From NCBI GenBank assembly GCA_045837725.1, contig JBEWZL010000089.1, positions 1 to 64,000 of the forward strand: 64,000 bases of DNA, read 5' to 3'. The DNA is from Vermamoeba vermiformis (taxonomy: Eukaryota). Shown one piece after another: positions 1-64,000 of this stretch (its first letter is position 1; each line of letters opens with the position of its first letter). A model generated the notes under the pieces. That model did no database searches. It was not told where the DNA came from and saw nothing but the letters and a program-made list of their open reading frames with translations. The position numbers were made by a program, and so were the translations under genes.

Positions 1-1112
1 ATCGAAAGGTATTGTAAAAATGCATTTGGGTATATTTGGGGGGCATTGGGAGGATTATTTGATGGAAAATCAATGTTTTGTAAGATTTTAATAAAATTTG
101 ATGTTGGCCCTTGAAATTACTTGCAAAAATCTGCAAATTTTCAATCATTGCTGCCCCATTCGGAAATCATTAGCAATTTCCAAATTAGGAAGGTTGCTAG
201 CATAAACAATGCTTTACAGCATGTACATACCATTCCAACTTGTCCCGTCAAATTCTGTCAATTACTAACTGTTTGCCAGAGTGCTCCAAGGTGGAAACAG
301 GCAGTTAGTGTAACTAGCAAATATAACCATATATGGCAGGAGGTTATGGACATCATAAGTGGACCTTTACAAAAAACAATGATTTGAACTTGCCGCGCCA
401 AATTCCGGCAATTACTAACGACTTCCTTGTTGCTCGTAATCCTTGTAAATTCTGTTTTTTAACTGAAATTTCGGGATTTGACAGTAATTACCAAATTAGG
501 AAAGGATGGGGCAGTTGGCATTTGTTGCACCATGGTTACTAAAGTTGAAACTTGTCCCGACAGTTTTTATCAATTACTAACGATTTGCTGATCACTTTAC
601 TATATTTCTATATTAGGCAAGTAGAAAACTCAGTTTTCACCTGGGAAGTGCAAGGCATATAAATGATGAAGGGAAACTGTTAGTAATTGCCAGATCATAT
701 GCACACAAGTGCCAAGAGGAGTGTTTTGCAAATGTCCACCTCATGGACCCCTGATATGCACCACAAATTTCCTTTTTAGGCTATTCCATGCTATATACTT
801 GCTTTTTGCACTGTATTTGCCCTAGGAACACTCAAGTAAGCATCAGACTCCAATTCTTTTGTGTACCATGATCTGGCAACCTTCAAAGCATCAAATCATG
901 ATTACAAACCAGTGAAACACTTCCTAATATGGGCACCTTAGAGTAAAATGGGGTTTTCCCAGTTGATTTTCAAGAAAACAGGCTGTAACTTCAGCTCTAC
1001 GGCATATTTTGATGTGCCGTTTTTTTTGTTCAACTTGCACTTCCATGTACTATGGGTTTTCTGAATAAAAAAATGAAATATACCCAAATGCATTTTTACA
1101 ATACCCTCCGAT
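1..1112. mobile_element. Non-autonomous TIR DNA element (MITE-like); left end may be clipped by the window edge
   Basis: 1-37 (atcgaaaggtattgtaaaaatgcatttgggtatattt) matches the reverse complement of 1076-1112 at 35/37; no credible internal ORF; CpG-depleted interior. Confidence 0.7.
172..690. repeat. Degenerate ~150-160 bp internal repeat units with a CAATTACTAAC core
   Basis: caattactaac at 259, 409 and 571 (also 1116), inverted at 679; shared flanks aacttg(t/c)c and caaattaggaa. Confidence 0.6.
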
Positions 1113-2133
1113 GATCAATTACTAACATCAGAAGATTGGTGGACAGCTTAGAGTCTTGAGACAATCCATTGTAGCCAAAGTTCAGGGTTGCATAAAATAC
1201 GTATAGTTGTGTTGTACCAAACATGTGCTGGTGGGTGGGTTCATACTTAATGCTGAAAATTTACAAATTGCTGCCACTACGATATCTTTGATGATTACTT
1301 ATATTTTCATGTTAGATAGTGATATATCTAGGTGTTTCCAAAGTTTCAATGGTATTGCAGTCAATAGAACAAAGTTCTAGTACTTAAGTTCTTTGAAGAA
1401 CATTGCCATTTTCAGGCTCTGGCGTTTAGCCCAAAGCCTCCTGACGCCAATAGTAGGCTTCTTGGGTCCACTGATGCTAATGGCCGAGTTTGGTATAAGT
1501 TGGTCAATTACTAATATCAGCGACCCCTGACAGAAGCATGTCCATGCAATTTTTGGTGGATAGGACATCCACCATTTCAGCCTTGAGCAGATCACAATCA
1601 GATGCCAGTGAGGACAGTGACTACACGTGGGAAGCACCATCCACCCTTTAACTTTCAAATTGCATCAGCTATAACCGCTCTAAGTTAGATAAGGAGGTTG
1701 CTCTGTGAAGAACTTCATTCATTTACCACTTGGCAGGCATCGTGCGGACGGTGCCTTGTCCACAGACAGACAGACAGACACCTTGTCCCTGGACGGACAC
1801 CATGTCTTAATAGGACAGGTCGCCTCTTTGGTGTAACACATACCTAGCACTATCACTTTATAACAGAAGATATGGTAATCATCAAATGCATTGTCACCTA
1901 GCTCATCCGTATTTTGTTGTAATGTTGTCCAGCTTGTGGAAACCTTTTTTTGATGAAGAGATATGCTTAATCATATACATCGAAATCTTTTAAACTCTTA
2001 ATACTATGTGATGTATGGTTGATGGATGCACGGCCCATGATGACAATTTTGGCTGGACAGAATGCCCACATAATGTCCAGTGAATGTTGAGTTCTAGCAC
2101 AGGCTTATTAAATAAATTAACAACTATTTACAT

Positions 2134-3188
2134 TTATTTTTGCTTATCAATGCGAGACTCAACTTCTTCCAACAATTTGTACACTTGCACTTGCTTTTGT
2201 GAGTTGGTATCGCGAATGAATATCAGTTCAGGCGAGTACTTCAGCTTGATGGTGTGCGTGACATCTGAGCGCAGTGGTGTGACGACACTCTTGAGCTCCG
2301 CTTTCACTTGCTCCTCGTGACCAGCAGTGCAGCCCCAGTACAGATTGGCTTTGAGCAGATCGCGCGTCACGTGCACCCACTTGACGTGAAATGCAGCCTT
2401 GCGCAGTGTGGCGTGCTTGTCGAGGTAGGTGCGCTGCATGTGCTTGTTGACCGCATCGAACACCACGCGTGCAACACGCTGCTGTCGAATGGAAGTGTTG
2501 TGCAGCTGTGTCATCACGTGCGCGTATGAACTCTCTTGCTGCGTGATGTCCAGCACACTCGCCTCGCTCGGACCTTCACTGGTGCCACTCGTAGCTTCAG
2601 TGCTCGCGTCCTCGTGCAGCAGTCGAATCATGCGATTACTCTGGTGTCGCGCGTGTTTCTTGGCCTCGTGTTGCTTGCGGTGCAGCTGCTTCACCAGCTT
2701 GCGATCACGGGCACGCTTGACACCGTTCGGATTGGTGATCCAGTGCTCGAGGTGTTCCGGCACGCGCGTGTTGTTGATGTAACACACCTCGCGCTCACCG
2801 TGCTCGCTGCTCTCTTGGTAGCGCCACTGGATCCGACTGTCGCCCAAGTGACTGCCGCTCGTGTCAAATTGATTGCGCCAATCGTCCTCGTCGAACTTGT
2901 GGCCGCGCTTAGTCTTTTTAATCCAAGGCAGCAGTGACGGGGCCCAGCTCGGACCTAGTCGATCTGCGCGCATCAACTCGCCGCGCAATCGCTTCATTTC
3001 TGCCTCTCGCTCAGCAGCACTCATGGGCTTATTTTTATCAGCTGTGTGCTTGCTCGTTGAATAACATCTGCTCGTGGGTGCGGAGCTAGCGAAAATGCGA
3101 GAATTAATAAATAAATTTCGAGAATATTTATCGCGATCTGGATGTGGATCTCTTACCGCCTAACTACAATACGAGCGATGTTCATCAT
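2134..3188 (-). CDS. RBFA: Mitochondrial ribosome-binding factor A (RbfA domain), 2 exons
   Basis: C-terminal RbfA motif VHVTRDLLKANLYW...LRSDVTHTIKLKYSPELIFIRD; exon 1 MMNIARIVVRR splices in frame via a GT-AG intron (~3086-3156), giving an Arg/Ser-rich presequence. Confidence 0.85.
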
Positions 3189-3376
3189 ATCACCGTCCTT
3201 GCAATTAGAATGGTTCGTGTTGGTAATGGCGCCACTCTGCCACTCGATGACTGAGTTGTGGTGTTGAAGTGCAGATCTGCAATTGAACTTCATTTCCATT
3301 CACCGCGCCACTTCAACAACACAGCTCTCGTGCTCATTCAGCTATATTGCATACCGTGTGATCATATACACGCACG

Positions 3377-4935
3377 ATGAGTGATCATGAGCAGCAAGTG
3401 CTCGCTTTCGTGGAAATAACTCAAGCAGATCCAGATCTAGCAGCAGTGTTCTTAAAACACAATGATTGGGAGATAGAGCCTGCAGTTGAAGAATATATGA
3501 ACAATCCAGGCCGTTATATGGTCGAAACAGATGATGCTGACGCAGATGAAACGGTGCGTCAACCTTTAGCGCCGATAGTGTCTCGTCTCGCCGATGACGA
3601 GTACGAGCCGAGCGTGCGATCGCGACGAGGCAAGCGCAAGCGTGTGGAGCAGAGTGCACACCCTCGCGTGGCTGAGAGCATATTCGATGCACTGCGCGAC
3701 TTGAAATCTGAAGAGGATTACTTCAAACACTTGAAGAACGTTGACAGTACGCTCCTAGGCACTGCCAAGTATATATCGATGCTAACACGTCTTCATTGCA
3801 GAGCCAGAACAGATCAAGCACCAACAAAAGCTCGCAGATTTGTATCGTCCCCCGCACGCCATCATCACGCGCGGCAATTTCGAGGAAGTGAATGCGACTG
3901 CGCGCACTGGCAACAAGTGGCTGCTCGTCAATGTGCACCACGGCAATGAATTCGACTGTCTGCGCATCAATCGCGACGCGTGGTCCAAACAGCCGATCCA
4001 ACAGCTGGTGCGCGACTACTTTGTGCTGTGGTACATCTACGTCAACACCGCCACTGCTGCACCCTACACGAGCTACTACACGGTGACTGATTGGCCGCAC
4101 ATTGCCGTGCTGGATCCGTGCACGGGTGAACGACTGGCGGTGTGGGAGGGGCGCAAGTACAGCGAGGGCAGTGCACTGGACGAGGCACTGAATGCATTTG
4201 TGGCCGCACACATTGCCGAGCTCAGTGCGCGCACGACAAGTGAGACACCGCGCGTGGTGCGTGAGGAGGAGGAGGGCAGTGAGCGCGCAGTGAAGCGACG
4301 CAGACTGGCAGACGACGAGGAGGAGCGCATGATGCACATGGCAATCATGGCCTCGCTGGGGGGTGAGGGGCACTGTGGTGATGGGAGGAGAGTGTGGGGG
4401 CTGTTGAGGACATGACTCACAGAACGACAACACTATTAACACTCACAGTACTAATGACAAGAACAATACCAATACTAACAACACCAATACTAATAACAAC
4501 AACAACAACAATGCCCCCCCCGCGGACAGTGCGAGTGATGTGACGGATGACGAGCACGAGGAGGGGCCGCAAGAATTGATCGCGCAGCACAGCAGAAATA
4601 ACAGCAATGTCAGCACTATTACCATACATGGCAATAACAGCCCCGCAACGAGCACAGTGCCAGTAGCCACCACCACCACCACCACTGCCCCCACGCTGCA
4701 GATTCAACTCCGCTTGCCCTCCGCGCGCACTGAGCCGCTGAGTTATTCCGCTGACACGCCACTGCACGTGCTGCTGCGCGATGTGGCTGGACTGCTGCAC
4801 TTGTCTGCCACGAGTGCCGTGACACTGAGCAGCAACTACCCGCGCAGAACATTCACGGCCAGTCAAGGCGACCAGTCACTGCGCGCACTGGGCATTGAAC
4901 ACAAATCTGTCTTGTTCGTCGATGTCAGCGAGTAG
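3377..4935 (+). CDS. UBA-UAS-UIM-UBX protein (UBXN7/Ubx5-like p97 adaptor), 3 exons
   Basis: UBA-like N-terminus (AFVEIT..AAVFLKHNDWEIEPAV), UAS domain (KWLLVNV..EFDCLRINRDAW), UIM (EEERMMHMAIMASL), C-terminal UBX (LQIQLRLP..NYPRRTF..LRALGI). Confidence 0.9.
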
Positions 4936-5058
4936 ATGGCTACTCGATTACTTGTAAATAAATTATTATCCGCGCTGTATTTATCGTATATTGTTGTACT
5001 TAATAGCTGGTATTTGATAAAAATAATAATTATTTTAATATTTATTTTCTTAGCTACG

Positions 5059-5421
5059 TTACTGGGCCAAGAAAGTTCGAATAGCAGTCATCAATACGCC
5101 CTTATTTTGTCGCAATAATACTTCAGCTTGTTCTTTGTTCAATTCTAACTCGTTCATCAAAAACTGCACATCTTCCTTCTTGATCTCAATGCTCGGATCG
5201 TGGGCCGCTTTATTTGTTTTAGCAGCCGAAGCTAACTCTTGTTGTAATCGTTGAATAGCTTGTTGTGCTGTGGCTGCATCTGCTTCACGCTCTTCGCGCT
5301 CTTGCGTGAGACCTGCATTCAGCTTCTTTTCCTCTGCGCTTTGCGGAGTTTGATCTGCCACCTCCTCGTCGTCTCCATCGACGTCAGTATTGTTGTTCTT
5401 CGGGTCCTTTGTGTTCGACAT
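5059..5421 (-). CDS. HYPK: HYPK-like protein (NatA-associated, C-terminal UBA-like domain)
   Basis: ~120 aa, acidic N-terminus, IKKEDVQFLMNELELNKEQAEVLLRQNKGVLMTAIRTFL. Confidence 0.8.
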   Translation of the reverse strand: MSNTKDPKNNNTDVDGDDEEVADQTPQSAEEKKLNAGLTQEREEREADAATAQQAIQRLQQELASAAKTNKAAHDPSIEIKKEDVQFLMNELELNKEQAEVLLRQNKGVLMTAIRTFLAQ

Positions 5422-5555
5422 GGTTGTTCCAGCGGTGCAATGCGTGACAGGCGCGCAATAAAATTCTTCGAACTCAGCGCGGGTCATTTTTGTATTTATT
5501 TGTGCTGTGCTGACCACTGATCATGCGTTGAACACTCCTAGTGTTGTTATTATAA

Positions 5556-8171
5556 ATGTCGTTGCTGGAATTACTATCACACACTCCAAATTCGTCGGAT
5601 CAGCGCGTCTTTTGGTACCAGTCTCTGACAGCAGCGCTCAATGCTCAGAATGTGCATCAATTACAATTCGCTAATATTCCAGTAAGTCCTACTATGATTA
5701 TGATCGCAATTACACTTCTCTAATTCTCAGCAACAGATTGGATCTGCGGACGAACAGCTCGCAGCGCTGCAATGTTGTATCGCAGCACTGGAACACGCGC
5801 ACAACAGTACACATAAAGTGGATGTAGCTATACGCATATTACAACAAGCCGCTCGCTATTGTCGCAGCGATGCAGTGCCGCACAAGTCAGATGTGGTGCA
5901 AACAGCGCTGATTGGTCTGTGCGCTGCCAGTACGCGCCTCGCCATGGAGTGCATGCAAGACAGTCCGCAACACGAGCGCGCACTGACCAAGCACATCTTA
6001 GAGCTGCTGATGCCGCTGATGGAGCAGCAGTGGTTGAGTCACGTGCGCGCCGAACACCACGCAGATCTGATTGCCCTGTGCGAGTGCGCGGTGGCACTGA
6101 GCAACAAGAATGTCGGCGCCTCTGCGGTGATGAATGTCACGTGGAAGATGATCAAGTGGTGCTTGAAAGAGACGGGTCGCTGTTTCGTGCAGCACGGTGC
6201 CAGTCACGTGATCGACACGCTGCAACACTCGCTCACACAACTGCTGCTCAGCGGCTACAAGCGCTACACACACCTGCGCGCACTCGCGGACACGGAGCCC
6301 AAGCTGTTGCTCGCCGTCGACAAGTCACTCAAGTTCTTGTTCCCGTGTCTCGTCGTCGTGGCCAACAACTATCGTAAGTGCCCTGCTGTCATGCCCATAT
6401 ATAGACACTCACACCCTGCACAGCGGATCTGCTCATGAATCACCTCGCACCCATCGCTGAACTCACGCAGCTCGTCGTGCCAGGTGCCAGCACGGACTCC
6501 ACGCGACAGTACTGCTACAAAGGGCTCATTACCATATTTAGATATCTCTTCAAATCACCGCACCTCACTGCCGCACAACACGAGCACGTGATCAAGCACG
6601 TGATTGCAGGCAACGGTCAGCTCACGATCGATCTTTTGACTGAACTCGCGTCACGTGTCACTGCGCTGTCCACTGATTGGCCAGTGCAGGTGTTGACATG
6701 TGTCATCGCACAGGTGATGCACACTGACCCACCAGCTGTAGATCTCGGCGAAATTTCTGCCTCACCAACGCCATCACCGACTCCAACTCCCCCACGTGCT
6801 GAAACACCTGTCATTCAACAATCTTTGCACTTCTTGACACACGTGCTGGCCTCGGCCTCGCCTGCAGAATGTCACGTGATCAGAGATCTGGTGGTGAGTC
6901 ACGTGCTTGATGTCAACTGGCACGTGTCACAACTGGCACTGCAGTGGTGGTGTCTGCTGCTTGACACGCATCGAGATCACAGCGAGATTTACATGCAGGT
7001 GTTGCTGGCACTCATTGAACGGCATCGACAGTGGACGCGCAGTGACACGTGTCAATCAGAGACTCTGGTGACGTCACTATTCGAGACACGTGCGAGTTCA
7101 CTGCTGTTGCACTCCCTCATGCACATGACTCCTGCACAACAGCAACGATTGGTGCAGATGATGGACGCACCACTCCGCGCACACCTCAGTATGACACCTC
7201 TCGGTTTGACACTCGCGTCACTCACTGTCCCGCACCCCTCGTTGTCACAACTCACGCGCACTGTGAATCATTCACTTGCAGAATTCTCTTCCACTGCCCC
7301 TGCACGCTTGGTACGTACCTCTCAATGACACGTGTCACTCACTTGCTGACACCTGGCACAGCTCGATCCACTGGCACAACTCGTCAATGCAATGTCAACG
7401 TCGAGTGACAGTAACGAATTGACAGCTCTGTTGACACGGCTATTTGACTGGTACGTCAATCTGACACCGAATGACACGTGTCATTACAGTGTCACCCTGG
7501 CACGGTTGTTGACGTATATGGCCATTCGTCTTCGCGTCTTCAGTTCTCCACAGCTCCCACAGGTCTGTGCTTTACAGTCCCATGTTTGACACCTCAGCTA
7601 ACACGTGTGACAGGTGTTGACGCGCATGACACAGCTCGTGACAGCAGGACACCGTGGCGTGCTCTACTTCAGTGCATTTGTCGCGCTGTGTTTGCAGCAG
7701 ACCAATGTGCCGGTAGTGCAATGTGCGGCACTGATCGCGGCACTGCTCGACGCGCAGCACAACTGGCCAATCAGACTCGCGACGCTGATTGCCCTGGCCG
7801 ATGTCGCGTCACTGATGCCAGCCCCTGAACTGCTCGAACAACTGCTCCTCGCTGATCAGCTGACTGCACTGCTCACATTCCTCGATCACGCCACACCGAG
7901 CACGGTGGATGTGAGTGCGCGTTTGACAGGTGTCACTGCCCTGCTTGGTGAGCTGCGCGTATCCCTCGCGTCACGTGTGGTGACAGGTGCCAGTGAGTCA
8001 GACCCTGACTCAGCGCTAATTCACACCACGCTGACGCACCTCGACACGGTGTTGTTAGATCTGCGCAAGATGACGCAGCACTGGTCGCACGAGGGCACGT
8101 TAGTCGCGTCACTGCGCAGCGTGGAGAGTGTGCTGCACGAGCTCCAAGGCAATTTGAAGCAGTGCGTGTAA
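5556..8171 (+). CDS. Helical-repeat protein, probable FIRRM/FLIP (C1orf112) homologue, multi-exon
   Basis: Spliced ORFs joined by GT-AG introns; VMNVTWKMI, LQWWCLL and LLDAQHNWPIRLATLIALADVA resemble recalled C1orf112-family blocks. Confidence 0.5.
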
Positions 8172-8329
8172 ATAGACTTGTATATAAACACCGTGGCGTA
8201 TTAATGCATGTTTATTGGTTGTATATTACAGGGGGGGGGGTATTCGCGAGTGAAGACGTACTAGTGCTGCTAGGCTTAACTATAGCACTGCTAGTCTGCA
8301 CTCCTCAACATGAACGAGCAGATCTGCGC

Positions 8330-9291
8330 TTAGCAGTCAATCTCAATCTCTTCGAGGCGTTGATTGAAGGTCTCGCCATTCATGCTCGGTTCAACAAGCA
8401 CTTCTCGCTTGCGATCAGTCACTTCAGGCGAGGACTCAATGCTGTGATTGCCGCGCACGTGTTTGAACTTTTGATGCAGCGCTGCGGCAATAATGGACGC
8501 TGGATCGTTGCGCGGTGTGGCTGCGGGGGTAGCTGCGCGTTGAATAGTGCCGCCAGGGGAGCGAGTGCCGTTGACCTTGCGCAGCTTGTCAGGGCCCGCC
8601 AAGCCTTGCGCAATCAATTGCGTGACTGACAGCGCGGATTTGGGCTCGTCAGATGCCTCGACAGGGCTGCTTTGTTGTACTCGTGTTAGCTTGCCACTAG
8701 TAGGCATTACTGGAGGAGGTGGTGGCGGAGCAGGAGGGGCCACTGTAACAGGTGGTGGCGTGACTTCAGGCTCGTCAGGCTTGGATGGGGCAGGTTGCAT
8801 GAACTTGGCAATTTCACTTCTGAGTCGCTGCAACTCCATCTCGAGCTGATCAATCTTGTTCATATCGACATCAGTGCTCTTAACAACAGCTGGTACGTCA
8901 ATTAAAGGCTCTGCAGTATCATTAGACTGCGGCAACTCATAATTGTCCTCAGCCATCAAATCCGCTCCAAACATGAGATCGTTCTCAGTGTCCTCCACAT
9001 AGCTCACTGCGCGCGAGCTGAATACTGCTTTGCGCTCTCCTCTTGTCTTTCTCTTCCTTGGTCCATTGTCTGTGGAGAATGATCTTCTAATAACTTTGCG
9101 TTTTGTGTCTTTTTTCTTCTGTATTGTAATATGTTAGTCAATCTATAGAGCATTAGAGTATATATAACCTTTCTATTTACAATTTTTGAAATGATCGGAT
9201 TGTGCACTACAAACTCAAACACTTCGTAGAGCTTTTGGCCAGTGATTTCGAAGAGTTCGAAGCACAATGAAGGAATAGACAACTGACTCAT
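8330..9291 (-). CDS. Mitochondrial fission regulator (MTFR1/2)-like protein, 2 exons
   Basis: KIDQLEMELQRLRSEIAK, polyproline, LRKV..RSPGGT and DPASIIAAALHQKF occur in the order of MTFR family motifs; an intron at ~9119-9168 restores frame. Confidence 0.7.
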
Positions 9292-9454
9292 ATTGTGGTG
9301 AACACTCTTGGGCTGAACTGAACTGAATTAGTTTTCAAAAATTCCTTGTTGTATTTTGGCGGTTCTTTGTAACGGCTACTTTGAGCGTGACTTAACTGGC
9401 GCGGTTAAGTCTCGCTTGGTCAGATCGCAACACAAACGACGAGGCACTACCACA

Positions 9455-10065
9455 ATGGAAAATAAAGTAGCAGCAGTGGAAAAGAAGATCAATTCCATCG
9501 AAAATACTTTGCAAGACATCAACTCCAAGTTGGATGTCGCAAACAAATACAAAGATGATGGCAAGGAAAAGAATGACGCCTTTTTCCACTTTCAACAAGA
9601 TTTATTGACTCAGGTAAATATTATTTATTTAAATTTGGTATTATTTCCTCGTTTGAACAATTCTGGTCTGTTATTGAAAATGCGATCCAAGAAGGTTGCA
9701 GCTTGGACTCCGACATCAGCGTCTTATCGCTTGCAAATTTATCATAAGAGCGTTAAAGATGATTTAATAATATTTGGAGCGCTTATCACCACATGTCATT
9801 TATTTCGTAAATTCCGGCTTATTATTAACGCGTAAGTAACAGCTGAAAGAGATCCGTGGTCTATTGGAGGTATCCGAGAAGCAATATCAAGCTGTCAAGA
9901 CCGAGAATGAACAGGTACGCAATTATCTCGTACGTGTGTCAGTCATGCTAACGACCTCTGCAGTTGAAGCACGAGCGCGATCAACTCGCCAAGGACAAGA
10001 CGCGTCTGAATTACCGCGTGAAGATCTTGTTGCACTCACTGGCTGAGGCTGAGAACAAGAAATAA
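9455..10065 (+). CDS. Small coiled-coil protein (~110 aa), 3 exons
   Basis: Exons join in frame (introns ~9614-9843 and ~9915-9964); heptad-rich; ends RLNYRVKILLHSLAEAENKK*. Confidence 0.75.
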
Positions 10066-10216
10066 ATGCCGTTGTGATTGTACATGCAGGTGTGACACTC
10101 GATTGATAGCAAGACTGAGGGACAGGGGAGGTATATCAAAGCAGTTATTATTTACAATTATACATTACAATAGCGCGTGTCAAAATTGATTTCGATAGCT
10201 GCCACAGCCCAGTTCA

Positions 10217-13010
10217 TCACATCATCTGCGAGTCGTACGGCTTGGCACCGAGTGACTGGTTCTTGGCAGATTGTTTGGGTGGTTTCTTGTAGTGCTTGGA
10301 GAGCAGCTTGTCCTTGTTGTGCTTGAAGTAGATGCGCTTCTCATTCACATCGGTCTTCATCTGCAGCAGATGTGTCAGCGAGGGGTTCTGACCGAGGAAG
10401 TCCACCAGCGTCTTCTTCTTGTCCGCAGTGTCGTCAGGCTGTATCAGATAGTGGCGCACATTGCCCTGCCACTTGTACGTGATCACAAACTCGCCGTCGA
10501 GTCGTTCGCTCATGCGGATCATGAATGTGCCGTTGGACTCGTTGATCAGTTGTTCTTCTGCTTCGGGACCCGTGACAAATGCGCACAAGAATCTGAATAT
10601 AGAATCATGAGCAGGTGTTACATGCAGTGTGTGGCACACGAGAGACATACCCGTTCTCAAACAGCCACAGCAAGTACTTCTGATAGCGCACTTTCTTGAG
10701 CGCAGGGCCCACCCAGTCCCAGAACTTCTCGTATTCTTTTTGCGTCAACATCTTCTTCTCCGCTGCAAGCAGTGCTGTTAGTACATTGCGAGTGCTACGT
10801 GCACGATGATACGTACCAAAGGGTTTCTTGAACTTGGCCTTGATCATGTAGTCAAAGTCAGTGATGTACAGTGGGCGTCGTATATTCGAAATGTCTTGTT
10901 TGGTGCTCATCAAGAAGTGCTTCTGAAAGTAGTTCCAGAAGCGTTGAATGGAGATCTCGAAGCTGTCCTTGAAGCAGTCTTCTTTCAGCCACGCACCTGC
11001 TGCGTCTTTCCACTGCGAGCCCGTGTTGGTCATGGAGATGAAGGGCTTGGAGGCCACGGACTCGATGGTGCGTGTGATGGTCTGGTTGTCAATCACCACT
11101 TGCAGCACCACGCGGAACTTGATGCGCACCAAATTAGGGAATGTGCCACTCTGGAACTTGAGATCGTTGAAGACCGCCACGCCGTTCTCGTTGAACACTT
11201 GCTTGGCATTCTCGAGGTCTGCATTGTTGCGCTTGATGCGCTGCGAGGACTCGTAGAGCTCAGGCTGAATCGGACCACTGTGCACCTGCTGGACGGTGGC
11301 ACCAGTGAGCAGTCGAATGGTGAAGGGACCGATGGGCTTGTCTTTGAAGATCGGACCAGCTTGTTCTTGCACCACGCCCAAGTAGACGGGCACTTCGCGC
11401 GTGGGCAACATCATCGGGTGTCGCAGCTGTTCCACATCCATCTCGTAGAGTGCAATCTGCGGCAAGAGATAGGTCTCAATGAACTCCTCGAGCGACTGCA
11501 GTGTCTTCATGTCCTTGGCGAGCAAGAACTGCGTGTTGACGAGCTGATCGAACTCGTCCAAGTAGGTCTCGAGTTCATTGCGCAGCTCTTGTTGCTCCTG
11601 TTCAATGCCGTTCAAATCGTTCTGCATGATACGCATGCGCATCGTCTTGAGCTTGTTCTCCACCGTGCGCAGTCGATAGAGGTAGTGGTTGTTGTTCAAC
11701 TTCTCCACGGGGGGAATGGAGGGCTGGGCAGGGGGTTCTGCATTCTCTGCGTCACTCGCGCTGTGCTCGTTGTCCTCGTCTTCATCGTGCTCCACCGAGT
11801 CGCGCTTGCTCTTGGCCACGCGTTTGTTCTTGCGCGGCGGTGAACTCTTCTCGGCCTCCTCGCCCTGTCCGCTGTAATTGATCTGCGTGCGCTGTCGCTT
11901 GACAGGCGGGTACTCCTCGCTGGAGGACATGCTGGGATTGGCGTTGAGTGCGCTGGGCAGCTTGTTGACGACTGTCGCGCCTGCATTGAGCGGTGCAATC
12001 ATCTGACTGCCCTTCATCATCGGATGTGCATTGTACCCGCCATTGACGGCACCACCAGCCATCATATGCTGCTCCATCATATAGGACATGTTGTTGGGAT
12101 TGTTCTGAGGCACACCCGGTGAGTTCTCGTAGCCACCAGTGAGCATTGCAGTCAGCATGGAGGACGGTGAGGCACCTGGAAAACAGCGATTAGCCACTAT
12201 AATTAGAGCAGTGTATTAACAATAAGGTAACTTACTGAACTGAGGGTTGCCGTTTGGACCTTGTGGATTTGCGCCGTTTGGCGCTGATCGGATTTGATTT
12301 CTTTCTCTTGCGTCGAGTTGATCAATACCATAATCAGCACCAGAACTGTTGCTATAATATGATTCTGTCAGTTACAAGAATTTGTGCGTGTGGCATTTGC
12401 GGGGATAAGTTTATAATCGTTTCACTGAAAATAGTCCGAAGGAGGCGCGGCAAACTTACATTTGTTGCATCATGTTGGTAGGTACTTGTTGGTCCTCATA
12501 ATATGGGACTTGAGCTCCATCAAATGGATTGTCGCTGCGTTTTCGCTTTTGGCCCTTAGAATCCATTGGGATCTGCTCCAATAATTTAAATTAATATACT
12601 AGCATCTGGAAAATTAACTACAATAAATATGGACACCAAATATCGCACTAAAATGTAAATATTATTTTCTCTGAATGGCGAGTTAATGAACCATTCTCGG
12701 CAGCGTTGGTTGGGGTTCGATCCATTACCTGGAATTAGCTAGCTACTGATTGGAATAGGGACCACTTGTGGTAGCTGAAGTTATAAAAATAAACAACTAT
12801 CGGTGGTTGCGAAAACAAGGTATTCAGTAAACGCGCCAGGTTCCAAACGTTCATGAAAAATACGCATCAAGCAGCACGTGACTTGCCTAATTTAGAAACA
12901 TGAGCAAGCAATTTCACGAAACCTGCCTGAAACCACGATGATGATCACAAAGAGGAGATACGTTTCATGAATGATGATCAATACTTTACCGCGTTTTGCT
13001 TGCCTTTCAT
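10217..13010 (-). CDS. STAT-family transcription factor (coiled coil, Ig-fold DNA-binding domain, linker, SH2); 5' exons uncertain
   Basis: SH2 GTFMIRMSER..VRHYLI, DNA-binding domain AVFNDLKFQSGT..ESVASKPFISMTN, C-terminal Tyr (PYDSQ); N/M/P-rich N-terminus as in Dictyostelium STATs. Confidence 0.9.
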
Positions 13011-13215
13011 CCAGTTTGATTTCCGCTGAGAGCGCACCAATACCGCTTGTACGTTTCAATCGCTAGCAATTCGGCCTATATCAAGCATGATTAGTTCACT
13101 TCTTATGATACCCTCGAGGGGTGTTGTTTCGGTTACCTTTGCCATTCAATTTTAATTCACGGCACGAATCCAACAGTTAGAGTACCGCGGTCTATTCAAT
13201 CACCGTGTAGTAGTC

Positions 13216-15471
13216 ATGAATGCGCAAGAGACTAGTGCGCTCTTGACCTCTTTGCAGGCCATGTTCCCGCAGCTGCCGCACAGCACGATCCAATCTGCAG
13301 TTCAGAGCGCCAAGTCTAACGACGAGGCCATCAATATGTTATTGGAAATTCAAACTAAACAGGAGAGGTAACGGTTATTAGATCCGAGTACTGGCGCGAT
13401 TGAATTAGTTGTTATCGAAATTTAGCAAAACTGAAAAATATTTAATCGAATTTACTCCGCAGTGCCAGCGACGCACCCGCCACGAGCACCAAGCCAGACA
13501 ATGCACAAATCGTTGTTGCAAGTACCACTGAGCCAGCAAAAGAGGACAAACAAAGGGCGCGAGGTCGATCGGTGGTCAGTCGTTCCGAGGCACTCAAGCG
13601 CGCACTGAGCGAGTTACATGAGCGCGACTTGCGCCACTGGTCCACGAGCGAGCTGTTGGAGCTCAATCATCTGCTCGCCTCCACTTCGCTGCTCGTCACT
13701 ACGCAGATGCAGTCTCGATTGGGCATCAAGCCGCAACACGATGAAAGTGAGACTATAAATAGCACCAATTCACTGAACAGCAGTGCCAGTCACGTGCACA
13801 CACCGCTCACTGGCAGCAACGGAAATTCACCGCGTGTACGACGACGTCAAGATTCAGTGAACAGCGTATCACGTGACAGTACAGGGACACGTGACAGCAC
13901 AGGAGCACGTGACAGCACAGGAGCACGTGACAGCACGGGAGCACGTGACAGCAACGACGACGAGTGGGTGGTGATGGAGGGTCAGCCACGTGCCACCGAG
14001 TCCTCCACACTCAAATCCACGCTGCAGAAATTGACCGCGTGCAGTGTCAAGGGCTGTACTAATTTGGGCAATGAATCGTGTCCGAGATGCAAGGCGAGAT
14101 TTTGTCGAGATCACGCGAGTCTGCTGATGACATCTACCCACGTGACGCGCGGTCAAGTGCTGTGTTTGACATGCTGCGATGACATGGTGCAGAAGATTGG
14201 TGTCACGCGCACTCACACAGGTCAGCATTGTAGCACTGTGTTTATATAGTAGATATATATATATAGATATGATACTTGTATATGTGCAAGAACTAAGCAC
14301 GTGATGTCACACAGGCCTCTATTTGACACTGCGCCACAACTTGAATGGCACGGCAAATGAACTCGTGCAAACACATCGCGACAAGATGCAGCCGCGCATC
14401 AAAGAGCTGGCGAGTGTAAGTGATTCATGAATGAGGTGTTCAGTGAATGGCGAGCTGATGCTAAAAATAGAAACCGTTCAATCCGATCGATTCACTGACC
14501 TCCATGCTGCCGTTCAACAACTTGATTTTGACTAATAAGGACACTTGGACCACGTGCTCGCAGTGCGGGTCAGTAGTTGACAGCTACCACATTGACACGT
14601 GTCACTGATTCATCTACCAGGGCCTATTTTGATCGTCTGTCACTCAAGCGGCCCTGTCGCATCTGTCCGCAAGTGTTCTGCGTACGACACACGTGACCAG
14701 TCAGCGGCGTGGCTAATCGTAGTATTGTTATTATGTAGGGGCGCTGTGACTCGCAGCTGCAAGTGCGCAGTTTCAACGTGAAAGAACTGTTCAGTGAACT
14801 GCCGTCACGTGTCATTGAAGAGGAGGTCTGCGCCAAGTGCAAACGTGTCATTGACAAGATGCGCCGCAAGAACAAGTGGCACGTGATTCAAGAACAGTTT
14901 GCAGCCAAGTATGGACTGTGCTTAGTGCGGCATTCACTGAATTAACCGAGCTATTTTTAGACCTGTGGTGCAGATCTGCAGCAACAAGTTCGACAAGTAC
15001 CTCAAACTGAAAGCTGAATCTCAGCGCGATCTCGACGAAGATGCAAAGAAACAGCTGATCAGTGACGCACGTGCCCTGGCTGAAGAACTGCAAACATTGC
15101 TGATCGATCAGGCCAAGGTGCTCACTCAAGCGGAATTACTGTTGTTTGCACGTCTGCGACAGAGCGTGATGCTATTTATAGCACAGCTGAGAGACGATAG
15201 GACAATGGAAGATTGGAGTGTGATATTGCCTAATAAGGAAAAGATCATGACGATGAGCGTGCCCATCCAAGTCAGTCGCGAAGAAGTGATGACGTCATCG
15301 CCCAGTCCTAAAAATAACCTCAATCGCATGCACTCGTCCATCGTACTGGGTGAAAAAGACACAACGAGTGCAAAGACTGGTTTGACACGTGTCAGCTCGG
15401 TGGTGTTGACTGCCAAACACGGCACTTCTCCGCCCCACTCACCACCGCACGAGGAGGACACATTCGAGTAA
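13216..15471 (+). CDS. CUE-domain and Cys/His zinc-finger (FYVE/B-box-like) protein, multi-exon
   Basis: N-terminal LQAMFPQL..AINMLLE (CUE); several CxxC clusters (CPRCKARFCRDH, CLTC, CRICPQVFCVRH, CAKC). Confidence 0.7.
13870..13953 (+). repeat. In-frame 18-bp tandem repeat (~4.7 copies) encoding RDSTG(A/T)
   Basis: cacgtgacagcacaggag units visible directly. Confidence 0.95.
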
Positions 15472-15682
15472 ATAAAATGTATTATAGTATGAAATAGCAT
15501 GGAATAGCATATTGTCTATTCGGCTTTATTTGCAAACAACAATATCACGCAGCTAATGAGGTCGAGTGCGCCAATCATCGTGGTCAGTGACCTCCTCGTG
15601 GTCCAGTGCGGTCCTAGCTGAAGGTTTGCGTTAAGTAGTCGAGTTGCCTCGCTGTGCTCTCCAAGGTGAAGCTTGCTACTTA

Positions 15683-17039
15683 TTATTGCTTCAAGTCACC
15701 AAACAGGGTCACTGAGGGCACCATTGACACGTGTCACTCGTGCTCTACCTCTAGCTGCAGTGTTCTAATGTAGCGCTCTCGTTGTGACACATTGCCACTG
15801 ACACCACCTGTTCATAAATGTAATTTGGTTAGTCACGAATGGCAGGTGTCAAACACTGACCTGTGTGAATGTACAGCAGTTCTGAAGTGTCAAACAGCGA
15901 CTCTTGTTCGAAAATTGCGCGCCAAGCTTTCAGTGAATAGACCTGTCAGGTGTCAAAATCGTTGCAGTACGGTGACTGACGCTTACCATATCGAAGTCGA
16001 TACCAAATTTGGCAATTGTTTGGTGCACTTCCCACAAATCACGATGTGGCTTGGCAAATCTGTATCTGTGTTTGGTGGTCAGCACGTGGGGCAGCGTGTC
16101 AATGCCCGAAGTGTCTGTTTGACACTTTGACATGCGTGTCATGTCATCCAACAGACTTTGCACGTCACTCACAACTGGCACTGCGTAGACTGTGACGCGG
16201 GTCTGGGTTTGACACGTGTCACGGAGCATTCTCTGCAAATAGTGATGTACAAAATAGGCAGTGGCACCTGTCCCAGCAGGTACAACAATTGACACGTGTC
16301 GCTGTGGCAGATGTGTCGTGATAAATTCGTGCAAACTTTGCGCGAGCTGTTTGATGCCGAATTCAGCGGCCATGAATTCTTCCGCTCGACCTATTTTTAG
16401 CTGTGCATCCCTCGCTGGGTACTCTAAACTGTGAAAGGGTCAGATTCAGTGAACAAAAATTTCAGTGAATGGCATACAATCGCTGATGGGCCTCGGCTTC
16501 AGTTTGACACTCGATCACGTGTGCTCCGAGATTTCGCGTCACGTGCCAGTTACTGTCCGCAGTGCTGTCGAGGGCGCGAGGACTGACACGCCTGTCAACA
16601 CGAGAAGTCAGTGCGAGCGAGGAATTGACACGTGTCACAGAGCGTACTTGGTGAAGTAAGTGAACTGCGCGTTGAATTCGCGCGCCAAATGAGCCGCAGC
16701 GAGCATGAGATTGGATTGATTGCCGCCATAACTCACCACTGTGCGCCACCGCTGCGGATTGACACGCAGTTCATGAATAAAATAGTGGAGCTTGCGGTAT
16801 TTATTGCCGGGATAATAGGGCGATAAGAGGTCATCGCGTTTAATATAAATTAATTTTTTGTTGTATTCGACCACATCCACTGGTGAATCGCCAGTCTGTG
16901 GAGTATTAGTCTTATTAGAGCGGTATGAAAATATAAGTAAACAATTGCAACTTACCTCTATTCGTGTGAGTGAACTCTTGAATCGACAATGGCTTACACC
17001 ACATCTACGACGAACCGAGTGCACTAATTGTCGGAGCAT
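15683..17039 (-). CDS. PLP-dependent ACC deaminase / D-cysteine desulfhydrase family protein; 3' end approximate
   Basis: IYIKRDDL..GNKYRKL, SYGGNQSN, VVPAGTGATA, HTGGVSG motifs; possible N-terminal presequence. Confidence 0.85.
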
Positions 17040-17148
17040 TAAACAACTACTTGTTTCAATGTGGTGGACTCAATACAATAGCGTATTATTGTAAGAACAA
17101 CAGTTTATTTACAAGTGACTGTACAAATCTACCAGGGCACTTGCCTAA

Positions 17149-20100
17149 TTAGGGCAATGACAGCAGTGCGCGGTCGAGTGGTTCAGTGCACGCTGCACGT
17201 GCCAGTCGAAGTAATTCCGCCGTGTCCGCGAGAGTCTTGTTCGGATCCGTCAACCAGGGCAGCACTCCGTTGAACAGCGTCGCGTACTGGCTCAGCGGAG
17301 AATTAGCTGCTGCGTACTGCGCGAGAAGTGTTGCCATTTTAGGCGCATCACGTGACAGAGGCTGCTGTCTCGTACGCACGGTCTTGCTGTCACACTGTGA
17401 CTTGAGCCACGCGCTGAGAGTGAGCGCGACAGCACGGACAGCGGGGGGATGACTGTACGCACTCATACCAAAAAAGGCAATCAGTCCGCCACCTTCACGG
17501 GCATCTGCGAATTTGTGCAACCATTCCGCAAGGTGATAGAGCGCGGTGACAGCTTTGTCGGAGGTGAGTGTTTGACACTTGTCGTAGAGCAGTTGAATGG
17601 TCTTGGACACGAGCAGCAACACTTTCATCTCTTTGCCTTTTATGGTGCGAATCTGATTCGTCCAGATCATCAGCTTGCTCAGCAGAATGTCAATCTGTGA
17701 CACTTCGTGCGGTACTCGGTTTGACACTTGCGACACAAAGGTGCAAAGAATGATCGCGGCACCGCTCTCGACACAGTGCTGCAAAAATACATCTTGCCCG
17801 ATCTAAATATAGCGCGGTTAGTCGATACAGCTGCAAATATTCAGTGAATTCAGACGTACATCAGGCACGAGCAATGCGTGCTGCAAACGCGTCCAGTTCT
17901 GATGCAGCAACAGATCTGCCTCGAGACACGCTTCAATCAGCGCGACTTGTTTCTGCTCCGAGGCAATGGACAGCGCGCAGGCACGCACCAGGTACAGCGC
18001 TGTGGCCTGCCAGATCGGAGCACGTGCCTCCAAGTGCTGAATGAGGTCGCTGAGTGACACTTTGTCCGTGAGATTGAACACGCGCAACAACACGTGCAGC
18101 AGTGTCGTGATCAATTCTTCCGCGCGCGCACTCTCCGCACCTCCGAGCAGACCTAGCAGTGTGCCAGTCACGTGCTCGACGGCTTGGATCACGTGACTGA
18201 CCATGTGCGCACTCACGGCATTGCCTATTATGGGCAAGGAAATGAATGCGGCCACGAGGGCGGTGTGACACTGAATGCGCGGAATTTCGAGTGAAATCAC
18301 GTGATTGATCAGTGCTTCGGCGTGTGTGATCACGTGATTGATCTGCTGAATTGGTGCAAACACTGCGCCGATGAAATCTACGATAGCAGTGACACGTGTC
18401 GCAAATGTCGCGTCACGTGCCATCTCTTGTGTGACAGGGCGGTAGCGATCGATGAGATAAATTTGGAACACGTTCAATTCTTGCAAAGTCTTGTCGGTCA
18501 CGAGGTGCCAGGGATAATTGCGTGCCAGAGCGAAGAACGGATCCAAATCGAGCAGTGGTGGCACATTGTCAGCGTGCACCGTGAGGTACGCGAGACAGCA
18601 CGACAGCAGCAGGGCCCAATAGCGCTCTGAGACCTCGCTGACTCTCTCCCAGGGCACTTGGCGCAGCACGTGACGCAGCGAGAAGAACAGCAGCAACGGC
18701 TTCTTGTCACGTGACTGCACGCTGTCGTCGTTGTAGTGGTAGTACAGATTGACGAGTGACAGCAGTTGTTCCGAGGTCTGCGCGTCAGGTGTCAACTCCT
18801 GCCAGGCCACGTGATCGAACATGTCGCAGAACAGCTCGACTTGGTGCGGTGCCAGCAGCGAGGTCATGCGTGTGACACCTGTCACTGGATCGTGCGCGAG
18901 TTCTTTGGCACACCACCACTGCCACAGTCTATTTATAGCGCGGTGGTGGGGCAGCAGTTTGTGATAGGTTGCGAGGTGTGCCATCAGTGCTGTCAACACG
19001 TCACGTGCTTCGCGCTGTTGTTCCGCACTCCACGCTGGCATTGTGTTCTCTTTCACGGGGAACAGCCAGCAGTCGTAGAAAGTGAGCATTGCTATATTTG
19101 GCAAGGTGAGTTCAGTGCTGGTCACTCATTGACAGGTGTCACTTACCGTCCAGCAGCGCGGTGTCGTTGAAGCCAGGCTCTTTGAGACATTCAGTGAACA
19201 GTCTGTCAAACAGCTGGAACAATTTCTCGCGATAACTTTGCAACACTTCGTACAGCGTGTGTTGTTTTTTCTAAATTAGGCAGTCAGTACGCGTATATAC
19301 CTAATCGGGCAATGTTACTTACGTGTCGCTTGATGGTCATCAAGTACTGATTTAACCAAATTAGGATGTTGATCAGTTGCGCAGATTTGAGTCGTTCACT
19401 GAACGGCAGTGCCAGGATGATGTCCCAGACACGTGGATCAATCTTCGCGCGACGTGATTGGTCCGCCACGAACTGCAGAGTGGCGTGCACGTGACGCGGC
19501 CAATCAGCACGTGACAGCAGTGCGAAGTGCGACAGCGTGACCTGGAGCGGGAGATCGAGCACTGACCCTGGTGGCGCACTCTTGGCGGCCACACTGCCCG
19601 ATAAGGTAATCAGCTGCGCGACATCAGTGACAGCAGGGCCCGTGCTCAGCCATCGCGCGACATCAAAGCGGCGGAACAATGTCGCGGTCAACTGCGGGTC
19701 AAATTTAGTCACGTGCTCGACTGCAATCTTGTAGCACGTGATGAACTGGTCGGGGGCTATATTTGGATTGAAGTGGTCGACGAACAGTTGCAAAGACTTG
19801 CTGTCGCGCAACACACTGGTCATGAACTGCGTCACGTGCTGCGCTGCTGTCGCCAAGTAGTCACGTGCCAGCTGAGTGAGCACGTGCTCGAACAACATGC
19901 GACTCGGAGGATAGGCCGAGACAGCAGCATTCATGGCATTGTGCATCCAAAAATAGAGCATGGTGGCACTGTCGAAGAATTCTTTTCGCTTCTGCGCGTC
20001 ACTCTCGCTCTCGTAGCGTGCTGTCAACTGCAGTACTGTCAACTCCACGGTCAGCGGGTGCACGCACAGCTCTTCGTCCACCACGTAGTCCACGTGCGCA

Positions 20101-23100
20101 GTCATCTCGTGCAGGTTGTCGACCAGGGCCTTGCTGTTCTCGTTCACTGCGCGCTCTTGAATTTGACACACAAATTCCACCGGTCGCGCGCACGAGGGGC
20201 CGCACGACATGACTTTGCGCAAATGTTTCAGCTCCACGCGCCACAACGATTGCAATCTCGTGCGGAGATCGCGCAGCAGTGCTTCGTGCTCCGTGCGGCG
20301 TGTCTCGTGGCGTGCAGCAGCAGTGACCAGGGCCGAGGCGTGGTGAGTGACATTTGACACTTGTGACAGTGGCAGTCGCGTGGCACGTGGCGCAGTGTTG
20401 CTATATTTGGGTGGTGGCAACACACCCTCGGGAAGAATTGGTCCGGGGGCCGATGGTGTCACTGCGTCACGTGACTCTGGCACGGGGTTGTTGACAGGCA
20501 CGTGATTGACATTGTTGTTGTTGGGCAAGTGTGGTGCGGGTGCCTGATTGACATTGTTGACAGGCACGTGATTGACATTAGTGTTGGACTTGACACGTGT
20601 CAGTGGCACGGTGTATTGTTCCGTCCACGTCTGCCAGCTGACTGCATCAAACGAGAGCTGTTCATGAATCAGTGGCAAATTCACTGAATCCCACCACAGA
20701 GTCTGCGTAGTGACACCTGTCAATAGCGTCATGACACGCGCAGGCTGCAAATGAGGAGGCAGTTCGGCGAGTTGTGACACGTGCCAGTCATCCCAGTCAA
20801 TTTTGATCCACTCGTGCATGGCTAAATATAGCTCCGACAGTGTCACGTGCAGCTGATAAATGTAGCGCTGGTTTTCTGCGAAATTCTCTTGCAATTTCTT
20901 GGCCTGCGTCGTGTGATGATCAGTCAAATATTCCAGGCGCTGTATGATGGCATCACGTGACGATCTGCAAATGAAAGATGGTTAGTGACACGTGTCAAGA
21001 AGTGTCAAACAGCGTACTTGAGCTTGTCGTGACGCAGCAGCACGTGACCGAACACGCGCCCTTCAGTGGTGACGGAAAAATACTGCGCGAAGAACAGTTG
21101 CCAGTAGAGCGGAGTAATGGGCTGGCTCGGATCTAATAATAGCGCACGCTTCATGACACGTGTCATCAGCCAGTCTGTCTCTTTGATGCGCAGATCTTTC
21201 AGCGCCTGTTTCACTGAAACGCGTTTGATGGCAGTCAATTCACCGAACTTGAGCCAATTGTCGCGCTCAGTGCCCTGGTCGATGAGCACCACGAGCAGTG
21301 TCAGCCAGGGATGTTTGACTAATTTGGGATCTTTTTCGGAGATCAAGTGCGAGATGAACTTGTTGGCCTCTTTGAGTCCGGACACGAGCCACGTCAGCAC
21401 GGAGGGACTGCTCGGCTGTGCTGTCCTGCAAATGACACGTGTCAATCAGTGAACTGCGCAGTGCTCGACGAGTGACACTTACTTGTGCGCGACATTGAGC
21501 TGTGCCACCAACTGCATCACGTGCTCGAGTGCATTGAGCGTGACAGCGTGCTTGACGAGCTGATCGACGAGCACGTGATGAGAACTGGCACGGTGCCACT
21601 CACTGTTGGCGCAGAACATCTTCAGCCAGAACAGCAGCACATTGCCGGCTTGAGGGGCCACGTGCTCGTGTTGTGTGACACGTGTCAACTGCGCGGTGAT
21701 GAGACTGACCAGCAGCGCACCAGTCACATTCGCGCCACGTGATGTCAGTGCTGTCAACCGCTCATTCACTGAACTGCTCACTTCGAACTCGCTCTGCAAC
21801 AGCGGCTGTGACAGGTGTCAATTCACGTCAAGTATCACACAGCGGTACGTACCTCGATGACGTCACGTGCGAGGGCGGTGTGCCAGGGCTGTATCTCGTT
21901 CGGGGAGATTGCAGCGAGATCAGGGCCCTGGTCAGCGAGCACGCGCAACAAGAGCTGCAGCTGTTTGTGCTGCAAGAGGGCCTTGCACAGCGTGTCAAAC
22001 AGCGCGCGTGTGTTGAGGGTGTGCGTGCCGATCACGTGCTCAACAGCGGCACGTGGACTGGCGAGATCAGTGAGCTGCAGCAGGAGATAGACCAGACTCG
22101 GCTCGGCACTGTGCACGAGGGCGGTCTCGCTGCTCTTGCTCTTGTCTTCGTAGCTCTTGAACACGTGCTGTCAACTTGTCAGTGCTGTCTTGGGACACCT
22201 GCAAATATTACCTTATATAGCTCGCTCAGCTGCGGGTCTGACAGCTCAAAAGCAATGAGCAGTCGCTGATTGGCCAAAGTGTGAAATTTCATGTGCAGCA
22301 CAGTGTGTCTGGCCCACTCGAGATATTTGTCGATCAGCTTCGAGGTCTGATAGCCAAATATGGAAAGTGATTCTTGACGCGAGCGGTGATATGCAACACT
22401 CTGTGACGGGATTAGATACAAAAATAAGTGCAAAGATACCACGTACCTTGCCGAGGATGAGTGCCAAGTTGCGGTGAATGGCTGGCTCTAAAAATAGCTC
22501 GCGTGCATCGAGATTCCATTGCCAATTTAGGTTATCAAAGATATACTGCGCTAATTGCACTAAATGGCCGTCGAGCGGTGTTTGCAGCCATTCTTCGAGC
22601 AGGGCTAGATCTTCTTTCACGGGCTTGTAACCATAAAAGGAAATCGATTTGAACAAGTGCAAACACCCTTGACCAACAGCGGCAATGTTGTCGCGCACGT
22701 ACTGCATCAGAGTGCCGATCTAAAAATAGAGCGTGAGAGATGAATAACTCGTATGGATGGTACTTACCATATTTGGATGTGTGGCGCAAATTTCTGCAAT
22801 CAACTCCCGCACTGACTTGTAGTACACACCACGTGTCTTGGGGTGTGCATATGCGACTATAAATAGCTCGTGCATGATGACACGTGACAGCTGCACGTAG
22901 GGCGAGTCAGTGGTGGCAATTGCCATTTTAGCGAGTGCGTGCAAGAGATATTCCGCATTGGTGTCATTGCATCTATTCGCCAAGAATTCGCGATGTGCGC
23001 TATTTTTAGGGTCTTTGATGAATGCTAGCCACGCAGAGAGCCCCAAATTAGGCAATTCTACATGCAGGTCGGTGCCCGCAAATGTGACAAAAAAGAGCTG

Positions 23101-25159
23101 TGCGAGTGCAGCACGTGACATGACCCCAAAAGGCAAGTGCACCGTGAACAGCCACAGCGCGGTGTGAGACTGCTGCAAAATTCTGAGAAATATTTTGCTC
23201 AACAAATAGTCCACGCGCTGCTGCACGTATGTCAACTGCGCACTTGTCAACGTGTCAGATGTCAACCTGCAGCAACATGTCAATTCAACGCTCGCAGTGA
23301 AGTGTCAAACAGTGACTTACAGAGAGTTGGCAAAGAGTGCCAAATGACGCGCGACATTGACAGCCTCTTCAGTTACCCGTTTAGGCAAGTCTTTGTGCGC
23401 GTCACTCAGCACGAGACTGCACGTCAAAATGTCAATCAGCTCCTGACACGTGTCCAGCACTGATGTCACGTCATTGGCCTAAATAGGAAGGTTAGATCGA
23501 GGGCAATCTCGGCTCAATCTCGCGTGTCATACCCCGTGTGCGAAGAGTGCTTCTAAAAATAGCGCAAAGGGACACTGTTTGAACAGCGCGATGAGATCTT
23601 CTTCGAGCAACACGAGTGCTGACGTGTCGTGCACTGGCACTGTGACAGGTGTCAACACTGCACTCACACTCGCGAGGAAGTGGCGCATATCAGTTTGGTT
23701 CCTAATTAGGCAAGAGTCAGACACGTGTCGGAGGGTGAGTGGCGCGTACCAGTCATCCATAAAAGGAAATTGCAACAACTGTGCAGCCCAGGCCCCCACG
23801 CCCGGTGTGTGCAACAAGTGCGTGAGAATGAACACGTGATCGTCGTACGAGGCATTGCGGAGCCACACAGACACCACTTTGACAATCATCGCTTTGACAT
23901 CGACTAAAAATAGCACGTCTTGCGAGGGCTGATTCACAAAGTAGAACAGCACCGCGAGCACGTGACGCAGCTTGGTGAGTGGGATCAAATCCATCGGTGT
24001 GCGCAGGGCAGGGTTTGACGCGATGACAGGTGACATCTCGTGCAGTCCAGTGAACAAGTGACACGTGCTCAACAGCTCATCGATCAGCACGTGACACTTG
24101 AGCTTGGCACGTGTCGCGTCGTACTGTGCGCGCACGACTTCGGTGTGTTCGAGCTGCAGCAGTGATTGGTGCGCGTCGTGCAGCACCACTTCTTGTTCGG
24201 GGTGAAATTTCATCCACGAGAAGCTGATTGGTTGAGGCTTGAGCGAGGTGCCATCACCGCACTTGCCCGCATTGAACACCGCTGTCTGACGCTCTTCCGT
24301 CCACAACTGCTGCTCTTCAATGTCACGTGCACGCGTCTTGGCTGCCTAATTAGGAAATGCGTCAACACCACGACAAATAGAGCAATTCTATCACCATATA
24401 TGACATCACTATATATGGTATCACTAGTACTGCTAGTGTGAGCACTGACCTCGACGCGGTGGTGCAGCTGTTCGAGCTCGTGCAAACTCTCTTTGAACTG
24501 TTTCAACGTCACGTACAGCTCGTCGTCATTCCAGGCCAGCTGTGCGCAGTCAGTGAGGGCTGTATATAGCGCTGTTACTAGTGTTACGTACGTCAAAGCC
24601 ACCGTTGTTGCTGAACGGAGCTCTGTATTTCGGAGCAGATCTGGTGAGCAGTTCAGTCAAGTCGAGCCAGTGGAGCTGCTCGTTGATGAGGGGTCTGAAG
24701 TAAGGTGTGAGCTGCATATACTATGGGCTCGCTATTCATCGCTATAACATACTCAAATTGGTCCTCATTAATGTTGTTATTGAGCTGTGGGTACAAGGAC
24801 TGGATGGGCTCCTCGTCTTTCATCTCCATATCAGCGCCATGGATGTTCTTCTCATCATTAAGTAACACATTACGCTGAGGGCTATTGTTATTATGTACAG
24901 GTTTCATCGTGTGCACGACTGTAATTGCTTCGCTTGGATGCTTCTCGAGTTCTTTATTGAGAGCCTCGTTATTAATCTTATTTTCCTCCGATAATCTTCT
25001 TTTAACACGGTGTTCGAGATCTAATAATATAAAATAATGAAGAATAAGATCACGAATATTTATTTGCGAATTTTCTGATCTGAAAATGCAATTCATTTTA
25101 CCTTCAGTAAGTGCGCTTTCAAAGCTCTCTTTTCTTTTCTTTACAATAGGAACTTCCAT
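17149..25159 (-). CDS. EPG5: EPG5 autophagosome-lysosome tethering factor homologue, large multi-exon gene
   Basis: About 8 kb of in-frame exons with GT-AG introns; DHVFILTHLLHTPGVGAWAAQLLQFP and LLEEDLIALFKQCPF match recalled EPG5 blocks. Confidence 0.8.
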
Positions 25160-25413
25160 ATTTACAATATTTACAATATGAGCGCACCGTATTGGTCTTG
25201 GAGTGAAATTGCGGTGGATCGGCGCTCAATATTTTCGGCTAATACCAAATCGATAATAAATATACACAAATCACCAATAGTGGTGCAACTAATATTTACA
25301 AGTGAATTAATAAGGAAGATTGACCCGCTCCCAAAAATGATGGAATTTCACGTGCAACAATAACACGAACGGAGTTGGAGGCGCTTGTTATTTATTATCA
25401 ACCTATAATAACT

Positions 25414-26396
25414 ATGACAGACCACATGTCTACTCAATCACAGTCGCAGTGCTCGTTAGTGCAATACACCGCTGTACGCAAGGTGCTCAAGTCAGATACC
25501 ATGTTCAGAACCCTTGGCGTCACACGTCAAGCCAGCACGAATACTATCAAGCGACAATATAAGAAAATATCACTGTTAGTACACCCTGATAAGAACCCAG
25601 CCCCTGGTGCAGAGGAGGCTTTCAAAAGTACGTTGGATCCTCGTTGGCAAATTACAACCACAGAAATAATTTCAAATTTCAAATTCCGATTTTATTCTAT
25701 ACAATTTACGAACACGACACGTGTGTATATTCAACTTGTGTAATCTTTTCAATTTTCGTTCGAGTTACTCCGTAATTATTTTACGATTGCATTTTATGAA
25801 AATATGACGAATTATGCCCTACCCGCAACTGTTTATTGTTCATTATAATATGCACGACTATTTTATTACATTACAATACATTCATGTCCACTAACTCTCG
25901 ATCAGGGGTCAACAATGCCTATGACATTCTGCGAGATCCAGAGTCGCGTTCTCGTTACGCAGCTGTCGTGTCAGATCTGCGCGGCCAATACCACGCCAAA
26001 GTCAATGCTCGACGCGAACAACGTCGTGAAGAACGAGAGCGCGCAGTGTCAGATCTTGAGCGCAAGAAGAGACCGTTGTTCTTGGCGCTGATTCTGCTGC
26101 CAGTGCTCGTGTTGACACTTTGGGGCTGTTACTCGCTGCTGGTGACGCGCAGCACTGGCCAGGCCTCGACTGGTGCACGTGACCCTTCAGGGCTGACGTG
26201 GCTGTCCCTCACTGGCCCCACAGAGTCTCACCCACACGTGTATCACTCGCGCAGTGGTCTCGCAGTGTACGTCACTCAGCACGTGTGGCTAGCACTGCAC
26301 GTGTCAGACTCGTCGCGCACGCAGATGGAAGAATTGATCGAGAATGTCCTCGCTGAACTCACGCGCGCTCAAGCCACATCCACGCCAGTACATTAG
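25414..26396 (+). CDS. J-domain membrane protein (DNAJB12/14-like), 2 exons
   Basis: YKKISLLVHPDKNPAPGAEEAFK / VNNAYDILRDP; transmembrane segment LFLALILLPVLVLTLWG. Confidence 0.85.
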
Positions 26397-26611
26397 CACA
26401 CTGCGATATAGAGTGACCAGTCCTCCTGTCCTGTTGACATCAGCTCAGTCACATGCATCAGATCCACTCCTGTTGTGTCCACTTGCAGTTCCCTCCACAC
26501 GAATAGAGTTCAGCACACTGCAGTCCCTGCACCACAGCTTGCTAGTCCCTGTGACTAGTGCGTGTACAAACACGAATAAATTTATTTACAAGGTGCACTC
26601 GCAGTGCTCAA

Positions 26612-27907
26612 TTAGCGCAGTCGCGCAGGATCTTGTCCTAACATCCAGCAGTACACCGTCTGATCCCAGCCACAGCTCGCTACTTGGCCGTCAATGAAGA
26701 TGTTCCAATCGAGGCCCACCACAAATTCAGTGTGGTGTTCGTAACGATCAATCAGCGCCTCTTCAGCGGCAATGTCCCACACCATCATCGACATGTCATA
26801 GGAGCTCGAGGCCACAATGTTCTCGTGATGTGGGGAGCACTTGAGTCGTCGCACAGCATAGCGGTGACCATACAAGGTACGAATCTCACGTGTGGGCTGT
26901 CGAATGTCCCAGATCTTGATGCTCTTGTCCACTGAGCCGGACACGAGTATGTTCTCGTTGTATTTGTTCCAATCACACGTCAGTATTTCAAAGTTGTGTG
27001 CTTTGATTGTCAATACACTCTGTTGCTCTATATACAATGCCTTGCTATGAGTACGAATACGCATTACTACTCTCAATACATACCGCGCAAGTCCCACACT
27101 TTGAGCGTGTGATCACCGGACGCTGAAGCGAACAATGTCGGGAAGTGTGGCGAGTACACAGTTGAATAGACGCAATAGCTGAGTGCACAACAGGTAAGTA
27201 TTCGAGAGCCAATTGAATGCCGCGCAATGGACTCACCGATGCTCGCGATAGGTTTGCATGGAGCGAGGTTTGAGTGGTGACCACACACGAATGCTGTCAT
27301 CCCACGAGCCTGACACGAAATTGTCTTTGGTCTATAAGCAGTATTAGCGATTGAAATCGGTTGATAGGGACTTATTATTATGCTCATATCAGTTACGCAC
27401 TTGTAAATTCCAATCAACAGCATAAACTTCGTGGTTGTGCTCTTCAAAACTGCGGATCGGAGGCTGATTAGCTGCTCTAATATCCCACAATTTAATTGAT
27501 CCATCACCGCTGCCAGAAATCAAAAAATGTTCATTTTCTTCGCTCCTGCAGAGATTGATATCAGATCCGAAAATTAATGAGACGAAATATTTTCGGACAA
27601 GAAATTCTCAAATAATATCCCACCACAAAATTCTAGTTTAAATTAATAATTAATTACCAGGCACAATCATAAAGACCATCGCGAGTGAAAAAGCTTGCTT
27701 GCTCAACTAGTCTCTGATCACCTTCTACACTGAATACAAACTGACGTCCATTGCCTATGATACCAAAATTCTGCGAAGTGGCGCAAGCTAGTTTGTTCTC
27801 TTCAAAGGGACTGAATTCGACCTTGACAAGGTTAGGATCGCGACTTTTACCAAACAGTTCGCACTTACTGAGTAGCCGCTGAAGTCCCCAGTCTTGAAGA
27901 AGGGCAT
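26612..27907 (-). CDS. PEX7: Peroxin-7, PTS2 receptor (WD40), multi-exon
   Basis: FSPFEENKLACATSQNFGIIGNGR, EILTCDWNKY, GHRYAVRRLKCSPH, HHTEFVVGLDW. Confidence 0.95.
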
Positions 27908-28015
27908 ATTCTCCTGAGTACTAATAAATGTTGTGTCCTTCAATCACGAAGGGCAATTATTTAATTTGATTTTCAACTCTGTTTATTTTTGTTCGCGCTG
28001 CCCAAACAGATCACA

Positions 28016-30169
28016 ATGCTCAAAGTGGACAAGTTATTGAGCGCTGCGCGCAAGGTGGCTAAACCGCTCCAAAAGGCCACTACACAAGCTAAGGAGGCCG
28101 TTGCCCCTACTGCAACGCTAGCCTCAGAAACGCAGTCGATCGGAGGACGACCGAAGCATCTTCAAAAACGACCCAAGCCAATATCAACGGGCGTCGTCTA
28201 TCGCAATCTTGATAAACATAGCAAATTCCAACAGAAATTCAAAGAGATTGGAGAATCGTCGATCGTTGCGCAAGGATTTACAAAGCTAGATCCAAATCCA
28301 CTCGAACAGCAAGTGTTGCTTGATCCTCAAAGAGAAAACATAGAAATTCCTCGACTGGCACATGGATTGGAACGTGTTATTAAAAACGCAGGCTTGCATC
28401 CAGTGCGTCACAACAAGAAACTCAACTTCTCACCGTTTTTGCATAAAATACATCCACCAGAAACTATTAATTTCAACGCCGTGCCTCAATTTATTACATC
28501 GTCTAGAGACGAGGTACGTTACCGATTTAAATTTAAATTATTTGAATTTTTATTTGCGATAAATACAGTAAACTCAGCTGGATCCGATCTGATCGCATAA
28601 TTCAAACAGACTCTGCACCGATTAGCCACACAATTCGATTGCAAATACAAAGGTAGCACATCATCCGTCTCCTCGCTGCTCTCGCACTTGTATTATCTCT
28701 TGTCCAAGTTCAAGCCAGTCAATCTGTCGCCCCTTTCACCTGCTTTTCACACAGCCGTATGTCACTTTGCACGCGATCCTTGATACATCTGTCGTTAATG
28801 TACATATATAGGCCTCGTCATTTACTCCCGCCGCGGTCAAGCCAGCGGTTGTCATCGTGCGGCCAAAAGACGGCGTGTGGAGCATTGACGCAGAACACGG
28901 CAACAAAACACCTGACAATCAGATCTTGCTCGAACTCGTACGTGCTGCGCAACTAGCGATTGATGTTAATACACTTTGCAGGGTAAATCGTTGGAGCGGA
29001 TGTTCACTATGACGCAAGAAGAGTTTGAAGCTAAAATGCTGAAGAAGCCTGGATCCACCGACAATAGCACAACACCTGAAAATATGCAAAAAGAAGCATA
29101 CATTTATTCGAAGGTACTTAACTGTGACTGCCATAGGCCTTATTGCCGCAATATTAACGCTGCGAGTAGATGGGCAGATTTCTGTTTCGGTCACAACTCG
29201 ACTGCAGGTGGCCCTATGAACACGAACAGCAGCGCAAGCCAACAGGCCACAAGCACCACACACACGCCACTGCCACTCCCACTACACCGCCAGTTCTGCG
29301 CACCTTTGACTTGAAGTCAAGAGCTGCGTGGCCTATTCGCATCGACTGTGAAAATTATCGCTTGCATTTGTTCTATCGACCGCGCACAGTAGCAGGTCTT
29401 GAGAACTCATTTGAGCGCGAGTTCTACGACATGGTGCGGTAAGTGGATCAATTTCGCATTTGATTCGTGGATTATGCTCACCGCGATAATTTTAGAGCGG
29501 CTTTTTTGAAGTACATCTTTCAAGCTCGTATCGGCAAGATGGAGGGAATATTCGTCGCGTACCATAACACCACCGAACTGCTGGGCTTTGAGTACATCAC
29601 TCTGCGCGAGATGGAGCAATATATTTTTGACACGCCTGCCATGGCAGATCTGAGCTTCGACGTCTCAACCAAGTTGTTGCAACTAATACTCGATGCGGCA
29701 ACAAAGAAGTGTCCAAATTCACCATTTAGATTGTCATTACACACGAAAATAACGCCTCAGGTAGGATTAATAAGCCAGGCAAAATTATTAGTGTCGGAAA
29801 ATAGCCTATTTTGGCATTATCGGTAAATTAGGCAAGATTCTCAATGCTAATCTCGTATGCACATAGGGCGCATTAGACACGATGATTGGTGTTGAACCGC
29901 TAAGCAATGACCGAGGATGGCAAGATGCCGATGCACGAGACACGAATGCGTTCCAGATCAACAGCCCATTCTACTTGTTCAAGCTCTCTTTGGAGACTTC
30001 TATTGACGGAAAGTTTACAGCAGGTCCATTTTTGTGTCGCAACAGAGATAACGTCAATATCTATTACCGACTACAAGAGATCACTGCCGATCCAGCATCA
30101 ATGATGCAAACTTATATGGGAATGTTGAAGGCCTCCCAATTGTTTTTCATCGAAGAAGAAGAAGAATAA
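28016..30169 (+). CDS. PET127: Mitochondrial RNA 5'-processing nuclease Pet127, multi-exon
   Basis: LAHGLERV, FITSSRD, GSTSS, FDLKSRA, FEREFYDMVR.AFLKYIFQARIGKMEGIFVAYHNT. Confidence 0.9.
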
Positions 30170-30676
30170 ACAAATTACTTGCGATGATATTTGCAAAGGC
30201 AAGCATATTTGGCACCTATCAATTTCAGGCGTTGGATCTATTCGGCATGCTGAGCGGGTAAAAACCAAAAATTTAGTATTGCCACATATCTAAAATATTT
30301 AATGTGAAACAAAATGAAATATTACGCGTTTAAATTTTGTAATCTCATTCTTGATAGGTCATTCATGATTATCGGCTTCTCCCGCAACCTTCAGACGAGG
30401 GCAGAGATGCGTAATGACCCAACGATAACTGCAGAACCAGAGTTTACATTTCGTAATTACTTCGCGAAAGGCAAAGTTTTCGAACGCTCCTTTTTTGTCC
30501 TTACTTAACGAATTTGCCTTTTTAAGAAATACTCCGCGCAGGAGATACAACTTATCTCGCAAAATCTCCCGTCGAAAAAAGGTTCAAAACCGAACTCGGA
30601 GTCCATTTCAAATTCAATTTGCAATCGAAAACAACACGACAGGGACATTGTATTATATACATTAACTCAAGCTACC

Positions 30677-32244
30677 ATGGAACCCTTACAGATCGTAGAC
30701 GATAGATTTAACAGAAGTTCCATTCCTGACGTTTGGAGCTCTTTTGACATGAATGAAGGGCTGTCAGACTTACATCTTGCTCCTTTTTCATCTTATGGCT
30801 CACTTGACTCCCCTTCGGTAAGTTAACAAATTGATTACGCGATCTCGTTTGACTGACACTTGACTTTGCTCTGCAGATGGAGAGAAGAAAGCGACAAAGA
30901 ACTGATAGACAACACAGTTTCTGCGTCCCCTATCAACCACAAGCCCCTCAAAGTGAAGCGAGCACTTCCGCACCGGAAATGTCGCTCATCCAACAGTTTC
31001 ACAAACTCTATAACTCACACAGAGCCGTTTCATTCCCTAACGATCAACAGCCCACGCAACAATACTTCGGTTACAACACCTACCCAAATGTCGAATCAGC
31101 TCCTCAATCACACAAGCGAACATTTTCTCAATCCAAGGCCGATCACATTCCCATGATGCCTCCTGCGCCAGTTTCGGATAAAGCTGCTCCTCTGACCGCG
31201 CCTCATCCACCCGTCATTGCTAAACGCACTGCTCAAGCCCCTAGCATTCAAAGCTGCTTCAAACTCACTGCCCAACCCCACGAGAAGCAACGCAAGGCAT
31301 ACCAGAACGAAAAGAGGTAAGCTTGACCAGTCATGCAAATAGCTATTGGGCATTTAGAAATTGAACCGATAATCTGCCGACAAAATCTGAGCGAATTCGA
31401 AACTCCCAATCAAAATTTCTCCATTCTAAATTTGTCCTCATTTTTTAAATCTAAAATTAACCCGTTCCTTTTTTAGACACTTGTTGCCCCATCCTCTTAC
31501 CGTAGCATACACTGGTGGTAGCGCTGAAGACATCGTACGAGGCGAGGTATCGGTCAGAATGTTGGCCGTAAAGTCGATCTCGGTACGTAGACCCTGATAT
31601 CGAACACATGAGCAAAGTATTAATAGAGCTGTTCTTTATTAGGAAAACAATCAACTGCAGACTGAGGCAATGGAAGATGGTTCTCTGGGAGGTCAAACCA
31701 CACTCCAACTCTCCAAACGAGGAAATTGCCAAGTAAGTACAGATCGTGTGACGTTGCAAACTCCGTTTCTAATATTAACGTACTCTAATTATAGGCTGCT
31801 TTCAGCTTGAATGTATTCAAAACCACCGGCGCAAAGAAATACGTGCTCGAATTTACTGTGCGCTACGACACTAAGCAAGGTCACTTCGAGGAGAAGATCA
31901 TCTCGCGCCCCTTCGCCGTGTCCAGCAACAGAATCAAGCCTGACATTGAACGACCTGTCATTGCTGGTCTCAACCCCAATGCTTGCCTGGTTACCGGAAA
32001 CAGCCAAATCTGGATCCGAGGCAAGAAGTTTATGAAGCAAAAGGACAACCTCATTGTCAAGTTCGGTGATAAGATTGCGAAGATTGAAGAATGCGAAGGC
32101 AATCTACTTGTCGTTAATGTGCCTCACCTCGGCACGCCAATGCACGAGCCTCGCACTGTTGCGGTGACGGTCACGAACGTGCACATGGAGCATCAGCTGG
32201 TTTGCAAAGAGCCGTTCTCTTTCACTTATCTCCCCTCTAAATAA
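30677..32244 (+). CDS. Ig-fold (Rel-homology/NFAT-like) DNA-binding domain plus IPT/TIG domain protein, 5 exons
   Basis: LTAQPHEKQRKAYQNEKR..., ISRPFAVSSN, then IPT PVIAGLNPNACLVTGNSQIWIRGKKF...FSFTY; P/Q/S-rich N-terminus. Confidence 0.7.
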
Positions 32245-32739
32245 TTGTACTAATATTGTATTTATAATTTTGTACAATACATCAAAATAACCATGTAAAT
32301 AGTATGCGGATTGCGAAATTGTAAAATAAAAGATGATTTAACAGGAATTATTCTGCCAAAGACGGAATTTTATATTAAAAAGTAATAAAGCTAGTGCGTG
32401 CTAGTTATCGTATTACCGGGTTTCAGTGTTGACACGGTGGCGGAACTTTTGAATTAATTAAGAGTACGACAAATTAAATAAATTTCTCAATTTGGCCAGA
32501 ACTTGTGCAAGTCTGATAGTCGCACCAAAAGAGGTTAATTTTCCATCTAATCTACGTCGACGCATGTGCTCGACCCTTGATTGGCCGATCGACTCTGCGG
32601 TCAAACTTTTTCCCGGTTTTTCGTTTTTGCCGCCCAAAAAACTGTGAGCGACAAGAAGATAAATAACTTTCTCGGACCAAAGAGAAACCACCACACGTTA
32701 GCCCCACAAGTTTGTACAAATCGAAGCAACCGGAACAAG

Positions 32740-32931
32740 ATGTCTTCTACCTCGTGCTCTGTTCAGATGACCGTTTCTGCCCCTGCTACTCCCATCAGCA
32801 AGGTTAGAAGTGACTCCGGAAGCTACACATTATCACCCAGCGATTTTCTTCTCTGGCGTGGTGTGTATTGTGATGAAGCTTGCAACAAACGAGCTTCGAT
32901 CGGCAACTCCATCGAGCTGTCGACTCGATAA
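32740..32931 (+). CDS. Putative small protein (63 aa), unknown function
   Basis: A-rich start context (aacaagATG), GC-balanced ORF, followed by an AT-rich 3'UTR-like tract in an otherwise gene-free ~1 kb. Confidence 0.4.
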   Translation: MSSTSCSVQMTVSAPATPISKVRSDSGSYTLSPSDFLLWRGVYCDEACNKRASIGNSIELSTR

Positions 32932-33239
32932 CTCTTCTCTTTGACGCTTTTCAGCGTTTTTGAGAACAATTGGACCCAATGTAACATAGTTTTATTTATT
33001 TGTACAAACTCTGTGCGTGCTTCTCAGCGCGCAACCTGGAAACTTTTATTCGGCGGATTTGATCAAGATCGGTTCGTCGAAATAAACAGTTCTTTTTCTT
33101 TAAAAATCTGTTGGCGTACTTTAAAGAAATATATGTTATACTATAACAGCGAACCTGCAAGAACATAGTGGAGGCACGCAACGGCTAGATCGTGATCGAT
33201 CTAATTGTTTTTTTATTTTACACTCCAATTTACAATGTT

Positions 33240-34558
33240 TCAACGGTGGAAATCAATTATTTTAATCAATTGAGGATTCGACTCGTGGTACTCGATCAAA
33301 CCTGCCTCATCGAGTTTGTCAAGATGCCCGGGCCAATAATCGACCAGCTTTGATCGATCAATGTACGGATCTTTGGGTGAAATCAACGCTTTGTTCATTA
33401 ATGCCTAGAAGGCAACGATTTAGGTAAATACTTGTGGCTGCGGCTGTAATAGCTTACCTCGAGAAGTTTCTTGAGCGGCAGGTAATTGCTCTGTGTCGAG
33501 GTCTGGGAGCCAGTGCTCTCTTCGAGTTTTCGCTGCAAATGATTGGATTGTTAAACTTATTAGAGGGCAAAAAACAGCGTGCTAGTGGTTACCTTCTTTA
33601 GTGGACTTTGCAAGTCTGACTGCTCGCCCTCTACGCTGGGAAGAGGGAAGTGCTTGGTCATGAATGCTGCGAAGGGCTTCATGATGCTCGCTGTAGACTG
33701 GCGAATCAGTTCTTTTTGTTGCAACAACGAGTCACGGTGTCTGGAACGGTCAGCAAACAATGATGGGGGGTAATGATACAATACGTACTTGGTGTAAATA
33801 GCTGGTACATAGTCAGCTGGTTGTGCGTAACTGCCACTGAGGTCCTCTAATGCGCGATCAATTTGACCGTGCATGTCACTCAAAGTGACATCGAGCTGTG
33901 TCAGTTCAGTTTTTAGTTGTTGAGCGCTGACCGAGGTTAGTATATCGAATCACAAGAACACAGTGACACGACTTACTTGGCGATCATTGTTCGCTCGACT
34001 TGACACTGTTGTTGAATGTACTGCAGTGTTTGGTCGTATTCGTCATTCATGCGCGTGAGCTCTTCTAGCATCATGGCTTTGATTATCTGTGGCTCTTGTG
34101 TGCTAGGAGAGACTAATAATAGCGACTGTTATGCATCTATAACGGCAACTGCATGCATTTATATCCGTACCTTCTATGTGTTGCGTCTGATATTGCAATG
34201 AATCGCGTGCAGACTCGAATAACTTTAACTTCTCTTCCAGCACTCTGATTTTCTGTTGCCAATCAATCATTTGTTAGGTCGATAATAATGATAGTCATTG
34301 ACGTACAATTGGTTTAGACTCTGACTCAGCAGTGGTGTTGGTGTTATTTTGTCGTGCCAATTTCTTCTTGCTGATTTCGTAGTGAGTCTACCAACTAGTT
34401 ATATATTGCCCATTATAGTTCGTAAAATACTAATATTACCTCCTCGATTTTTTCTTTTATTTGGTCGCAGCGCTTTTTTAACTGCTCCAGTAAAGAAGAT
34501 ACATTTGGATCTTGGTTTTCCTAAAAAATAAAATTACCAAATATTCCATCAACGTCAT
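33240..34558 (-). CDS. CENPK: Centromere protein K (CCAN), multi-exon
   Basis: Coiled-coil N-half; C-terminal LLEALMNK..PKDPYI..YWPGHLDKLDEAGLIEYHESNPQLIKIIDF. Confidence 0.75.
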
Positions 34559-34811
34559 AGCAAATCAATGCTATATTTTTCGCGTTGAATAAAATAAAAT
34601 TCTGAAAATAAACAGACCAGGATATTTGGCGCCAAAGAATTTCGCATATAATGCGTTTAGAGGCGCATAATTGCATACGATATTTACCATGAATTATTTC
34701 AATATTTTCTTGGCAATTTAATGCGATCTGATCTCTTGTTTAAGGATCGGCGGATGGTCGATCTGTGTAGAACCTCAATTCTGTAATGGTAGCTGATCAA
34801 TACAACGCACA

Positions 34812-37800
34812 ATGAGCTCCAAAGAGGTAAAATGCTCTTTGTTGCCGATTATTCGCTTTGAATTGCGAAATGAAATTCGCAATTAATTTTTATTTACTTC
34901 AGTTCATACGTTCAAAATCAAGTACACTTCTCTCATGGTTATACTAATAGCATGAGCAAGGACAAAAGACTGCGTGGCGTGTCGTTTAACAGCAACGAGA
35001 GTGGAAACTCTCAGCCGACCGTGCATCGAAAACAGCTCATCATTAACGGTAACTTGCGACCTATTCTCCATGTGCCTGTTTATTAATTTAAATTGCTTTA
35101 TGCGAATATACGATATATGGTATCGCGGTACGATGGTGTATTAATATTATTTATTGGCAGTACTTGAAGCGAAAGGACTTACCACCGGAAATCCAAAAAA
35201 AGGTAATTAATTTCTTAATTGCACTTCATAAGACTCGCGTATTTACATCGTATTATTAGAGAAATTAACGCCTTACTGCTTAATTTCATTCAACAACGTG
35301 CACTTTCGTACCAATGTCTTGAATCCGACTGTTCGACCAGAGTGGAAACAACGATTTACTTAGTAAGCTCAATCAATTCCCCTTTGTCATGTGCAGTTTA
35401 ATTTACTTATTGCTCGTAGTAACGAGAAAGATCTCCAGTCAGATACAGCGGAGCTTCTGATCTCAGTGTGGGATTCGGATAAATACAGCACGGATACCTT
35501 TCTCGGTCAAATATCCATGCCTATACTTAACATTAAAACCAACGAGGTGTGCAAACAGTGGTGCACATTGACTACCAAAGAGGGACAAGAAACGAAAGGC
35601 AAACTGCTGATCGAGTTCAACTGTATTACTAGCGATGGAGTACGTATCATACAAACAATGGCAGCTAATTAAGGAGTTGATTTGTGACGTGAATATTATT
35701 GCAACGGCTATTTCTGTTCGGGAGATACACGCGTGATTGTTTCAAGTGGCTAATTTAAGCTGTAGGTATTGCAGAAGAGATTCAGCAGCAAGACAAAATT
35801 CAATGCAGTCAACGGTGACAAACCCCAAATAGAGATCATTAACATTACACCCGAAATGCAAGCCAAAGAAGCGGAGCTCTCCCCGCGCTCGAGTCGCACT
35901 GACATTGACAAACCTAATTCAGCACTGCGCAGTTCAGTGAATATGCGCGATCTCGATTCATCAGAGAGTCCTCGCGCAGTGACGAGAACGGATTCGAATG
36001 TGAGCGGACCTGGCTCTGGTTCGAAGCGACGCGGCAGCACTACAGGAGCAGACACGAGTCCTGAGCGCAACACCACGAACAAAACGAACAAGACTGAGGA
36101 CTTGAACACGAGTCGCGAGAACAATGGTCCTGAGAGTGGTGATGTTGTGAGCAGCAACAACCACACGAACAAAACTGACAAGTCCGCGAGTGTTGATCAC
36201 TTGCAAGAGAGCTCGTCGCATGAATCGAACAAAAAAGAATTGATCAATTTGCAAGGCGATGCTTACAAGCAGCCTGAGGTCACTGCTGGCCAGACAAGTG
36301 ACAAACCGAGTGACAAACCCAATGAGACACCGACCAAGCGCAAGTCATCGAGCAAGCTTGGCTTCTTGAAGATTTCAATGAAGAAGAAGGCTAGCAGCAC
36401 ACCTTCCACTCCCGAGACCAAGAAAAAGCATTCGGTAATTGATGACTGACTCTTAGTTCATCGTGTGCTGTGAATTAACGCTGTTGCAACAGAGCAAATG
36501 GAGGAAGTTCTCGCTCAAACTTACCCCGTCAAAGAAGGGCAACAAGACGGACGACGAGAGTGATTGGTCCAAGGACTTCTCTGACATTGCTGAGCGGTAT
36601 GTACCAGCACTGTGGCACTTGTGCACAGCTCTCTAATAGAATTGTACAGCACTCCATTCGTGACTAAATATCCTGCCATTGCATCACAATTGCCCAAGGT
36701 AGAGCTCGATCGACAGGAGGCTATTAGTGCTCTATTGTTGTCCGTACAGCGACTGAACCAAGACCTGCAGTGCATCTTGCAAGAGTACTACTCGCCAATG
36801 AAAAAGAGCGGACTCATCACCAAAGAGCTCAAACAGGTGTTCGCTGATGTGGATGACTTGGCTTCAGGTGTCCGTCACATAGCCGATGTGTTGGAGGAGC
36901 GACAATCGAGCTCACCAGTGGTCGAGAAAGCAGCTGACGCATTCAACAAGCGAGATTCGTTGTGGACTAAATACGCGAGCTATTTGACCAACTACGATAG
37001 GATGATGAAGCGCGTTGATAATGCACGTGCAGAGAATGAGAAGACCAATCAGTTCTTGACCGCAAAGGGTCGTGACTTAGCGCCACTCGAAACACTTCTC
37101 GCTCGTCCTGTGCAACATTTGCTTGACTTGGAGTTGTTGCTCGATGAATTAGACAATGCTACTGCGAGCTCGCATCCTGACAGCAAATACGTGGGTGAGA
37201 TGGTCAAAATAGTCCACAACTGTCTTGAAAATATGAACAGCGACCGTTTGCTGCACTTCTCAAAATTGCGCGAACTGCAGCGACAATTGTACTTCACTCA
37301 AAAAGTCAAGGTAAGGCACAGTTTGTTGTTTTATTTTGAATTTTAATTGTTCTTCATGCGCTAACTCGTTGCTAGAAATTCTCATTGTGGGCCAATGCAG
37401 ACAGAACACTGTTGTTTGAAGGCTCGGGCTCTGTGCATCCTCTTCGCAAGCCCGGCACTCGCAACGAGATCTTCCTGTTGGTATTCAGCGACATGTTGTT
37501 GATCACTCGTCCTAAGCGCGTGTCAACAAAGAAATTGACGCTCAACAACAAAGTCAGCCGACACTTGTTGGTCACTCGCCGAATATTCTTGAACGAGATG
37601 TTCTTGCACGATCCCAGCCTAGATATCCGCGAACAGATTCCTGATGTCATCGAGATTGTGTCTACTAATGTTGGTGTGTGGCGTTTGGGCATGGGATCAG
37701 AAACAGAACGGGTCACCAAGATTATTGAAAGTCAACTCGCGCGTGTGGGCCCAACAGTGTCTGACTCTGACAAGTCCACGGAGTACAACAGACTGGTTGA

Positions 37801-39293
37801 ACTCGCCAAGAGCCGTCAACCTACGCGAAGTAAGAGCAGAGCATCAGCTTCGCAGCTCTCTCCTCGTCGTTCCCCTCGTTCTCCACGCAAGGCTCTCTTG
37901 CTCGACCTAGAACGTGCCACCAATAACAACAATAATGCCAGTGAGCAGTTGATGAGTGAATTGGATAAGGCTCGCGATGCTGTGCGAGAGCTTGCAATGA
38001 AGGCATCAATTGCCGAACAAGAGCGTGATGAATATCGTCGCAGAATGGAAGAGGAAATGCGTGAGCGAATCAAATTGGAGCGTGTGATTAGCACACAACA
38101 AGAACAGATCACACAATTGAAGTTGACACAAAACTCGAAGCCTGCCAAAGAGACAATCGAGGTGCAAACTCTTCTCGACATGCTCAAGCACGAAACTGAA
38201 GCTCGCCGTGAAGTTGAAGAGCACAACAGAGATCTGCGCAATAATTACTTGAAGTTGACAGCTCTTGTCACGGAGAAGCAGCTGCAAGAAAGTCAATTGA
38301 TGGGTCGTGTCTTGAGTCTCGAACACGAATTGGCCCGCAAAGGTAATAGTAAATAATCGATCACACCAAGTTCTAACACCTCGCAGATGAGTCCTCGCAT
38401 GTTCACCGTGACATTATTCGTGAACGTCAAAACATTGAAGACTTGCTTGAGCGCGGCAAGAAAGATTTGATGAAACGACTTGCTGAGAGCAAACAAGCCA
38501 TTCAGCGCGAGTTCAATCAGCTGATTGAGGTCGCTACGGGCTATGCCAACACTCGCGGCAATCTGAGTGATGATGACATGGAAGTCTCACCACGTGCCAT
38601 GTCCTTCACGGTGCCCCAGAATGGTTATAGCAGCAACAAATCTCCTGGTGTATCTCCACGCCAAATTGAAACCAAGACGAATGGCATGGTTCCCAGCGGC
38701 AGCAATGTGAGCATGGGCTACACGAGCAGCGACACTGGCGAACCCAGCAACAAGCCTCGCGAGGTTGGCAGACTCAATCTGAATAACTCGTAAGTCTCGA
38801 ATAGTTGCAATGAGTATGGCACTAACTATTTACAGCACTCGCACCCTCAACCCCTCTGGAGCCAAGTCACCAGTGGCCACCCCGACTGGCGCTAAAAGTC
38901 CCAAGTCAAAGAAAGTCAAAACGTACAATTACAGCAGCGACAATGCTGAGGAGAACAAGGATTGGAAGGCCAAGCTTCGACTCAGCACGAAGAAAAAGAA
39001 GGAGGTGCAAGCAACACCGTGGCGCACACCACCCCCAACAGCGCAGAACCAGCCATTTGTACTGCAGTTCAAGTCGAACAAAGTGGACTGGAACACCGTC
39101 AAGAACGAGCAATCGTATTGGTCTGATGACTTCAACGAGAGCGACTACAGCAGCGGTGTGATCACGGTGAGTATTGTCTTCTATTGTAAGGGATAACAGT
39201 GCTGACTTTAGTAATTAGGGAGCACGTGCTGCGCCTAACGGTGAGAACTACGATGACTTGGACAATTCAGTCTCGGTAGACGACCAGCAGTAA
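34812..39293 (+). CDS. C2 domain + RhoGEF (DH-PH) + coiled-coil protein, multi-exon
   Basis: C2 ISVWDSDKYSTDTFLGQI; DH LETLLARPVQHLLDLELLLDEL; PH IFLLVFSDMLLIT; long coiled coil. Confidence 0.85.
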
Positions 39294-39627
39294 CTTGTAT
39301 TGTATTTATTTGTACTTTAAACAGCGTATTTAATAATAAATGTACATATCGGAATGTAGTCAGTTTGTGCACGACGATGTTGCCGGTCAAACACGGTCAA
39401 CGTCGTTCTGAAGTCGACTGTCGGCCAATAAATTTTGAAGACTGATGACATCAATTTTTCAACCACGAACAGCTTGATTGCAACATAGCGCAAGTGCTGA
39501 TGCTCGTTGTTATCAACTGATTATTTGTAATTATTGTAAGTCGGAAAACAGATGCGCTTGTAACGAGAACAACAATTAATTGCAATTTATAGGTACAATA
39601 ACACCCAAAAAATATATAATTATAGAA

Positions 39628-40994
39628 ATGGTCGATATTACAGTGCGAGACCTTTTATTCTACCTCTTCAGCTCAGCTCTGGTTACCACAAATAAGAGAA
39701 TAATAAATAAACCCGAATCTCAGCCACTACCAGTGCAAAATGGCCCAGAGTCACCGTTCTATACACTATTAAAAGACCCAAAAAATAGAAGAGACGCAAA
39801 AAAATTGGAAGATAAAATTTCTACAATCAATTTCAAAGATCGTTGGACTTTTTGGACTGATAGCGTCAAAGCACATGCAATGAGCAAAGAAGACTTTACT
39901 AAGAATATTCACAAATCAGGACAGTGTTCGAATCTAAAAGTAAGACCACATATCTTAGAGATTTTCCGGCTTCTTAAAGCTGACTGTTTAAATTAGGAAT
40001 TCTGTGATATATGGAACAGCGTTACAAACAAGCTACACTTTGGCATGTACTCCAACCTGCGTCTATTCAAGAATGATATTCCACCTTTGTGGGAGGTAAG
40101 CACGAGCAGTTGATTAAAGGCAATTGCTGACGAACTGAAACAGGATGCGAGTAATCGTAACGGTGGCAAGTGGATATTAATAGCGCCATTCACGAGTGAT
40201 CCGCAAGGAGATCAAGTCGGCAATGAGGCACTGCAAGTATTTCTTCAAATCAGCTTGCACATGATCACGGGACTGTTCGACTACCTCGATAACTTGGTAT
40301 GATGCGCTGTGCACTATCACACCTAGCTTCGTACTGACTTTACACACCCACCAGTGCGGCATTACATTGGCCATTAGACCATACGGCATTATGATTTCAA
40401 TCTGGAATAATGACGCTAGCGACAAGGTGCAAATTATTTCGATGAAGAAAAAGTTGACCAAGCTCGAGTTCCACAACATTAAATATCAGAGCCATCAGAT
40501 CTCCATTAAGAACAATCTTAAGGTACGTTTGTTCGTGCGTGACAAACACAGGTGTTAATTGTCTCGATGCACAGAAATTGTCCGACAGTGAGCGCACGGC
40601 CTCAGATGTAGAGCGCTTTGGCTTCACATCCGAGTCAGACAATGAGCGGCTGATGAGCAGCGACAACGAGCGCGGACTGTCTGAGAGCGAGGACGAGTCT
40701 GACTTGGACGACAGAATGCGTGCCAAACGAATTCCCGTCACTCTGACACGTGCTACGCGCAAGAACTCGACGGACACTGCACGACACAGACCTCGCACGC
40801 AGAGTCAAGAGCAGGGCACTGCGGCTGAGACTCAGGCACGTGACAACAACTCGAGCACGGCCGATGACAACACCGCACCACAGCTGCACTTGATGACACG
40901 CGGGGGCCTGGCACTGGTCGTCATTGCAAGTGCAGCCCTGGCAGCTGTGTGGGCCATGTACTCGACTGTCTCGCAGCTCAACTGGTCACAGTAG
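39628..40994 (+). CDS. Atypical eIF4E-family protein with a C-terminal hydrophobic segment, 5 exons
   Basis: DRWTFW, LRLFKNDIPPLWEDASNRNGGKW, CGITLAIRP..ISIWN, IKYQSH; last exon ends GGLALVVIASAALAAVWAMYSTVSQLNWSQ*. Confidence 0.85.
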
Positions 40995-41222
40995 GGCAGC
41001 GTCGATCTCGATCTGCACCTCACGTCATCGATCGTTGTACCTACATGTCCTATTTAAGTAATAATAAACCACCGATTGTAAGTAGATCTTTTGTCATGTG
41101 CGAGTATTTCCACCCGCGCAATTGAAGTGTGTTGTCAAAGAATTTACGCAGCAAATTATTTCTATTTTTATTTATCATCTAGATTACACAAAACCAACAT
41201 GCAGGAGTAGAGGAGGTATTTA

Positions 41223-44200
41223 ATGACAGACAAAAAGAAAGAAGTGCCCATCTTGAGCATCCACAAAGCGTGTCAAAAGGGCAACTATGATGCAGTGGTT
41301 GCTCAATTAAAAAAGAAGAAGAATAATGTAAATTTAGAAGATGAAACAGGCCACACACCGATTCAATTGGCAGCTTTGCACGGCAGCTTTGAAGTTGTTC
41401 AATTGCTGGTTGAAAACGGTGCAGATTTAAACCAGCAAGACCCTAGCGGCTGGTGTGCATTGCATTTTGCTGCATCAGGAAGAAATGAAAAATTATTTGC
41501 TTATTTATTGAGTCAAGAAAGCATCAACGGTAAGCGTGAATCTACCGCGATCAAAATAATTCAATTTTTACGAGCTCTGTTTGGATTACGTTATCCACGT
41601 TCCATGATATTTACGATCCTCTTTTCTTATATCACCTACAAATTTCATAGGTATCAACTCGTTTTTATATCATCTGGTACTTTTTAATTTTTAAATGGAA
41701 TATTATGACCCCAATCTTGCTAATCATATAATGCTAACCATTAAATCATAGTGAATCTTAGAAATGAGGGCCTCAATACCCCACTGCACTATCTTGCAAA
41801 GAACTTCGCTAATCTGTCGGAGCAAATACTGCACGATTTAATTCAAGTAAGCGCAATAATATAATTATTTTATTTACAATGCTCGTTCACGATTTTAATG
41901 GCGTGCTCGTTGATCTCTCTACGAAATTTCATGCTGAGCGGTTACATTGATTCTCTCACATAAATGGGGTTACAACGATATCGATAGATTACTGTAACAT
42001 CATATTAATTATTTTATACGCGCAGAAAGGAGCAGACATCAATGCTCAAAATGCACAGGGGGAGACACCTCTGCATGGTGCGGCGTTGAAGGGCTACGAA
42101 CAAGTGACGACCAGTTTGATCGAACTTGGCGCTGATGTACGTGATTAGCGTTGTATATATGCACAATAGCGAGTACTCATATATATATGCACGTGCAGGT
42201 TGATATTTGTAACAACGAAGGCGAGACACCCCTCAACTGGGCCACGCGCAATGGTCACGTCAAAGTGATCAGTGTGCTGCTCAAGGCCTACAGCAACAAG
42301 AACAAGTCGCGCAGCGCGTCACTCAAGCCGAGCATTGATCAAGCTGTGCGCGAGGGCAACAACAATTTGCTGCGCGAACAGAAGAAACAACAGCGCCACA
42401 CGCTCAATGTCACAGGTGATTTTGATCAGCCTCTGCAAGAACGGGTCAGTACTGGAACATTCATTGGCTAATCTGAGCGTCATATTAACATTGCAATAGT
42501 ACGAGTTGACGTTCTTCGGCGAGAACTTTCATTTGTCATTGCACGACGACAACTGGGACAAATGCCTGTACGAGGGTGGTTTGAAACTCGAACACGCCTC
42601 AACAGAGAAGGCGAGCAATAACAACGCCAAAGCAAATATTGAAACACCGTTGAGGAAAGAAGAGGCAAGTATTGCACACAACAGTTATATTCAATCGTGA
42701 TGACTGACCCATGTCACAGCTGCCCCTGTCCAAATTGTTTCACATGTACCTCACGATTTCGGGCAAGAACAAAACTGACCCCGAAATCTTGCATTGGATT
42801 GCAAAGTTTTTAACAGGTCCCAAGAAGACCTATTTGGTGTATTTAATGAACAACTACGGCTACAGAATTCGACTGCGCAATCCTCAGAACAAAGACAGTG
42901 GCTCGTCCACACCGCAGCCTGGCTCACAGCCCAAAGCGATTGGTCGCTCGGTCTCATTGCAGAATCTCAAGTCACCGAATGACGGCGTCAATCCCATTGA
43001 CTCGTCGAGCAATTCACTGAGCACTGAGAGCGCGACAGGACCAGTAGACACACAGCCCAATGACACCAACAGCGAGGCAAACAATTCGGGCAATTCAATC
43101 GAGGACAGCAAGTCAAACAGCTCGAGCAATCGCAACAGTTATGACCTGGGACACACCGTGCCACCGCTGGACTGGGACGAGGAAGTTGCGCCGCACCGCC
43201 CCTCCCCTGTCGTCAGTCCCTTTGAGAGTCCTGCCTACATGAACAAATTGAAAGCATTTAACGCGAAGAAGGCTAAATATGATATCTGGAATGAGCCTAG
43301 TCCTCGCGATCGAGAGGTACGTCCGATACATTGCTTCCAATCATGTGCATTGGCTAACAGTTGTGCAGCTTTATCAACTTTATTTTGATATAAATGAAAA
43401 GAATAAGACATCAGAGGTGAAGGTAAGTTAGAATAATAGCGTTTTGTTTTAAGTATACTTTCCGTTTCCGTTTATTTATGTATCCCCATATGTGTATGTA
43501 TTAATATGGTCCTTTTTTGTTTCAATTACAATAGCCGATTCAATTCCAGACAACTGAACCTGGTGGCCGAGATCGATCGTACAGTTTGTTAGAGCATCGT
43601 AAATTAAGCAAATTCCATTGGGAAATCGATCCACACGATCTGCAGATTATTGATAAAGTTGGACGCGGCAGTTTTGGCGTTGTTTATAAGGTAAAGAATT
43701 CAATTCATTTAGATTGCAGGCTCTAACTGAGACTTAGGCTATTTGGATGGGCGTTGAAGTCGCCGTGAAAAAAGTCGAATGCGATGACATGTCAGCAGAG
43801 GACTATCAAAACTTTTTATATGAAATCTCAATGATGAGCAATCTACGACATCCAAATATTTTGACATTCTTGGGCGGCAGTCTCGAGCCTCCTAATTTGT
43901 GTTTTGTGACTGAATACGCACAACGCGGCAGTCTGCATCAAGTGCTCAAAACAACACAACTGACTTGGATGCAACGACTAAATATGGCACTGGACGCAGC
44001 TAAGGGACTGGTAAGATATACCACTCTTGTACACCGATATACCTGACACGTGTCACAGATGTATTTGCATCACCAAGTACCGCCCATTGTGCACCGAGAC
44101 CTCAAGTCACTCAACTTGCTGGTCGATGAAACTTTCAAAATCAAAGTGGCTGACTTCGGTCTGAGCAAAGACAAGAACAACGACATCAACACGAAGATGG

Positions 44201-44638
44201 GCACACTGAACTGGGTGGCACCAGAGATCTTAAACGACAACAGCCAGCCCTACACCGAGAAAGCAGACATGTACTCATTCGGTCTCGTGCTGTGGGAGAT
44301 TTTAACCAACAAAACACCCTATGAGGTAAGTATTTAACGAGACCAATCTTGCCGCAAAAGCTCATGCATTCGACAGGGTAAAACAACACTGCAAATTGTG
44401 CGCTTAATTGATATGGGTGAACGACCGAAAGTACCGAGCGATGCAGATCCAGAATTCGCCAAGCTAATTGTCGATTGTTGGCACTCTGGTGAGTTACTAC
44501 TAACGAGTAAATAGCGGCGTTATTAACCCAAGTTCAGACCCTGCCAAACGACCGCCCATTGAAGCTGTGTTCAAGCGACTACAGGCCATCAAAGCACGCT
44601 ACGACAAAGCAGCGCAACCCGCGAATACAAAACAATAG
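41223..44638 (+). CDS. Ankyrin-repeat tyrosine-kinase-like (TKL) protein kinase, multi-exon
   Basis: Ankyrin repeats (GHTPIQLAA, GETPLH, GETPLNWA); kinase GRGSFGVV, VAVKK, HRDLKSLN, DFG, GTLNWVAPE. Confidence 0.95.
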
Positions 44639-44877
44639 GAGTTGGTTAAATTAGCATCTGCCCTTTAATTTATTTGTTTTTTTAAAAACGATTGTACATA
44701 ATATTACGACTAGGAGGCTAAGAAAGCGGCAGTCCTAGTCTCGGTTCAGCTGAACAAAGCCACTATTAATGTATTTAATTGCTTGTACTTTATTCTCACG
44801 AATAAAATCGCAAAAACAAAAGCTCGTGTCAGTAGTGTTAGTTGACAAGTACAGTACCACAAGTTCATGGCAACACT

Positions 44878-47133
44878 ATGTTAGACAGCTTACTTCGACT
44901 TGTATTGTGGAGTATATTGGCCTCTATTATTGCTCTGGTGCTGTGGTGGTTATCGCGCAGATCTGATCGGGTGGTCCTCGTCCATCAAGAGACAGAATTG
45001 ACCAAAAAAATATTAGAAGGATGCCCGAGTATTCATGTGTACAAAAATATGCCAATTTGGGGCTGTAAGAAGCTGTGTTAAATATTAATTGATTTTTTTA
45101 ATTAATTTTTCTAAATTTCTTGGCCAGTGAGTGGCAATATTCAGTCAATATATGCAAGTCAAATTCGCAAAGGCCCAACACCAAGAATGGAAAGGTAAGT
45201 AATTAGTATAAGTCGTTTATAGATCCACGCTGAAGTTTGCGTTAGACAATTCGTGTTGAACAGTCAAGGCGTTGAAATAGCAGTAGACTGGATTGACGGG
45301 CCTCCCAGTAAAGATAATACCACACCCATAGTTTTGTAAGTCGAAATATGAATGAAATTGCGTCGGACTGATTGGATCCGTCAGAATTGTGCCAGGTATC
45401 GCGGGCCACTCGAGCAACGATTACATTAAGAATTTTGTACACTTCTGCAAACAATCTGGATTCAGAACGGTCGTGTTCAACTGGCCTGGTTGCGACAACA
45501 AACTTACGGTACGAATAACTTGACATTATGACACGTCAGTCTGACACTTGCTGTCGCTATTAGAAACCTCATTTGTGGACAGTGGGTGACTCGAAGGACT
45601 TGAAGCTCGCTGTTGATCACATTCACGCGCAGTGTCCCCGTGCACTGATGAGTAGGACTATCGAGTGCAGCCCTTCATTCAAAGCACTAATCATTTCGTC
45701 TTGTTAGTGTGCGTTGGTTACTCGTTGGGTGGCAATCTGTTGCTCAGATATTTGGGCGAGGACGGACACAACACGCCATTCAAATCGGCCATTGTGCTCA
45801 GCACTGGCTACGACGTGTTTGAAGGTAGTTCTTTGTTGGAGTCACTTCAAATAAGTCTGACACGTGATAGGGGCCAAGAAGCTCACGAGCAACTTCTATC
45901 GCAAAGCACTGGTCAACAAGTGGCGCGGAGTGTTGCTCAAGTATGATATTATACCATTGCAATTCTCATGTTTTGCTCGTGTTTAACGGTGTGCACAGGA
46001 ACAAAGAGGTGTTTGAAGGGTCAGCAGACATTGACATCGATCGTGTCTTGAAGGTAAGCCGGTAACTTCCATGCCAGGACTGACCTTTTGGGACCCTCAA
46101 CAGGCCTCATCGCCTGCTGAACTGGACACAACTTTCTCGCTGCCGCTGCTGAAGATGGAAAGCTTAGGTAAGTCAAACAATCTCTTTTTTGAAGACCTCA
46201 TGCCGGAGGCCAGGCCTCGCTCAACAATCGCATCGGTGCCCGAGTTGGTCTAAGGGGTTGGATTAAGGCTCCAATATCTTCGGATGCAAGGGTTCGAATC
46301 CCTTCCGATGCAATACCTTTTTTTTGTCTTATCTGTTTTTACATGAGAGAAGCGTTTATTCTGGTTGCCATTTTTTTGCCCTATTGTTGGGAATTAGCAA
46401 TGGAAATCGCTCACAAAATCAGTTAATTAATCAGAGGGGAAAAACGACGCTTTGTTTTTACCCTGCTCGTAACAAACCCGTAAAGAAACACAAGTCCCAC
46501 CCTGGGATCTGCACCAGATCGGTGGTGCATCGCCCGTTTGAACGCCTTGGACTCAAAAAAAATTGAGGGCAAAATCAACGTAGCCGCGATAGCTCAGTTG
46601 GGAGAGCGTTAGACTGAAGATCTAGAGGCCCCCGGTTCAATCCCGGGTCGCGGCATTTCTTTTTTTGCTTTTTTGTTCGTTCCTTACGCTGACTTTGCAT
46701 TGCAGAGCACTATTATCGTTCGTCGAGCGCCGTTCATCTAATGGAACACATTGCAATTCCTACATTGTTGTTAAATGCTCGTGATGATCCAATCAGTAAG
46801 ACACCCTTATCTTTGATTCGTAGAGCTAACTGTTGCACAGTCCATCACTCGCTTATCGACATCGCGGTTAAGAGTATGCAATCCAATCAAAATCTGATTG
46901 TTGGCTTTACCAAATATGGTGGCCATCAAGGCTGGATACAGGGTGGGTTCTGGTTCCCAGACAAGATAACTTGGATGGACTCTATTTGCCTGGAGTTTAT
47001 GCAATCGACAGTAAACTTAACCAAGTGAGCATACTTTAATCTCATTCATATTTGGCTAATACTAACTCTGTGCAGTACACAACCTGAATTGTTCACAAGA
47101 GAAGAACACAAACGAATAATTATCGAAAAATAA
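44878..47133 (+). CDS. ABHD1/2/3 (YheT/Eeb1-like) alpha/beta hydrolase, multi-exon
   Basis: N-terminal transmembrane segment; GYSLGG nucleophile, NARDDP Asp, GGHQGW His. Confidence 0.9.
46230..46312 (+). tRNA. tRNA-Leu(AAG), intronic
   Basis: Acceptor stem GCATCGG/CCGATGC, anticodon arm TTGGA-TTAAGGC-TCCAA, long variable arm, GTTCGAATC, downstream T-run. Confidence 0.95.
46583..46655 (+). tRNA. tRNA-Phe(GAA), intronic
   Basis: GCCGCGA/TCGCGGC acceptor stem, TAGA-CTGAAGA-TCTA anticodon arm, GGTTCAATCC, downstream T-run. Confidence 0.97.
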
Positions 47134-47177
47134 ACGAATACTCACCCTCGATTCTGTGTTCCAACTTGCCAGCAACT

Positions 47178-49046
47178 TTATTCGAATTTCTCGAGTTCCA
47201 AATCGATGAATGCAAAGTACATCTCGTTGTATCTGTTCCACTCGTCTTCTACGAAAGTGTTCGGATCTGGCACTACTGGTGGTCCTCCTTGACCGAATCT
47301 AATACAAATAAGCAATCACACTATACACCATACTTAACGCATTTAGATTACCTGAACCGCATCTCTTCATCGCGCCTCTCTTGCTCTAACTTCTGATAAA
47401 AGAATCTCTCTGCGTCAGCGCCAAAGTACTTGGGTCCGTAGCCACCAAACAACAAAAACACGCGCTTGTTCAACTCAACTTCAGCATCAGCACCCTTCTG
47501 CTCGAGATAATATTTGCACGGATTGTATTCTAACAACTCTGCTGAGCAACATGCGCGAGGATTAGGCACTTTCTTGCCTGCGTGTTGTGTTAGGACTGCT
47601 CTGTCAATGCAAGCAGCACGTACCCACTGACTTGCATTTGAACCACGTCCACGTCTTCAAATCGAGTTTGTACATGTGTTCGAGGAATGTCTCGCCGTCG
47701 TGACCGCCGAAGCACCACAGCGCTAATGAAGGACACGTTAGTTGTCTCAGCACCGCGACAGAAAGTGACAGTTCAACACTACCTTCAGGCGTGTAACAGA
47801 CTGCTTGACCTTGTGCTGGCAATGGTCGTTCACCTGTTGTTACAGTACGGCTCCAAGTGTGCGTCTTGAAGTTGAACTTGTCAATCTGTCATACAATTTG
47901 ACACGTGTCAGTCACCGTTCTGCACCACTCACTACACGTGTAACGTACCTCGTTAAAGTGCAAAAATCCAAGCTGCAAATCATATCCACCCGCACCACCG
48001 AACAACAACAGTTCATCGCCGTGAATGACAGTCGAGTGCGTGTGTCTCTTGCGCGGCACTTCACCGCGCTGATCGACAATCTCCCACAACAGTCGCGGCT
48101 CAGCTTCGAACAAGGAATGCAGCGGCAGTCGCCACATGTCGTTGAAGTGTTGTTTGTGGTCCCAGCCTCCGAACACGTACATCACTGGCAGAACAGTGAG
48201 TGCATTATTATTAATATATGAACTCGCTTATATATTACTATTGGTTGCTATACTGCTACGTACCGTCCTCATAAATCACGCAGCTGTGAGATTTGCGCCC
48301 GATCACATCACCTTCAGTCGGTACACGGCGCCATTCATTGGTCTCGAAGTTATATAAATACAATTGCTTATACACTACTTGGGGTATTCCTGTGCGCACT
48401 CCTCCGCGCCGATCTGCGTGACTTCTGCCGCCTAAAAAATCAGATCTGAGCATTTACTTTGGTTGTTGAGCGTTACGTACCGAACACAAGCATGTGATCT
48501 TTATATACTACACCTGTGTGATCACCTGACACGTGCAAGGCCTCGCCTACGGGGGTAATACGCTCCCACAGACGTAATTTTATGTCGTAGCGGTACATGC
48601 GATCGGAAGACCAGCCTGGCGTCAGATGAGCGACGAGCAGAGGATAAATCTCGATTCTGGTACGTACCTCGCGATGAACCACCATATATATACAAATAAT
48701 CCTTGTCGCCTTTAGTCCAACGGACCATGCTGTGACCGTGAAGACCTGCAGCACGTTGATTAAAAATTTGGTAATTCCAGTTATTATGATAATTTATGGC
48801 ATATTAATATATCACTATAAACAGCATTGCGGGCCTATTGGAATTGTTTGAATATTTTTTTTGAATTAAAGTCATAATTCACAAACCTTCAGGCTGAAAT
48901 TCACTTTTATATTTGATCTTCTTCCATAACAGAGGTGGGTTATAATACTTTGGTTTCTCAGGTTCAGGTTTGAGCCTAATGGTATACTCAACGACTTCTT
49001 CCGAGTCACTTTCGTTCGGACTTGAATCCTGCGGATTTCTCTCCAT
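47178..49046 (-). CDS. Kelch-repeat protein, multi-exon
   Basis: Repeated YIYGG/VFGG/LFGG blades with R..HS motifs and terminal Trp. Confidence 0.9.
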
Positions 49047-49317
49047 TCCAGCGACGGGGTCTAAAACCAACGAGTTATGGCCACCACTTGCGACAATTAA
49101 TGTTATGTTTAGCGAGGAATAGTCCTGGGATCTAGCAATCATTCCCGCACCTCCACGTGACTTTACTTATTTAGAAAATGTCAAAACAAACGTCATTTTT
49201 TTCTTTCTTTTGTTTGTGGTTGGAAGCTCACAAGTTATTTCCTTCGAACATTTATTGCATTCACAACGACTCGCCACTTCGAAGAGACAGCTTGAGAGCC
49301 ACATCCAGCCCCCAATC

Positions 49318-51796
49318 ATGAGTGAACAAAAAGAACACAATAACTGCTGCCATTACTGCAGAATATCGAGGTAATTATTAACTAAATCACAGTGGTGTTA
49401 TACCTTAAATTACAATGATAGATCCGTGTAGAGGGTAGTTTGGTGATGACAGGTTTAATAACTTTTCGGATTGATCGAAGCTTTCTGACCCTTTTTTAAT
49501 TATTAGAAACCGAAAGAGAAAAAAGTTCGTTCCCTATTTGCCTTGCAAGTTCTGCCCTAACGTAGGTTATAACAAAATCCGAAATTAATTAAATCCGGCG
49601 GACCGCGGTTTTTCTGCGACTGGATTTGGTTGTAAACTGTTTTGACTGATCTATGATTTTAAATAATCAGGTTTTCTGCTACAACTGCGTGGTGAATCAC
49701 TTGCATCTCAATTTCGAAGAGACACTGAACGATCCAACATTTAAATGTTTGCCCTGTCATGAAAAGTGTTGCTGCTGCAAGACAGAGTGCACCATCAATC
49801 ACCGCCACTGCTTCACTTATATCCGCACTAAGAAGAGATACGAGAAAGCAAGACAATGGAAAGAAAAGAACCGCGGTGAAGGCGATGACGGAGGTTCTAA
49901 TTCAGATGAGGACGAAGATGGCGATCTGTCTTCAGGACCAATCGGAGCTATGGGCGTAGGTCCTGTAAGTGACTTTGCATTTTATAATATCATGCGATAT
50001 AGACATTGATACTAAGGGGCTGAGAAACATTTTGTTTTTTCGCTTTCGGTTTTTTTGTGATTGACACGACTTGACAGTGTAGTTGATCCGATGTTTTGCA
50101 ATTGAATATACCGTTCCTTCTTTACTTTACGGATAATATTAATTAATCTTATCCTTTGTTTCCATGGAATTGGCCCTAATTTTCTTTGATTGCAGATAAC
50201 CACCAACAACGGCTTTTCGGCTTTCAGCCCGCAATCCGCCAACAAATTCAATGTTAACGGCGCTTCTTATGCCAATCCGATGTTGCCTGGCCCCAATCCT
50301 GACTTTTACAGCCCAACACGACCCTTGGGAATGCCGCTGCCAAACAACAATCCTAACATGCCGCCTAATGCCCCGATGTTTTATCGCGGCCCGAACGATC
50401 CATCTCTCGGTCAGCCAATGAATATGAGGTACGCAGGGTAATTTCCACCGATAATTACTTAACTTTACCATCCTCGGAATATTATGACACACTTTGCTTG
50501 CAATCTCTAATTGTGATTTTGAATCAAACAGGAGTCCCAATTCCTTTAATTACGGTGCTCCTAATGGCGGTATGCCTATGAACGGCAGTCCATTCGTGCC
50601 CGCCATCCCCAACAGCGTGCCCATGCCGAATGTCAATGGCTCGCCCAACACGCAGCCCAAAAATCCCAACAATCAGCTGAGTTCACCGCCGCAGCTTTAT
50701 AATGTGTGTAACGTGTGCTCCGTGGCGTTTCAAAATTGTACTAACATGAGACATATTTAGCCGGCACAAGGAGGTGGTTTCATGCCTTTCAGAAGACCCA
50801 TCAGTCAAACAGGATTTGACGAAGATCCCTCACCCAAACGTCTCAAAACTTCACACAACGGCAGCCCGAGTAGCAATGCTTGGCCACCACTTGTTTCGAA
50901 CATGGGAGAGTCTCATAGGTAAGCACTACTGTTCGGTATTCCGCATCTGTCTAGAAATCGACGGGAAATCTCGTAGATTTAAATTTTCATTTAAATTTAC
51001 TTAATTTGCCGTAATAACCCTCCGACGAGGTATTATCCGACCAGTAGCGGTTGTTTAATTACATCGTTCCTCTGATTTCGATCGGTTTAAGCGAGATCTT
51101 GTCGCGAGTCATTGCGTTGTGAAATCGAGCACAAAAGTTTATTGTTTGCAACTATTTAATCACACAATTTATTCTTATAGCAATGGCAATGGTCAAGGAG
51201 GTCTAATGATGCCGCCAATGTCCAACAATCCCAACAATCCCAACTTGCCGTACTTCCCGTTCCCAGGTGCCCCATTCATGAACGGACCAATGAACGGTCT
51301 CGGTGGCGGTCAAGCACAGAACAGCGGTGCCAACATCAAGTCTGACGGTGGTTCACCAGCCAACGAGAATCACGGCAATGGCTCACCTCAACTGCCAAAA
51401 CCAACGCGTCAGAATGACGCACAAAACACACCGCCCACTCAGCGCGAAGAGCTCGGCGCGTACAGATATCAGTCGATGAACCCCAACTTGCCGCCCACAC
51501 ACTTGCCGTTCTTTGGCCGTCCTTGGGATGATCACCCGACCAAGGAACAGAGCAATGGCTCGCTGTCACTGTCAGGCATATTGCACAACTCGACTGGCTC
51601 GACATCAAGTGCTGGTGAGGGCTCAGGTCCGGGCAACAAAGACAGCAAGAGCGAGATGAATGGCCACCATCCCATGATGAACGGTCACAGCTTCAGCGCG
51701 CAGTCACATCTGGCGCACCACAACGAGCTGAATGAAGCTCAGAACGGCAAAGCTAATGCACACGAAGGTCTGCACGGCGAGTTGACTGCGCTGTAA
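49318..51796 (+). CDS. Cys-rich zinc-finger (zf-4CXXC_R1-like) protein with a long N/P/G/M low-complexity tail; likely transcription regulator
   Basis: CCHYCR, CKFC..FCYNC, FKCLPCHEKCCC. Confidence 0.7.
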
Positions 51797-52305
51797 TCGT
51801 GTGCTGGCGGATTGTTTCTGCGCCATCACGTGCTCATGCAGCCGCAATGCCGTTCAGTGCAATTTTGCCACCTCACCTCAACACTCTTGCGAACACTAAA
51901 TTTTGTACAAAATAACGACTTAGATGATAGCACTCACCCTCTCACCCTCGACACCCCCACTCACTGCCTCAATAATAACTCAATATATATTGTGTAATAC
52001 TTCACCGCACAACCCTTCTCTCGCCCTACTCACTCGTCAAACAATAAAACCAATTTGCCATCAAGTTTGCGATGTTAGTTGATTTTAGTTGCTTGTGAGC
52101 GATTGTTCCGAGGTGAAAATTCGCTTTCATTCTGAAGAACAAAATTTACGCAAAGATTCACTGCCTTGTTTGGAAGAGACATGTGTGACACTTTTGGTTC
52201 ACTGAAAACGTACGGACTGTGGGAATATTACTTAATTGCATATCTGCAGGGATTCTGGTACGATTTCGAATCATTTATGATACAACAATGTGATATAATA
52301 CAACG

Positions 52306-52989
52306 TTAAACTCCTTGGCTGGGCGTATTTACATTCGAATCTGGATTCGCTGGTGTTCCCGCTGCAGAGCCAATACCGATGCCTTGCAGCAGTGGGTTAG
52401 GAGTGCTTTGTGCGGATGTATTGGGTAGTCTATTGACTGTGTTCGGTGATGTTGGTGTCAAATCCGGATTTTTCAGCGCGGATTGTTGGAGTTGCTTTAA
52501 TCTGTTCAAACTGTCTTCCCATTCCACAATCTTCGACTGGTACTTGTCAATAAGTTGATCTTTTGATTTACATTCTTGCTTCAAATCTTCAATTTCCTAA
52601 ACGCGTGTCAGATCCAAAAAAATATCTGACCCAGATCCAGATCACTTACTTTCTCAAGATTTTCGCTCGATTGATTCTGTTTGATAACGATGTATGTTTC
52701 CAATTGCTTTGCAGTGGTCAAGAATCCGTTAATATGCTTGGAGATCTCTGCAATGTAAAATATTACAAAAATATTTATAATTTTAATAGAAACGCGCTGA
52801 ATTAATTGTTCGAACCAAATCTCGATTGAAATAATTATTACGAGATTTATGCAATATCTTCGCAGCCTTTGTTGCGGCCTAGAACGTACCGTCTTTAGGG
52901 ATCGTCGTATTCTCTTGTGTGTCTTCAGTCTTAGCCATAAAATCAATGCAATCAAATAGCTCTTTATGCAGCTTATTTAATAGTTCCAT
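52306..52989 (-). CDS. MED28: Mediator subunit 28-like, 3 exons
   Basis: FLTTAKQLETY..EIEDLKQECKSKDQLIDKYQSKIVEWEDSL. Confidence 0.7.
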
Positions 52990-53080
52990 AGCGTGATTAG
53001 CTGCACTGTGCTCGTTGTTGATTGACCAAAGTAAAAATGAAAAATAATTATTATTATTATCTCTTATTGACAAGCACACC

Positions 53081-53787
53081 ATGTCCCACGGTCACGGTCA
53101 CGGTCATACTAAATTATTTAAAGGTAATTATTTGCAACGAGAGGATCCACCGTAATGCAAGCACGCAACACCAACCAAAAATATCAGCTGCAGTCCAGAC
53201 GTTATAATTATGTTATAAATATTTATTTTATCAACAATAATCGATACGATAATATTGTAGAAATATTTATTCATCAGAACACGTTCAGAAATGAAATATA
53301 AAAATTAATAGATTTGGATTTACGTTCAAATCGTCCAATTAATTATTCTCTCGCGCCAATCTAACCAATATACAATAATTGTTATAAATATATTTTTTAA
53401 ATGGATGACAGTTCATTATAATTCAATTATTTATGCCATCTGTCTAACTCGCATATTTTTGTCAGATCCTTCAACAATCCCCGAAGAGGACTTGAAGTAC
53501 GTGCCCCTCGACCTGCGCAACGAATGTGCGCACTTGTTGCTGCGATTGGAGAAGTGCCGCGAAGAGAGCTTTTATCTGCCGTGGAAATGTGGCGGCAAGA
53601 AACACACTTATGATCACTGCATGCAGGCCGTGTAAGTCGCTCTAGTCTCGTTATATATACACCCCTCGGCACTGGCTATAGCACAGAGTATATGATGCAA
53701 GTCGTAGTATTAATGGCGGGTCTATTTAGGTTTGCTAAGAGATTCAAGGCGAATATGCGACCAGAAGAGCGAGCAAAATACGAATAA
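53081..53787 (+). CDS. NDUFB7: Complex I subunit NDUFB7 (B18), 3 exons
   Basis: VPLDLRNECAHLLLRLEKCR..YLPWKC..HTYDHC twin CX9C. Confidence 0.92.
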
Positions 53788-54024
53788 GAAATTAATAGGA
53801 CGTTAAATATATAGAGCATAGACTTCGTTACAGGGGTGTATACTTTGTTAATTTTTATAATTATTTTCGGCGCTATTCAACCTGTGAAAGTAGATCCACA
53901 GCTGTACAAAAAAAACACGATTAAAAACCCAAAATTCATAATACTACGTTCTCTATAATAGAATGCACGCTAAACATACTGTTGGAATTACTATTTACAA
54001 CTTAAAACAAGTGACGCTACAGCG

Positions 54025-55322
54025 CTATTTTAATCGCTGATCCAAGCACAGCGTCAGTTCGTCGAATCGTTTGCGAGAGGCGACGAGTTTGAGATTAGAG
54101 ATCTCGACCAGTGTTTGCACGTATTTCTCGTCCACGAGCAGCTTTCCATTGATGGCCAGCAGTGTCTCAACGCGGTGCGTGTCCACGAGTGTCACCATCA
54201 CTTTGCCGTCATTGCCCAGTGAGCGTATGGCACAGTTCTTCAAGTGATTGGCTCTGCATGGTAGAGGTGAGGGGCTGTATTAAGTGAGTGGTCAGTTAAC
54301 TCACCTCGCGTGATTCAACAGCAGTGCTGCGGACTGGATGTCACGTGCACGAATGGCAACGATTGGGGGCTCCATTTTGAACCAGATCTACAAAGTGGTC
54401 AGCCATCGATATTAACATAATATATTGAACGGTATCATAGGTCTCGGCCTTGATTATTACCTCAGTCTCTTCGTCCTCAATTCGTTCACCCAATGGATTT
54501 TTCTTTGCTTCAACTGACTGCTGGTCATCGGTTTGGTTTTGAGTCGTGTTATTGTTATTATTGCTCTCGGTATTTACATTGGTATTGCTGTTATTCAGTT
54601 CGTTAATTCTTTTCATTAGAGCGGCATACAATTCGTGATAGCTCAAATTGTCTTCGTGCGTCAAGTAGATCCATTCGACATTTAATTTCTCTTTGCCTGT
54701 AACTTCGTTCTTACTACTCTTTTGTAATACTACTATTATTCGGCCAGCACAGCTTGATGTCGTATAGTAATCGTGTTTCTTATTAATTGTCTCTGCACAT
54801 TATTGGTCAGATCTAAGGATTATCGGGAAGTGGGATTACCATTCAGTACTTACCAACAAAGTCAGCTATTTGCGGATCCAATCCACCAGCTCTAGACCTG
54901 TCGTTTTGTTGCTCTTCCAATTCCTTAGTAAGCTTTTGTTTGTCAGCGTCGAAGTTTGGATCTGCTTTCCACTCCTCTTTTGGTTTCTGTTCCTTCGGTT
55001 CCTAAATATTTTTTTCAATTAATAAATTATGATATAATATTATCGGGTCATCTTGACGAGCTTTAACGCTTAAGGTAGATTATTTACGCAATTTTTTTAT
55101 GAATATTTATTTGGATCTCAAACTAAGTTCCTCTGTATAATTTTTTACCTTTTGTTTTTTCTTTTTAGGCCGCTTTTGACCTCTTCTATATACAGTGTCG
55201 CTGTCATTATGCAGATCTGATCGAGCTTTGGTTTTGTTAGTTGCTGCATCGTCTACTTTATTGTCAGTAGTATTTATATCATCGTCAATATCAACATTGA
55301 AATTAAATGTATCTTCTTCCAT
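54025..55322 (-). CDS. TYW3: tRNA wybutosine-synthesizing methyltransferase TYW3, multi-exon
   Basis: DRSRAGGLDPQI, YYTTSSCAGRI, WIYLTH, WFKMEPPI. Confidence 0.9.
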
Positions 55323-55422
55323 GGTGTTTGCTTGTGTTATTTAAATTGGTGAGATCGCACAAAAAGAACTGAGCTTAAGCCCCAAACTACCCTACTTTTC
55401 AACCATTTATAGTGTTACTAAT

Positions 55423-57098
55423 CTACAGCTTAGCCTTTGGCTCTTTAGTGGTCTTTTTATTTATATTCGCGCTATCCGCGTTGAAATCGAATTGACCGCC
55501 ACGCCCTTTCTTGTCGAAGATGAATGCTTTGGCTCCTTCAGCTTGTAATGCTACAAGAAAGGTGTTAGCGACAATTATCACGTGACACTAGTGACTACGT
55601 ACTGGGCACTGCAAAGTTGAATTCTTCTTTGAGACCCAGCAACAGCGGTGTTCCTGTCATTCTCATGGCAGCATAGGCGTTGTATCGATCAGCACGGAGA
55701 CATTCCTAGTGCATATGAGAGGAGTGGCACAAATGTTAAATTTTTTTTTGAGATACGTACTTGTGGGAACTGTGACAGAACTCGAGCAATGTTCAGTGCT
55801 TCGGCGAGGCTCTATAAGCATTCATTGTAAGGGCACTACTGTCGCACACAAGTGACACTTTGACACGTTACCTGACCGTCAGCCACCACTCTGTTTGCAA
55901 AGCCAATGGCTAGTGCTTCCTGTGACACGGGTCAGTAACGCATTTTTAGCTAACAGTAAGTACGCACCTCAGCATTCACTGCACGACCAGTCAATATCAG
56001 GTCCTGTCACGCATTAGTAACGATGATTTGACAGCGTGGAGTCGAACGACGTACCAGAGCACGTGACAAGCCAATCAGGCGCGGCAGTCGGAATGTTCCG
56101 CCGTCAATCAGTGGCACGCCCCATCGTCTGCAAAACACTCCCACTGAGGCACTTTGTTCCACTGAGAACGATTAGCATTAGGGGTCGGATGTTGACAGGT
56201 GTCATAATCAAAGGTGTTATTTACTTACTGACTCGAATATCACTCCACGCAGCAATTTCAATACCACCCTATATTAACAGTAAAGATGATGCTAGAGCTA
56301 GATATCTTATTGACGTACTGCCACGGCAAATCCAGAAATAGCTGCAATGACTGGTTTGGTCAAGAACATTCTATCAGTGCCATTGTTTAGTGTAGCTCAA
56401 TGGCGAATGGAATGCATGCGCGAATGTCATACCTTGATACACCTAATGGCGCTGTATTGTCGAATATTGCCTGTTTGGAGTAGTCGTATTCAACTGGCTT
56501 GTTCTGTTCTTCGGATAATACGACCGGCGCCAGTTGATTAATGCTTAAATGTTTAATGCGTTAATCAGCGATCCATATAGTAGTTATGTTGGGCTTATTA
56601 CTTTTCTCCATCGTTCGTGGCAACGCTTCGGAGATCTGCACCGGCGCAAAAATTTCCTCCTGGTCATGAATGGTTAAAATTTCAACTCAAATAAGACCTG
56701 TGCATATTATATTACCTGTTCCTGTCAATACCGCGACTCTGGCTTCGGGATCTTTCTCGAATTGTTCAAAAGCCTTACCTGTAATTTTAACATTCATTGA
56801 TAATTCATTCGTTATATTTTATCATTTAATTGTGCCTTACTTAATGCGTCGGCTGTTTTTCTGTTAATAGCGTTCCTTTTGAGTGAGAAGTGTCAGATCT
56901 AATTTTTTGGCGGACATTGTGATAGTATTTAGAGGCAAAGACGCAGATATTGAGTATTCAAAGACATGAAAAGTGCATAATTTCATAACGAAGGTATAAT
57001 ACACATTGGGGCTGATATTGTTACCTCACATCTGGTCGTGTGATCGAAATTATCCAAATAAACTGATCCTCTTTTTTAATATCCACCAAATCTTCCAT
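55423..57098 (-). CDS. Enoyl-CoA hydratase/crotonase family protein with C-terminal PTS1 (-AKL), many short exons
   Basis: FCAGADL, AISGFAVAGG, RRWGVPLIDGGTFRLPRLIGLSRALDLILTGR; ends ...PKAKL*. Confidence 0.9.
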
Positions 57099-57394
57099 TT
57101 TTGAGTCTCTATGTTGTGTTCGTCACGAAAGAAATACAAAAATACAATCGATTTGCTCACACGGAATAAAAAAAGTCACCGAGACACGTGCTCTGATCCT
57201 TAACACCAATTTTTCTGGTGGAATATCAATTAAGCAATCCAACTAAAGCGACGGTTGGTGACTGTATGAAGAAAGTGATTTGGTGCTGGCTCTGGCTCTA
57301 GATCACACATTTTTTTCATGAGCAGATCAGTAACTCAGCAGTTACTTTTAATTGCAGCAGTTTATATATTACATCGTTATTATCGTTATCCTAT

Positions 57395-58429
57395 TCACAC
57401 ATTATTTGAGCCCTCTGAGCCGTTCTCCAAAGTGATGCGATTGTTTCCGATCACTTTGTCACTCAAGAACTCCTCGTAGAAGTCGAGGTCCTTGATCGAG
57501 TCCAAATAACTCACTTTGTTGCGTCCATCGCGCGGATTGATGCGTTTGATGAGCACTTCTTTGCGCCAAAACAAGTAGTTGAATTCGTGCGACACACTCG
57601 TCATGTCTTTGTACTGGATCAGCACTTGCGTACCGAATCCGCCGGGCGAGATAATCAATCGCGAGTCTGTAAAAGCCACAAATCTAGTATATAATATGAT
57701 TAATACATTATTGCTACGCTACGTAAGTGTTAAAAAAACATTCGTTACTGAGCAGATCCAGCAGCAGAGAAATTGTTGCAAAGATTGCGGCAATTCATGG
57801 AATGATTTTTGAGAATTGATTCTTACCCTTGCTTGTTCTTAAATAGACTATATATACAAACTCCTAGTGTGAGCGGAAATGTAGCAAACAATACGAAGAG
57901 ATTGCCGCCAATAGTGATCTGCTCTTGTAGAAGCAAAAATATGAGCACTGAGAACGCAGCTGTGCCTATCAGCGATGCCACGAGTGTTGCGCCATTGCCT
58001 ATATTATAGAGACTAATGTTTAGAGAATGGGGCGTTCGAATTCTGATAGATCTGGAAAATTACCGATACTTTTTCGGTAAGAATTGTATAAATTATTTTT
58101 AATTTTTATGCGCTGCGTTATATCGCGTATTATTTAATTAATAAGTTGTAGCGCTTTTACCTATTCAATTAATTTTCAATTTAACGCAAATTTCGATTTA
58201 ATCATTGGCTCATACGGTATGAATAATACTTACTGGGCCAGAACAAAGGGCGTTCGAGATGCACTATATTTTCATCTTTTTGCAGTAATTTCAGTAATTT
58301 GCCTTGAGCTGTTGGCGGCAAAGAGTTGATCAGACTCAACGTCTTAGCAGCACTTGATTGGTGACTAGGTTCATCGAATAGACTAGAACTGGATGGTCGT
58401 GATAGAGGACTATATACACTATCAGCCAT
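57395..58429 (-). CDS. Hypothetical membrane protein with a C-terminal PH-like region
   Basis: Several hydrophobic segments in 57750-58010; AFTDSRLII followed by a beta-rich tail. Confidence 0.6.
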
Positions 58430-58536
58430 TTCTGTTGTGTATTTCAATCGTGCTAAAAATTAATTATTTGTTAACGATTTTTGTGACGAGCTAACACTCG
58501 TGCCGAATATTGAATTTAATATCAAAATAGTTCAGT

Positions 58537-59390
58537 ATGACTGATAAATACGACGAAGACTGGCAGGCGAACTTGTACAACTCTCTTAAGTCAGGTAGGT
58601 GTGCGATCGAGATCCGATCGCGTCAACGAAATTGAGCTGAATTAATTTTCAAAATTACCAGTTAAATTTTATAAAATCACATTACACGAGATCAAGAAGA
58701 ATAATGATACGGATCACGTTATTAATTTTTTGTTTTTAACGCTATCTTTACACCGTGCTTATCAGTATATTAATCGATCGTTATTAATGCGTTGATTAGG
58801 TGGTCCTAAGGGTCGCCGCGGAGGATTAGGTTTCGGTGGCGGAGCAGGAACAGATGTGGACGAGTGGGATCAGAGCGGTGCTGAACCACGAGCCGCACCA
58901 GCCGATGCTCATTATAAATTCGCTCCTGCACCAAAAAAAACTCCTGCCGCACCTGGTGCCAAGAAAGGTACATTAGGCCAATATCTCACACTCGGTGGTA
59001 ATATTAATGAGGAATCTTAGGATTTATTTCGTTTCATAAAGCCGGTGAAGGACCACCACCAGAGTAAGATAGCAACATTTTAATATAACGGTAGCTAATT
59101 TATACAGGCCTGAGCCCGAAGAGTCCAAACAGCGCGTTGTTTTCGACTCGTCAGACGAATCATCAATGTCATCGAGCGAAGAGAAGAAATTGAAGAAAAA
59201 AGAAAAGAAAGAGAAGAAAAAGAAAGAGAAGAAGGAGAAGAAAGAGAAGAGAAAAGAGAAAAAGAAAAAGGAGAAGAAACATAAGAAAGAAAAGAAAGAG
59301 AAGAAGAAGGACAAAAAGAAACGAAAGCGAGAAGAGCGCGATGACAGCGACGAAGAACAACCAGAAACAAAGAAACAAAAGACCGAATAG
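58537..59390 (+). CDS. Small Lys/Glu-rich protein with a GLGF motif (possibly nucleolar), 4 exons
   Basis: MTDKYDEDWQANLYNS.. / RGGLGFGG / KKEK-repeat tail. Confidence 0.7.
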
Positions 59391-59509
59391 GACTTGTTCA
59401 TATGAATACAAGGTGATGTAAGTAAAATCGAACGATTATTTGTAACGCTTAATGTTTTATATTATTTTCAATTACAATTGCTGCATAACAATGACTACTG
59501 CTTCGGTCT

Positions 59510-60944
59510 TTATTGTGAGACCCAACCACCGTCAACATTCAAAGCGACACCTGTGCGTGCATTAGACTATAAGCAGATATGATATTCAAGTGACACGTAC
59601 CAGTGATTTGATTGGACGACGGCAAGCAGAAGAACAAGACACTTTGCGCCAAGTCCTCAACACTCACGAACTGCTTGGAGGGCTGTTTCTCTTTCAACAA
59701 CTCAACGGCTGCTTGTTCGATGGTCAAGCCCGTGTGGCCAAATGACAGTTAGTTGACACGTGTCATTTCGAGACTTATTAAACTTACGTGCTCCTTGGCC
59801 TTGGCTTCAATTTGCTTCTCAACGAGAGGTGTGCGGACCCAACCAGGGCACACGCTGTTGATGGTCACACCAGTGCCGGCTGTTTCGAGGGCCACCTTTT
59901 GAACTATCGTCAGGACTAATGGGCTAGTCATGATAACAATTGATTGCTACTTACGACTTTAGTGAAGCCAACTAGTCATCGAATAAGAGTGAATTAGTAA
60001 GGGCTGATAGATACTGAGTGTGCATCAGACGTACCAACACCGTGCTTAGCAGCGACGTACGCAGACTTGTTCGCAGAGCCCACGAGACCGTGCACTGACG
60101 CAATGTTAACGATGCGACCGAAGCCTTGTTTCTTCATGTGCGGCAAGAGGGCCTTGGTGCCGTGAAAGACTGACGAGAGATTGATGGCCATGATGTCTTC
60201 CCACTTGTCCTCTGCACTCAGTCGTTAGAACACATGTTGCAATACCATTGAGGGACTGAATACAGACCTGGGAACTGATCGACAGGGGCCACGTGTTGAA
60301 TGCCCGCGTTATTCACCAAGATATCGACTTTGTTGCCCGAGTTTTGCAGCGCGAATGCAGCCAAGTCACGAATTTCATTGGCATTGCGGAGATTGGCGCC
60401 GTGATAGAACACTTTGACTTTGTACTCATTGGCCAGCTAGCATTACCAAAAATAGAAAATTTAGTATTAAATTCTTATGGACGAGACATCATGAACGGAA
60501 TGCGCTGTATATATAATATATATTACCTGGTCTTGCAGCTTCTTAATCTCAGCTTGATCACCAAAACCGTTCAATACGACGTTACAACCCTAAATTGAAG
60601 TCAGATCCTGCCATTTGGTTACAACCAAATAAATATGACTTACTTGGCTAGCAAGTGCCTTGGCGATGCCTTGGATAATACATAACTGTTAGTATATTCG
60701 GCGACAATTTATTTATTTTTAAAATACCTAATCCAATGCCGCTTGTAGAGCCAGTAACAATTCCGGTTTTGCCCTCTAAGAATCTATTCGATAAATTTAT
60801 TATTAGTCAACAATATTTGAGCGAATCTATTCCGTTCTATTACCTCTTAGTGCCGAACAAAGTTCTTTTCGTTGACACGGGATGTGACGTTTTTGACACG
60901 ATAGAGAGGAGAGTTCTCGAACCGGCAATTGATCTATTGAACAT
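59510..60944 (-). CDS. D-3-hydroxybutyrate dehydrogenase (bacterial BdhA-type SDR) with mitochondrial presequence, multi-exon
   Basis: VTGSTSGIG, NNAGIQHVAPVDQFP, ASVHGLV..KSAYVAAKHG, CPGWVRTPLVEKQI. Confidence 0.92.
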
Positions 60945-61111
60945 GGTGTGTGTGTAGTATAATCGAAGTGAGATATGAATTGTTTTTTCGGTCTAAATTT
61001 GATGACAGGCAAAACCACGTGCTTATTTTGTGTCCTTTCATGATCACGAGATTTACCTTTTAATTAGCCTAATAATAATGATACATAATACCACACTTGC
61101 ATAGTATCAGT

Positions 61112-63316
61112 ATGGAAAAATTCGGCTTCAAAAAGCCAGTAAACTCAGAATCAGAAGTTTCGATCTCTGATCGGCTTGTGATCAGCTCAAGAATGAATGC
61201 AAAGCCAGCCATATGCTATTCAAAATGTAGCATTCCATATAGTTCTAAAGATGCCTACTTCGGTACGTTCTAATACGACTCATGAAAATTATGTTTCTTT
61301 CCCTTCCAAATGCCAAGTTTAGCTTTTATTTAATTTTACTAATTAATTTGCTTATTATTACGTCGATAACGCATTGTAAGATTACTTACGGCCGAATTTA
61401 AAATGATTTATCTGAAATTTAAGCAATTCAATTTCAAAAGTTTTTGTGAATTCGATTTGGGCCTTGTACTTGCTTCCTTTGATTTGTATATAATCAATCC
61501 GTTCTTATATACCATTATATAGAATTGCAAGTACTATTGCCTGGAGAAATCGCTATCGGGTTCGCGATCGCGGCCAAGAAAGAGATGAAGAGGCGCGAGT
61601 ACGGATCTGCAACATTCAATCAAAGTAAGACAACATACCAACCGAACCGCCTTTAATATGATTTATTGACCGTTACATCAATCAAGATTCGTTCTATTAC
61701 AAATCCAAAGACGGCATCATGATCGGAAATTTTAGCAAGCGGATTACCGCGGACTGGTTCTCATCGAGCTACAACTCCATCGGTGACACTATTGGCTGCG
61801 CTATTTCCAAAAATGGTAATAGAGATATTACGCTGCTTCTTTCAAAGTTAACTCGGAGTATTTTTCTTACCAGGTGAGTTCATCTTCGTGTCGCGGGAAG
61901 GCATCAAATCAACACTCCGTCCGAGACGCACTTTGACAGGTGTCACTCTCGTGCCGTTCATTGTGGTCGGCGAGGGCGCGGCTGTTGCGGTCAATGTTGG
62001 TCAATTGAAATTCAAACACCACGGCCTCGGTCTCGGTCATCCAACCCGCCTGTTGACACGATCACGTGACACCAACACAGCTCCGAGCAGCGTGTCAGCA
62101 CCGAGTGGCGTGGTGGCACGAGGCAATCACGTGACATGCGTGGTCGAGCACAATCAATCGCGCACGTGTCTCGCGAACAGACCTCTCGTGCTCAACGATG
62201 CACAACAGGTGCCGTACTTTGAAGTCAAATTCACGCACGTTGAAGGACTCGTGGCCGTGGGTCTGTTGCCCACTGACAACCAATCACTGCACCCGCCCTC
62301 ATCAGTGGGCCTCGCGAACAACGGCAACTGTTATGTGCACTCCAAGTACGCGCGGTGGCTGGCGTCCTATCAAGCCAATGACGTGATTGGCTGTGGACTC
62401 GCGACCAATTCGTTCAATCAGCTCTCGGCTTTCTTCACCAAGAACGGTCAATTTTTAGGTACGAGTAGCGTGCTGTAGGTGTCTTTCAGTGCCTAACCAT
62501 GCCTTAGACTTTGCTCCCGGTACTATCTATAGACCACGTGATGTTGTGCCAGGCGTCAGATTGGCGGGACAGTGTTCCGCAACGATGAATTTTGATCGCG
62601 AAGACTTTGTTTGGGACATCAATCAGTGGCCTGTCTTCGATCAAGTCAACTACTTCTCAGCCCTGCCCATTGAATTACAATCGCGCATATTGATGGTACG
62701 CCTATTAATTCTTTTAGATGACTATTGTAGTATATCTAATGCCTCGTTTAGTTCTCCGCCGAAACTAAAAGCTTTGCGTGTTTGAGTTTAGCTCTCGTGT
62801 GCAAAGAATTCAGTGAACTGGCGCACATGAATGTTGTATGGAAAAGACTGTACTTGAGAACATTTCCCTTTCAGAACAAGAAACTGCGCGTCAGGAATTG
62901 GTACAAATTCTTCAAACGACGATTTGTGCACGAGCGGTACTGGGGCAAGACGACATTCGAGTCGTTGTCAATAGGTAAGCGAATATGATTATTTAATACA
63001 TCTCAAGTACTTATGAGTGCCTAAAAGAGAACTGTAATAAGTGCGATGACAAGTGCCCCATCACGTGGCGCGAGTTGCAGCTGACAACACAAAGCGACAT
63101 TCGAGTGTGCAACGCGTGCAAGAATCGTCGACTCGTGTACTTGGTGCAAGACCCCAATGCGTTGAAAGAACACTACGACAAGGGCCATCTCGCTGTATAT
63201 AATGTAAGTCCTAGGGAGATGACACTTCGACACTTTTGATGACACGTGTCACTTAGAATACCCAGCCCAAGCTCGAAGAAGTGTACAACTGCAACGTGCC
63301 CAACAAGCTGCACTAG
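61112..63316 (+). CDS. SPRY-domain and F-box protein, multi-exon
   Basis: PYFEVK..DVIGCG..FFTKNGQFLG; F-box FSALPIELQSRIL..LALVCKEF. Confidence 0.85.
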
Positions 63317-63412
63317 ACACAGCCTCAATAGCCTCGGTACTCGCAGCAGATAGAGTGAATTCGATGCTATTTACATAATGTACAGTGTGATATAATTACA
63401 AATGAACGTGTT

Positions 63413-64000
63413 TTAGCTCCTCAAGTTCGTCACAGCCAAGTACGACAGCGTGTGTTTGTTGTTAGTTGAAGAAGGCTCGCCGTTCAGCACCAGTGACGCG
63501 TCACGCATTTCTTGCTGCAACTTCTCCAAGCGATGCAAACGACGGTTCAGTGGCACGTGGAACAGATGTGACGACAAGCGGCTGTACAACAGACCCATTC
63601 TGAAGGACCAGTTTCTGAAGAGGGACATTAGGACATGTTTGTATATGATGTAAATAACTCTAGTTACGTACTCTGTTTGCCATAACCAGCTCTCATAATC
63701 ACGACGGGCTTTGTGGATCTCGATCATAGAATCCACGGTCGGGAGGCCCATTCGACGTCCAGCGATATTGTCGGCGGACATTTCGACTTTAGAGTGAAAG
63801 GCACCAGTGACAGCACTGTAGCCGAGCAATACTGGCAACGTCCATTGAGGTTGCTAAAAGTACGGTACGGATCAGATCTAGGTCCTTTTGCTGATTAAGA
63901 ATTCGCTACTGACCTTATGCAACAATACTGCAGCTACGCCCATAGTGGCTAATAAAAATGAATTGCAGAAGGAATGATTGGCCAAATAATGACCGATCTC
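63413..64000 (-). CDS. Hypothetical protein; 5' part probably outside the window
   Basis: Spliced ORF segments with GT-AG introns (~63618-63670 and ~63864-63910); no family recognised. Confidence 0.55.

Follow-up and report, generated by a model that had tools for sequence, protein, structure and literature searches.

Genes and motif copies in the window

The window analysed here is a 64-kb stretch of amoeba DNA in which the hexamer CACGTG occurs 135 times, concentrated at 5.7–8.6 kb and 12.8–26.9 kb, in several unrelated genes on both strands. The two dense domains and a contrast gene are:

5704..8629, + strand: dense domain 1, gene(s) of no assigned family, rich in CACGTG and His-Val
12800..26900, both strands: dense domain 2, at least five unrelated genes with introns and UTRs; on the + strand a zinc-finger-like gene and genes at 14.4–15.5 kb and 25.3–26.9 kb, on the − strand a PLP-enzyme gene and a large unnamed gene at 17.1–25.2 kb
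10608..12215, − strand: contrast gene, STATa-type, GC3 0.72

The initial annotation had listed 17 exact copies of the palindrome TGACACGTGTCA, together with eight variants of the form TGACA(GG/CC)TGTCA, and all of these are present, giving 25 matches to TGACASSTGTCA. It had also mentioned further 11/12 matches; 16 one-mismatch words were found, eight of them being the GG/CC class itself. The GC-centre form of TGACASSTGTCA has no copy within the 64-kb window. That the copies run through exons as well as introns is borne out by RNA transcript contigs, which show both. The exact copies are:

7043..7054: exon, D-T-C; transcript piece 6765–7309, ORF 6405–7325
7326..7337: confirmed intron 7311–7361 (+), GT..AG joint in a transcript contig
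7472..7483: exon, D-T-C; transcript piece 7361–7558, ORF 7350–7586
14593..14604: outside all ORFs of at least 70 codons, no class given
15383..15394: L-T-R-V, ORF 14941–15468 (+), class by ORF only
15725..15736: between two convergent genes, UTR or spacer
16210..16221: PLP-enzyme gene (−), D-T-C, ORF 15933–16439
16626..16637: predicted intron 16592–16647 (−), whose removal leaves a single open frame
20591..20602: exon of the large − strand gene, L-T-R-V; transcript piece 20045–20964
20986..20997: confirmed intron 20965–21017 (−), spliced out in transcript contigs
21154..21165: M-T-R-V, ORF 21008–21445 (−), class by ORF only
21433..21444: predicted intron 21426–21482 (−), 7 nt before the intron 3′ end
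21676..21687: L-T-R-V, ORF 21482–21817 (−), class by ORF only
44044..44055: predicted intron 44011–44058 (+), immediately before the terminal CAG
47899..47910: predicted intron 47886–47948 (−), also in a + strand open frame 47769–48218
59754..59765: outside long ORFs, no class given
63240..63251: outside long ORFs, intron-like context, no class given

The GG/CC variants are:

7924..7935: TGACAGGTGTCA, ORF 7611–8168 (+)
18873..18884: TGACACCTGTCA, exon of the large − strand gene
19130..19141: confirmed intron 19092–19146 (−), 5 nt after the 5′ splice site, spliced in transcript contigs
20711..20722: exon, L-T-G-V-T, contiguous transcript piece, kept in two relatives
21809..21820: predicted intron 21806–21852 (−), immediately before the terminal CAG
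23643..23654: ORF 23530–24345 (−)
56193..56204: 104-codon + strand open frame
61934..61945: ORF 61852–62475 (+, SPRY domain)

Abundance and domain structure

In 100 dinucleotide shuffles the exact 12-mer appeared 0.01 times on average (maximum 1), and TGACASSTGTCA 0.03 times. Counted on both strands, TGACACGTGTCA occurs 34 times, against 1.94 and 5.08 under order-5 and order-6 Markov models trained on the 64-kb window itself. Within the 17 dense-block ORFs (3979 codons, 300 shuffles per null) there are 7 copies of the 12-mer, compared with 0.32 after synonymous-codon shuffling and 0.00 after shuffling of codon order, and 80 copies of CACGTG, compared with 28.8 and 10.7. The enrichment proposed in the initial annotation thus stands against both the Markov and the codon-preserving nulls.

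A reading without any special signal, in which the copies are decayed remnants of transposons or repeats, a recurrent protein motif or an effect of base composition, has next to no probability. Its support comes from a few core copies in an 18-bp coding tandem repeat (13870–13953) and from a short internal duplication at 20499 and 20565 that also carries core copies. Transposon or repeat fragments were rejected on the flanks, which are unrelated, as had been claimed: across 60 flanking bases the copies average 0.296 identity and random sites 0.283, and the maximum, 0.533, falls within the control range. A protein motif was rejected, again in agreement with the earlier claim, because coding copies are read in two frames (x-D-T-C-x and L/M-T-R-V) and others lie in introns. 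Besides surviving the Markov and codon-preserving nulls, the signal is incompatible with base composition because the STATa-type gene, at GC3 0.72, contains no CACGTG and because codon usage, once the motif is masked, is the same inside the blocks and in the rest of the window. The CpG observed/expected ratio is about 1 throughout the window.

Within the window the signal is domain-restricted. Domain 2 holds 86 CACGTG at roughly exponential spacing with a median gap of 94 bp, a density of about 6 per kb across 14 kb. The per-ORF z score lies between 2.3 and 6.7 in 12 of the 15 block ORFs, and three low-GC3 block ORFs (GC3 0.38–0.46) have no CACGTG. In domain 1, ORF 6405–7325 has 10 copies against 3.9 in synonymous shuffles (z 5.3). 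Outside the blocks z is about 0 for most ORFs, two of them reaching 2.8 and 4.0 on one or two copies. CACGTG is absent from genes adjacent to the blocks, the STATa-type gene among them. The DNA-level signal described in the initial annotation was upheld. It is limited to blocks of adjacent genes, not spread evenly, and the 12-mer is part of a larger CACGTG enrichment.

Codon choice and protein sequence

The dense genes use nearly every synonymous chance to write the motif, and both codons and proteins are bent to it. Within the dense ORFs a His codon followed by GTG is CAC in 39/39 cases, a Val codon that follows CAC is GTG in 39/40, and Thr in the context xxC-ACN-TG is ACG in 5/5. Arg in xCA-Arg-G is CGT in 36/36 (about four of these cases coming from one tandem repeat), against a CGT share of 0.22 elsewhere, and the base preceding CGT-G is A in 36 of 40. 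Across 41 ORFs, 45 of 53 His-Val (HV) pairs are written CACGTG, where codon usage predicts 35% (p 7e-14), and the silent form CAT-GTG is found once in 46, against 26% CAT elsewhere.

HV dipeptides are inflated about 8-fold in the dense genes. Per 1000 residues there are 17.7 in the window ORF and 12.6–18.9 in close relatives; among 72 distant homologues most have 0–5, and four short or partial ones 5.6–9.2. At nine HV columns of the aligned protein, HV is absent from all 15 distant homologues. Relatives at 69–97% identity retain the pattern, in domain 1 as well. HV persists in 47 of the 54 comparisons between the window and a relative, which are mutually dependent and include one HV that is intron read-through, against 0.705 for all dipeptides. 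Individual sites do change: relative to a 97%-identical relative, the window has lost two HV, to QV and HM. The D-T-C of the copy at 7043 is kept in 4/5 relatives; the copy at 16210 falls within 12 residues inserted relative to PDB chain 9jqf_A, and that at 20591 lies where indels are frequent and relatives differ. The STATa-type gene has no HV, nor have its three closest relatives (P0001–P0003, 70–95% identity), and among the 31 listed relatives of this gene eight have one each, about the expectation from H × V. The pattern is therefore old and tied to particular genes.

Symmetry, half-sites and introns

The half-site TGA-CAC accounts for 47 of 270 half-sites and is found on both sides of the core at 17 sites, against 4.1 expected (p 8e-7). 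Relative to the direction of transcription, TGACAC and GTGTCA occur 23 and 31 times, GTCACG and CGTGAC 26 times each, and the GG/CC variants are divided 5 to 3 by our reading. The signal is DNA-level, strand-symmetric and dimer-like, since near-total synonymous use, clade-specific HV, the pairing of half-sites and the lack of an orientation bias with respect to transcription together indicate such a pressure. Long open frames contain 114 of the 135 CACGTG, and yet the full 12-mer is more frequent outside them (8/21 CACGTG, against 9/114 inside; p 9e-4); the 12-mer is thus the unconstrained form of the much larger CACGTG enrichment. Similar intron-like contexts were found in nine non-repetitive metagenome contigs (39.9 kb), with 4 variants, 41 further CACGTG and 6 exact copies, a count that excludes the pair used to find the contigs.

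Introns hold 6 of the 17 exact copies in about 5% of the window, a roughly 7-fold concentration, which would be expected from an RNA-level signal in pre-mRNA, such as a branch-site or 3′ splice-site element, a splicing enhancer or a small hairpin. In 4 of the 8 intronic cases, moreover, the motif ends at most 13 nt before the 3′ splice site, so that the first TGAC could act as a yTrAy-type branch point. We nevertheless consider this explanation very unlikely, as half-sites and GG/CC variants occur in both orientations relative to transcription, most CACGTG are exonic and in frame, and 12 of 15 confirmed introns lack the motif. Nor is the palindrome extended to a stem: there is no symmetry beyond 12 bp, and flank complementarity (2.2/8) is at chance level.

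Comparison with known systems

CACGTG is the E-box/G-box bound by bHLH-Zip and bZIP proteins and is contained in the CLEAR element GTCACGTGAC, with the plant ABRE, ACGTGTC, as a related word; these are promoter elements with few copies per gene. TALE-homeodomain (MEIS/PKNOX/TGIF) dimers bind TGACAG(C/G)TGTCA. Ordinary cis-regulation of co-expressed genes through one of these site types is unlikely, even though both the core, with its ACGT and dimeric symmetry, and the TGACA-N2-TGTCA arms fit known factor classes, the two half-sites co-occur, and the marked genes adjoin one another and are marked gene-specifically in relatives. The 10-mer GACACGTGTC contains an ABRE-like half, and TGACAGGTGTCA, representing the minor variant (8 copies), is one of the TALE forms. 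Against this, the density and the location in gene bodies, largely in open frames, are unlike those of promoter elements, and the rewriting of codons and proteins is on a scale unknown for regulatory sites. The flank preferences of the E-box/G-box factors are missing: the base directly 5′ of CACGTG is A in 41, G in 40, T in 40 and C in 14 cases, with no preference for the T that MiT/TFE factors need. Unlike TALE sites, the dominant centre is CG (17 copies), GC is absent, and CACGTG is enriched alone with many flanks.

Other iterated words offer partial parallels. The uptake sequences of Pasteurellaceae and Neisseria (USS/DUS) and Chi are words of 8–12 bp that occur about once per kb in genes, shape peptides and owe their maintenance to a protein machine that reads them on DNA. 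The present words likewise lie inside genes and shape the encoded peptides, but the bacterial ones are genome-wide, mostly non-palindromic and often orientation-biased, and nothing ties the present motif to DNA uptake or RecBCD-type repair. In C. elegans, 12-bp pairing-centre motifs are read by ZIM/HIM-8, and the MEX motif serves dosage compensation. In both cases a word of about 12 bp recurs across a chromosomal domain and labels it for a protein that binds DNA, putative in our case, but the nematode motifs are mostly non-coding, at far lower density and over megabase domains, and we know of no codon rewriting there. We also know of no methyltransferase associated with the present motif.

A further parallel is HIP1, GCGATCGC, along with other highly iterated palindromes of cyanobacteria (Elhai 2015, PMC4390886; PMC13756078). 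HIP1 is likewise a short exact palindrome, far above Markov expectation, with unrelated flanks, present in coding (several frames) and non-coding DNA and kept in related lineages, and its mechanism poses the same choice between function and a methylation/repair drive. The present case differs in being eukaryotic with spliceosomal introns, in its 12-bp site, which has a core of 6 bp and accepts GG/CC at the centre, and in its confinement, in place of a spread over the genome, to gene blocks where synonymous opportunities are almost saturated. A literature search found no published description of such a motif; the papers listed for GACACGTGTC are plant promoter studies.

Neighbouring words and a possible repair bias

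A neutral drive is possible, although we hold it to be somewhat doubtful. A sequence-specific repair or modification enzyme would correct near-cognate mismatches to CACGTG or to the 12-mer during gene conversion, either as a methyltransferase with a mismatch-specific endonuclease or glycosylase or through biased heteroduplex repair, and the motif would be a functionless by-product where conversion is frequent, by the logic of HIP1 and very-short-patch repair. The latter shapes CCWGG/CTWGG frequencies in E. coli, raising the methylation-site palindrome and lowering its deamination product, and thereby shows that biased repair can enrich a palindrome, although there the effect is modest and genome-wide.

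Deterministic correction predicts the near-universal use of synonymous opportunities, and the scarcity of CAT-GTG fits as well. NACGTN words other than CACGTG and TACGTA are at 0.13–0.82 of expectation in both regions compared, where CACGTG is enriched 8-fold and 2.2-fold, the blockwise pattern could mirror the conversion landscape, and individual sites turn over. TACGTA, the exception to the NACGTN depletion, is splice-site-linked.

Other features speak against a drive. CATGTG stands at 0.21 of expectation, but its loss is a non-specific signature of a ratchet because CATG is depleted everywhere (0.39 in the dense and 0.58 in the sparse part), as is CATATG (0.24); this sets the case apart from very-short-patch repair. 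Other one-step neighbours are enriched and not drained (CACGAG 2.3-fold, CAGGTG 1.9-fold, CAAGTG 1.55-fold). Whether a gene is marked or unmarked stays the same even in relatives with as little as about 70% protein identity, so the conversion landscape would have to be very stable. The graded 12-bp specificity with its tolerated GG centre resembles a DNA-binding factor more than a repair enzyme.

A putative dimeric reader

We tentatively prefer, at a probability of roughly 40%, selection for dense sites of a putative dimeric DNA-binding reader that would coat or tag chromosomal domains. TGACACGTGTCA would be the full recognition site of a protein reading double-stranded DNA as a symmetric dimer, with CACGTG as the indispensable core flanked by two TGACA arms. 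Copies would arise in situ, via point substitution where the sequence permits and not by insertion, and would then be held against decay, notably C-to-T changes in the central CpG that would otherwise be silent. The pressure would fix almost all synonymous opportunities, drive proteins to His-Val, Thr-Arg-Val and Asp-Thr-Cys, and act on specific blocks of neighbouring genes, including introns and UTRs, while barely touching adjacent genes; in related species it is the same genes that carry the motif.

The reader protein, selection rather than repair bias as the keeper, and domain tagging are what we infer, and a motif-specific bias in repair or gene conversion would account just as well for every feature given in their favour. 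That synonymous opportunities are close to saturated arguably suits a drive better than selection on density. HV sites exceed the background in conservation by a modest margin only, and the sites lie mostly in gene bodies, which is unexpected for ordinary transcription-factor sites.

TGACACGTGTCA and its core CACGTG in amoeba genes point to an undescribed DNA-level signal, and under selection by a reader a high density of sites would be favoured, through which the putative protein may coat or tag chromosomal domains.

Abundance of the palindrome and its core

The 12-bp palindrome TGACACGTGTCA (hereafter the 12-mer), in which two TGACA arms share a CACGTG core, has 17 exact copies in the window, against a mean of 0.01 in dinucleotide shuffles. 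All 17 copies listed by the initial annotation are present at their positions, as are its eight variants with a GG or CC centre, TGACA(GG/CC)TGTCA. Among TGACA-N2-TGTCA words in the window the centre is CG in 17, GG/CC in 8, TG in one and GC in none, and half of the 16 words one base away from the 12-mer belong to the GG/CC class. Counted on both strands, the 12-mer occurs 34 times, where order-5 and order-6 Markov models predict 1.94 and 5.08; as these models were estimated from the window itself, motif included, the null is conservative. In the 17 open reading frames (ORFs) of the dense blocks, seven 12-mers are observed, compared with 0.32 after synonymous shuffling and 0.00 after shuffling of codon order. 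The enrichment therefore persists under both kinds of null, Markov and codon-shuffled, under which the annotation considered that it might vanish.

The flanks of the sites are unrelated, as had been proposed: their identity over sixty bases is 0.296, against 0.283 for random positions, with a maximum (0.533) inside the control range, and at the sites in the window we found neither extension of the palindrome past 12 bp nor an extended hairpin. Without shared extended flanks or an extended palindrome, copies of a transposable element, MITE or introner are ruled out. The palindrome finding is real and strong.

A larger CACGTG signal underlies the 12-mer. The core occurs 135 times in the window, in variable flanks, while about 16 copies are expected for uniform bases. 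TGA-CAC accounts for 47 of the 270 half-sites and stands on both sides of 17 sites, against 4.1 expected, which indicates that the two halves are read together. The arm word TGACA is enriched, as is the half-site word TTGACAC (53 copies), and the half-site word GTTTGACACTT has eight matches with at most two mismatches where 0.78 are expected. The full 12-mer makes up 8 of the 21 CACGTG sites outside long open frames, but 9 of the 114 inside them (p = 9e-4): the full palindrome appears where coding constraint is absent, and exons mostly fit the core alone.

Relative to transcription, both orientations of the half-sites are found (TGACAC 23 and GTGTCA 31; GTCACG 26 and CGTGAC 26), and the asymmetric GG/CC variant likewise occurs in both. 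This favours recognition of double-stranded DNA over a signal in RNA; a role of the motif at the RNA level fits poorly and is unlikely. The pressure for TGACACGTGTCA and CACGTG is thus strand-symmetric, dimer-like and exerted at the level of DNA.

Two further repeated elements were noted in the dense blocks:

15884-15897, 20999-21012 and 23299-23312, all − strand: exact copies of the 14-mer CTGTTTGACACTTC, two of the three near the 5′ end of an intron
13870-13953: 18-bp coding tandem repeat of 4.7 units, unit beginning CACGTGACAGCA, encoding an RDSTGA-type peptide

The 14-mer, which has eight matches with two mismatches or fewer (0.78 expected), resembles an extended single half-site of the palindrome, and the tandem repeat supplies about five of the CACGTG copies.

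Placement in exons and introns

Evidence for introns was obtained from transcript contigs of the public RNA run X6, and from RNA reads of a 95-99% similar strain, aligned to 5-25 kb. The introns are of the GT..AG type and 44-62 nt long, with one of 229 nt (15 of the 31 joints listed); they start with GTAAGT or GTACGT and have branch regions similar to CTAAC or CTGAC. The window is nuclear DNA from a eukaryote resembling an amoebozoan, and it contains two adjacent tRNA genes:

46230-46312, + strand: tRNA-Leu(AAG)
46583-46655, + strand: tRNA-Phe(GAA)

The transcript contigs show two exact copies, 7326 and 20986, and one variant, 19130, within spliced-out introns, and copies 7043, 7472, 20591 and 20711 within contiguous transcript pieces, which bears out the earlier view that the motif runs through exons and introns alike. 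Copies 16626, 21433, 44044 and 47899 and the variant at 21809 fall in further introns called by a simple predictor, for which a segment of 38-90 nt must begin with GTA at its 5′ end, contain a branch-like word, finish in YAG and leave the open frames joined. Confirmed and predicted introns, about 5% of the window, together hold 6 of the 17 exact copies (p = 1e-4), and copies 14593, 15725, 59754 and 63240 fall outside long open frames. In-frame copies encode either Asp-Thr-Cys or Leu/Met-Thr-Arg-Val, in agreement with the different frames originally described. The two reading frames, the intron copies and the excess that persists under synonymous shuffling rule out a protein motif.

Four of the eight motif-bearing introns have the 12-mer close to the 3′ splice site, with 3-13 nt between its end and that site; in two of them CAG follows it immediately:

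21426-21482: intron with 12-mer near the 3′ splice site
21806-21852: intron with 12-mer near the 3′ splice site
44011-44058: intron with 12-mer near the 3′ splice site
47886-47948: intron with 12-mer near the 3′ splice site

Given this position, the first TGAC of the 12-mer could double as branch point.

Codon choice and protein sequence

In the 17 dense-block ORFs, 80 CACGTG copies are observed, compared with 28.8 ± 3.9 when protein and codon usage are kept and 10.7 when codon order is shuffled. Where a single synonymous choice in these ORFs settles whether the hexamer is formed, the motif version is nearly always taken: all 39 His codons ahead of GTG are CAC, 39 of the 40 Val codons after CAC are GTG, and Thr in the context xxC-ACN-TG is always ACG (5/5). 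Arg in xCA-Arg-G is encoded by CGT in 36 of 36 cases, about four of which come from one 18-bp tandem repeat, against a CGT share of 0.22 elsewhere, and the third base preceding CGT-G is A in 36 of 40. The silent form CAT-GTG occupies one of 46 His-Val contexts, although CAT makes up 26% of His codons elsewhere. The pressure maintains the central CpG against silent decay.

The large gene on the − strand (17.1-25.2 kb), whose distant homologues have about 2500-2700 residues, carries 17.7 His-Val dipeptides per 1000 residues in a 565-codon ORF, and its close relatives carry 12.6-18.9. The 72 distant homologues mostly have 0-5, near the expectation from His and Val frequencies, with values of 5.6-9.2 in four short or partial sequences, and at the nine His-Val columns the dipeptide is absent from all 15 aligned distant homologues. 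In the gene for a PLP enzyme, also on the − strand, the Asp-Thr-Cys copy falls within 12 residues that are inserted in comparison with a homologue of solved structure. The DNA-level pressure therefore overrides coding, and proteins are bent by it, which is a warning for annotation and selection scans: His-Val and Thr-Arg-Val here reflect DNA, not protein function.

Block-wise distribution and composition

CACGTG reaches about 6 copies per kb in two dense stretches, 5.7-8.6 and 12.8-26.9 kb. Its density is moderate at 37-64 kb, and no copy lies at 8.5-12.8 or 27-37 kb. Per-ORF z scores are 2.3-6.7 in 12 of the 15 block ORFs and about 0 outside, except for two ORFs whose values rest on one or two copies; three low-GC3 ORFs inside the block have no copy. 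The blocks comprise unrelated genes on both strands, introns and UTRs included, and few of the marked genes could be named in a Pfam search. Between the dense blocks lies an ORF (10.6-12.2 kb) with the STATa immunoglobulin-like and EF-hand_12 domains found in Dictyostelium-type STATs, whose best named relative is from Arcella.

Several compositional causes were considered and rejected. GC3 as the cause is excluded by the STAT gene, in which GC3 is highest (0.72) yet CACGTG is absent. CpG methylation does not account for the pattern, as the CpG observed/expected ratio is about 1 in every 2-kb bin except the first (0.38, 1-2000), and a foreign island is contradicted by the shared codon usage of dense and sparse ORFs after motif masking. 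The spacing shows no periodicity and no nucleosome scale, the gaps within blocks being approximately exponential (CV 1.18). Explanations of the signal as a transposon, a protein motif or an artefact of composition are excluded.

Ordinary promoter regulation, of which CACGTG is familiar as the core of E-box, G-box and CLEAR elements, would place a few copies per gene at promoters; instead, long open frames contain 114 of the 135 copies, and over 14 kb the density reaches about 6 per kb. This explanation is a poor fit and we consider it unlikely.

A neutral drive by repair or gene conversion is a stronger competitor. It would explain both why synonymous opportunities are nearly saturated and why other NACGTN words are generally depleted. 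In the dense part, the deamination neighbour CATGTG is at 0.21 of expectation, but this simplest signature of a drive by VSP-type repair is not specific, since CATG is depleted throughout (0.39 overall, CATATG 0.24), and several one-step neighbours of CACGTG are enriched. On balance we regard such a drive as nearly as likely as the binding-protein reading that we favour.

Other 4-base palindromes are also under-represented relative to order-1 expectation in dense and sparse parts, respectively (CATG 0.39 and 0.58, CCGG 0.29 and 0.49, CTAG 0.39 and 0.62), and over the whole window ACGT outside CACGTG is at about half of expectation.

Conservation in relatives and site turnover

Relatives of two marked genes, at 69-97% protein identity, keep the His-Val pattern and the Asp-Thr-Cys imprint, as seen at the protein level. 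When the window is compared with relatives, His-Val survives in 47 of 54 comparisons, which are not independent of one another; the retained fraction over all dipeptides is 0.705. No excess is seen among relatives of the STAT gene: the three closest lack His-Val, and 8 of 31 have one each. As judged from these sequences, the distinction between marked and unmarked genes is old. The pressure is confined to gene blocks. Compared with P0107, a relative protein 97% identical to the window, about nine differences include two recent site losses:

6405-7310: one His-Val changed to Gln-Val (CAGGTG) and one to His-Met (CACATG)

The pressure acts in place, by substitution.

RNA reads of runs X21-X23, which carry the same species label, are 95-99% similar, with 40 of the 241 differences listed. 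Over positions 5001-25000 their depth is about 20-fold on the STAT gene and at most 2-fold on the motif-dense genes, although the X6 contigs extend over both; divergence between strains may be greater in the dense block.

Occurrence of the motif elsewhere

Metagenome contigs were scanned for two 12-mer copies 130-160 bp apart. None of the 48 loci returned overlaps the window, and most are tandem repeats or belong to other organisms. Nine non-redundant, non-repetitive contigs (39.9 kb, GC 0.42-0.49) show GTAAGT/GTACGT intron-like contexts and contain, beyond the ascertained pairs, six exact copies, four variants and 41 further CACGTG, in contigs that were found through the motif itself. Because matching pairs are 99.9-100% identical, these loci give no orthologue divergence. 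In contigs of other organisms (loci L012, L039, L001/L009/L010/L014/L041, L019 and L003/L018/L032) the 12-mer lies inside short tandem or satellite units, with repeat periods near 27-36 bp or near 140 bp and up to 14 copies in 1.5 kb.

A link to giant viruses was rejected: from three scans of viral contigs came 0, 2 and 1 loci, each with prokaryote-style genes and probably from a tailed phage.

L049, 13.9 kb of a 52-kb viral contig: 10 exact 12-mers, flank TTTTG...CAAA, portal/terminase genes
L050, 7.7-kb viral contig: 8 exact 12-mers, mostly between genes, flank ATTTT...AAAAT, portal/terminase genes
L051, 11.3 kb of a 17-kb viral contig: 9 exact 12-mers, often across TGA...ATG gene junctions; assigned to phage from its ribosome-binding-like context alone

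In these three loci the 12-mers recur at intervals of about 1 kb, with a conserved flank of its own in L049 and in L050. The iterated phage palindrome is independent of the amoeba case.

Interpretation and relation to known systems

The DNA-level code proposed in the initial annotation is right in kind, as the frames, introns, shuffles and unrelated flanks all indicate; of its two candidate keepers, a binding protein and a repair-driven process, neither is much the likelier. We favour, with a probability of roughly 0.4, a site-binding dimeric protein combined with selection for high site density in marked domains. The putative protein would bind TGACACGTGTCA as a dimer, and selection would favour many sites within such domains. 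A more speculative and rather doubtful extension is a domain-tagging code, in which a homodimeric TGACACGTGTCA reader would coat selected multi-gene chromosomal blocks of an amoebozoan, with one core site roughly every 165 bp, under a demand for sites strong enough that codons, introns and proteins would be rewritten in the long term. The tag would then serve a chromosome-level function and not single promoters; candidates are chromatin state, control of replication or recombination, and distinction of own DNA from that of ingested giant viruses or bacteria.

The iterated HIP1-type palindromes of cyanobacteria are, to our knowledge, still unexplained after three decades. The amoeba motif behaves likewise: it is an exact short palindrome, orders of magnitude above high-order Markov expectation (34 vs. 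1.94 or 5.08), dispersed with unrelated flanks through non-coding DNA and several coding frames, with a protein-level imprint common to relatives of 69-97% identity. HIP1-like words spread over whole genomes; within this 64-kb window the amoeba signal is block-wise, and the nine further non-repetitive contigs that carry it were found through the motif itself. The motif also behaves like bacterial uptake and Chi-type words as commonly described, shares its core with E-box/G-box sites, and has arms similar to those of TALE-homeodomain dimer sites; the latter have GC or GG/CC centres, and the centres in the window are CG (17), GG/CC (8), TG (1) and GC (0). What sets it apart from all of these is that it is eukaryotic, block-wise, nearly saturated at synonymous opportunities and written through introns. 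Literature searches for the 12-mer, its 10-mer, CACGTG in amoebae and highly iterated palindromes in eukaryotes returned no description, and papers may exist beyond the literature searched; as far as can be told, a eukaryotic iterated palindrome is undescribed.

Three features make the problem more tractable here. The block-wise signal puts marked and unmarked genes next to each other in the same genome, where they can serve as internal controls; the near-saturation of synonymous opportunities allows the pressure to be quantified; and the introns reveal what the site looks like when unconstrained. A reader protein, if there is one, would represent a new way of marking eukaryotic chromosomal domains. 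A repair or conversion drive, if that is the cause, would be unusually strong and sequence-specific and would reshape proteins.
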